Positions 1 through 64,000 of a stretch of 64,000 bases of DNA are shown here, piece by piece. Position 1 is the first letter of the stretch. Every line of letters begins with the position of its first letter. The notes beneath the pieces were generated by a model. That model was not told the origin of the DNA and did no database searches. It saw only the letters and a program-made list of their open reading frames with translations. The DNA comes from Mesotaenium endlicherianum (lineage: Eukaryota). A program made the position numbers and the translations under genes. Where the stretch lies: positions 728,233 through 792,232 of the forward strand of contig WELA01003305.1 in the NCBI GenBank assembly GCA_009602735.1, given 5' to 3'.

Positions 1-2
1 AG

Positions 3-3000
3 GTTCAGCCACCTGCTAAGTCGAAGCCGATGCCTCTCGGGCATGAGAGTATGAGCTCGTCCGGCATTGAAGCAACCGAAGATATTCCTCTCGGAAATGC
101 AAGGGTGAGGACAGGGGTGGACTTCTCCAGTCTTTTCTAGTCGTTGTTCAGTTCGCTATTTTTTAATGCTGAATGTGCTGCAGCAGGATGATGTGGTTAT
201 CATTGTAAGCTTGTCCTTTTGCAGGATTTGACTAAGAAGGAAAAGGAACTGAAGGCCAAGGAGGCTGCTTTGAAGAAGAAGGAAGAGGTAAAGCATGAAC
301 TCTTGCCTCAGAGAACTTTCCCCATGATGCCTGCCCTGGTCTGTGGAGGTGGAAGAGAGGTGAGGTGATAAATATTGAGGTTGCCCTATGGTGCTTTTTG
401 GTATGTGTTTCGCTGCAGGAGCTGAGGAAGCGAGAAGCGGGTACAAACAACTGAAGCCCTAGACCTGTCCTGAAGCCCTTATTGTACCTGCTTTCTAGAG
501 CTATGCTGAACCCCTAATCACACCTGCTTTTCATTACTACATTGTGGAGTACCTCAAATTTCATGTCTTTGTTGTCCTCTCCTACTCGAGCGCTGAGGGG
601 AGGTTGGACTTTTTAATTAAGATGTATGTAAGGAACCAGATGAGATTGCAAGGATTGAATAGTCTATCAGAAACGGGGCTGACAAGTGGACCATCTTTTA
701 TCTTGTGCAGCTGTTGGAATGGACCACAAGAATTGGCCTCCTTTCTTCCCAATTTTGCATCATGACATTGCCAATGATATACCTCCACACTTGCAAGCAA
801 TCCAGCGTGCTGCTTATTATAGCTGGCTGGGTACGGTACCTACTCCGTGCATTCTGTCACTACTTTTGAGCTGGTGTTGAAAATGTAGCTATGACACTGC
901 TGCCTGTCTAGCTTAGGGCGTCTTCTTTCATACTTGCGTGCTAAGCCAATCTCATAACTTTGTTGGTTTGTCTACTTTCAGGTATCATCTGGTGCCTCTT
1001 CTACAACATTGTTGGAGTTACTGCAGCATGGGTTGGAAATGCTGTGAGTGGAACTAAAGGTGAGGAGTAAATATTTGCGCATGCAGTCCATGTTGACTGT
1101 CTGCATACTGGTGCAAGCAGTAGACGGTTTAACCTTCTTCCATGCTCTATGCGGAGATCTGTATTGCCTTATTGGAGGGTGTTCGATGCCGTATGTTAAG
1201 AGGGCGCTTCGTTGGATGTAGTCCGCTTTTTGTCTTTGTTGTTTATGGATGACTTGAATCTTTGACTTTGGAATGCGCGTATGATGCCTCAGGTTTCGGG
1301 AACTTCTTCCTGGCACTCGCATACGCAATCCTTGGTTGGCCTTTATCGTACTGGCTGTGGTACAGGCGCCTTTACAATGCAATGAGGTGGGTAAAAACCC
1401 ATGCCTTAGTTAGCTTCTCTTCCATTTTGCATACAAACTGGTCTTGCAATGTACTTGTAAGTGTTTACATGTGACTTGACAAATGACGACGGTTACACAG
1501 TCTGCTTCTGCTGTGCTTTAGATAGGTGCTTCTGGTGTCCCTCCGTCAGAAATTACATTGTCGCTGGTGCTTCTTGTACCAGCTAATTATGTTCTTGCTC
1601 ACAGGTTTTTATTCCTTGTTCTTTTTGCGCAGGAAGGATAGCGCTTTTACATTCGCCTTCTTCTTCATTTTCTACCTGGTATGCATCCGCACTAAGATTA
1701 CATGTTCTTGATGATCAACGCCTTTGACAAGCCAACTTGGGCAGCTAGACTTAGCAGCTCTTTGCACTATATTCTCGATTATCGCGAGTTTACAGAGCAG
1801 GGAGTTTTGACAATGTACTACTCAAATTGAGTACGTGGAGAAATTATGGACGTGTCAAGGGCGCCTGCGGTGGTTCTTTTTGCTGTGGTCGCAGATTCAC
1901 ATTGCCTACTGCATCTTTGCCTCCGTGGCCCCACCCTTCCTCTTCAAGGGCAAGTCGTTGACGTAAGTTGGTCTTGGTTTCTACCTAGTGTCCTACAAAG
2001 TTGGTAGTTCGGTTAGCGGTTTGCTCATGTTGGGTACATGCTCACCCATGTGATAGGTTCCTGTCATTGTTTCATACTGTATTTTGGATTTATGACTCAA
2101 GAACCAGTCATTACTACAACTGCTGTACATCAGTTTTCTGCAGTTCAAGGCAAATGTTAGAAGTTGAAAATTACGCGTTAGGGCATCCTTCTTCGCCTTG
2201 TTACATGTGCGCTGGTTTATTTTTCACAGGGTTTAGGAAAGGTGTCTGGGCTTTATGTAGAGGTCAAGTTTGCTGACGCTTTTGAATGTGTTTTCTACAA
2301 CAGCGGTGTCTATGCAACAATCCAGATCTTCGGCGATGGAAAGACCGCGATCGGGGTACAGTCTTTTAGCCATATTGGGAGGCTAGTTCATCTATATCTT
2401 CATTGAATGTTTCTTCGAGGGCTGTCTCTTCCATTGTTAGCATCATATTGTTGTTCTGCGAGTAAAAGAACCATCGTTTTGACTTTTGAGCAGATAATAT
2501 TCGCCATCGGGGCAGGCTTCTTCATCCTGGAATCGCTTCTCAGCATCTTCGTGCTTCAGGTATTGTCGTTTCAAATGTGGACTAGAAGGAAAATTAGCAG
2601 GCTTGTGCGGGGGAGGGCAATCACAGAAGAGATACCGCGGTGGCCTCCAGTTTGCATGCAGCTTCAGGACATCTTGCAGACACAGGCGTGTTGTTGGGTG
2701 CTCTCCAGCACCACAGCTGTTATTGTAGTTGAAGCTTATAGTGTTCTGAGTAGTAGTGTGACATTGGCAGAGCGAAGGGGGGGTGCGAGGAGGTCTTGGG
2801 ACGCACACATCAGAGCACGGGCTCTTGGACAAGGAGACTGTGAAAGTCGAAGGAGCCAGATTGTCTTTGCGGTTTTGGCTAATTAGGGGTGGGTCTTGTT
2901 AAGACTCTGGTATGAAGGTGGAAACAAGTATGAAGGGGGACGGGTATAAGGACAGGGTAAGCAGAAGCCTGTTGGCAAATATTGTTTTGGTAGTGTATCT

Positions 3001-3392
3001 TCACGTGTCACTTTGTTTGCATGCTTGGGCGGCAGTGGGCATGTGACCTGTATGAAAATGGGGCAAGTGGGCTTGATGTGGCTTGCATTATTGAGCTAAG
3101 AGAACTGAAGTTGGTGTAGGCTACTCTATGTCCTCATCTGTGCAGGATAATAACTAACCGTGTATTTGGTGGTCGTTGGTGGTTAGTTACTATTTTTTGT
3201 GTTTAGATGCTGTGGACAGTCAGTGTATTAGACATTGATGTGCAATAGTGACTTGGATTGGATATGGACCACTGATTCTGACTGATTGGTTCTTCTTGGC
3301 TTGCTCTGCAGCAAGTGTACGCCTACTTCAGGGGAACTGGCAAGGCATCTGCAATGAAGAGGGAGGCTGCCATGTCTACGCTTCGCGTGTAA
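3..3392 (+). CDS. SCAMP: Secretory carrier-associated membrane protein (SCAMP), 5'-truncated by the window edge
   Basis: GT-AG exons with consistent phases: 3-104, 225-287, 419-440, 711-830, 982-1059, 1293-1386, 1633-1678, 1895-1962, 2304-2355, 2494-2559, 3312-3392 (TAA). The splice product has plant SCAMP motifs: coiled coil [30 protein letters not shown]-peptide region [29 protein letters not shown] and C-terminal [20 protein letters not shown]. Confidence 0.95.
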
Positions 3393-4442
3393 TTGAGAGG
3401 ACAGGTTGAAGGACCATGTTGCTGTACATCGTCATCATGTTGTATTGTGCCTTGCATATCCTCAAAGGAAGTTAGTGTAAGCTTTATTTAGGTAGGCATT
3501 TCTACTTAGCATCTGCTCATTCAAACTAGGAACTTGTGCCATGTCGTTCTCCCGTCAAATGAGAAAACTTTGAAATGATGTGATTTCAGTTGATATTTTA
3601 AGTTCATCCAATGGTAGTTGTCTAGTGTATTTGCCAGTCATTGTCTATGTGGAAGAGTTCCCAAATAATGATGTTTTATGGCACGCTGAAAATAAACTTG
3701 GGAGTATATCGTGTGTTAAATTCTGTGCAAGTAGATTTCTTGCTAGGCTTTTGAAACTCCTTATTTTGAAGGTTGTCTTGGTCTTCTATACGGATAAAGT
3801 GGAGGGTCATACTGCTATATAACACGGTTAATTCCTTGTCTTCTACTCCTTATGTAGTTCAGATTCTCCTAGTAGTCTTCTGCTGGCCGCAGTGCTACTT
3901 GATCCTCATACCCCATCTTTTATTTTCAATCCCTCTTTTTTCCGATGGTTATGCAGTCCAAAATCTCTAAAAGTTTCCTACATATATAAGCTCCCATATA
4001 CGCTTTGTTTCCTGGTGTATACGCAGAACATGTGGTCAGGCCCCTAGACACAGAGTATACTCTTGCACGAGGGAAATCCGGGGAAAACAAAAACGTTTGG
4101 AATGATGAATCGCAAGGTGGTCGGTGCCAGGGTCGCGCGGGGTGTTGTTGTTGGTTATGTCGTGGTCGTCAACTTGGCAAAAAATGGCAGACGTAGAAAC
4201 ATAATATTGCTTTCCCAAGTTCCCGAGGTGGGGTGGGGATTTGATAGCAGTACATGATGGCATGTGGGGACTTGATAGCATCTGCGTCTAACTCGAGTAT
4301 GTGCTACAGGGAAAGACCCGCATAATATTGTTACTTGCGGAGGTCCTTGCGTCAACCGTCGATATCGGTGAAGTCGATCCGTCCGTTTCAAACGTCACTT
4401 TTTTTCTGAGGGGAGCGGCAGGAAGCAGGCGGGTGCAAGGGA

Positions 4443-4510
4443 TTAGGGTTGGGGTGAGCATGAGAGTGGCCCTTTTCGTGTAAGGTCATTCCTGTTGCTC
4501 TTCTTCTTCA
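4443..4510 (+). promoter_or_regulatory. Possible telo-box-like motif (TTAGGGTT) and pyrimidine-rich 5' leader of RPS18
   Basis: TTAGGGTT at 4443-4450 and a CT-rich tract at about 4490-4510 lie just upstream of the ATG. Telo-boxes are known in plant ribosomal-protein promoters, but this short match could be chance. Confidence 0.3.
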
Positions 4511-4535
4511 AGCACAGGCGACAAAGCCGGCAGCC

Positions 4536-6348
<1,813 letters not shown>

Positions 6349-9136
6349 ATTTCTCAATCTGGAGGTGTGTTCATTTCGGGCAAGGAACTAGTTCCACTTG
6401 AGCTGAGGCCTTCTTCCCTTTCCTTACTGTTCAGTTCATGAAGGACACCAGATGTGATGTCTGCTGCCATGTGAACTTGGATGACCCTAAGTTGATATTT
6501 GAATATCTGCAATATTCTAAACTTCCACCATCCTCCCCATGCCCATAATTCCTGGCAAAAGGCTTTGCTTCCCGAGGGATACTTACCTTTATTAACATCC
6601 TTTCAAGTAGATGCTCACTCTGGTTCTGTAGTCATTGCTCTGCTGTCTGTTTCAAGATCCTATTTTGGGAGAAAGAGCATTAAGGTACTCAACTTGGGCG
6701 GGGTGAGGACCTTCATCCGGTCGAACTTTTATGGCCTAAGCGTTTTGGGAAGAGGATACGGGACTTTACTCATTAATGAGGTTCTTTATCTAGACAGACA
6801 GGTTTGGGTTCCACTGTTTAGGCTTACTTGCGAATACTGCTCTGGTGGTCGCCTGCATAGCAATAAGTTTTTGAACAGGTAAAGGTTACCTTGCAGTCGA
6901 TGTCAGCAATGCACTCCATGTCATATGGCAATATCGACACCCTCTGCACACATTTACCCTAAGTTCCTGGGAATTGAGATTAGTCATTAGTAATATTGCC
7001 GCTCACTGTTTGCACTATGCTGCAACTGTGCAGGTACAGGTGTTCTGGATTTGATGATGATGTGCTGGACTCATTTGGCAGGCACTCTGTCCATCTTCTG
7101 GGGGTGGCATGGCTGTTAACGGCGCCCAATGCGAGTTCTGAAGTAAGCCTGGACTCTGGTCTTTGCTTGCACTTATATGGTTGTGCCAGCAGGGCGCGTT
7201 GTAGTAGAAAGTCAGTATTGGCTCATGTACTTATTATAGAGGCATGGCCTCGGGCTTTCACTGCAAAAACACACGTGCTTACAATGGGTGAAGTGTTCAC
7301 TACTTTTATTCTCGATGGACATGTCTGGTGGTGGGGGGTGTATCATTCTTGGTGGTATGAAAGAATACGCTGATTCAACGAATGGCGCCAACTTAAGCAT
7401 CATAAATTGCAGGGATTACTATGTTCACGGTGTCAGACGTGTCACATCTGAACTGGGCATTTTTTGCCTTTAAATTCCGAAAGAATCAGCAGGGCAGGTG
7501 GAATCGCTTGCCAGTTTTGGTCTCTTGAAATGTGTATCGATCTTATATATATTTCGTAGGCTTGTGGAGCCTTTTTATTAAGGAATTGACTGGTCGATTT
7601 GAACCTTATCTCCGATATGGTTGTTGCCCAATAGTGGACAGCATTGCCATGAAGAGCATATTGTTGCCCACTTGTCCCATCCCACTTATTCAAGTTGGCA
7701 TTAGTCTTTATTTGCTAATTGATTAGAGGTGTCTTCCAGGTTGCTGCTCCCTTTTAAAAGGTTGCTGCTCCCTCTCTGGCAGCCTTACCATTGCATAAGA
7801 ACCTTCTACTATTGAAACACGAATTATGGGCATACACCGTCAATGAAGTGTATGAATGCTATCAAGAGCATGGTAGCCAGCTATTGCACCAAATTATGAT
7901 GATTCACAATCCTACATGCTTTTCTCCAAAGTCAATGGCACAAGTGGTACTCCTGAGAGGTACTTCAGAGTTTTTCGCCCAGTTAATTGTCCACAAAGTT
8001 GATGATGGTCCTGTCAATCTTGGGCTGACCATGTTTCACTTAAAACAGTTAAAGCCATTACTGAACCATAACTGCCTCTACTCTTGAAAGTGAGCTGTCA
8101 CTTGATTGAGCCCAATAACATTTGAAGTAGTCAGCTTTGCTTCCCAAATAGAGGTTTCTGGGGTCGAAAACAAAATCTTTACAGTTTCAAACAATACTTA
8201 AAACGTGTACCACAAGCAGAGGTTAAGCAGTGCAGGTTGCTGAATTGAAGAAGCTCTTCAGTCTGACACAGTAAAACGGACTGCAAACTCGTCTACGTTA
8301 ATGACCAACCGCAGCCTGAATCCTCTAGATTTGCCTCATGCTTATCCAGCACATAAGGTGCGGACATCCACTATATATGCTGCAGAATCATAACAAGCCA
8401 TTACTGCATCAACGTCTTACATCAGCTGCATAGCACCAGACACCAGATCAATATATTTGTAAAATCACCAACTTTGACCCAGTAAGATGAATTGCAAGAT
8501 AAACCTAAGATGAACACTAAGAAGAGTCGATGCTTGCAAAGTATGCAGGCAGATCTACAAATCGAAAAAGCATTGCAATTCCTACTGCACTCAGGGTTCA
8601 CAGTACCCTGGCATGTGCACTTCACAGCCATTTTGGATGTGGGACATCCTGGAATGCGAATTCGTGAGAGACCAATTTCCACTTACGCTCTGTATACTTC
8701 GTTACACATGCTAAACCTTACATATTATATACAACTTACTTGAGCAAAGAATGTTTAATACTTCATATGTACAATTTTGATTGTCTTTGGGATCAAAGAC
8801 AATAATTGATAGTCTATGGGAAAGAAAAACTAAGCTATTCTGGGTCAAAGATTGATACTGAATGTCGTTGTAGCGTAGAAAGGCTGATGGCAATTACTAT
8901 AATATTTTCACATAGACAAGAACCCTTTCAGCTAGACTTGCATACCGAGAGGGTACTCGATGCTAAGACTGTTGCAGCTATATCTGCAATCTGCCAAAAT
9001 GATACAGAAAATTCACGTCCACATCTAACCTCACAAGCAGCGATAGGATGTAGTCACTTCAGCTCTACAATAATCACATACATGAAATGTTGCCGAGTGA
9101 ATGTCAATCTACAAAAGTATAGTGGCACCTTAGAAT

Positions 9137-12100
9137 CTAACGAAGCCTCATACCTCGAGGCCCTCTCTTGGAGCCCCTCTTTCCAGGAGTTGGGGAGCTA
9201 CTACCACAGCCAGAAAACTCCTCGTCAAAGTCTTCGCCAGGGAGTCGACGAATCGGGAAGCTCAGGCTCGAGGCAGAGAACTCGGCCATGGCATCCTTAT
9301 CTGGCACATGCCCTGTACACATTGGTACGAGCTTGGTTAAGGTTTGCATCACGATCAGGAGCCTGGTGAACAGAGGAAGACGTGGCCAGAAATCTCTGTC
9401 CAAATTCAAGAATCACTTGCTAGATGCAACGCACTTGCGGTACAATTGAGCTGCCTCAGAGTTACCACCAGTTACCCCTACAGAGAAGCAGTACTTTGGA
9501 TAGAGAATAAATTGCAGCCCGGTATTGCCGTCGTCATCACCTGCTGCTCTACTGTGATGGCCAACCATATCTGAAGTCTCGACAAGGATGCATCGTGACA
9601 AGTGTCACATCAGTGCAACCTCAAGACTTTGGGTCGTTTAGGTCATTTAAATCAATCCTCGTAACAATCAGACGACAAACACACAGGAGAGAGAAGGCAC
9701 GTACCGAGCTTAGTGGCCCAGCTGTAAGTGCGGTCGTTGTCGACGGCAGAGGAAGGGCTGAGACTGCCCGCGCCTCCATTCATCATGGACAGCGCGGAGG
9801 GGCCGCCTGCCGTTAAATCGAGGTCCTTCTCCAGGCGGCCGCTGCCACAGCTGTCGTACAGCTTGCGCTCAATAACGACATTGTACGTGTCGTCTCGGGT
9901 GCGCACCTGGCAGCCAACGGTACGATGTTATCTCATGTCCACATAGAGGAGTGGACGGTAGAGCAAGGCTGGCAACCATACCTGCAAGATTTAAGTAGCA
10001 ACAGTTGAGAATGGAGATGGAATGGCCTACAAGGAACCACAACAGTGCGCTTGACAACCACATGATATAAATTAACGAGGAAAAGATCGTGGCATTTCAA
10101 AATGGGGGTGGAAATAGGGTTGCACATGAAAGCATCTGCTGCAACAAGTTAATCTTATAACCAACCTCAGCTTATAAGACCAACATTACTACATGCGAAG
10201 AAAATATGAAGTCCGATATCAACTCACACGTCCTCATCAATACAAACATTGAGCGCATGCTAGCGTGCAGACCTCCTTGCAGTTTAGTGTAATATATCTG
10301 CAGCTTAGGTACTAGATCATGGGCCCTCCACTTCGGCACCTCAATAAACAGGTCTGCCGTGAGCATTAGGGACATGGCGATGTACCTCAACATACGGCCT
10401 TTTGCCGTGTAGCAACGCGTCCACACTTCTGTCAGTCTGCATGCAGCGGGTGAAAACCTCTACCATGTCAGGCTCTACACACAAAAACAACTTCACACTC
10501 ATCACAGCTCACCTTGTAGCAGCAAAAGGCCAGAGTGAACTTTACAGAGAGATATAAACATGAGAGATTAAGTCCTGTTTGCTGTCTTTGGGACACACAC
10601 GCAAGAGTCATGTTGATACCCATAATCGAGCAAGCACAGAAATTAAGCAAAGCAGAACAGCAAGCAACGGATGGGGGCTGAGTTTACCGTGTGATCTGAC
10701 TCCACAGCACAAACATCAGGTCGCAGTCACTACTGCAGCCTATGCCACCAGAGGTGTGCAACGTTCCAGACACCTACTTGAGCAAGTCAGAAGTACGTTG
10801 AGCATCCTAAAGCTAGAGCACAACGAGTCTGCAGCTGCAGCACCCGGATGAGCTGGCACACACCTGGTGAGCCACCCAGTAGCTGCGCTCCCTCATCTCC
10901 ACCAGCAGAGGGAAAGTGGGCGGCGCCTTGCGCTCCAGCACACTCTTCTGGGTGCCACGTGCCCTGGCCTCGTCATCCCCCAGCGTCACAGTCTGAACGC
11001 CTCCCACCTGATAATACCACACAGGCACGAATGACACGTCAACTATGCTCACTTACACCTGTTCAAGTGATATGATCCAACTGCTCGATCAACTGACTTC
11101 TCCTGACTTCCCTCAGAACGGGACTTCCCGTCTTCCAACACATGGAATGAAGAGCCTACTCTGTTCTTGCTGCAACAAACTTTCCCTACTTCCCTACTTT
11201 CCCTGCTATCCCTGCTCCATCTCAAACTTTCCCTGCTCCATCTCACACTCTCTCTCTCTCAGCTGCTCTTACGTCCGAGCACGTCCACTCGATCCGGGCT
11301 TACCAGGTCGCAGAGAGTGGGGTTCTTGATGAGATTCTCAAGCATCTGGCCGTGGGCAGTGCCGACAAGTGTCACCCCCCGCTCGGCGATGGTCCTGCAG
11401 GCCTGAGCTTCAGCCTCTGTGCCGATCTCATCTACAATGACGACTTCAGGCATGTGGTTCTCCACAGCCTCCACCATGATCTTGTGCTGGAGGGCAGGGT
11501 CCGGAACTTGCATGCGCCTGGCACCTCCTATGGCGGGATGTGGAATGTCACCATCTCCGCCGATCTCATTACTTGTATCTACAATGACCTGATCACCAAC
11601 CGCAGGGTACATGTTAGCATGTGTCGCAGTCATGTCTCCTCGCCGTGCATTGATGACGCATCTGTTCTGCGCGAGACACGAGGACCGGGTCTGCATTCTT
11701 GCGCACACTGCCAGCTTTGCCCATCATTGCCGTTAAAAAGATTGCATCAGGGTAGGGTAAGAAGCTGAGCTGTGAGCGAGGCTGACGACCATGATATGAG
11801 AAGCAGTTGTCAAAGGTCGCACTCCTAGCACCCTCCTCCACGTGGGAGTGTGTGTCTATAAGCCAATACAGGACGCCCAAATTACTCCTCTACAGGACCA
11901 CTGGGCTTATTTTGAGTTGGTAGTGAGATGCCCGCATGCGATCACGTACCACACGCTTGTGCATGTCGTCAGCAAGGACTCTGGCTATCTCCCGGATTAC
12001 AGTAGTCTTCCCAACACCAGGCCTGCACGTATGACGACCCTACGAACAATGAGCCAGCTTGCACAACATTGGAAGATCCTTGATGCCCAGGTCACCAATT

Positions 12101-13920
12101 TTCACGTGAGGGAGACTGCTGCAGGCGCTATCTAGTTCATTGGATAAAAGTGACAAGTAGAAAGGACTTCACTGTGGAACTATTCTTCACACAGGAGATG
12201 TCTGGTACACTTTCAGTCGGCAAAAAAAGCAGCAAGTTGAACATGAAGCAGGACAGGATCGGCCACAAGAAACACACCTTCCCAAGAACAGGAGGCTCTG
12301 GCCGAGGTCGAGCACGTCTCTAATCATATCTACATGGCCTGTGATTGCCCTCCCCACTCGGCACGTCAGGCCCACAATGTTACTCTTTCTGTTGCGAATC
12401 GCTGAGATGCGATGCAATGTTCCCTCTACACCAGCTCTATTGTCCCCTCCAAATTCGCCCAAAGCCTCCTGGGCTGCCTCCAAGTCTTCCCTGGAGATCT
12501 GCTTGGAGTAAACAGAAATGAGATTGAGATCAGAAAGTGGCAAGTGGAACAGGACTGAAAGAATCGAGACGCACACCTCCATAAATAGCATGAACGAGTT
12601 CCTTGTGCAACAAGGGTTGAAATACGTGCACACTACAACTGTTGAAAGTTGTCCTGAGGGCGACAAGACCAGACTGTATTTGGCAAAGTTGGTTCTTAAC
12701 TGTCTCTCAGAAGCATGCAGTGGAGGTCCTACTTGCAGATACAGAATATTTGCATGCCTCACCTCAGCATCCCGAAGATACTCCCCATCTCCATCACCCA
12801 AAAAGCGAGCTTCTGGTCTTCTTCCCAGGTCCAAAATCACCTGCAATACCAGTCACGTATCGAGTAGATACTTTAGAGCGTAGTTATCATGATAGAGAAA
12901 ACAACTGCTACTCTGGTCTTATGCCCCACACGCATGATCCATCCAGTAAAACTTATGACCTTTCTTCCAAACTTCACCACTCCTCAAGGTTTGTCGATTG
13001 CCGTGTCACAATAGCTGACAAACCCTCTGGTGTTCTCACCTCCAGCAATTCTGATCGTCTTTCATGTCGCAAAAGCTTCTCCCTCATGTCTTTTGGCAAG
13101 CACTGCGCAAGATGTAAACAATTCAGAATCAGACATCCACTTGCCAGGACAAGGACGTGGCAGGAAGACAAGGTATTTGTGGAAAAAGTTTGATATAAGT
13201 GGTCCCAATTTACTAGACATCATACTACGTGCTTTAAGCTTCTTCAAACCAATCTATTGGTATAGAAGGTAACACAGCCTAGATGTAACTAGTGAGCGGA
13301 CCACTACGTGTGCCACTCGAAATATTAATGAAGTCATATCCCAAAATATGTGGTCCTCCAAGTCCACTATGCATCTTCGCTGATAGTAGTGCACCACACT
13401 CACTTCAGGCCACTGCGGAGCTGTCACTTTGCAGATTGTTGACCCTCACCTGCAGCAACTTGTCAAGGTCGTCACGCACGATGACTGGCCCTTCCTCGAC
13501 ACCATGACGTTCTCCAGTGCCACTAACGAGAACCGGAGGCTGCTCTCCAACCTCTAGGAGGACAGTCTTTGGATGACGGACGGTAAGACCACTACCAACT
13601 TCGGTCTCATGTTCGCCTACTGTGTCTGATGTGGCAGAGCAAAAAAATCTCTTATTCCTAGCAATATTCACAGAAAGCTGCTGACCTTTGCAGAGCTTTC
13701 CGAGAGAAGATATTGAACCAAGTAAAGTGTGATGGGTTGTTCCTGAGATGTTAAGTCGGCAGATTGGCCCATTAAAGTTTGACTTTAATAGGGATGATTG
13801 CTGGGTTGCACTACTGCTGCAATCTAAAGTTTTCACAACCGAAAGGCGTGATTGTACAGTTGCCATGTTACCAATGGAGGAGTGTGCCATCCAAAGGCAT
13901 GTTTGCAGACCTGTGGCCAT
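9137..13920 (-). CDS. ycf45: ycf45-like / SpoIIIAA-related AAA+ ATPase, nucleus-encoded, with a probable plastid transit peptide
   Basis: Minus-strand exons 13920-13450, 13102-13040, 12840-12763, 12498-12278, 12022-11950, 11588-11304, 11007-10864, 10436-10386, 9906-9705 and probably 9312-9137. Motifs: [33 protein letters not shown], Walker [31 protein letters not shown], Walker [23 protein letters not shown]. The N-terminus is S/T-rich. The last exon is less certain. Confidence 0.9.
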
Positions 13921-15551
13921 GATTCAAACAACTTCTTCTGAACCAACAATGCGTTCTTATAGGTGTCTTAAATTATGCAAGGCACTGCAGGACAGATCCC
14001 TCAACGTCAAGCGCCACAGTTCAGATCGAGTGAGTCATCTATGAATCTACCTATCAAGAAGATAATGTCAACCATACGTTAATGTCTATGCTGCTAAAGG
14101 AACTTAGTGAACCAACTTCATGTAATTTGAACTTTCATCTTACGCACAACTCCTCGTAATACTTTAAAGCTCACGCAAGGGAACGCGTGTGTAGCAGGGA
14201 AACTGGGGAAAGAATCAGAATATACTCGGGCATGCTGGCAAAATGGATTATATCGTACTATAATATAGGCGCGAACGCAGGTGCCAGATGGAGCAACACG
14301 AGGAAAGTAGACCAAAACTTCGTTCCACACAGTGTGGAAAGCTGATGCAATAGATCGCGACGAAGGCGTGGACTCACACGAGATCCGCCTTCGTCTGTTC
14401 ACCTCAGAACTTGATTATTGTGATTTTCGTGCAATTTCGTGTGTTCCTGGCGAATCAAAGTATATACGTCAGGGTCAGCGACTTTTAGAGTCAACCTGCA
14501 TGAGATACAACGGAATTATCAACTGTTTCTCTCAGTTTCTCTTCTCTTACAGTAAAAGAAAATAGGTTTTCGTCACTAGCATGCAGTAAATTATACACGA
14601 CATCATCGTTAAGGGTTTCTTATTGTGGAATTTTAACAGTGACTCAAGTCAAGTTAGCAGGAACGAGCAAGTGGCAGCAGGTGACGGGTATCCATCCTGA
14701 GCCATCCAAGCTGATCCAAGCAGCAGACCAGCAGCGACTGGAAGCGACCAGCAGCAATCACGAATAAGAACACGTGATTGGGACGCCAGCCTGAAAGCAA
14801 TGACCAAAATCCAATAGCAAGTCTCCTTGACGCTCTCGACAGCCTCTGACTGCCATGTGGACTTTATCAAAAGAAGCAATTGAATTGCAGAAATTTGACC
14901 CCACTTCAAAAAGCCCTGTCGTACACGTTCGTGCACAATGTGGCGGGCCTGCTTTTCAAAGTTTACCACGCAATGGCATGCGCTGTGCAAAATGATGCCC
15001 AAAAAGAAAAAAAAGCAAAGCAGTGCAAGGCGAGGTGGTGCAAAACTCAAAAAGTTAAAATACTGCTTCAAAGATGTGGATAAAAGTACAAAAAGAATTG
15101 AACGGTCGAACAAATGCTTTATAATTTTGAAAAGGCTCCTTATTTTTATGGCCTCTAATAATTTGTGCTTTTGATGTCTAATCCTAATGCATTTGGGTTC
15201 CTTACGTTCGTTGCTTTCTTTGATAGTTTGCCTTTCTTCTTCTCCCAAATTTCTAAATTTTTTATTTTGGAAATTGTCATTATTTTATGTTGTAAATTGG
15301 AGCAATTTGTAAATAAAAATATTTGCCTCATTTTGTCGCCTCTTTGATATTTCACTCTATATGTATTGCGCGGTCAAGTAGCTTGATAGCAAGGCAGGTT
15401 GGCACTTTGATATTGCAATCATGTTGCTATTTTGGTCGGGCACGGCTTCAAAGTTTCTTTGAAATTTTTGCTATCTTTTTGTCGTCTATTTCATTTGTCA
15501 CTCTAGATGCTCTGAGCAACCAAGTAGCTTGTTACACTCCAAATTTTTTCC

Positions 15552-16146
15552 CCTAGTTATGGGATTTGCACGTATTGGTCATTTGGCGGCGTATAACGCG
15601 GCATATTTCGTCGTATTTGCAAAATACGTATAATAGGCGGGTTAATAAATTGAGTAGATAGAGCCAAGTTGCTTCGCTCCGCTTTATTCGACTTAAACCA
15701 CTTCAAAAAAAAAATCGCTTCAATATTCATTCCGGGCACATACGGGTTCGTCAACTAAACCGGTGACGGCGGACAGACTCGGCCAAAAAGTCGCGTTTGC
15801 CATTTAACAAGATCGACAACTACTTGTGCCCCCGCTCACTAGATGCTCAGCAGATGGCTCCCAACCACTCCCGAGCACTCCCGACGCCACCCGACCAATC
15901 CTGACCACTCCCGTCAGTGCCCGTCAGCCACTTTTCGCTTAATCAGCGACGACTTGACGCGTTTTTGTTATTTGTTCGGTCAGTTTTTCAGAATCGACGT
16001 TTTTTGGCTTTCCACACGTGCGGTCAGTTTATATGTCGTTTTTTCAGCCGACACACGTATTTAGCTCGTAATACGGCAACGATCGACGTAATACGTGTGT
16101 ACGACCGCGTATTACGTACACAACAAATACGTTTACCATAACTAGG
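15552..16146. mobile_element. MITE / non-autonomous hAT-like element (595 bp)
   Basis: 11-bp TIRs CCTAGTTATGG (15552) and CCATAACTAGG (ends 16146). Subterminal regions carry repeated CGTA/TACG motifs. The 8-bp flanks TTTTTTCC and TGTTTTTC match at 6/8. The CCTAGTT termini match those of the hAT at 21178. Confidence 0.65.
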
Positions 16147-16738
16147 TGTTTTTCTGGAGTTTTTTAGAGCAATTTGAGAGTAAATTTGCTTGACAGGGGC
16201 AAATCAGGATTTATCAAGCTCGGGACGCTTGAATATACGATCACGCAATTCTGACGTTTCGTTTGATCCATTTGAGAGCTGCTCCGAGCTTGAGATGAGG
16301 GCGGTTCAAGCGATCACGTGCTCCTGTTTTTGAACGACTTTTGAAATAATATCAGAATGACTATATTTCAAGATTGTCATCCAGTCGCTCAAACTTTTTC
16401 TCCTTGACAAATTATCAAATTAATGACATTGACGCGAACTTGAAATGAAGGAAATGATCCCCACCTTGCACATTATTCCACTAAGTCTCAAAGCTTGTAG
16501 TGAATTTATTTTCGACCGGCAAACACTTTACTTACTTCAACAATCATACATTCTGGATTGTTCACATTCGACCCTCTAAATTTTGAGCTAATGTCCCACA
16601 TAGAGGTCACCACCAATATTGCATACCGTCTACGACTACCAACAGCCTATTCTACAATCTATTTCTGCAGTCACTCGCATCTTTACATCTTAAAACTTGT
16701 AACGAGTTTGATTGTGAATGATAATGGGTGACTCAGCC

Positions 16739-17235
16739 TGTAGTGAAACAGATAGATAAAAACCTTAGTAAAATAGATTACTTTATCTATTCAAGGCAAG
16801 GATCTTTGAACACAAGTGGTAGCTTCTCGAAAGAGAAATGGCCTCTTGAAAGTTAATATATTGTTGGAGTTTGGCAAGTACAAGAGTGATTCTAGAATGC
16901 CTTTCTATGTTCTAGCTCTTGTTTATATACTTGCTACATAAGTCATTTCTAAGAAGGTGCATGTTGATGTGTTGGCACCCAACACATCCCAAAACTTGCC
17001 ACCTCTTTCTAGAATAATGTACAAATGTCCTATTGACCTAAAAATGGCATATTTAAATTTTGCCACATGGAGTTCTTCTAAGTCCATCCTCTAACTTCAA
17101 AAATGCCTTAGAAGATTCAAATGACATGGACCAAGTGACTAGAGTATCAATTCACACTCCACACAAAACTACTCTAAAATTATTCAAAAATAATAAATAA
17201 AAACAAACTAATATATTTTAACTCATATCACTACA
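16739..17235 (-). repeat. 3' LTR of element A
   Basis: TG..CA ends; homologous to 50515-51074 and 33806-34306. A purine-rich GAGGAAGTGA abuts it on the minus strand (PPT-like). Confidence 0.9.
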
Positions 17236-18169
17236 TCACTTCCTCGACAGAAAAAGCTACGTCTCGGCGCGTCAAGTCAGGTCTTACACATGTGGGGAAG
17301 ACTAATCAAAGCCTTCAAGTGAGGTGCCACACATATAAAGAAGATTAGTCAAAGGGTGCAAGTAAGGTGCTACACATGTAAGGTAGACCAGGCAAGGTCG
17401 TCGGTGGTGTGAACTTATTGGCTAGCCTACTCCTCGATGATAAGGAAAATAATACAAGTCGGCCCAGAAGCTGCTACGATTTCTAAAATTTCATAACGTC
17501 TACGATATTGCTTCAAATCTAAAACCTCCAATGCCAAACGGAGCGCGTTGGAGACATCTACCTAGTCATCAATTTGAGAGCATTCCAACTTTTGGAGTGT
17601 CGTTGAGAGCAAAGAGAGTAGGCACTCCTCCGAATCTGTGCAGGAACTTTTGAAAATCATAAGTCCTTCTCTACTTCTTTAAACTCTGCAAACTTAATCT
17701 ATAAATGGGCGCAATAATGTCTTCTATACCAAATTTTTGAATTTCAGAGAATTCCAAGTTCAGGAGAGGGCACAATGTCAAAATAAAACCAGCATCCTGA
17801 TTTGTGTTCAGAGTTTTTAATCTCTTTAACCACAGCTTTAAATTGAGCAAATCTAAACTCTAAAGAACCACTTACTCATGGGCTACAGCCAGGTAATATT
17901 TCAAGATTTAATATGCAGAGACCTATCAGCAATAGCAATTTTAGTTTTTTGTCCAGGAACTGCGAGAAGTAAAGAGTGTCTAATGTCAAGTTTTCTTCTT
18001 TTTGGTTCTTGCAAGCTGCCTCCAAGGGGTCTTCTACTGCTTCTTGATGATGGCAAGCTGCCTCCCTGAAGTCTTCTGGCTTGTAAGAGAGAGACTTGGG
18101 GCTGGTCCAAGATGGGGGTTGGCGGCATGGAAGCGTTCCAGCTTTCTCTTAACTTTGTCAAGGTAGTGG

Positions 18170-18529
18170 GCCGCCACCCAAGTATTCTCAGAATCTGGAT
18201 ATCCTTTTCACTTGATCAAATATTGCTGTTGTCTCCTAAAATTTATCATAGCCAATATGTCTTCCACTTCATATTCCAAATGATCATCCACTACTGTTGG
18301 GGCTGGTGGGGTCGTCACTCGTCCTGCGAACTTTGTTGTCCAGTTGCACATATGGCTTGGAGAGGGAAGCGTGGAATACGGGATCAATGTACATAGTTTG
18401 GGGAAGTTCTAGCTTGAAAGCAACGGAGTTGACTTGCTGGATAATCTTGAAAGGTCCCAAATACTTGGGAGAGAAATTGCTGCCGGCAGGCCTGTTGTCC
18501 AAGAAAATGCTCTTGGATGATAGTAACAC
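18170..18529 (-). pseudogene. Element A integrase C-terminus (GPY/F) and chromodomain remnant
   Basis: VLLSSKSIFL..PKYLGPFKIIQQVNSVAFKLELP..IDPVFHASL, then EYEVEDILA and QQYLIK*KGYPDSENTW in shifted frames. Confidence 0.85.
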
Positions 18530-19393
18530 TGTCATGCTTGGTGCCGTCGAGAGTCTCCTGCGTGTCTGTCCCGTTGATCTGGGGTGGTGGATGTTGACAG
18601 GCTAGGGTGGTAGGTGAGGATGACTTAGGTCACAAACGACTACAGCAAACATTTGGACCTATGACCCGCTCACAAGGTTCTGCTGTTGAGCAGTTGTGAG
18701 GTTCCGCCCGAATCCCGCGTATTTCCTTCTACCTTCACACGTGGTCCGGCCGCTCACACATGTGGAGGTCGACCCACGAGTTCCCTCCCTCGTTGGGTCG
18801 GCGCTGGTACCAAGTGGGAGCTTTAGTTGCCCGTGGCCTAAGTCATCATGTATGATAGGCAGCCCCTCTGGATATGCCCACGGGGTTGCTAGGGATTAGG
18901 GAGAGTATGGGAGTGCACATGGGGTTGGGGTGTCGTCTCGTCGTACTACGTCGTCCTTTTTTAATTAGCTCTTTTTATATATTAGGTCTAATGTTTTTGG
19001 TCTTGTTGATATGACGCGATAACACGTCACTCAAGTAGGTACCGACACGACTGAGTTTCACTTTCGGCACTGGGCTAGAGGTTTGTGGATATGCTATTTA
19101 GGTCGCGAGGCAACACTCATAGAGTGTTCGCATTTGTATGTCGCTTGATGCTTCTACACCATTTTTTCTCTCTTGCTCTTGTCTACGTTTATCCATCGCT
19201 ATTGTACTTGTTTGTTACCTCACACATCGTAGTAAGGTACAAGTCTATACACGCTACGGATCAGCTAGCATAGAGTCTCGTGGAGCTGTAGCCCGCCATA
19301 ACATCGTTAGCCTAGTCAATAGACACTTCCCAAAACTGGCTCGTCCGTGCATTGTAGTCCTAGCTCGGCCGCCCAAGCTCTTAGCTCTTTACA
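18530..19393 (+). repeat. Repeat A1 of element B (LTR-like, TGTCATG..CTTTACA)
   Basis: Aligns by eye over its whole length with 45131-46002. Confidence 0.9.
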
Positions 19394-20167
19394 TACAAAT
19401 GCTAACCTTCTTATGAGTCTAAGAGGGTTAGACATTAGGCGCGAACTGACGGCTCGTTGTCACACCTACTCTCAGTAATGTCCGAGGTAGTTTCTATTTC
19501 CTCGCACCGTACAGATTAGTGTAGGTTATCTTAGGCCACTTGTTCCACCAAAGGGACTTCTTTGGTTTGCCAGGTTTGTGCCTGTGGCTGGAGTGCATGC
19601 TGCTGACTCCCGGACGCACACGGAGCGATCGGTCCTACCAGCAACAGACTTTAGCTGAGTGTCCCTCTCCATTGTCCGTCCCTATCGATATAGTGAATTG
19701 TTGAAGTTTTCTTCGTCTAAGACCAGTGCCTATTACAGATTCCGATTTGTCAGACCTCTCTCACTATACCGCTTGCGGTTAGCAACCTGACCCGTCCAAC
19801 TTTCAATTGCCTACTTTCCCGCCGTTATGGACAACTGATGAGGGTAGTCTGGGGGTAGGGGGAGGTGACGAATACCATCACATAGATTGGACAATGGAGA
19901 TGGCTGGATCTTCTACTTCTGCTACTTCCTACCAGACCTATACCAGGCATTTGGATGGCTTGTCTTTGCCTGCGTTGTCTTTTAAAATCGACGCGTTCGT
20001 AGCCATCTTGCGTGCGCGTAACCACCGGCTTACTCGTAACGACTATTTCCACTCTTTGCCTACACACTTGGGGGGGGAAGCTCTGTTGCTCTATCAGCGC
20101 TTTCGCGTTGATATCATTCAGACCATCCCTAATGTGCCTCCTGATGTTCCTGAGGCGGGTGGGGTAG

Positions 20168-21084
20168 TGTAACGATTCGAGCTATTTTAGGCGTATTTGG
20201 GACGTTTTCCCAATTACCTAAAGTACGTTATACTATTTATCATATTATTTCATAAATGATTGCATCATATTCAATTATTCGCCACACGCGTGTGTCGATT
20301 AATTCCTGGTCGATTTGCGAAACAACCGAGACACTATTGCAAAAAGCGTCGTAACGTAACTCGACTACTTCGCAAAAGTACGACATAATTATTCATAAAG
20401 TTACTTTGATTAATTATGAGATGATAACTTAATAAATCACTGATTGATTGAGTTAATTTGATTGTCATTATTTCGGATAATGCACAGTCACAGATTTCGC
20501 ATTTACAATCGTTAATACGAAGAAACAGTCGTAAAAGTCAAACGACACATAATATGCAAAGCGACTTTGCATCCGAGCGGATTCAAACCTGCGACCTGTC
20601 GTTTGAAACGTTCACGCCTAACCAATTGGCGAAGTAGTTTTCATAACTACCGGTTCATGACGAAAGCACGTGTGCGCGACTTCGCGAATAGTCGCAACTT
20701 TTCAAACAGTCGCGTGAACGCGAATACGCCCATTTGGCGTGAAACGGTTTTTCGAAAACCGTTGAAAAGTCTCCAAACGGCCAAACGACGCGTTTCGAGC
20801 ATTCGGCCCAATGGGTCGTACCCCTTCGTTTGTTTACGTTGAACATGAACCAATGCCCTAGGTGGTGACTCAAAGCACTCCAATGCCTCACGTTGTGCAA
20901 GTATAAATACTTGCAAGAGTCATTGTGAGTGCAACTCTCACAAGCACACATGCTACGTTAGCTTTTATTTTCGCTTTCTCGACGATTTGTCAATTTGCAC
21001 AAGTATATAGATTTTCTTTCCACTTCATTAAAATCTTCCCTGAATACCAAGGAAAAGATCCTCTCAAAAAGCACAAACGTTACA
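20168..21084. mobile_element. Solo LTR, family F, copy 1 (917 bp)
   Basis: TGTAACG..CGTTACA ends; perfect 5-bp TSD GGTAG at 20163-20167 and 21085-21089; homologous to 23862-24853. Confidence 0.9.
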
Positions 21085-23861
21085 GGTAGTTCCTAATCCC
21101 ATATTAGACGCCCCCCTAGGGGGGGGCCAATTGATCCACCTGCGGCTGCTGTGGCTGCAGGTTTGGATCCTGCAGCTCCTAGTTTTAAAATTTGGCCGTA
21201 TAGGCCTCAAAGGGCTTATTGTACGTATTGTGGTACGTCGTATTATCGTACAGCAAAAAACGCGTATAAACAGATAGTTGATTATCGTTTTTTTTCATTT
21301 TGTGCACGGTTTATTTACCTCACTTATTTTCGTTTGTAATAAGTCTCCACGTCGGCTCCTCGACGCATACCATTGGACCACGCTGTCACATTACCTCACG
21401 GACATAGATTACACTCGTACTTGAAATTACCGGAAGGTGAATGTCCACAAACATTTTGGCCCTTGAACCAACCTTCACAAAAATAGAAGCACCGCCTCCA
21501 TGCTCATGATGCGCCGCTCATGTAGCAGGCATCTTGGGAAGGAACTGCAACTCTGTAATCTCCTTTGTTCTTCGCAGATGCCCATCTTAGCACAGATATT
21601 AGTGGGTGACAAGAGCACCCTTGCTACGACACAAGGTACCAGCACTCCTAAATATTATACTTATGGCATTCATTCATGTTCCGTATATGGTTTTTTGCAG
21701 CCGTGCATTGTACCTTCAAAAGCCGAATAGGGTCACGGGAATCATGGGACAAGCGCGGATCGTATTCATTATGTGGATTCTCTATAGTTGTTGTTTGCTT
21801 TGTTACACACAGAACCACTATCACTGCTTTGGGTTTTGCTTACGTTATTTGCTTCAAAGCTCTCATCCTGCCTACGTTTCTATATGTTAAGCCTCTTTCG
21901 CACCCCTGTAATGATTGTCTCAAAGTGGTACAAACTGTTGTGGCTCCAGGTACAACTTCTGTAACGATAAGTAAATGGAGGAGGTGCACAATTTCGGGGA
22001 CGAGTTCTTCGAGAATGTTGATAAGAAACATTTACATGAGGTGAGCCTCATTACTCATGGACTACGAATGTGTCCAAACCAGGACCTCATTCTACCTTTC
22101 CCTTTAAGGTCCCTCACAGATTTCTCTTGTATAAATTTGTTGCCGCTTGACGCATAAACGACACTCTGTAATTTACGACACTGCACTCATCCGCGCTCTC
22201 AGCACTTGCAGGTTTTCACTGCCATGGACGGGAGGAAGTTGGCAATGACAGCTGCATGCAGAGATTCACAAGTTTCGTGCAAAAAGGTGGGTGAGTAAGA
22301 CTAGGTGTCTCTTCACGCGATGCCATGTGTACTTTGCGCCACCCATACATTCCATGTAAGCATGTAATGAACCTACTAAAGAGAGATGCATGTAGATTTT
22401 GTGGCACCTGTTAGAATTGTGCCTTTTCTCACTAGGTATACATTGTGCATCCCTACACCCTAATGTGAATGTGGAACCTTCCTCAACACATGCATAGGCT
22501 ATATGTACTTGGCCTGCCCGCCTTGTGTACGTCACTGGCCAGATTTTTGTATACATTGCGTCTGCCACTTACCTTGTCTCTAAGTGGCAAAAATGAAACT
22601 TGACTGCTGAGATTGACTTGATAGTTAAGACTCCAATTTTATCCTATAGTATACTAAACTGATAGAGCCGCATTCTCATTAGCTTATCTCTCCTCAACCA
22701 CTAAATGAATCCTAATGCCAGAAAATTTTACTTGCCTATAGGCTGCTTACATGTGTACTTCTTACATAGTGTTCTCATCTTTTACTTCTATCCTCTGCTT
22801 GAAGGGTGGGTGGGTCAACTAAACACTGTATTAGTGCGCTTGCATGATTTGTGCTACTCTGCACTACTGTTAATTACTTGCTGGGACTTACTGCACGGAG
22901 GCTGCTACAACTTTGAAAATTTGAATTAGTGCAATATGTGAACGTTGCGCCTGCCACTTACCTTGTCCTTAAGTGGCAAAAATGCCCACCTTGTACACCT
23001 TTTCACCTATTCCCTGCCAACCTCATGTGCCTCTTGGCAATAATACAATGGTAACCTCGTTCATTTGCATGAAATGCAGCGACACCTATTCGCAGCTTGT
23101 AGCCTCTATGACTATGCGCCGTTTGTCACTCGAGGTGGCAATGTGTAAAGGGTCCGTGGCTATTGTGTTGTCTCTCACTGTAACACACGTGGTGGTTTAC
23201 TCTTTGACGGAGCAGCCTGTTATATTATCCAATTTTTACCTCAGGTTCAAGCATGCCATTATGTCACCTGACCCACACTTTTGTTTTTCGGTTGTGCATA
23301 CACATCCATAGAGTGTGTTTTTAGAAGTAAATTAAAGTTATACCTCTTCATGATCACCGTCACGTTGCTGGTCTATACACTGCCCTGCTTTGCCATACTA
23401 TCATGCTTTACTATTGTTTGTAGGCTGTGAGGGGGTATGTGGACAGCCTTGGGGAGAGCGGTGGTCAGTTGCTGTCACCTCCATTGGTGCACGTATTGTT
23501 GCACAAGTGGCTAGAAGACACTTGTGAGGCCCGCGAGCAAGCCCCAATGGCACAATATGACCTCAGATTATCGCCATAGCATTACAAGTAGCTCATTTCA
23601 TTCCTTTCGTTATGTCATGAGTACTAGCACCTTACCAGGCTTCGCAGTTCTTCAATCATAGGTTAATATTCATATGTATGGATTAATTATCATCATTGTT
23701 TTATATTCATTTTCCATCATTGTTTTGTACAAAGCTCACTTGTTATCATCCGTGTGCTTCATTTACATAAAATGCATCACTACCGGTACGAGTGTGTTGT
23801 AGCATGCTGTTGTATGAGGGCATGGAGACTTGCAGTTAAACATGTGTTGCATCTTAGCAAC

Positions 23862-24853
23862 TGTAACGATCTGAGCTTTTTAGGCGTATTTAGAACGTTT
23901 TTCTAATTACCTGAAGGACGTTATACTTCTAGTTTGTATAAGATTGCATGTTTATTGAACTATTTTGACACACACGTGTGCCGACTAGTTCCCGGTCGAT
24001 TGGCGAAACGACCCGAATGCTACTGCAAAAGGAATCGTGAAGTAATTCGATTACTTCGCAAAAGTATAACGTAATTAATCATGAAGTAGTTTAATTAATT
24101 ATGGCGGAATATCTTAATTAATTATGGATTGATTAACTTATTTTGACTATCACTATTTCGGATATTAACAGTCATTGTTTTTGGTTATCGATGCGTCGCT
24201 AACCCAAAAGAAAACACCAAGTTGTGGCCCAAGGGAGCCACCGGTCGAAATCGAACCCGCGACCTCCCGGTCGTCGCGTCGCGATTCCGAAAATAGTCGT
24301 AAAGTCAAACGAAATATAATATGCAAAGTTACTTTGCATTTTGGCGGATTCAACCCGCGAACTTTCGTTTAAATTGTTCACACCTAACCGATTGGCCAAA
24401 GTAGTTATTATAACTACCGATTCATGTTGAATTAATGTGTACGCGACTGCGCAAACAATTGCGACTTTTTAGAAAGTCGCGCGAACGCGAAAACGCCCGT
24501 TTGGCGTATAATGGTTTTCCGGAAACCGTCGAAAAGTCTCCTAAAGGCCAAACGGCGCGCTAGGAGCATTCGGCCGAATTGGTTATGTCCAATTCAACCG
24601 TATCTCGTTGAACATGAATCAGTGCCCTAGGTGGTGACTCGAAGCACTCCAGTGCCTCACGTTGTGCAAGTATATATACTTGCAAGAGTCATTGTGAGTG
24701 CAACTCTCACAAGCACACATTCTACGTTAGTTTTCATTTTCGCTTTCTCGAGAATTTGTCAATTTGCACAAGTATATAGATTTTCTTTCCACTTCAATTA
24801 AATATTCCTTGAATACCGAGGAAAAGATCCTCTCAAAAAGCAGAAACGTCACA
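23862..24853. mobile_element. Solo LTR, family F, copy 2 (992 bp), nested in the hAT
   Basis: TGTAACG..CGTCACA ends; flanks GCAAC and TCAAC (4/5 TSD match); homologous to 20168-21084 with a longer internal segment. Confidence 0.85.
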
Positions 24854-25489
24854 TCAACACATTGCTACTTTACTACTTTGCATTTTCAAAATAGTGGTCG
24901 CAAACAGAGTTTCAGCACTCCAGCATACACAACTTAGAGTCACACGCTTAATTTGCGTACTCTCGCAACACGTAAATATACCTTTAAGCACACCACAGGT
25001 AAGCGTCGCAATGGTAATGACTGTGAAGTAGCTATGGTACTCATCTAAAGATGTTGGACTTTATATCTCCTGGTACACTAGGAGGTGAGCAACATACAAT
25101 CTGCATGCCTTCTCAAGTTATAAATAAATCGCTTCAATGAAGATAGAGTGTACCACTTCAAATTCAATAGCACAAGGAAAGGAAAAGTGCTAAGCAGCAC
25201 TTGAAATTTCATAGCAAAGAAACCATGAGGCATTGAATACAATTATAAACAACTATGGCAGCACTTAACGTGAAAACAGAAGTACAGTACAATGGAACAT
25301 ACCAGAGAAGGTCAAAGACAATGTCCCCAAACAATATTCAAGAAAGTAAATAGCAGCAGCAGCTCCAAAGCAGGCAAAAAATGAGCAAGAGCAGTAGGCA
25401 TACATGAGAAGCAGTACTGACAGTAGCCATAGTTTGTTTGATACTACACATAAGGGATCGTAGGTTGGACAAGGAAGACGTATTGGGTG

Positions 25490-26850
25490 TCTTACCCGCA
25501 TTCTTGCAAGCCTTAGCAGAGTCGGTGCATATCATGAGGACATGCTCCGTATCGATCTCTTGTAGGACCTCCTCGAAGCATTGAGCTATGAATTTTCCAC
25601 TCTTGAATTTGCCACCGCAGTTTATTGCCTTCACCATCTTCTCTCCCATCGTTGTCACAACGATGAAGTTGATAATGGGTCGCTTGGTAATGTCAGACCT
25701 GGCACCACAAAAAAAAGAAAATTGTATTATTGTACAAGAAGAGAGTACGAAAATGAAGACGAGCAATTTTATGAGTATAAAATGAAGACAACACAAAGAT
25801 AAACAAATTAGCAGGAATAAGTGCAAAATCAGAGACAAATTACCATTTATAAAGTGTGAGCAAAGAGAAATGGGAAGAGTAGCAATGACTTCCTGCAAAT
25901 ACAACAAGTAGGTGCAGCAATTAAAATAGCAATAGAAACATAATCAGAATTCACAGGCGATTGGAGTTACTCAAGGACAGCAGCAATTGCAGCAATGCCC
26001 GCCTACAATGAAGAACAAGTCAATGTATAGATAGCAGGGACATATTAGAACACAACAACAGCCAACAACGGAACTGGCAGAATCATGAATAATCCACAGT
26101 TGAAGTCAAAAGCCTACAGGTCAAAATGTAATGTGGTGCAGCTACACATAAAGCACTTGAAGGAAGCGGGTGAGAAGTGATGCAAAATGACTTATCAGTC
26201 ATCTAAGCAAAGTACACATCATGTGACTTTGAGCTTCTCCATAAAGCGGCGAAGCTCAACATCACATCTAGCTACTTCTCGGTCTAGCAGCTTAGTCCTT
26301 AGGTGATGGCTGTGATTACCAACGTAGTTTGGTCCAGCATGGGTGATACAGTTAATCATGAGATCGTAAGAGACACAATTGGCAGTATTGAAACTAATCC
26401 CATTAGCATAAAACCACTTAGCAATGGCTTGATCAGCTTGATCACGGAAACCCGGCTTCCAAACCTCGAGAAGTTCTGACTTCCTAGCCGAGACCTGGCA
26501 GAACCTCCAGAGGAAGAGGAAGGACACAGATTACCACTCTTCTTCATCCTTGCTTCCATTGCCAAGACCTCCATAGTGCGCTCATGATGAGCACGCTTCT
26601 GCTTCATTCTTTGTTCAGCAAGAGGGACCTTGTAGAATCTTAATCTGTCAGCATCATTGCAGTGTGCAGCAAAAATGCTTGGACATTGGTTGGAACTTTA
26701 GGACAGCTCGTAATCCCTTGCCCTTGAACGCAAGCCAAGTGGTACCTAATCCTATGCGCACCACCTAAGTTCTTACATTTGCAGTACTTACAGTGATTCT
26801 CAAAAGATCCAGGGGACTCGGCCTTTTCTACTTTGTTAACATGGTCATGC
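25490..26850 (-). pseudogene. hAT transposase remnant (BED zinc finger plus DUF659-type region), intron-containing
   Basis: HCKYCKCKNLGGAHRIRYHLA at about 26735-26800; ADQAIAKWFYANGISFNTAN..HLRTKLLDRE at 26219-26527; SDITKRPIINFIV..KSGKFIAQCFEEVLQEIDTEHVLMICTDSAKACKNAGK at about 25490-25700. The C-terminal half was not recognised. Confidence 0.85.
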
Positions 26851-28363
26851 TCTGAAGTGCAAATGTCATCGGCCTTACCCTTGCCTCGGTTAGCAGATGT
26901 GAGCCTGGAAGAGCTGCCAGGTCAAAGAAACTCACACTCAAGCTTTTCATCAGTATGTGAAGAAGGAGACTCCTCACAATTCGTTTCTGCCATGATTGGT
27001 GAGGTGGAACTAGTAAGGAAGATAGGTGAATACGATTAAGTGCTATTGTAGCAGTAGGAATTGAGACGGACACAAGTCTCGGTTGCCATGACTTACCAGC
27101 TTCTTCTGACATGAGTGGAACGCAAGGCCATCTATGTTGTGGGTAAGCCTTGTGTCGGATTTTCATTGGGCACGAAGAAGATAAGCATGTTGAATACGTA
27201 CGTAATTGGTGTGTACAAGAAGAACACACAAACCAGACACCCATGAACTTGAAAATCAAATAGCATAGCTAGAGCGGGAAAGCAAAGATGGTGCCCAAAA
27301 ACACCAGTTGCTTTCTCGCTGTGTTCATTCATTTTCGTGTGTTCAAACAAGGTCGGAGCCGGCAAAGACGAGTTATGAAGTGACGGAATGAAGATAAGAA
27401 GTCAATCAGCAGGTTGCCACGAGACACAGCCGGCACTTTGCATCCGTGTGTCGCAGTGAGTCAGCAAATTTAGGCGCAAGATGTAAAAATTTAATAATTA
27501 CAACAAACGTGACAGAAGTGGACGGTGCCGCGTGCTTGAACTCTGACAACCGTTTTAAATGATCGACAGCGGCGTATTTGGCCAATTTCTGGCGTACTAT
27601 TTTCAACTTCACGTATCGTGCGTATCGACTGTACGCCCAAACGTGTGAACCGTATCCGAATTTTAAACTAGGCTGCAGCTGCTGCAGCCGCTGTGGCTGC
27701 TGTTGGTCAGGGCGTGGGTGCCCAAGGTCAAGAAGGTCTACCTGGGGTCGGAATTGGTAGGGAGTTGGCGTTAGTTGGGGGGGTTGCAGGCGAACCTAAA
27801 CCGCCAGGTCTAACAGAGCTGGCGTTGCCCGTATACGCCACTCAAGTTAAAGTGGTTGCTGCTTGCATCGAGGACCGTCACACTCGCGCAGTTCAGACCG
27901 CCAGCAGCAGGCGGTGTTACGGAATAATTCTTCCCCTTTATGGCCCAGCTCCTGGTGCAGTGTTGGATTGCATCGATGCCCTCTTTTAGATGTTTTGCCA
28001 GCGTTTCCCTGCTAATTCTTGTGCTCGTCAAGACGAGTTACGTGACTTCGTGCGGCTTCCTAAGTAGACTTCTAACATGGTCTACGAACAATGCATGTAG
28101 TTGCGTGAAGATACCGGCATGTATGATGATGTGACCTCGGCTTGCATTAAATTCATTAGTGCATTTTCTGCATCCTCGGCATTATGTGCCACTCTTAATC
28201 ACCAGCTGGCATTGACTAAGGAGCACAAATGCAGTATTTACAACGTGTGTTTGTGAGCTGAGCAGATCAAAGTAGTGCAGGCGGCATGAAATGAATCGAC
28301 TTACCAATTAGGCGAGCAGCTTTACTTGGAGAGCTACTTACTGAGCTGGACTCAGGTCCAGCA

Positions 28364-31300
28364 GCTTTTTGTTTGTGACGATCATCCACCTCCAGTCTGT
28401 TGGCTACTGGTAGTACTGGGGTCCATGCTCAGCCTTCCTCAGTTTACATGGGAACTTGTGGGGAGAGAACATTTGCTGTCCTGCTTCCCTGGCCAAGTAC
28501 TCCCACCTCCTTCTCTCAACTTCATTGTAAGCTGGCAGTAGTGTGAGGTAGAATACCGTATCCTTAAAGCTATCGGGCCGCATGCTCACCATCCTGATGA
28601 GTCTCTGATCTCCCACTGTTCCCGATATTGGGACCGGCTTGTCCTCTGAATCATCTGCAAAGTACCGGGCCTGCTCTGCTGTATAGCCCACCATCTTGGC
28701 ATAATCTTCGTAGAGGACCACACCCGTGTGTGTCTTGATGTACCTATCCAGTGCTGCAGTTCCTTCCCTCTGTAGCAGTGTTGTCTGTTCCAGCTTGTTG
28801 ATCTCCTGGGTTGCCAGCAATGCTTCCTTCAGGTTATCGTAGTTTTGGCCACCCACCACAGTATACCTGTAAGTGGCCAAGCTCTTATGCCTGTCTGCTT
28901 CAGCCTTTCCTTCTCTCCTCCTCTGCCGCTGCCGCTTCTTCTTGTTGTTTCTTCTGTCTCTCCTCCTCAGCTTTCCTGAGGTTTTTCGCTTCCTGATCCT
29001 TCTTCCTCTGTGCTTCTTCTGCCGCCTCTTGTTGTCTGCGGACCCTGTCTTGTTTTCTCCTGGTGAGGGACGTCGCCACCAGCTCCTTCTGGTATTGCTC
29101 CATTGTCCTCCTGGCTTCTTCTGCCTTGCGCTTTCTGTCCTCCTTTTGTGTGGTGGGAGCCATCCTGCACATATAACCAGGGCACAAGTTAGTAGGATAT
29201 CGACCTTTGTCATAGGAATTGCAGGCAGGAAGTATGTTCGTATTCGTATGGTGGATTCGTCTCTGTTTACCTTACCCGGTGATTGCTATGAGTTGACGTA
29301 GTTGCGGTGCGCTAGACATAAACGTATGAATGTGTTTTAAGGTGCGTTATGTGATGTATTGCTGTGCGAGGCCCTTTTTCCTTCTGCCCAAGGTGCTTTA
29401 TGTGGGCCAGGCTGTCCCATCTGTCACTATGCTGACACTTAGGGTTCACATAACTGTCCCTTTCTCGCTCTCACACACTAACTGTCATATATTTTCCCCT
29501 CCAACTTAGATGGAGACGAGACCGCCTGTCACCTTCCCGTGTCACTGAAACGACCGTTATAGAGGGGCTCCAGCCGCCCGAAGGTGGAACCGGTTCAACG
29601 CCCCTTTGGCATTGGTCAAATGGTCCTTAAAGCCCAAGTGTCCCCAGAGGCATCGTAACCCTTCCATCGAATGAGGTACTTCATGACATATTTGAAGGAT
29701 CGACGGACCGAGCAAGCGTCTAAAATCTCCTCAACCTCATATCACTCAGGGTCACCGTCCTGGACAGCAGGGACCGGTCTCGGTTGGACAGGTAACCGAC
29801 CTGTGAACAGTGTGTCCCCTTTGATGTAGGGTTCAAGGAAGGAGGCATTAAAGACCGGGTGACCCTTGTATTCTGCTGACATGTTCAGTTTGTAAGCGTT
29901 TTGACCGACACGGCGCACCACCAAATATGGACCGACCCAGACAGGACCAAGCTTTTTCTTGACCACGCCAGGGAGGTACAGGTGCTGAGAATGCAGTTTG
30001 ACCAAATCGCCCTTAGAAAAGGTCAGTTCTCGACGATGCTGATTAGCATACTTTTGTTGGTTTTCTTAGGCTTTGTGCAGGTTCTGCTGGACTTCTGACA
30101 CGGTGTCAGCAAACTCCTGAGTTAACTGGAGGGAGACCGGATTGTCAATCCCTTTAGGGTGTGTTAAAGACTCCCCTAGGACATCTAAAGGAGACTTAGG
30201 GACTCTACCTAGGCTTAGTTCAAAAGGAGTCTTGCCCGTTGACGCGTGCACCGCACTGTTGACCGCAAACTGGATATGGGGTAACAGGTCATCCCAATTA
30301 TCTTGTTTTTGGTTAATATAGGCTCTCAGTACCTCTAGCAGAACATGGTTAGTTCTCTTAGTTTGCCCATCAGTCTGAGGGTGGTTTGCTGTGCTGAGCA
30401 GCTGTTTGACTCCCATTAACCCCACTTAGAGGTAACTTTCGAGTCTCTGTCTGAGATTATATTAGAGGGTAGCCCATGCTGGCATACTACATGGTTGTAG
30501 AACTGTCTCGCTATTTCAAGTACAGTGACTTTGACAGTTGTGGGGATGAAAATGACCATTTTTGTCTGTTTATCCACAACTACCAGTATCGAATCATGCC
30601 CATTGGCAGTTCGTGGCAGTGTGACCATCCAGTCCATGGATATAGTTTTCCAGCGGCCAGCTGAGATGGGCAGTGATTGTAAAAGGCCCCCCGATGGTGT
30701 GTGCCAAGACTTATTCTTTTGACACTGGTCACAGTACTTAACGTATCTCAAGACCTCCTGGGGAAATCCCTCCCAATGATAATGTTTTGCTAGTTTGCCA
30801 ACAGTTTTGGCCTGCCCCAAATGCCCACCCAGTAAACTGTCATGTGCTTGACTCAATAAAAAGGACCTTATTTCCAAGTTGTTAGGAATGACCAGCTTCA
30901 GCCTGCCTGAAGTGGTTTCAGTCACCCAGACCCCTCCCTTAAGCTTATACCCGAGTGCAGTAGCACGACACATACCGGTAGTGGGGCTGGGCTCAAATGT
31001 TGGGTCAGAAAGGTAGGCTTTCCTAAGTTGTTCAAGGAAGGACTTTTTCACCTTTACTGAAGTGAGTGCTCACAGGATTTCATCTACAGCATGCTGACTA
31101 AAGTTCCTTTCTTGCAAGTCAGGTCTTCTAGAGAGTGCATCAGCAGGATTTAACATTCCTGGTTTGTAGTCAATCTGGACTTGAAACTGCTCCAGCATCT
31201 GGCTCCAGCGGTTCTCCCTCCTCGACAGCTTGGATTTATCCTGAAAGTGAGTCAGAGCTAGATGATCTGTAATCATCTGAAAAGCTTTACCATGTAAGTA

Positions 31301-32645
31301 TGCTCTCCACTGTTTGAGCACATGAATGATAGCTAGCAACTCGTTATCATGCACTGAGTAATTAATCTCCGCTGGATTAAATTTCATAGACTCATACAAC
31401 ACAGGATGCCACTCCTGCTATACCTTACCATCCTTTGTGATTTTGTCAGCAGGCTGCAACAAAATAGCACCCATGGCAAAGTCAGAGGCATCAATGACCA
31501 CCTGCACCGGTTTGCTGGGGTCATACACGGCTAGCACTGGGGCCGAACAAAGGGCATCTTTAAGGGTCTCGAAGGCAGCTTGCTGCTCTTCCTCCCACAC
31601 ATACCCTATGTCTTTCTTAGTAAGGTCAGTCATCTTACTGGCCTTTGTAGAATAATTCTCAATAAATCTCCTATAGTAGTTAGCCAACCCGAGGAAGGAT
31701 CTAACTTCAGAGACAGACTGTGGCACTGGCCAGTCCCTTATGGTCTGGACTTTCTTAGGATCCACACTGATGCCTTCTTTACTGACAACGTGGCCTAAGA
31801 ATTCAATACTTTCCTCAAAGAAATCACACTTGCTCATTTTAGCATATAAGTTATTTTTTTCTCAGAGTGTCCATGACTGTGTTCAAGTGTTCAGCGTGCT
31901 GAGCTTCATCTTTAGAGAAAATTAAAATATCATCCAGGAAAACTTGCACAAACTTATCCAAATAAGGTCTGAAAATGTCATTCATAGCACCCATGAAGGT
32001 CGCAGGAGCATTAGTCAGTCCAAATGGCATCACGTTGAACTCATAGTGTCCATAACGTGTGCGGAAGGCAGTCTTGTGTTCATCCCCCTCAGCAATTCTG
32101 ATTTGATGATAACCACTCTTGAGATCTATCTTACTGAATACCTTAGCGCCAGACAGGGTATCGAGCAAATCCTCGATTCTGGGTAAAGCATACTTGTTCT
32201 TTATTGTAATTTTGTTCAGGGCTCTGTAATCCACACACATCCGCATACTGCCATCCTTTTTCTTAACAAATAGGATGGGTGCGCCGTAAGGTGATTTACT
32301 GGGAGAAATATAACCATTTTCCTCAAGCTCTGCAATCTGTGTTTTCAACTCCTCGCTCTCCAAATAAGACAAGCCATAAGTGCGTTGCCAGGGTGGCTGG
32401 CTACCAGGTAATAGATCAATCCTATGATCTACTTCTCTTTTAGGGGGTAGTCCTGGAGGCATATTAAACACATCCGTGTACTGAGCAACAATGTTTGCAG
32501 CAGTAGGGTGTTCCGGAGGGTGTACCTTTTTCTCAACCACTTCTTCAGGTTGAGGAGGTACCTCTCTTAGCAGCAGACAGAACATTCTGTCTTCCTTCTG
32601 GTTCCAGCTTTTGACGAACTCCATTGCATTCAGCAACTTGCATCC
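28364..32645 (-). mobile_element. Chromovirus element D, copy D1: fragment with RT-RH-INT-chromodomain and the 5' part of the extra ORF; inverted duplicate of D2
   Basis: RT with FLDDILIF at 31851-32636, RNase H 31070-31402, integrase 29742-31051, chromodomain YEVEEILD..YLIRWKGYDASGDTW at about 29630-29745, extra ORF from about 29163 down to 28364. No LTR at either end. Confidence 0.9.
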
Positions 32646-33805
32646 TTCTGTCTGCTGCTAAGACAGGTACCTCCTCAACCCGAAGAAATGGTGGAGAAAA
32701 AGGTAAGCCCTCCGGAGCACCGTACTGCTGCGAAAATTGTTGCTCAGTACACGAATGTATTTAATATGCCTCCAGGACTACCCCCTAAGAGGGAAGTAGA
32801 TCATAGGATTGATTTATTACCTGAGAGTCAGCCACCCTGGCAACGTACTTATAGCTTGTCTTATGTGGAGAGCGAGGAGTTGAAAACACAGATTGCAGAG
32901 CTTGAGGAAAATGGTTATACTTCTCCAAGTAAATCACCTTACGGCGCACCCATCCTATTTGTTAAGAAAAAGGATGGCAGTATGCGGATGTGTGTGGATT
33001 ACAGAGCCCTGAACAAAATTACAATAAAGAACAAGTATGCCTTACCCAGAATCGAGGACTTGCTTGATACCCTGTCTGGTGCTAAGGTGTTCAGTAAGAT
33101 AGATCTCAAGAGTGGTTATCATCAAATCAGAATTGCTGAGGCGGATGAACACAAGACTGCCTTCCGCACACGTTATGGACACCATGAGTTCAACGTGATG
33201 CCATTTGGACTGACTAATGCTCCTGCGACCTTCATGGGTGCTATGAATGACATTTTCAGACCTTATTTGGATAAGTTTGTGCAAGTTTTCCTGGATGATA
33301 TTTTAATTTTCTCTAAAGATGAAGCTCAGCACGCTGAACACTTGAACACAGTCATGGACACTCTGAGAAAAAAATAACTTATATGCTAAAATGAGCAAGT
33401 GTGATTTCTTTGAAGAAAGTATTGAATTCTTAGGCCACGTTGTCAGTAAAGAAGGCATCAGTGTGGATCCTAAGAAAGTCCAGACCATAAGGGACTGGCC
33501 AGTGCCACAGTCTGTCTCTGAAGTTAGATCCTTCCTCGGGTTGGCTAACTACTATAGGAGATTTATTGAGAATTATTCTACAAAGGCCAGTAAGATGACT
33601 GACCTTACTAAGAAAGACATAGGGTATATTTGGGGGGGAAGAGCAGCAGGCTGCCTTCCAGACACTTAAAGTTGCTCTTTGTTCTGCCCCAATGCTAGCC
33701 GTGTATGACCCCAGCAAACCGGTGCAGGTGGTCATTGATGCCTCTAACTTTGCCATGGGTGCTATTTTGTTGCAGCCTGCTGACAAAACCACAAAGGATG
33801 GTAAG

Positions 33806-34306
33806 TGTAGTGAAACAAATAGATAAAGTACTTAGTAAAACAGAATACTTTATCTATTCAAGACAAGGATCTTTGAACACAAGTGGTAGCTTCTTGAAAG
33901 AGAGATGGCTTCTTGAAAGTTAATATATTTCTGGATTTTGGCAAGTACAAGAGTGATTCTCCAATGTCTTTCTATGTTCTAGCTCTTGTTTATATACTTG
34001 CTACATAAGTAATTTCTAGGAAGGTGTATGTTGATGTGTTGGCACCCAACACATCCCAAAACTTGCCACCTCTTTCTAGAATAATGTACACATGTCCTTT
34101 TGACCTAAAAATGGCACATCTTACTTTTGCCACATGGAGTTCTTCTAGGTCTTTCCTCTAACTTCGAAAATGCCTTGGAAGGTTCAAAGGACATGAACCA
34201 AGTTACTAGAGTACCTATTCACACTTGAATCCACACAATACTACTCCAAATATATTTGAAGACATTAAAATATATGCATACTAATATATAATAACTCAAA
34301 TCACTA
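33806..34306 (-). mobile_element. Solo LTR of family A inserted in the RNase H region of D2
   Basis: Homologous to 16739-17235 and absent from copy D1. The last bases and right TSD appear lost in a deletion of about 10 bp with TA microhomology. Confidence 0.88.
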
Positions 34307-36999
34307 TAGCAGGAGTGGCATCCTGTGTTGTATGAGTCTATGAAATTTAATCCAGCGGAGATTAATTACTCAGTGCATGATAACGAGTTGCTAGCTATCA
34401 TTCATGTGCTCAAACAGTGGAGAGCATACTTACATGGTAAAGCTTTTAAGGTGATTACAGATCATCTAGCTCTGACTCACTTTCAGAAAAAGTCCAAGCT
34501 GTCGAGGAGGGAGAACCGCTGGAGCCAGATGCTGGAGCAGTTCCAAGTCCAGATCGACTACAAACCAGGGAAGTTGAATCCTGCTGATGCACTCTCTAGA
34601 AGACCTGACTTGCAAGAAAGGAACTTTAGTCAGCATGCTGTAGATAAAGTCCTGTGTGCACTCACTTCACTAAAGGTGAAAAAGTCCTTCCTTGAACAAT
34701 TTAGGAAAGCCTACCTTTCTGACCCAACATTTGAGCCCAGCCCCACTACCGGTATGTGTCGTGCCACTGCACTCGGGTATAAGCTTAAGGGAGGGGTCTG
34801 GGTGACTGAAACCACTTCAGGCAGGCTGAAGCTGGTCATTCCTAACAACTTGGAAATAAGGTCCTTTTTATTGAGTCAAGTACATGACAGTTTACTGGGT
34901 GGGCATTTGGGGCAGGCCAAAACTGTTGGCAAACTAGCAAAACATTATCATTGGGAGGGATTACCCCAAGAGGTCTTGAAATACGTTAAGTACTATGACC
35001 AGTGTCAAAAGAATAAGTCTTGGCACACACCACCGGGGGACCTCTTACAACCGCTGCCCATCCCAGCTGACCGCTAAGAAACAATATCCATGGACTGGGT
35101 GGTCACACTGCCACGAACTGCCAATGGGCATGATTCGATACTGGTTGTTGTGGATAAACTGACAAAAATGGTCATTTTTATCCCCACAACTGTCAAGGTA
35201 TTTGCACTCGAAACAGCGAGACAGTTCTACAACCATGTAGTATGCCAACATGGACTACCCTCTAATGTAATCTCAGACAGAGACTCGAAATTTACCTCTA
35301 AGTTCTGGAGGGCTTAAGTGGGGTTAATGGGAGTCAAACAGCTGCTCAGCACAGCAAACCACCCTCAGACTGATGGGCAAACTAAGAGAACTAACCATGT
35401 TTCTGCAAGAGGTACTGAGAGCCTATATTAACCAAAAACAAGATAATTGAGATGACCTGTTACCTCAAATCCAGTTTGCGGTCAACAGTGCGGTGCACGC
35501 GTCAACGGGCAAGACTCCTTTTGAACTAAGCCTGGGTAGAGTCCCTAAGTCTCTTTTAGATGTCCTAGGGGAGTCTTTAACTCACCCTCAAGTGATTGAC
35601 AATCTGGTCTCCCTCCAGTTAACTCAGGAGTTATCTGACACCCTGTCAGAAGTCCAACAGAACCTGCACAGAGCCCAAGAAAACCAACAAAAGTATGCTA
35701 ATCAGCACCGTCGAGAACTGACCTTTTCTTAAGGCCTTTTGGTCTAACTGCATTCTCAACACCAATACCTCCCTGGTGTGGTCAAGAAAAGCTCGGCCCT
35801 GTCTAGGTCGGTCCATATTTGGTGGTGCGTTGTATCGGTCAGAATGCTTACAAACTGAACATGTCAGCCGAATCTAAGGGTCATCTGATCTCTAATGTCT
35901 CCTTCCTGGAACACTACATCAAAGGTGATACACTGTTGCCATGTCGGTTACCTGTCCAACCGGGACCGGTCCCCGCTGTCCGAGACGGCAACCCTGAGGA
36001 ATATGAGGTTGAGGAGATTTTAGACGCGCGCTCGGTCCGTTGATCGTCAAAATCTGTCATGAAGTACCTCATTTGATGGAAGGGTTACGATGCCTCTGGG
36101 GACACTTGGGAATTTAAAGACCATTTGACTAATGCCAAAGGGGCGTTGAAACGGTTCCACCTTCGGGCGGCTGGAGCACCTCCCTTACAGTCATTTCAGT
36201 TGACACGGGAAGGTGACAGGAGGTCCTTTCTCGATTTAAGTTGGAGGGGAAAATATGACAGTTAGTATGCGAGAGCGAGAAAGGGACAGTTATGTGAACC
36301 CTAAGAGTCTGCATAGTGACAGAGGGGACAGCCTGGCCCACATGAAGCACCTTTAGCTGAAGGAAAAAGGAAAACACATTCATACGTTTATGTCTAGCAC
36401 ATTGCAATCACGTCAACTCCTAGGAATCACCTTGTAAGGTAAACGAGAACGAATATACCATATTAATACGAACTTATTCCCTGCCTGCAACTTCTAGGAC
36501 AAAGGCCGATATCCTACTAACTTGTGCCCTGGCTACATGTGCAGAATGGCTCCCACCACACAAAAGGAGGACTGAAAGCGCAAGGCAGAAGAAGCCAGGA
36601 GGACAATGGAGCAATACCAAAAGGAGCTGGCGGCGATGTCCCTCACCAAGAGAGAACAAGAAAGGGTTCGCAAACAACAAGAGGCGGCAGAAGAAGCACA
36701 GAGGAAAATGGGTCAGGAAGCGGAAATTCTCAGGAAAGCTGAGGAGGAGAGACAGAAGAAACAACAAGAAGAAGCGGCAGCGGCAGAGGAGGAGAGAAGG
36801 AAAAAGGCTGAAGCGGACAGGCAGAAGAGCTTGGCCACTTACAGGTATACTGTGGTGGGTGGTGTCGTGCGTTCCGAGGTCGAGTACGCACCATAGGCAT
36901 AAACCACACATTACAGGCAAGCAAGCTTTGCTGCAATGGAGTCTATAATACATGTTGCGTTACAGCCAAAAAGGGAGTCAAGTCAAAAATGTTTTAATT

Positions 37000-38501
37000 G
37001 CACCTCAAGACTGTAATCTGGAAGGAAAACAACTAATGAAGTATGGCCCAAAAGATCACTGGAAGCACATCATGATCTTCAGAGTAGTCCTATGGCAAGG
37101 GTTTAAGCTGTGACTTTGCTCACCAGGTTTAGGCCCTGGCTGTGCGCAGCCGTGCTCGGACCGTCGACACCGCGATCAATCATCCGGCCGCGTGGCGCAG
37201 TCGGGATAGCCCCCCCCTGACTGAGGGTGGCTGCTCCGACCGCCAGATCTGTGCTGGCCAAGCCGGGCCATGCGCGCGCGCCAAGTGGCGGCACGTGCGC
37301 GGCAGGGGCTGAGCCCTGGATGTGCGCAGCTGCGGGTGCGCTGTCGGCGCTTTTGCCGGCAACCCGGCCGCATAGCGCAGTCAGGACCCCCCCTGCTGAC
37401 CGAGGGTGGCGGCCGCTGCGGCCGTCGCTGCGCTGGCCGTGCNNNNNNNNNNNNNNNNNNNNNNNNNNNNNNNNNNNNNNNNNNNNNNNNNNNNNNNNNN
37501 NNNNNNNNNNNNNNNNNNNNNNNNNNNNNNNNNNNNNNNNNNNNNNNNNNNNNNNNNNNNNNNNNNNNNNNNNNNNNNNNNNNNNNNNNNNNNNNNNNNN
37601 NNNNNNNNNNNNNNNNNNNNNNNNNNNNNNNNNNNNNNNNNNNNNNNNNNNNNNNNNNNNNNNNNNNNNNNNNNNNNNNNNNNNNNNNNNNNNNNNNNNN
37701 NNNNNNNNNNNNNNNNNNNNNNNNNNNNNNNNNNNNNNNNNNNNNNNNNNNNNNNNNNNNNNNNNNNNNNNNNNNNNNNNNNNNNNNNNNNNNNNNNNNN
37801 NNNNNNNNNNNNNNNNNNNNNNNNNNNNNNNNNNNNNNNNNNNNNNNNNNNNNNNNNNNNNNNNNNNNNNNNNNNNNNNNNNNNNNNNNNNNNNNNNNNN
37901 NNNNNNNNNNNNNNNNNNNNNNNNNNNNNNNNNNNNNNNNNNNNNNNNNNNNNNNNNNNNNNNNNNNNNNNNNNNNNNNNNNNNNNNNNNNNNNNNNNNN
38001 NNNNNNNNNNNNNNNNNNNNNNNNNNNNNNNNNNNNNNNNNNNNNNNNNNNNNNNNNGCACCTCAAGACTGTAATCTGGTAGGAAAACAACTAATGAAGT
38101 ATGGCCCAAAAGATCACTGGAAGCACATCATGATCTTCAGAGTAGTCCTATGGCAAGGGTTTAAGCTGTGACTTTGCTCACCAGGTTTAGGCCCTGGCTG
38201 TGCGCAGCCGTGCTCGGACCGTCGACACCGCGATCAATCATCCGGCCGCGTGGCGCAGTCGGGATAGCCCCCCCCTGACTGAGGGTGGCTGCTCCGACCG
38301 CCAGATCTGTGCTGGCCAAGCCGGGCCATGCGCGCGCGCCAAGTGGCGGCACGTGCGCGGCAGGGGCTGAGCCCTGGATGTGCGCAGCTGCGGGTGCGCT
38401 GTCGGCGCTTTTGCCGGCAACCCGGCCGCATAGCGCAGTCAGGACCCCCCCCTGCTGACCGAGGGTGGCGGCCGCTGCGGCCGTCGCTGCGCTGGCCGTG
38501 C
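37000..38501. other. Assembly gap (N 37443-38057) flanked by a near-identical 443-bp duplication
   Basis: 37000-37442 recurs at 38058-38501 with one substitution and one homopolymer length difference seen. This is typical of unmerged overlapping contig ends. Confidence 0.8.
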
Positions 38502-39956
38502 GAGACTGCGCGCACGCGCCACTTGGCAACGCGTGGGTGTAGCTGCTGTGTGCAGCTGCAGCTGCCGCTGTGACGACGTCGTGGCGTCGCCGGGTGCGCC
38601 GTGGACCTGGCAGCGCAATGCGCTAGGCGCGCGTGTGATCTCCGCGTTGGCCTCCGCGTTGGCCTCCGCGTTGGCCTCCACGAGGGCGTCGCTGATGTCG
38701 TCAAAGCTGCAGTAGTCGGCTCCAGGAATCAATGCGGCGTTCGTCGTGGCCGTAGCTGCTGTCATCGCGGGGCGGCCACCCGTACGAGGGTTGTGTGCGC
38801 CTCGCTGTCCTGCTGAAGGCGTAGGGCCGTCGCGAGCGCGTCCATTCTCGACGTCGCGCTTCTTCTGCAGATAGACGATCTGCAGGTGACCGGCCTTGCC
38901 ACAATAGGTGCAGTCGCCGGGCTTGCCATTCTGCGCGAGAGTGCAGTTCTGGCGTGAGTGGCCCGTCTTCCCGCAGGACCAGCAGGGATCGCTCGTAGTG
39001 GCAGCCATGGAAATGCGGCCACGCGTAGCTCCGCGCTGCTGTGTCTGCTGGGGCAGCTGAGAGCGCTGAGGCTGCTGCTACTGCGATTGGGGCTGGCGGG
39101 CAGGCGTCGTGCGCGTCATAGAAGACGGCAGCGCTGAGGCCTCCTGGCGCACGCCCGTGGATGCTAAGCCCACACGATCGCTAATGTTGCTCCTTGCGGC
39201 GGCCAAGCTCTGCTTCTCAACGGAGAGGTAGGCCTGCTCCAGAGAATACTCTGAACCGTGGCGGTCGATGAGGGGGACTACGGCCCTCTCCCTCAGACGC
39301 GGCTCGACGGCGCGCAAGAAGATCTCCGCGGCCTCTCGGTTAGTGACAGTGCCGACATCGCGGCGGAGGTGCACCAAGCGGCGGTACATCATGCGGATAG
39401 TCTCGTTCTTGCGTCGGAAGAAATGGTGCAGTTCGTACACCTTCTCTTCAGTTGCAGCCTGGAACTCTGTCTCCAGGATGTTCCAGAAGGCTTGCACTGG
39501 ATCAGCTAGCAGGGTCGCCACTGGTGGGTCACCCACAAGCTCAGTGCGGGTGCGGAGCTCGGCCTCCTTCTCACGGAAGGTGTCGCGGGCCTCGTGCGAG
39601 AGGTAGCGCAGAAGCGTATCGAAGACGTCGCGCTTAGTCAGCGTGGGTGTCTTGAGCTTTGCAGCCGCGAAGTCAGCCTGAAACTCCGAGATGGTATCTT
39701 CCAGATCACAGGTGCCTGGCCTACCGCTGAAGCGGTAGGCAGACCTGTCAGTCCTGACCTCGTGGTCACCTGCCATGGGATACCAGAAATCGTAGTGAGC
39801 CCACTGGGGAGATGGCTCAGAAGCAACTGCTGTGTGCTGGAGAGCTGGTTGCTCTTCTTCGGCAGGTTCAGTGATAGTGCTGATATCTGAGTCTGAGTCT
39901 TCCCCACTAATCCCTTCGTAGTATGGTTGATAAGAGAGCCCACTACAAGTAGGCAT
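38439..39956 (-). pseudogene. gag of element E with two zinc knuckles
   Basis: ORFs 39956-39078 and 39008-38439 are in frame across one TAG in a Gln-rich linker. Knuckles CWSCGKTGHSRQNC and CTYCGKAGHLQIVY (last Cys altered). Confidence 0.8.
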
Positions 39957-42482
39957 ACGCTGAAGGTTCTAATTGCTTGCAGGCAAAGAGAGATCTTTTA
40001 GAAGTAAGGGAAGTGTACTCTCCAGAGTGAGCACCTCTATACTGTAATCTGGTAGGAAAACAACTAATGAAGTATGGCCCAAAAGATCATTGGAAGCACA
40101 TCATGATCTTCAGAGTAGTCCTATGGCAAGGGTTTAAGCTGTGACTTTGCACACCACTTGTGAAGTTCTTCAAGTGACTGGAAGCCTGGAGGGCTTGCTG
40201 TTCACAAGAGAGTAACTAAGTGGTCCTGAAAACACAAGAGATAAAAGTGTGTGCTTTACTGATAATCTCTGTTACTTACACCTGGCATAATGGACTTCTA
40301 AAAGATGTCTCTTCTAGGGACATCTCTAGTACTTATACTCTTGGAAATCCGGCGGGGTATGCGGCGGATCCAATGCATGTAGTCACTCTAGGAGGCTCTC
40401 CTATGTCCACTAATGTGTACAAGGCATGTACTAGCACTCCTATAGGCTAAGCATAACTCAAACCAATCAAAGCAAGGTGCGTAGGATATGCTACGTGTCC
40501 CTCATTGGCCGAGCTTACCTTGGGTGATTCTACCTAGATAGCGCCTCAAAAGTGGATCTGGAAATTGAGGAAGCTTCCTCTAGGAGTAGGTGATGCAGTC
40601 ACCAAGTATTAGCCTCAATGATGCACATATACTATGGAAATGCAAAGCTTATGTAGGCTAAGGGGCTCGCGGATTTGTGCGCACAAAGCATGGGGTCACG
40701 AAGAGCCAACAATGTCACCTTTGGGGACATTGAGTCACAAAGTGGGCCTTGGGAAAGTTCCGCTAGGGACCGGTAGGTGACGCGGACTAGATTGCCCCTA
40801 TCTCGCTCGATACTTGATCGAATGACGCGAAATTGGTGTCATTCGGAAGATGCTTCGACGCTCTACACGTTGGTGACTTGGAAGTCTAGAAAAGGTCAAC
40901 ATACGGATGCGTAACGTCAATGTAAAGTCGGCCTTCCTAGGTTGATGTTCCGCACATGTGGAGCTTGGTTTTTATACGACAACCTCGACTCAATAAATCA
41001 TGACAGTGGCCAAAACTTTGATAACCTGAAGGAAGCATTGCTGGCAGCCCAGGAGATCAACAAGGTGGAACAGACAACACTGCTACAGAGGGAAGGAGCT
41101 GCAGCACTGGATAGGTACATTGAGACACACACTGGTGTGGTCCTTCACGAAGATTATGCCAAGATGGTGGGCTATACAGCAGAGCAGGCCCGGTACCTTG
41201 CAGATGATTCAGAGGACAAGCCGGTCCCAATATCGGGAACAGTGGGAGATCAGAGACTCATCAGGATGGTGAGCATGCGGCCCGATAGCTTTAAGGATAC
41301 GATATTCTACCTCACACTACTGCCAGCTTACAATGAAGTTGAGAGAAGGAGCTGGGAGTACTTGGCCAGGGAGGCAGGACAGCAGATGTTCTCTCCCCAC
41401 TGGTTCCCATGTAAACTGAGAAAGGTTGAGCATGGACCCCAGTACTACCAGCAGCCAACAGACTGGAGGTGGATGACCGTCACAAACAAAAAGCAAGAGT
41501 GTGACCGAGCCAAACCAGACGATTTCCACTATGGCCTAGACGGCTACCTCATCCTACAACCTCACATTGCCCCTTGGGACCCCAGGCTGAACGGCTTCCT
41601 GAGCAATGTGAATGCAGAGACCAAAGAGCACAGGAGGAGGGGGAGGGACTACTTCTTTAAGGGAAAGTATGCCTTCGTCAAATGGGCAAAGAATGCAAGT
41701 CGGATAGATATCAGCAGGCTGAAGGCCAAGCAACCCCCAGCGCGCCCTAAGAAAGGGAGATCAATAAACTACTCCATGTCTACCAGAGAGCAGGACGACT
41801 TAGTTGACAAGACTCCTACTCTCTCAGAGGAGGAGGATGAGGGGGATGAGGAAGATGAACAAGGCAGAGGAGAAGCATCAAGAGTTGGTACTCAGGAGAT
41901 CCAGGGGCAGGCAGGAGCACTTCCTAAGGAACCAAGATCAGGTATATGGAACGTGATCCCCGTCATGGAGGCAACGGGACCCCGCACTCGCTCCCCCAGC
42001 CCACCTGCCCAAGCAGGGGAAGAAGCTGATCTGACTGTACTTGGCAGCAGACACAGGCAGAAATCCCCAGAGGACAAGGGTTCCAGAAGAGGACCACGCA
42101 GGGTGGCCAGAGGTATGCCGGCTTCCCCCTTCGCTCAGGGACATGTACCTCTTGCCAATGTATTTCAGCATCCTACTGGAATGCCCATCTATGTGGGGAT
42201 CAACACCCAAGTGGGTGAAGAGCAGGTTACCATCCTTCGTTCTCCTCGAGGTCCAACTTTAGAACAAACGAGGTTCTTTAGACGGCCAGCTGACAGACCT
42301 AGAGGGCTGTCTAGATCTAGGTCCAGATCTCCGTCTCCTGATCCTGAAGCCCCAGGAACAACCCCCTAAGATAGCAGGCTGAAAAAGCAGTCAGTATGGG
42401 AGACTGGTCAGGTTCAGGTCCCTTAATTAAAACTTTTGCAGTTTAATGTTGTCGAGGCGACAACAAGTTAAGTTGGAGGGAT

Positions 42483-43205
42483 TGTAATGAATCAGTACAT
42501 TAGTAAATATAATATTCATTTAAATAAATAGTTATGTATGTTCAACCTACTGAACTCTAGTTGATAATCAGTCTGCTGGACTTTATATTTAATGTCAATT
42601 TAAGGACTCAGTCGGAAGCAGCAGGCTGAAGTCCACTTAAGTCAGCTTGCTGACACATTCTTTGACAGCCAGCTGACTTCCGTACTCGGTAGCAGCGAAC
42701 TGCCTCGATATGCATCTAGGTATGATATGCTAGATGAATGGCCAGATGACATCCCTATGATGGATGGCTATTCGGGATGATGGGAGATGGCGGTGGATTT
42801 GGTTAACCGAAGTCCTACCAACGTGGTTAACTCCCGGGTAGGCGATGCCATCGCACTGGCCGTTGAACAGTAAACTCATTTAATGTACATATGCTAGGCA
42901 TTGCTCTCGAGTTCGGCATTCGGAAACGAGGCCAACTCTCTTGTACAGCTTACTGAGAGAGAGATCTGAATCCAAGGCGAGAAGCCATTGATACGCACTG
43001 TCTTCTAACCTTGCTTATGTATGAGTTTACTGATTGCATTATTGATGCTAGTTTACTTGCATTTGACTTACGAGTATAGTTCACTGCTAGTGTGTTGTCC
43101 CTTTACCGTTTAACCAGTTAACGGAAAATACGATAAAGATTACTTGCTGATATAAAGATCTTTATTAATTGTAATCGCCTATTTGGTAAGTCGATTCATT
43201 TCACA
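42483..43205 (+). repeat. 3' LTR of element D
   Basis: TGTAATGAATC..GATTCATTTCACA imperfect terminal inverted repeat, preceded by a PPT. Element B integrase resumes immediately after. No second copy lies in the window. Confidence 0.75.
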
Positions 43206-44422
43206 AGCGTACCAGCAATCTTTTGCAAACCGAGTATTGGTGGGAGGGTCTGGTCCAACAAGTCATTGCTTTTGTTCGGACGTGCGAGTCATGTGATTGA
43301 TTTAAGAACATCTTCAACGATCTTCCGTCTGTGCTCAACCCTCTTCCCTTGCGTGGTCTGTTCTATAGATGGTCGCTTGATCTTGCCGGCCCCCTGCCCG
43401 TCTCTAAGCGTGGTATGCATTACGTCTTCGTCATGATTGAGCACCTCACTAAGTGGATAGAACTGGTCAGCATCCCCGATAAGTCTAGCGCGTACATTGC
43501 TCGGTTCTTCACTGAGCGAGTTCTGTGTTGCTATGGCGCTTATGCTGAGGTCCTTACTGATTGTGGTTCAGAGTTCCAAGGAGAGTTGAGTGAGCTGCTG
43601 GATCAATCTTTCATAGACTGCCGTACGACTTCCCGCGACCACCCTCAGGCCGATGGACTTGCTGAGCGGATTGTCCAAATTGTTAAACGTAGCTTACGTA
43701 AGTATGCTCTCACTCACGATGTGTCCAAATGGGACGTTCACATTCCATGGTTGGCTATGGGATACAATTTTAGTAACCAGGCCTCTTTGCGCTCCTACTC
43801 TCCTTACTTCCTTCTCTACAGTCGTGAGCCCCTCTTGCCAGCTGCTATCCGTCGTCGCGTCACTGTCCCTTTGAGTCTTGCGGATCCCGATGTGCTTCTC
43901 TCTCATTTGAATGAACGTGCTTCTCTCTTTCTTGAGCACATGCCTATTGCCATGGGTAATTTGCTAACCGCTCAGCACCGTGATACCCTTCGTTATGCTC
44001 GCTTGCGGAGTGGGATCTATAAACCCCGTCTCGTTAAGTTTGAGGTCGGTGATTACGTCTACTTACAGCGAGAGATGCAAGACACATTAGACGTCTGTGT
44101 TGGTCCTCTTATCCTACTAGTTCACAACGTTAGTCCTAATGGCGTCCTCACTCTTATAGGTTCTGACGGTCGTACTATACGTGAGAACATGAACAGCTGT
44201 GCACCTTGTCACCTACCTAATATTCGTAACGAAGTCAACTCTTTACAGGCAACTGCACCTGCCAACCATCCTTGTCGTGGGTGTGGGTCTTCCCGCCGTC
44301 TTGCATCTAAGCTGTTGTGCAATGCTTGCAACTCCGGCTGGCATCTTGCTTGCCTCACTCCTCGTCTAACTCGCGTTCCTGCCGGAGGCTGGTTCTATTT
44401 TTCGTGCAGACCGCCTCCTTAG
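43206..44422 (+). pseudogene. Integrase of element B with a C-terminal PHD finger
   Basis: HHCC remnant YWWEGL..FVRTCESCD; core WSLDLAGPLP..VLTDCGSEF..HPQADGLAERIVQ (D,D,E); FEVGDYVYL; PHD-like CRGC..LLCNACNSGWHLACLTPRLTRVPAGGWFYFSC (one Cys replaced by Tyr). Confidence 0.9.
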
Positions 44423-44870
44423 CGTAGGACCCTCTCATTGCGTTTTCTTTCCTTTCTCGTCGCTCCGCGCTATTTGTTTATACGCTGGCTCCCTTGCTGT
44501 TGCAGGTCCCCCTCCCCTTTCGTAGTGGGAACAGTCCCTGCTCGCCAATTCACGGAGTCTCCCACCCCCGACGCTAACGGCTTCTATCGCCGATATCCTG
44601 CGCGGGAGTTTCCCGGCGGACACGCGCATCCCCACCTAGTGGCCCGCTGCTAGCGGTCGCCAGTCGGCGATGTCGTCCCGTCTCTTCACCGTCACCAATT
44701 CCTACCCAGTTTTGATTTGTCACGTGTACCACCTGGAGTATGTTTACTCAGGGTTTTATTTCCTTGGGTCGCCCGAGGCTGTTCTCTCCTTTATCGTCCC
44801 CGACGATCGCATTTTAGAGCCTCCACGTTCAGCTGCGCTCTTGCCCCCACGTCCTCAGCTGGGGAGGGGG

Positions 44871-46246
44871 TTTCATAGCTCACTTTTTCCTTAGTTCTTT
44901 GCGGACTTAGCTGCCCCAGTAGTGCCCACTAATGCCCAGACTTCTAGTGTTGTTTTTCCTATTCACAGCTCATAAGCTGTGGGCTTTTTCTTCCACTAGG
45001 GGAGGTTTTTACCCACCAGCACGTAGGTTAGTTAGCTCTTGCATACCCCAGGGGTATGGTCCCTTGGAGGTTTCGTCCTTCCCTGCTCTGCCAATGTCTA
45101 GTGTCCTCCGACAGTCTCAATCACGAGAGCTGTCATGCTTGGTGCCGTCGAGTCTCTTGCGTGTCTGGTCCCGTTGATCTGGGGTGGTGGGTGTTGACAA
45201 GCTAGTGATTAGTTGGATTAGGGTGGTAGGTGAGGATGACTTAGTACACAAACGACTGCAGCAAACACTTAGACCTATGATCCGCTCACAAGGTTCTGCT
45301 GTTGAGCAGCTGTGAGGTTCCACCCGGATCCCGTGCATTTCCCTCATGCTTCACATGTGGTCCGACCGCACACACGTGTGAAAATCGACCCACGAGTTCC
45401 CTCGCTCGTTGGGTCGGCGCTGGTACCAAGTGGGAGCTATAGTTGCCCGTGGCCTAAGTCATCATGTACAATAGGCAGCCCCTCTAGATATACCCACGAG
45501 ATTGCTAGGAATTGGCAAGAGTATGGGCATGCACATGGGGTTGTGGTGTCGTCTCGTCGTACTACGTCGTCCTTTTTTAATTAGCTCTTTTTATTTATTA
45601 GTTCTAGTGTTTTTGATCTTGTTGGTGTGACGCGATAATGCGTCACCCAAGTAGGTACCGACACGATTGAGTTTCACATTTGGCACTGGGCTAGAGGTTT
45701 GTGGGTATGCTATTTAGGCCGCGAGCTAACACTCATAGAGTATTAGCATTTGTATATCGCTTGATGCTTCTACACCATTTTTATCTCTTGCTCTTGTCTA
45801 CGCTTCTCCATCGCAGTTTTTCTTGTTTTTTACCTCACACATTGTAGTAAGGTACTTCATACTTTATACACGCTACGGATCAGCTAGCATAGAGTCTCGT
45901 GGAGCTGAAGCCCGCCATAACATCGCTAGCCTAGTCAATAGACACTTCTCAGTACTCGCTTGTCCACGCATCGTAGTCCACCCAAACTCTTAGTTCTTTA
46001 CAGATGTCATAGCTCACTTTTTCCTTAGTTCTTTGCGGACTTAACTGCCCACTGGTGCCCGGACTTCTAGTGTTATTTTTCCTATTCACAGCTCATAAGC
46101 TGTAGGCTTTTCCTTCCACTAGGGCAGGGTTTTACCCACCAGCACGTAGGTTAGTCATGCATACCCCAGGGGTATGGTCCCTTGGGGATCCCATCCTTCC
46201 TTGCCCTGCCGATGTCTAGTGTCCTCCAACACTCTCAGTTGCGACA
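44871..46246 (+). repeat. Composite right end of element B: B1 (44871-45128), GC, A2 (45131-46002), GA, B2 (46005-46246)
   Basis: B1 and B2 align by eye (T[T/G]TCATAGCTCACTTTTTCCTTAG..GTGTCCTCC..CGA[G/C]A). A2 aligns with 18530-19393. Confidence 0.9.
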
Positions 46247-46250
46247 ACAC

Positions 46251-49200
46251 GTTGTTACCCACTCAGTAATTTCTCTTCTAGACCTGTTTGCTACTCTTGC
46301 TTGAGCATCTTGTGCGTGTTGTAAAGCTTTCGTGGCTGCTGCAAGGGCTTGTTCTAATATCTCCAAAAAAAATTGCTGCTGAGGGTACTTCATCATGGCC
46401 AGCCGTGAAGCTCAGTGGCGTGGTTGGATAGAAGCCATAATTGAGGAAGAATGGGGACTCTTGGGTAGACACCAACGTCGTGTTGTTGTAGGCAAACTCC
46501 AAGGGGGTCGAGTACATTTCCCAATCTTGCTCCAAAGTAGACATGTAGACCTTTAGAGAGGTCTTTAGGGTACGATTCACACGCTTTGTTTGTCCATCTG
46601 ATTGCGGGTGGTAGGCACTGGACATATTCAACAATGTACCCAAGTTCTTCAAGAGATTTTTCCAGAAACGGCTTGTGAATCTTGGATCTCTATCCGACAC
46701 AATTCTTGATGGTAGTCCATGGAGTCGGAAGATGTTGTCAATGATGAGTTTTGCTAACTGGGGTGCTGTAACCTTGGTCGTTGTTGGGATGAAATGAGCT
46801 ATATTGGTAAGTCTGTCCACCACCATTAGTATCGCATTATGGCCTCGAGGGGTCACGGGCAGGTCTACGATAAGGTCCATTGAGATGTCCGTCCTTGCCT
46901 CTCAGGGATTGGTAATGGTTGAAGGAGTCCTCCCGCCTTTTGTGATGACGGCTTGACTCTTTGGCATGTGTCACAGCTCCTGCACTACTCCTTGACTTGC
47001 TAAGACATGCATGGCTAGCAATAAGTCCTGGCTAAAACGCCTGTGGTCTTTAGGATCCCAAAGTGTCCTCCAAGAGGGTTGTCATGTGCTTCTCGTAGAA
47101 GCAAGAGCCGGAGGTCTAAGTCATTAAGAACACATTTTTGACCCGTGTCTTGCCTCACTCAATAATTGCCTTCTTGCTTCTTGTATGGGTGTGAAGCTGC
47201 TTCTCCGTCCTTGTAGTAAGGGTCTCTTTCATAGGCGGCTGAAAATTTTGCCTCCAAATCCGTGTGCAAGGTTGTCGTAACCGAGTTTACTTATAGTTTT
47301 GAAAGGGGGTCAGCTGGATTTGTCTTCCCGAGTTGGATCTCAATTTTGTATTGTTGCAGGTTTCCACTATATCTTGCTTGTCACCTCGGAGATACGGCTG
47401 AGTCTGGAGGTGCTTCACTGCCTCGTGATCCGTAGTGACCAGCACCTTGCGTCCTTCAACGTAGCAGCGCCAAACCTTCTAGGCATGTAGAATCGCCAAC
47501 GCCTCTCGCTCTGTGGTTGTATAATTTTGCTCGGCTGGATTTAGCTTCCTTGACTCATGGGCAATGGAGTGCAGTCCCTTGCCTTGATCTTGAAGCAGAA
47601 TTGCTCCTAATGCATAGGAAGATGCATCGGTGATGACGTGGAAGGGCCAATCTGAGTTTGGACTTGGGAGTGTGAGCACCGGGGTTGTCGTCAATCTTTG
47701 CTTCAGTTGTTGGAATGCTTCCTCCTATTTCTTGGTCCAAACATATGGCTTGTCTTTCTTGAGTAAATCCGTGAGGAGGGCTGCTATGTGCGAGAAGCTC
47801 TGGATGAATCTCCTGTACCAATTGGCAAATCCCAAGAATGATTGAAGGTCTTTCTTGGTAGTGGGGGTTGGCCATTCCTCCACCACCGTGGTCTTCTTCG
47901 GGTCCATCTTGATGCCATCAGCAGTCACGTGGAGACCTAGGAACTCAACTTCTTGTTTAGCAAACTCGCACTTTGACTCCTTTGCAAATAGCTTGTTTGG
48001 TTTCAATACTTCGAGAACTTCTTCCAAGTGTCTTGCATGCTCGTCAAGGGTCTTGCTATAGAGAAGGATGTTGTCGATGAATACCACCACAAATATGTCC
48101 AGCATGGGCTGAAATATGGTGTTCATCATAGTCTTGAAAGTTGATGGCGCGTTGGTGAGTCCAAATGGCAGGACCATGAACCCAAAATGTCCATATATTG
48201 TCCTGAACGCCGTCTTTTCTATGTCGGGTTCAGCGAGGCGAATCTGGTGGTAGCCGCTTCTCAAGTCCACCTTTGTGAAGTACTTGGCTCCAACCAACCG
48301 GTCCATGAGCTCATCCATGCGCGGCAGCGGGTATCGATTCTTGATGGTGATCTTGTTGAGGGCGCGATAGTCCACACACATCCTCAAGGTACCATCCTTC
48401 TTCTTGACAAATAGCACCGAGGCTCCGAATGGCGACTTGCTAGGTTGAATGAAGCCATGCTCCAGCAGTTCCTTGATTTGCTTCTTGACTTTGTCTAGCT
48501 TCGTGTATGACATCTTGAACGTAGGCCGAGAGGTGGGCTTGCTTCCGGGCTCCAACTCTATCTTGTGGTCTACGAATCTCTTGGGGGGATGGCCCTTGGG
48601 CAATTCCAGGGAGAACACTTCTATGTAGTCCTCCAAGACTTCTTGTATCTCCTTGGGAACGGGATTGCCTTCTTGACTCTCGATGTCTTTTGGCGTGATC
48701 AAGGTCAAAAGAAGCTAGTGTTTCTTCCTCACAAGTCTCTTGAGTTGGAGGGTGGACAATAGTATGTCGTGTGCCGGCTTCTTGATGTCTTTGGTCTGGA
48801 TATTCTTGATTGCGTGCAAAATACAGATTCTTGAAGTAATGTTGTTCTTGATCTTGATGGTACCGTCCCTCCAATCAACTTGGGGGTTGTGCTTGGTCAA
48901 CCAAGGCGTCCCTAGGATGACGTCGTACTTGCCCAATTACATGGGGGAGAACACTACTCTATCCTTGAAGGACTTGATGGAGAGTGACAAGGGGTACGTC
49001 TTCTTGAAAGGGGTAGTATAGGAGAATCCGTCGGGCATCATAATCTCCTTGTCGTGGTCAAGAGTTCACATAGTAATGCCGTGCTTGGTGGCGAAATCTG
49101 CAGCGATGAAGTTGCCTTGAACTCCGCTATCCACCAAGATGTGGACCTTCTCTCCTCCAAGGTAACCTCTCAAACTCATTAGGGCTGGAACGTCGTCTTC

Positions 49201-50245
49201 AACGGGGGTCTCCATCTCACTTGGCTTGTTGTCTTCTTGCGAAGTGGATCTTGGGGTGATAGGCTCCTGGCCTATCGGCGTTGACCGTTTTTTGACAACT
49301 TTTTGGGGCATAAGAGTGCACAATGGCCATTCTCCTTACAATAAAAGCATAGTCCAACCGTCATGAGAGCTTCTTTTTCAGCCGGGAAGAGTCTTGCTTT
49401 CACTCCTTGCTGGTTTCTTGCATCATAAGTGTCATTGGAGGGTCTTCCACTCTTTCGGGTTGATGCGGGGTGTCTTCTATTAACTCCAATATCCATGGGT
49501 GTGGGTGCAGATTCGGATGTGGAAGGGGCTGCGTACACCCGCGTCATCGGTGTTCGTGAAGATGAAGGCAATGAATGCTTGAAATCGAAGGTATCCACCT
49601 TTTGGGCCCTTCAATGATCTTTGAGAAGTTTGTCAAGTTGCGTAATTCCATTTCCATTGCCACCTTGGGCTTCAGGCCAAAGATGTAGCGATCAGTCTTC
49701 TCCTCGAGAGACATGTTGATGATCTCAAGAGTAAGGGCATGAAACCTGGATGTATACTCTTGAACGGACGTCGTTTGCTTGAGGTGGTGGAGCTTTCCTC
49801 GAACAATCTTCTCCGCATTGATGGACATGAATTGCTTCTTGAGGGCCTCACGGAAATCTGCCCATCTTGCATATGATGGTGGGGGCTCTTGGCCGGGTAC
49901 GGGGTGCGCCATAGCTTGATGTACAGCCGCTTGATAATTACGCCACCATGATGTTGCTGCTCCTCTAAGTAAGGTAACGGCAAAGGGAATGTAGTCCTCC
50001 TCGGGTACTCCAAGGAATGCGAGGTACGTCTCCACTTGGTAGAGCCATAAGTTCAAGTTGGCTCCTTTCTCGGGGATGAAAGTGTCGAGTTTGCCGGGCT
50101 TGATGAGTTTCCTTGCTCGCGTAGGCTCTTGTGGAGGCGCTTGAGCCGGGGCTGGATTTGGAGCTTTGCTTGCATTAGGGGCAGCCATGGCAGCCATAGC
50201 TTCTCTTGACGCTTGCACGGTTGCTTCATAGGTGGCCAAGCCCAC
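46251..50245 (-). pseudogene. gag-pol of element A, frameshifted
   Basis: gag 50245-49544; knuckle CFYCKENGHCALLC in 49598-49272; protease ILVDSGVQGNFI and YDVILGTPWL; RT 48708-47725 (VFIDNILL); RNase H VITDASSYALGAILLQ; integrase 46880-46278 (IVSDRDPRFTS, YHPQSDGQT). Confidence 0.92.
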
Positions 50246-50500
50246 TTGGTTGTGGACGGTTAATTAGAAAGGCTGCCCACTCGTTTGCAAGAACTCCCTG
50301 TGGTGGGGTCAACTTTGCCACAGCGGCTGCCACGGGATCTGATGGTGCTCCTCTTTGTGGTGCTCCTTATTGTGGCAGATTTTCTCGAGTGGGCACTCCC
50401 ATGGGCGTTGGAGGAGGGTCTCTTAGAGATGAAGTGCTTCCTTCAAAAGCTTGCTGTTGGTCTTGAGGGTCGGCCATCTTCTTGTGCTACCAAAGTGCCT

Positions 50501-50513
50501 AGCTCCGATACCA
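50501..50513 (-). promoter_or_regulatory. Primer-binding site of element A (tRNA-iMet type)
   Basis: TGGTATCGGAGCT on the minus strand, 1 nt from the LTR; one mismatch to the canonical TGGTATCAGAGC. Confidence 0.85.
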
Positions 50514-50514
50514 C

Positions 50515-51074
50515 TTTAGTGGAACAGATAGATAAAGTACTTAGTAAAATAAAATACTTTATCTCTTCAAGACAAGAATCTTTGAACACAAGTGGTAGCT
50601 TCTCGAAAGAGAGATGGCCTCTTGAAAATGAATATATTTCTTGAATTTGACAAGTACTAGAGTGATTCTGGAATTCCTCTTTTGAAAAGTTATATAATTC
50701 TGGAGTTTGACAAGTACCAGAGTGATTCTAGACTGCCTTTCTATGTGCTAGCTCTTGTTTATATACTTGCTACATAAGTCATTTTTAGGAAGGTGCATGT
50801 TGATGTGTTGGCACTCACCACATCTCAAGACTTGCCACCTCTTTCTAGAATAATGTGTACATGTTCTTTTGACCTAAATGGCATATTTGACTGTTGCCAC
50901 ATGGAGTTCTTCTAGGTTCTTCCTCTAACTTTGAAAATGCCTTAGAAAATTCAAACGACATGAATCTAGTCACTAGAGTATCTATTCACACTTGAATCCA
51001 CACAAAACTACTCTAAAATTATTTAAAAGCAATAAATAAAAACAAACTAATATATTCTAACTCTTATCACTACA
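50515..51074 (-). repeat. 5' LTR of element A
   Basis: Homologous to 16739-17235 but longer, owing to an internal tandem duplication of about 60 bp near 50620-50735. Confidence 0.9.
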
Positions 51075-52394
51075 CAGCCCCTGATAACCTCGGTTGTTAT
51101 AAACGTGGATTTTGGAAATTAGATTAATTGTGGATATTAGATTTTAGGTAGATACTACGCAGATAAATTAAAGTTGATATGTTAAGGTAGATTTGTGTAG
51201 ACGTGTGTAGATATATTATGGATTTATTTAAAGACAATTCTTATTATAAAGATGTTATATTGATATATTATATATATATATACTTAGTTAAAGTAGTTTC
51301 TTTGTTGCTTGTATTATAAATTTGAGGTTGAAGTTAATGTAAAGAATGATGGCGAATCTTGCGACAAATAGCTAATCTTCGTGCGACCGACAATTTTGGT
51401 ACATGATGCGACTCGGCCAACATTTTGGTTAACCATAACTTCTTTCAACCGACATCTGCTATTCAAATCGGGTTGGTAAATCGCGTCCTCTCCATGTCGG
51501 GGCAAATTGTACTTATCAGACTTGAGAAAGCCTCTCAAAAATTCTGAGCTTGAGAAAGCCTCTTAAGAATTCTGAATTTAAAGAAATAGAAATGTCCAAA
51601 GGGTACTTAAGTTTCAGCTTCTTAAAAATCCATTCTCAAGTGGAATTGCGGCGTTTGGGAGCCTGGAAAAATCTAGAGTGTATAGGGCTATAGAAAACAA
51701 AATTGACTCCCTAGTTTTGCAATCATGTTGCTAGTATGATGGAGACCAGCAACATCTCGATTTGACAAGTTTGAAAAACTTGACAACAATTTTTATCTTA
51801 CCCCACATGAATGGGAAAGCATGTGAAGGCAACTTTCTTAATTCATGTTCTGACTGGCATTGCTCATGATTGATTTTCGCAAACTACGCTTTTTGTTGAA
51901 CTCGTCGGCATGGGCAAGAAGCCCGCATAGAAGTAGTCAAATTTTCGCTCAGTAAGGAGAATTAAAGGTGCCCAAAACTTGTTGCAAATCTATGAAACCC
52001 TTTAAAGAGAAGTGTGCAAAAGAGCTCACTGTGTGAGCCTTCATTGTCGAGGACTTGGACTTTGCAAGAGCAAACACAGGAGCAGAGTCGAATTGGTCCA
52101 GTCCGCCACATGCACAGGTGCAAATTATATCCAGGGTGATCAACCAGGTCACTCGTGCATGGTCCACCGATAAGGTTGATCAGGTCGACGGCAGACGTGC
52201 AAAAATTTAACACACGTGCTCGTGGCACCGACACAAATAGCACGACACCTTTAGGCTACGTTGGGCTATGTGCGAGTTCCTTGACACGAGATTGCAGTTG
52301 CGCGCTGATGTTACAAGTCGGGAAGAAGGCTTGGGCTACAATTAAAGCTGAAACCATTGTATCTTATTCTGTTCTAAAATCACCCTTGGTGTCA

Positions 52395-53989
52395 ATGCGT
52401 ACTATGGCCAAGGAGCCCCTTCTCAATACTGCTGAAAATGAAAATGCAGCTGGCGTCCCGGAGAGCCATTTCTGGATGGGGAAGGAAACTTACAAGATAC
52501 CCATGTCTATGTACCGAGGAAACCGTGAGCGTTTATGTTCGGAACTACGATCTTCACCTAAAACTGCAGGAAAAGTGGCAGGCGTTGTTCTTCTGAAGGT
52601 GAAATAATGAAGTGCATGCCAGACGTCTCATCTTCCTAACAAGCATCTTCTAAATTTACTAAAAAGTCTAGCTCTCGTGTTCTATCTGTGAAGTACGTGT
52701 TCTACTTCTGACAATTGGGACAAGGCAAATGTCCCTTCGCGGTGTCGTATTTTCAGATTTTTGCGCTTAGTGGAAATGAACAGGCATTGTCTATAGCAGT
52801 AAAGAATGACTTTTGTTATGGTGCGCATATATAGAATACAAATGTGGATATTTGGTCGAATCAGCCGTGCATGTCAGCCGTGCATCCCACAAGATTGTTA
52901 CTTTTTTTTTTAATTTGGTTATCTACAATTACTGATATCATTTTGACTCTTACGCTAGCACCTTCAAAAAGTAACTGGAGGTTATGGACTGTCCAGATAT
53001 ATGCGTTCACTTTCCTCCTTGGTCCATAATTCGTAAGGGATGTGCAGCCATAATGTTCGTGAGCCGGTTTGAAAGCTGTGAGGATACACCTGAAGTAAGC
53101 CCAGAGCTTAGTTGGCGATGAGAATTTGCTATTTGGAGAAACGTGTGTAGGAAAGTACGCAAGGCTGGGAAAAACAATACAAGACACGCAAAGCATGATT
53201 GGCTCAAGCAAAAACCAAACGTGATAATCGTAAAGCGGATGGGGACTATGAGCATAGCAACATGCAGCAATCAAGCTCATACTCCCGTGTCTTCTGTGCC
53301 TCGTGGTAGGGTGGGGAGCAAGAAACAAGGCATTGCACAGATCACGAGCCCCTCTTCAGGTCAAATTTTCCCCCTCCCCACTCCCCTCTCCACCCTTCCT
53401 TGGCCTCTTCTGCTCGCCTTCCCCCTGGCTTGAAGGCATACACCAGCCTAAACAAGAGAAGTCTCGTTCAGGCGTGAGCAATCTGTGCGCATCGCATCAC
53501 TGCAGATCACTACAAATGCGAGTGGGATCGCCAAACGCGGTTGCTTTGTCGCTCTTGCCCCTGCTTCCACCTCTTACGGCTCAAGTCGGGGGCTTCTCTA
53601 TGCTCAGACTGCAAATACCGAGCAAGAGTCTGGCGCGTAGAAGGCGGGGGTTGAGGGGGGGGAGGGNNNNNNNNNNNNNNNNNNNGGGGGGGGGGGGGGA
53701 GGGGGGGGGGGGCGAGGGGGAGTGGATAAGTTGAAGGGGGCGTGAGGCAGGCAAGTAGGTGAAGGGCGGCGACAGACTGCACATGGACAGGCTCGCCATT
53801 TGTTAATCGAACGTCGTCCAATCTCATTTACCTTCTCATATCCGAACTCCGACTGGACGACAGAGTAAGGACAGGTGGCGGGCGCTGAGTGGCTGTCAGC
53901 TGGATCGGGGGAGGATGGGTGCAGGCAGGAGAGCTACTTCGCGTATCTGTTTGGCGTTGCTGAGGGCGGCTTCTACGGCTCCATAGTGT

Positions 53990-54038
<49 letters not shown>

Positions 54039-56273
54039 ACATATACGTAACAAGACAACCTCTGCCTTTCCCCCCCTCTTTACCCCCCCCATTACCTTAC
54101 GATTGTTAGTACGCCTCATAAGGAAAGCTTGCCGGAGAGTGCTTGCTTGCATGCGTACTGTGCCCCCACCATCCCCCCTCCCCCATCCCCCCTTTCCCAT
54201 TCAGAAGCTCTCTTGTACACCTCATGCCTGTGCTCTGAGTTTGCATAGAAAGAGAACCGCGCAGACTGCTGCGTGTGAGGGCGCTGCAGGCCCCAGTGGT
54301 AAACAGACAGACAGACGACTGGCTGACTGCCTGACCTGACCGGCCGACTGTCTGATAAACCGTCTAAATCACGCACTGGCTGGCTGCTTCATCGATGGAC
54401 TGACTGCTTGACAGCTGGCCGATAATCTACACTTGACCGACTGACTGGTCTGGCTGACTGCTTAACAGGCGAAAAAGATTGTGATAGGAAGATGATGGAT
54501 GATGGATGATGGATGGTTGTGACCGGGCGTGGCTATGTCTGAGCTATTATCACCTTCTCCTCTGGTGGGTGATTTTTGACCATGCTCACAGAGCAATGAG
54601 GAGGCGGTGGAAACAGGAGGTTACAAAATATTTGTGGGAAACTGATGCGTTGGGTGGACCTTTGTCGGGCGTGGGGCTCGGGCGTGTTGGAGCACAGAAC
54701 GTGAGCACAGGGAAGGCTACGCTCTTCATTCCGCGCCTGCCACCCGAGTATGCCGTCTGGATGGGCCGCATCGACGGCCCTGCCTTCTTCCAGGTGTGTG
54801 TGTCTCTCTCTCTCTCTCTCTTTTATGTGTGTGTGCGTTAGCGTGTGTGTCTGTGTTCACGCAAGCGCGCAGTCATTGGTCCAGCCTGCATGTGCTCGGA
54901 GTTGGTTGTACAAATCCTTCAACACGACTTTCTCCTTCAAAGTGTCACATGCTGAAACATCTTTCTAAAGTTCAGAGGTGAAGCACATTGCGGGTGGTCC
55001 TCAGCTAACTGGGCTTTGCACGCTTTCATATCCCCCTTGTTGCACTGCCATGTTTTCCTCGGGACATTCTCTCATTCTGTCCCCCGCCTCCCGTCTCTCG
55101 CACCTTCCTTCTGTTGAACAGGAAGAGAGCACCGGCAGTGCATGCACTCCTTTGTCTCTTTCTCAACTTCTTGACAACTTCGCTCCTGCGATGGGCAGGA
55201 GAAATACGCCGTCGATGCCGCCTACTATGTGGACGAGATGCCAGCTGTCCTGCGGCAGGAGCTTGGCGAAGCACAGGCGCGTGAATGCCGCAGTCGCCAG
55301 GTGGCAGATTCTGGAGAGCCTGGGGACCCTGACAGCCGCCAGGTGGCAGCTTCTGGGGAGCCTGCGCTGTACTTGCTCAAGGGGCTCAACACTGACAGCG
55401 GGAACTGGGCCCAGCCAGCCCACTTTGAGGTGAGGAGGGTCACATGCATGCACGCATGGACGCACGCATGCATGCGTGCTCCTGTCCCTGTCAGATGCAG
55501 GTGGCCTGTCCTCGTCGCCAGGCATGCATGTGGTCCTTCCATGACACTTGTACAACTAAGAACTCGGCTCTGGGTGATATCTGCCATGCTGGGTAAGTTG
55601 GAGCACGCACACTTAGCGCAGGAGAGTGCGAGCAAGAAACTGGAAGTGGCCAATTGCCAAGTGACAGAAGCTTGGTAGTTGCAACTATCTCCTCCAAGCA
55701 GCTGGGTATTTGTGTGTGCGTGTGTGTGTGTGTGATGTGCGCGCACGCGCGTGTGTGCAAAGTGCATGTGTGCGTGTGTGTGTTTGTGAGAGAGAGAGAG
55801 AGGGAGAGAGGTGGGGAGGGAGGGGAGAGGGAGCGAGGGAATGAGTGGAGATGTGTACAACATATATGAGTGAGAGAGGGCGTCCTTATACACGCGTACG
55901 TGTCGTTGCGAGTGTGAGCATTTGTGAAAATTGTCCCTCCGTGCGTGAGTATGTTGTGTGTGTGTGTATGTTTGCCTGTCTTGTGTATGTACACACACAA
56001 ATTTTGTAACTCATCAAATGCGGCCATGGGGCCGATATGCTAGGCTGTCCCTTTCTTTTACAGATCCACACGCGCTCAGAAATAAGTATGTGTGAGTATG
56101 TGGATCTGTGAGGACGTGCGTGCATATGCGCTCGTGCGTACCATGCTTGCGCATATGTAGCTTACTCCATGCGAATGGGCGGGTATAATTGCGGGTGCGA
56201 GCGCAGGTTTGAGCAAGGTTCAATGTGTTCAAATATGCCTGCACGCAGGTTATTGTGTGCGTGAACACACACA

Positions 56274-56349
<76 letters not shown>

Positions 56350-56629
56350 NNNNNNNNNNTTGTAACTCATCAAATGCGGCCATGGGGCCGATATGCTAGG
56401 CTGTCCCTTTCTTTTACAGATCCACACGCGCTCAGAAATAAGTATGTGTGAGTATGTGGATCTGTGAGGACGTGCGTGCATATGCGCTCGTGCGTACCAT
56501 GCTTGCGCATATGTAGCTTACTCCATGCGAATGGGCGGGTATAATTGCGGGTGCGAGCGCAGGTTTGAGCAAGGTTCAATGTGTTCAAATATGCCTGCAC
56601 GCAGGTTATTGTGTGCGTGAACACACACA

Positions 56630-56696
<67 letters not shown>

Positions 56697-59600
56697 TTGT
56701 GAAGTACCTCCCTCTATTGCAGCTGAGGAGCAGGTGTGAACCCGGGTCCGAATGCGGGTGGGGGCAGGGGATTGAGGAGTTTCCAACGGACACGGAGGCG
56801 CTCCACCCGGTGTTGAGTGAGTGCCGCGTGAAGAAGTCGGCGCAGGAGCTCGAGGTCCTCCGCTACGCGACAGCTGTCAGCTCCGCGGCGCACGTGGAGG
56901 TAGGCGGCACGCGCACTCGCGTTGCTGGCCCCAGCCAAGGCCGGGATTTGGTAGGGCCAGGAGTGTAGGAGCTACAATGCTGACTTGCATTTGCCGATCG
57001 ATTTAGTTGGCTGTTGTAGTCCTCGAGCACTTCAATCCACTCTCTGTACGATGCCCTCGTGACCTTCTCTCTCTGTTTCTGTAGAAGATGTCATTCATTT
57101 CCTCAGCGCAATGCTGCTGCAGACCGTGCAGGGCCCAGCAGGCGTGCTGGCTGCTCCATGGCATGCAAGTGCTGCGGGAGAGGAGCGAGAGAGGGATATG
57201 GGGGAGGGAGGTATGTGGTGGAGAGTCCCAGACAAGGAGAGCGGGAGTCGTTTAGGGTTAGGTTTAAGGATTAGGTGTTATGGTTGTGGGTATGGAAGAG
57301 GCGTGAAAGCTGTTCAAATTCTTTACCCTGTTCTTTGACCAGATGCTGTGAGCACTCGGGAGGGCGAGCCCAGTGCTCAATCGGTAAACTGCTCGATGCC
57401 AAGTAACGTGGGGCACGTGTCAGCACCTCGTGCAGCTGTGCGCGTGCGAGCAGTAACTTAGTCCGAGCAGTATGCGCGCTCATGCGTGCTCTACTTCAGG
57501 CTGAGGAGCGAATGGAGAGCCAATGCAAGCTGAAAACATACAAGCGCTGGATGTCAGAAGCCGTGGCTTGGTCCAAGATAGGGTCAAAGAGTCAACTGTG
57601 GCCCGCCTCCCAGTGAACTGCTGCTCTACTCCGAGTCAACTGCTGCTATCTCCAATTCCACTGTGACTGGCTTCCATGTCAGTTGTGGCTTGTTTCCCAG
57701 TCGATTCAGAGGAGCGCAGGTGGTCAACTGAAACCGCCTCTGGGTTCAACTATAAGAGAGCCAAAAACTGCCCCAAAAAAAAACGTATGTGCTGTTGACT
57801 TTGCGTTGACCCTCCGTGACTGTGACGGTACCCCGTGGTCCCAGGTGATGCGGAGGGCAGCACCTGGCATGACGGAGTACCAGCTGGAGAGCATATTCAA
57901 GCACCACGTGTACTACCACGGGGGGTGCCGCCACTGCTCCTACACATGCATCTGCGCCACCAGCAGCAACAGGTGCATGCACGTGGACCCGCTGCTGCGC
58001 AGCCTGCGCCTCTCTGCTTGGGACCACTCCTGTGCGTGCACATGAGTGTGCGACACCTGTGTGCGCAGAGGTGTCAAAGTCTCAGAGGACCCGGGCTCCG
58101 TCTTGTCCATGGGGGCTAGCTAGGTAGGTAGCAATAGTCAATGGTGGGGAAAACAGAGATCAGACTTCAAAATTCAGGATTCAGGTTTTCCTGGTCTCGG
58201 TTTTCCGGGCTTGGCTGACAATCCCACAGGACGACACAGGAAAAGGTTGGGGCTCAGGCCGCAAACACTTTTGCCTGGGGGCAGCAGGATCAGGGGCAGG
58301 GGCTTGTGTGGCGGAGTATGAGCTTCGGAGGTTGCATGTGGCATGGGGGGTGGGCGCGCGACAGATGCTGCGTTCAAATGCTCTCTCTCAAATCCCTCCA
58401 ATCTACTCTCAAATTGCTCAGCGCCTTCTGGCAAGCGAGAGAGGCACAGGTGTCAGGGTACAGGTGGCGGTCGGTGGCCCCAGCAAAGGCGTGGCCACGG
58501 ACGGCCCTTCTTGAGATGCCCCCACCCCCATGGATGCGCTTGCTCTTGTGCTTCGAGACAGGCAGATAGAGCGTCGGATAGGGCATCGCTCCAAAACTGG
58601 AGGCTGTGGCTTTGGGCTTTCTCAGAGGAGAGTTTTCGACGGGCAGGGTCTCTTGGGCTTCGTTTGAGCCATAGTGGGAATCAAGTTGGGGCGCACTTGC
58701 ACGCGCACATGGGCAGGGATTGTCATTGTGCACAAGATCAGCAGTTCCTGCCGGTCGCCCGCAGATCAGCTTGTACCCCGAAATGCTCTGGCATCACATG
58801 CATGGGTTCCTGCGGTGTTGACAGTATTGCGCGTTTTTGTGTGCGTTCGTGTGTTTGTGTGCGTGCATGCGTGCGTGTGTGTGTGCGTGTGTGTGCATGT
58901 GGGGGACCACAATTGTTGCAATCTGGAGTCAGCGCCGTGCTGCACTACGGCCACGCGGGTGCACCTAATGACCGGGTGAGCTGCTGTTTCTCTTCCCTGT
59001 GTGATTTTTTTTTGTGTGTGTGTGTGAGTGTGTGTGTGTGCATGCATGCTCACGAGCACGCACGTGCATCAATGAATCCCTTAGCTTGACCGTTGGGCAA
59101 AAGATCAGAGGTCATAAGAGGAAGACTCAGTGTTCCCAGTTGCTCCTCTTGGACGGCGCAACGCTCTTGCAACGTTCTGCTGCTGCTGTTGTTGGTTCTG
59201 CTCCAGCTACTGGGAGGGCTACTGGCGCTGCTGCCGTCGCAGATGCTGCTGCTGCCGCTGTTGCTGCTGCTCCTGCTCCTGCTCCTGCTCCTGCTGCTGT
59301 TGCGGCTGCTGTCTGCTCCTGCTGCTACTACTGCTCCTCCTGCCGTTGCTCCCGCTGCTGCTATTTCCGCCGCTGCTGCTGCTGCTGCTGCATAATGTTG
59401 CCCTTATTTCTCCCACTGGAGGTGGAGAAGACCCGTCGGAGCGAGGGGCTGAGGTGAAAATGAAGCTTGCTCGTCCTCCTTGTGCTGACAACTGGCGGTA
59501 TTTCCTCATGGTGACAAGTGACGCTCGCTCTGTGGTGACAAGTGGCGCAGACGATGGAGGACGGTGACATGGCTTTGTTGGACATGGGCGCTGAGTACAA

Positions 59601-60484
59601 CTGCTATGGCGCAGACATCACCTGCTCATTTCCTGTATATGATCTCTTCCCCTCCTTTCCCGCTTTCACCCCCTCTCTCCTTCCTGGTTCTGTCCTCCAT
59701 GCATGTGTGTGCATCCTCTGCCTATAAGCGTGTTTATGAGTGTGTGTGCGTGCACTGTGTGTGCGTTTTGTGCCTGTGCCTGTGCCTGTGTGCGTGTCTG
59801 ATTGCGTACATATAAATATTTGTGGGGAGCGCTCAGCCCATGATATGAATGTATTATCATATCGATGTACATAGCCTTCTCTACGTGCATTCACAAGTGC
59901 CCACGAGTGGCTACAAACCTGTGCGCGTCTGTGTGTCCTCTCGTTAACAATTTGCGTCCACAAGGAAGTGAGGCTATTCGTCCATCGTCCTTACCGTGGA
60001 TGCATAGAGGTGAAGAGAAGGATCGCTCATGTGCATGGCTGGGGGCCGAGCCCGTGCGCAGCGCCCCAGCATTTTTAGCCCGGATCGGGATACGGCGGAG
60101 CGCCACCTGGCGAGCTAGGCTGTTGGTGCTTAGCATCCATGAGGATGGCAGATAGGCGACTGATATTTCTCGAGGGATTGCGCTCGGGATGTGCTGCCCT
60201 CCTACTGGCTCTCTCCCCCCTCCCTCCTTCCATCCCTCCCTCCCTCCCTCTCTGCCTGCGCGCCTGCCCTGCCTGACCGGCTGCCTCCTACCTGGGAAGG
60301 GTGAGTAGGAGAGTTAGGGAGTGCTTTTGGCCTTCGTAGAAGGCTTCTGGGCTTCCTGCTGGCAGTGCTTGCTTAAGCTGTGCACCTCCTGCGCACGTGC
60401 ACACACTCCCACAAATGTACAGACACGCACATACGAGCGCGCGGGCACATACACACACACACAGGCACACACACACTTGTATGC

Positions 60485-60521
<37 letters not shown>

Positions 60522-63506
60522 GATGTGAGTGTCTGTGTGTTGACAGCATTGAAGTGTCAGTAGGGCGTCAATTTGTAGCGTAGCATGTGAGGGGGCGTTT
60601 CCGTCTATGTAGCAACATCTATAGGCATGTATGTATGCAAATTAGTATGGTATTACCATATCGTGTGTGCGTGTGTGTGTTTTGTGTGATGTCCGTGTGT
60701 GTGTGTGTGTGTGTGTGTGTGGGTTTGGGTGTGTCTTATGTGTGCGTGTCATACCTTTTTTTTCTTAGACCCTGCCACGCACTGAAAGATGCTCGGACAC
60801 TGATACATATACATACATATGAAAGTGCTTATATTTCTTTACGAATGTTGTGGATACCAGTGAGGTCTGACCTCAAGCGCGTGTGCTCTCCGGTGCGTGC
60901 ACGTGTGCGTGTTTGTGTGTGCGTGCGTGCGTGCGTGCGTGTGTGTGTGTGTGTCTATATGCATGCGTCCGCGCATGCGCACATGCTTGCAGGTAAACGG
61001 CAAGTTCTCGCAGCAGCAGCGCATCGTCTACGGGGTGAGATCAATGTCTCTTCCTCTCTCCCTCCCTTTCTCCCTCTTATCTCTCCCTCCCTGCCTGTCT
61101 CCCTGCCTGCCTGCCTGCCTGCCTGCCTCTCTCCACCTGTAAGAGTCCTCGGCTCCCCCATGCCTCGTTGCTACAGCCCTGTCACCTGCTGGAACACTTA
61201 AAACTTTGCCCTTGCATCTCTTGTATCCGAATTCAAGCGTGGGCAAGTGGGCATGTATGCATGTGTGCGCTTGCGGTTGGAGATTGACATGAGGGGACGC
61301 CCGGCACGTTCGGCACATGTCTGTCCGTAATCGTACACTCACAGACACCAACACATGCACGCGCTGACATGGAGGCGCGCGTGCATGTGCACGCGCGTGT
61401 CGTTGTTTCCATGTACGCGGGGGTGAAATGTGCCTCCCATGCCTACCCACCAGCCCTCACTTCTCTCCGCCTTCTCTTCTGCTCATGTGAACGTTTGATC
61501 ACAATATGCATGTCCATGTGCGTGTGCATGTGCATGTGCATGTGTGTACGCTTACTCATTTAAGTTCTCATGCACACTCCGGAGTAATGTCAGTGTACAT
61601 GTGAGTCCTTGAAAGTATCATGATTAACGCATTCAGCAGTGCACGTGTTTAACTTGTCAGACCCGGCCGGATTTATCGTGTGTTAACAAGATCAATAGTA
61701 CGCACTTGCTGGCATGCGCCCGCGTGCGCGCGCTCTTGCGTGCGCGCCTAGAGAAACCACGCTTGGGCAATGTCTGTTGGAGGGCTTTTTGGCCATATCA
61801 TTTGCCCTCCTCAGAGTCACCGCTGCCGACAAAGTGCTAGCGGTTGGCGGATCGGGGTGGGTCGCAGGCTGTGCTGGCTGCGCAGGAGGCTGTGTGCGCC
61901 GCCATGAGGCCGGGTGTCAGCTGGCCAGACATGCACCGGTACAACCCCCTCCCTCCCTCCTCCCACGTCCTCATCGATTTGGGCGGCCTTTTGCTGCCAT
62001 TGGAACGAGGTAGGGGCTCTTGCGAGGGGGGAGCAAATGCACGCCGGACCTGTGGGGTATGTCCTGTGCCACGTCAGCGTGCCCCGTCACTGCATGTGCT
62101 TGCGTGCATGACCCACATGCATCTCCTCATGCATACATGCCCGGGCCAGACTTATTTATCTATCATCAACCTGGTGATTATTTCTGAGGCATTTGTCGTA
62201 CAGCAATAGCAAAGGCAAGACATAGCTGCAAGTCTCTTTCCCCGTCCATGCAGACCTGCGCAGTGCGCGCGTGTGTATTCTAACCTCCTATAACTTCTAT
62301 AGCTCGTCTCTACCCGAGGACGTGGAAGGAGATGGTCAGGCGTGCTCGTAGGATGTGAATCGATGGATGACCTGGTGGGCTGAGATGACGACACCTGGCA
62401 TGGTGGCCCTTGTGTCGTCCCATGCGGTGTAGGTTGGCAGAGCGCAAGATCTTGGAAGGCCTCGCAGCGGGCGGCTACCTCCAGGGGTGCGTTCTCACTC
62501 TCACTGTTCCTCGAGGGGACGGAGCTGCACAGCTTGCTCAGCTGTCTCGAGCAGCCCTTGTTGGGCATGGCAGATAGCTCCCCCTGCCTCCTGCCAGATA
62601 GGCCTGTCACACCTCGAAAAGCCAAAGCGGGCTCCATTGTACCTCAAGCCAATCAAACCCAGACACCGGCCTTGACCCTCAAGGGCAATGTGGGCGTGGG
62701 TGTCGACGCGGCGCGGGTGGAAGGGGGCAGATCAGTGGAGGAGATGATGGCGGAGCACCTGGGAGCGGTGTTCATGCCGCACGGCCTCGGCCACCTGCTG
62801 GGCCTCGACACGCACGACGTCGGGGGCTACAACAAGGTACCCCTCCCCCCCCAACCCAAAACCACCCATACCGGGCCTTGGCTTTTGGTGGAGAGAGAGA
62901 TAGTCACTTCACTTCCCCAGTGCACACGTGACATGGAGGCCAAGTGCTGCCAGTGCCGTGAGTGCCTCAGGAGGCCCCTCGAGTGCCTCGCAAAAATTGC
63001 CACTTCTCTGACTCGCATCTGCCGTTAAGGTGTAGTCGACGTCGACGCTCTCGAATGGCATGCTGAAGAAGATGGGAGGGGGGATTTGGGAAGGTGTAGC
63101 GCACGCGTGCACCCGCCATTAGCGGTTGCTGATCTTGTTCTCCCCACTTTCTCTTTCACACACACAGGCACAAATACATGCACAATTATCATTTCTTAGA
63201 GGCGAGTTGCGTTGCGCACACCCGCACTTGGTCTCGTAATCGTATCGGAGGAGACAAGGGGTGTTTGTAGCAAGACTAGGGGCTCATACTTCCAAGCAAT
63301 GCATATCTTAGCAGCTGACAGATGGCATTGGAGACGCGTTGGTTGGTTGCGGTCCCCTGTGGGAAGAAGCTTCTATTTTTCATAATATTTTTGATTTTAT
63401 TCAGCGTTTGCAGTTGGCGTGACATGTGTTGGGACAGGGGCCTGAACGGAGCGACAAACCAGGACTGCGCAGTCTGAGAACCGCGCGGTTGCTTGAGGAA
63501 GGCATG
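52395..63506 (+). CDS. PEPD: Xaa-Pro dipeptidase (prolidase, peptidase M24B), continues beyond the window
   Basis: Exons 52395-52598 (start may be 52308 or 52404), 53310-53359, 53925-53985, 54698-54793, 55199-55429, 56768-56899, 57845-57972, 58933-58975, 59551-59634, 60993-61034, 61868-61938, 62433-62486, 62731-62836, 63438-63506, with consistent phases. Motifs: [87 protein letters not shown]. Confidence 0.95.
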
Positions 63507-63870
63507 GTACGCCACCTGTCTCTCTTTGCTCTGCAATTCCAGCCCCCCCGCACCCGCAAATGAACAAACCCCACCCTTGCGTAGAGGGGCAAGTGGATGA
63601 GGGAGCTCCTTGAGTCACTGCTTGCTCTCTCCGTCATGCTGACCTTCCTGGGACCTAGAGATTATCACCACGCTTGATACTCTCAGTGACTTTTTGTCCC
63701 TGTGGAGGTAACAACCTTTTCCCCCGTCTGGGTGTTTCCTTATTGTCATGCACCATCCACCTAGACTCAGTCAAGTCAAGCGTGGGAGGCGTAAGAAGAG
63801 GGAATGGGGAGAGGGAGAGGGAGAGGCGGGGGGGGAGGGGACGTGGAGGGAGCGGGAGGGAGGGAGAGGG
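53640..63870. repeat. Dense intronic microsatellites: (CT)n/(GA)n, (GT)n/(CA)n, poly-G, (CTG)n, (CCTG)n
   Basis: Examples: (CT)n 53991-54034; (CA)n(GA)n 56265-56349 and 56621-56692; CTG-rich 59177-59392; (GT)n near 60497-60520 and 60695-60721. Confidence 0.95.
56004..56692. other. Small N gap (56350-56359) flanked by an apparently identical duplication of about 340 bp
   Basis: 56004-56349 recurs at 56360-56692 and ends in a (GA)n run; likely an assembly artefact. Confidence 0.8.
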
Positions 63871-64000
63871 GAAGACGGGCTGCGCTTGGCAAAATCCTTG
63901 TGCCATGCACCGAGGCACCTTAAAGCTGAAATAACCCCAACCCTAATATCTCCCCCCTAGCTGGGCTGTGCGTGGTGCGCGCGTTGTGGTCGGCAAAGGC

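Follow-up and report, generated by a model that had tools for sequence, protein, structure and literature searches.

In the window, by which we mean the whole 64,000-nucleotide stretch of Mesotaenium endlicherianum DNA analysed here, positions 18530-46246 form a single insertion with the layout A1...PPT-B1-GC-A2-B2, where A and B are direct repeats and PPT is a polypurine tract. The best reading of this layout, to which we give a probability of roughly 60% and which is drawn from integrated copies alone, is that the cDNA ends would be joined and the integrase would then cut a palindrome lying inside the repeats.

Boundaries and repeats of the insertion

The insertion starts with TGTCATG, finishes with GCGACA and is flanked by two copies of ACAC (18526-18529 and 46247-46250; these and all other features of this section are on the + strand). 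Sequence comparison delimited repeat A1 (18530-19395), which begins TGTCATG, repeat B1 (44871-45128), repeat A2 (45131-46004), and repeat B2 (46005-46246), which adjoins A2 and terminates in GCGACA. A1 and A2 are 86.7% identical by BLAST over 886 columns and 90.0% in gap-free columns; the values for B1 and B2 are 85.4% and 89.6%. A polypurine tract (44861-44870) lies immediately 5' of B1, and a GC spacer (45129-45130) stands between B1 and A2. This spacer belongs to an internal CA-GC-TG palindrome, the putative integrase site, whose B1 side has decayed to GA. Within A1, a TATA-like box was found at 19095 and the complement of a priming site at 19130-19141. The predicted self-priming site itself (19396-19406) adjoins A1, the 12-nt reverse-complement match to 19130-19141 crossing the A1 edge. 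A1 would thus comprise promoter, R and U5.

The empty site, GATAGTA-ACAC-GTTG with a single ACAC, was detected in host-family contigs of runs X2, X3 and X5 as loose-end consensus rows, that is, as the consensus of uninterrupted host-element copies; the row of run X1 differs from these by one letter, and in run X5 (share 0.05) the coverage is of the host element only. Moreover, the C-terminal frame of the host integrase spans the insertion site (VGNNV, then LSSKSIFLDNRP..KYLGPF, the flanks being translated separately). A 5-bp duplication, AACAC, was discarded since relatives terminate in ACA with 4-bp duplications. An earlier note on this DNA had read the stretch as one insertion unit with A at the left and PPT-B1-A2-B2 at the right. 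The ACAC duplication, the empty site and the continuous host frame bear out the first part, and the A1/A2 and B1/B2 matches, with the order of repeats at the right end, the second.

Coding remnants and nested elements

The window copy is a decayed, dead member of a green-plant and algal PHD-integrase Ty3/Gypsy lineage, and its surviving coding parts are gag remnants and an integrase-PHD segment only. A 5' gag-region remnant (19783-20167, +) gave no significant database match, and a weak gag core remnant (27681-28363, +) matched the gag of the nested relative (36863-41005, see below) with an E value of 4e-5; the top four phmmer matches of this core were the gag cores of L015, L012, L071 and L079 (E 0.02-1.3). 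The integrase (43205-44419, +) has a zinc-binding tail, a DDE core and a C-terminal PHD finger: the rve core and the PHD finger were identified by domain scan, and the translation contains D, D and E with D-35-E spacing. These features agree with the earlier note's identification of a DDE integrase, and the insertion also has TG..CA ends and a 4-bp duplication. This segment is the sole one of the window in register with the integrase-PHD of relatives, whose pol matched it at 47-55%, versus 35-47% for the RT/RNase H ORFs at 31073-35074. The latter were rejected as the element's own, since they lie in a nested element of the chromodomain type that contains an inverted duplication.

The pol order PR-RT-RH-INT was found in relatives L002, L015, L042, L061 and L064. 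As the earlier note had suggested checking, relatives were scanned for domains, and the scan gave RT-RH-INT-PHD without a tyrosine recombinase; no match to that family was obtained in 26 ORFs from relatives and window or in the other scanned window ORFs. The chromodomain that chromoviruses such as Chlamyvir and Tcn1 have at the integrase C-terminus gave no match in the window copy or relatives, the PHD finger being there instead. A C5 DNA methylase is present inside the polyprotein of L002, L015 and L071. Among matches to the window integrase was a Klebsormidium nitens protein, P0162. An integrase tree was built from 47 rows picked by similarity and 2 outgroups from the window. P0162 fell on a long branch inside an open 46-row fork, the window row carried no starred set, and the tree does not place the lineage among named clades.

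The interior of the window copy is heavily rearranged, with an inverted duplication and five nested insertions. These include a solo LTR (20168-21084, no strand given) with TG..CA ends, the duplication GGTAG and a related copy at 23862-24853, and a hAT-like DNA transposon remnant (21178-27672, -) with short TIRs, the 8-bp duplication CTGCAGCT and a DUF659 domain at 25341-25943. Another is a chromodomain-type Ty3/Gypsy element (28364-43205, no strand given) containing RT, RH, INT and chromodomain, in which an inverted copy of the 3' half replaces the 5' half; this rearrangement accounts for the loss of PR, RT and RH from the element that hosts it. The lineage of the window copy is represented a second time by a deleted element (36863-41005, -), which starts with TGTCATG, ends with CACGACA and is flanked by CCAC, its empty site being visible in the mirror copy. 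Its gag is related to those of L012, L015 and L071, and its right end consists of the last 126 bp of its own A plus 137 bp that are missing at its left end.

Ends of relatives and a candidate integration route

We then looked at the ends of relatives. Among 29 informative distinct insertions, the right end was PPT-B-A-B in 12, PPT-B in 15, stopping exactly at ..ACA, and odd in 2 that fit neither class (in L046, B-A is followed by foreign DNA; in L019, B is shortened). No paired full LTRs were seen among the 29. Most of these relatives come from one or two close bryophyte-type families, so they do not represent 29 independent tests of the lineage. L002, L003, L061, L062 and L021 were left out of the count as uninformative contig ends, and in L001, L009 and L072 the palindrome is present with no second B in the available DNA, which in L072 extends about 5 kb beyond the palindrome. 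L042, L059, L062 and L064 resemble collapsed assemblies, as A leads back into a long ORF or contig ends are repeated. All six two-ended relatives begin at A; the 4-bp duplication is exact in four of them and has a single mismatch in the other two. The duplications seen (n=8) were ACAC, CCAC, GGTC, ATCA, TCAT, TACA, ATTA and GCAT, none of which fits NCGN, the target preference of the REXdb clade Phygy. Other M. endlicherianum copies, viewed in one set of run contigs whose depths are not copy numbers, showed A-to-B joints and mixed flanks before A among the matches listed. In viral contigs, none of 48 pattern matches was confirmed as a relative. Thus, independent copies and relatives begin with A, end with B and carry 4-bp duplications, the kind of support that the earlier note had asked for.

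Several signals recur at fixed places. In 5/7 elements, the edge of A1 carries the self-priming complement, which lies some 30-35 nt past the TATA-like box and is reached by 0/500 control segments, as is the window match; the match is weak in L012 (7/500 controls) and absent in L031's own A1 (302/500), and no site was found in the nested element at 36863-41005, where the best match was 7 nt. The PPT adjoins B1 in the window copy and in the relatives listed. Since B in relatives does not begin with TG, the end that the PPT defines is not an att site. For the same reason we rejected A and B as two separate small LTRs, both of which begin TGTCAT in the window. In 13/13 loci, B and A are separated by 2 nt, which read GC or differ from it by a transition, and the spacer is GC in 8/10 loci of a second set that includes algal-clade loci; the TG..CA insertion ends sit at this internal CA-NN-TG palindrome. 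Within one family, 10 loci show 5 versions of the A|B joint, with a 0-2 nt overlap; these variants could be inherited by subfamilies instead of newly made. As the self-priming site directly follows A1 and the PPT directly precedes B1, reverse transcription likely yields an LTR equal to B+A, in agreement with the proposal that the integrated form is a circular permutation of a B+A LTR element.

The route that we favour would run as follows. The RNA would start in A1, about 30 nt past the TATA-like box, and end in A2; judging from the sequence signals, its 5' end would prime itself on the site right after A1, and the plus strand would start at the PPT before B1. The product would be a linear BA-internal-BA molecule whose termini lack TG..CA. 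Both termini would be joined imprecisely, as a 2-LTR circle, creating the A|B joint. The integrase would then make a staggered cut in the palindrome, behind each CA, so that the CA-3' ends are recessed and the 5' ends overhang by 2 nt, as in the usual substrate of the enzyme. Insertions do start with TG at A and finish with CA at B, the 2-nt spacer being gone, between 4-bp duplications. The frequent A...PPT-B copies may be dead ends that come from 1-LTR circles, from linear DNA cut twice or from B1xB2 recombination at a later stage. A precedent for the chemistry is foamy virus integrase, described as cutting the palindromic LTR-LTR junction into processed ends (PMC1180852). Two equal palindromes in a circle predict A-B-A...B copies; none were seen, a left end being visible in just two PPT-B copies, L012 and L031, each with a single A.

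This missing form would be accounted for by another, rather unlikely route without a closed circle, in which reverse transcriptase, late in plus-strand synthesis, jumps from the right to the left terminus, the two being kept close by the particle, and extends the end of A with a copy of B, the integrase then trimming both ends of a linear DNA at CA-GC-TG. It would also cover the PPT, the priming site and the variable A|B joints with their 0-2 nt overlap, and it is plausible with the B of only 6-8 bp of the Chlamydomonas families described below; however, the middle palindrome must be spared while the outer two are cut, and no intermediate was seen. Somewhat less probable still is a DIRS/PAT-like replication, with an RNA running from inside A1 to inside B2, an inherited A|B joint and B1|A2 as the template regenerating the ends, so that the integrating enzyme alone differs. 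Its topology equals the A-coding-B-A-B order of DIRS-type elements (PMC5890265), but it leaves unexplained the conserved PPT exactly at B1, the priming site exactly at the A1 edge, the 6-8 bp B, the variable A|B joints and the tRNA-type priming sites of Gypsy-7/8/9_cRei (read by eye). Finally, the rearranged interior, with its inverted duplication and five nested insertions, could suggest a one-off event in an ordinary LTR element, such as recombination, the rare insertion of a circle, or solo LTRs from a different family beside A2. This is very improbable and already contradicted, since relatives and the second nested element share the ends and the 4-bp duplication, relatives also share the spacer, other copies in this genome have A-to-B joints with mixed flanks before A, and the 29 informative ends include no paired full LTRs.

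It is accepted that LTR retroelements integrate from linear cDNA whose ends have been processed, and LTR circles commonly count as dead ends. The end-joining route would depart from this textbook scheme: a lineage with ends built from an internal palindrome would be an example in nature of a retroviral-type integrase inserting DNA from a junction, and would have reached the DIRS/PAT layout convergently, with no tyrosine recombinase. Programs seeking paired LTRs with TG..CA and a target-site duplication likely miss or mis-bound such elements.

Comparison with known systems

The earlier note had presented the element as a possibly undescribed group. This stands only in part, as the layout is already reported for KnitGypsy-Dnmt3 of K. 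nitens, with DIRS-type repeats and Gypsy domains (de Mendoza et al. 2018, PMC5890265, Fig. 4c legend), and a left LTR lacking the terminal 8 bp present in the right one for Gypsy-7a_cRei (Craig et al. 2023, PMC9940879, Fig. 6A legend); the cited passages leave both unexplained. KnitGypsy-Dnmt3 resembles the window element in its Gypsy domain set and A-coding-B-A-B repeats, and relatives of the window integrase also carry a C5 DNA methylase, whereas the window copy lacks the middle of the polyprotein. The match to P0162 does not imply identity with KnitGypsy-Dnmt3. The cited passages of PMC5890265 devote one sentence to its repeats, without target-site duplication, palindrome, priming site or mechanism.

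Gypsy-7a_cRei is active: a single laboratory strain, CC-4532, has gained 86 new insertions of it (PMC9940879). The 8 bp that its left LTR lacks reappear where the internal entry ends, between PPT and GC, giving A...PPT-B-GC-A-B with a B of 8 bp, and it has a PHD finger. It differs from the window element in its tRNA-type priming site, the placement of the PHD finger and other integrase motifs (read by eye), and so probably belongs to a different lineage that shares this design of the ends; because its integrase motifs differ, placing REM1 and Gypsy-7a in the window lineage on the PHD finger alone was dropped. As Gypsy-7a_cRei is active, the mechanism is testable in Chlamydomonas. The end signature is present in 20/31 Chlamydomonas Gypsy library entries (supplement of PMC9940879), Gypsy-7a_cRei included, the library having one LTR entry per family, so that the left end is not readable from it. 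In Gypsy-7/8/9_cRei, B is only 6-8 bp and the priming sites are of tRNA type (read by eye). By eye, the internal entries of Gypsy-6_cRei, Gypsy-3_cRei and Gypsy-N2a_cRei (Chlamydomonas reinhardtii) finish with PPT, a copy of about 45-50 bp of the LTR end and GC, and Gypsy-5a_cRei shows the mirror image; all four are filed as ordinary Gypsy LTR plus internal, their B being about 50 bp versus 240-260 bp in the window. Gypsy-6_cRei has integrase motifs near those of the window (RGMFYRWGIDLAG, DHPQANGLAERMVQ), and its internal entry begins with 11 nt complementary to its own LTR.

Canonical Ty3/Gypsy elements, including self-primers of the Tf1/Tcn1 type, have in common with the window lineage the PR-RT-RH-INT order (seen in relatives), the PPT, the self-priming site and the 4-bp duplication; their two LTRs are identical and the ends defined by reverse transcription are the integrase ends, which is not so in the window lineage (PMC6317226). 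We see about even odds for a wider reading, in which a green-lineage Gypsy group, probably at least two lineages plus most Chlamydomonas Gypsy families, with B from 6-8 bp to more than 250 bp, would no longer have its integrase sites at the cDNA termini, these sites having shifted to a CA-GC-TG junction that is already formed and lies behind the PPT. The cDNA ends would then have to join first, making circle-junction integration by a retroviral-type integrase obligate. The layout itself is thus partly known, from KnitGypsy-Dnmt3 and Gypsy-7a_cRei, and the mechanism is what the sequences suggest. A literature search, with the REM1 paper and Craig's 2021 thesis outside its coverage, found no paper devoted to the layout.

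Tyrosine-recombinase retroelements of the PAT, Ngaro and TOC1 types likely have a circular intermediate, as proposed for the window lineage. They share its repeat order A...B-A-B (PMC5890265, Fig. 1e legend). The window element differs from them by its DDE integrase, TG..CA ends, 4-bp duplication, PPT and priming site, no tyrosine recombinase having been found. At IS3/IS911 circle junctions, where two ends meet in a palindrome around a short spacer, the cut is made by a DDE enzyme. Cleavage of the foamy virus 2-LTR junction resembles the proposed step in the same respects, namely a DDE enzyme, a palindromic end-to-end junction and a short spacer (PMC1180852). In foamy virus and IS3/IS911, however, the junction is formed on circularisation, whereas in the window lineage it would be stored permanently inside the repeat, a second joint closing the DNA.

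Borders and interior of the A-B element

The window was aligned to itself by BLAST and the borders of the A-B element, a Gypsy-type insertion at 18530-46246 (+), were read exactly. This bore out the anatomy described in the earlier note, with repeat A on the left, PPT-B1-A2-B2 on the right, and a target site duplication (TSD), ACAC, flanking both ends. The A repeats aligned over 18529-19393 and 45130-46002 (86.7%) and the B repeats over 44873-45119 and 46007-46237 (85.4%), with exact borders at 18530-19395 for A1, 44861-44870 for the PPT, 44871-45128 for B1, 45131-46004 for A2, and 46005-46246 for B2, a GC spacer separating B1 from A2. Since the gap-free identities were 90.0% for A and 89.6% for B (90.3% for the two host LTRs), the A and B pairs are, judged by these values, of similar age, as expected if each pair was identical at one single insertion. 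The A-B element had inserted into a host element of ordinary LTR type, which lies on the minus strand and is flanked by a 5-bp TSD. The host's C-terminal integrase frame reads on across the insertion site, confirming the restored frame proposed earlier, and uninterrupted host copies had a single ACAC in three of four runs (loose-end rows of run contigs). The host 5' LTR contained, at 50514-50738, a 60-bp tandem duplication absent from the 3' LTR and from a solo copy at 33806-34306.

The interior of the A-B element is mostly made of later insertions: a nested solo LTR (20168-21084), a hAT-like remnant (21178-27672), and a nested chromodomain-type Gypsy (28364-43205), in which an inverted copy of the 3' half has taken the place of the 5' half and which carried a host-family solo LTR and one further element. 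The RT and RNase H ORFs inside the unit belong to this nested Gypsy and not to the A-B element, which retained weakly matching gag remnants and an integrase with a PHD domain (43205-44419). Neither the 49 window ORFs that were 120 aa or longer nor the 66 ORFs of 75-119 aa within the A-B unit gave a match to a tyrosine recombinase.

The arms of the inverted duplication (28364-41494, centre near 32614) were 91-96% alike; the mirror arm lacked two later insertions and so preserved the empty sites of both. Downstream of its chromodomain, the nested Gypsy had an extra 484-aa ORF (40915-42369 (+), mirrored at 28404-29285 (-)) with no Pfam match. Near-identical duplicates flanking N gaps (37000-38501, 444 bp, 99.5%; 56004-56659, about 300+ bp, 100%) are probably assembly artefacts. 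Two host-gene fragments were also detected, one with a Spore_III_AA-type AAA domain (11262-11723 (-), E 3e-9) and one with a weak ferric-reductase membrane match (14652-15284 (-)).

End structure of relatives and of other Mesotaenium copies

In chlorophytes, Klebsormidium, Closterium, and liverworts, the integrase query found RT-RH-INT-PHD polyproteins, some of which also carried a C5 DNA methylase. A metagenome contig scan confirmed 257 of 454 candidates, and the best 80 of the 257 were used. Nine A and B queries matched 42 of these 80 loci; after exclusion of eight loci whose flanks showed them to repeat an insertion already counted and of five uninformative loci (L002, L003, L021, L061, L062), 29 right ends were kept, which are not 29 independent tests because they came mostly from one or two families, with integrases grouping with liverwort proteins. 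The right end was PPT-B-A-B in 12 of the 29 (one B2 truncated by the contig end, one A2 partly deleted), PPT-B stopping exactly at ACA in 15, and odd in two (L019, L046). Paired full LTRs, the ordinary structure that the earlier note had held as the alternative, were present in none. Both ends were visible in six relatives, four being A...B-A-B (L015, L035, L071, L079) and two A...B (L012, L031). All six began with TGTCATG with no B ahead of A, and their 4-bp TSDs were exact (GGTC, ATCA, TCAT, TACA) or had one mismatch (ATTA/ACTA, GCAT/ACAT). Copies with A...PPT-B were as common as A...B-A-B (15 versus 12; L012:2375-11347, L031:2752-11391, and 13 more loci); a 1-LTR circle, a double cut, or B1xB2 recombination are candidate origins.

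The 26 long ORFs of relatives encoded PR, methylase, RT, RH, INT, and PHD domains, and no recombinase. The C5 DNA methylase lay within the polyprotein, before RT in L002:976-5082, L015:6863-9403, and L071:7005-7658; in L059 and L064 it fell between RH and INT (weak matches). This extends Dnmt-carrying Gypsy elements past Klebsormidium.

Other Mesotaenium copies were surveyed by aligning contigs of four runs, three from one sample, to window positions 44300-46600. The start of A was found with mixed upstream sequence in at least seven contigs of run X1 (agreement 0.5; one possibly A1 itself), and at least three A-into-B joints were present among run contigs, one A end being unlike both A1 and A2. 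Among the contigs listed, one of 2.8 kb showed PPT-B followed by non-A DNA. A second element of the same lineage is nested in the A-B element (36863-41005, minus strand). It starts with TGTCATG, ends with CACGACA, has the TSD CCAC, and its empty site is retained in the mirror copy. Its gag, with a zinc knuckle, matched those of L012, L071, and L015 (E 1e-12 to 1e-14), and its right end lacks B1 and most of A2 through deletion.

Reverse-transcription signals, joints, and a proposed route of integration

The PPT adjoins B1, and the stretch directly 3' of A1 is the complement of a site in A that lies about 30-35 nt downstream of a TATA-like box. Self-priming of the Tf1/Tcn1 type follows an 11-nt rule. 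The complement measured 12 nt in the window, 15 nt in L015 and L035, and 11 nt in L071 and L079, each matched by 0 of 500 control segments; it was 10 nt in L012 (7/500 controls) and 6 nt in L031 (302/500), the 12-nt site of L031 having its complement in A of the family-mate L023. The nested second element (36863-41005) had no self-priming signal. This design is the one described for Tf1/Tcn1-type elements (PMC6317226). Taken together, the PPT and priming site would place B+A at each end of the cDNA; in relatives, the cDNA ends so predicted lack TG..CA.

In 13 of 13 loci the B|A joint read CA-NN-TG, and its 2-nt spacer (GC 3, GT 4, AC 4, AT 2) was always GC or a transition of GC. The spacer was GC in 8 of 10 loci of a second set, including loci from the algal part of the tree. 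In the insertions, the TG of this palindrome forms the start and the CA the end, and the spacer is gone. The A|B joint, at which the predicted RT ends come together, was variable: among 10 loci of one family, it was flush in three, shortened by 1 nt in one, by 2 nt in four, and by about 7 nt in one, with a long deletion in one. A fixed palindrome with a variable A|B joint is what would be expected from end-joining and subsequent site-specific cutting.

From these sequence features, we favour, with a probability of about 0.6, a route in which the ends of a BA-internal-BA cDNA would be joined into a circle, the integrase would cleave the left palindrome 3' of each CA, and the opened circle would be inserted as A...B-A-B. 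An alternative that we consider unlikely, copying of B onto the right end by RT with no closed circle, would fit equally well and would account for A-B-A...B copies not being seen. A DIRS-like route with an inherited joint is somewhat less probable again, and it leaves the PPT, the priming site, and the very short B of some elements unexplained. A one-off event is contradicted and is highly improbable.

Comparison with known systems

The end design is real and lineage-wide. The group had been taken as possibly undescribed. Among the papers listed by the searches, none was devoted to the layout, an earlier description being possible in the REM1 paper, Craig's thesis, or subscription papers, but the layout is glimpsed in two figure legends. 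That of Fig. 4c gives KnitGypsy-Dnmt3, from Klebsormidium nitens, DIRS-element repeats and Gypsy domains and nothing further, and the text supplements contain neither 'KnitGypsy' nor 'TSD' (de Mendoza et al. 2018, PMC5890265). That of Fig. 6A states that the left LTR of Gypsy-7a_cRei, from Chlamydomonas reinhardtii, is missing the 8 bp with which the right LTR ends (Craig et al. 2023, PMC9940879). In the supplementary library of the latter, scored by eye, 20 of 31 C. reinhardtii Gypsy internal entries carried the signature (17 end with CA+GC, three begin with GC+TG), 10 looked canonical, and one was ambiguous. In Gypsy-7a_cRei, the 8 bp that end the LTR entry occur again between PPT and GC, and the repeat reaches about 45-50 bp in Gypsy-3, -6, and -N2a, Gypsy-6 having integrase motifs close to those of the A-B element. 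Each family has a single LTR entry in the library, so absence of B from the left end is documented for Gypsy-7a only. Gypsy-2/7/8/9/10/11/24_cRei show the CA-GC-TG design with a short B (about 6-8 bp); several (7, 8, 9, 10b, 24) have tRNA-type priming sites and are apparently outside the integrase lineage of the A-B element. The main interest of the finding is that an active Chlamydomonas element apparently has this end design too, which makes the mechanism testable.

The A-B lineage has the enzymes of Gypsy but not its paired LTRs, and it differs from DIRS/PAT elements in that no recombinase was found. Its sequence suggests that it works like a junction-integrating element; foamy virus integrase cleaves a palindromic LTR-LTR junction (Delelis et al. 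2005, PMC1180852).
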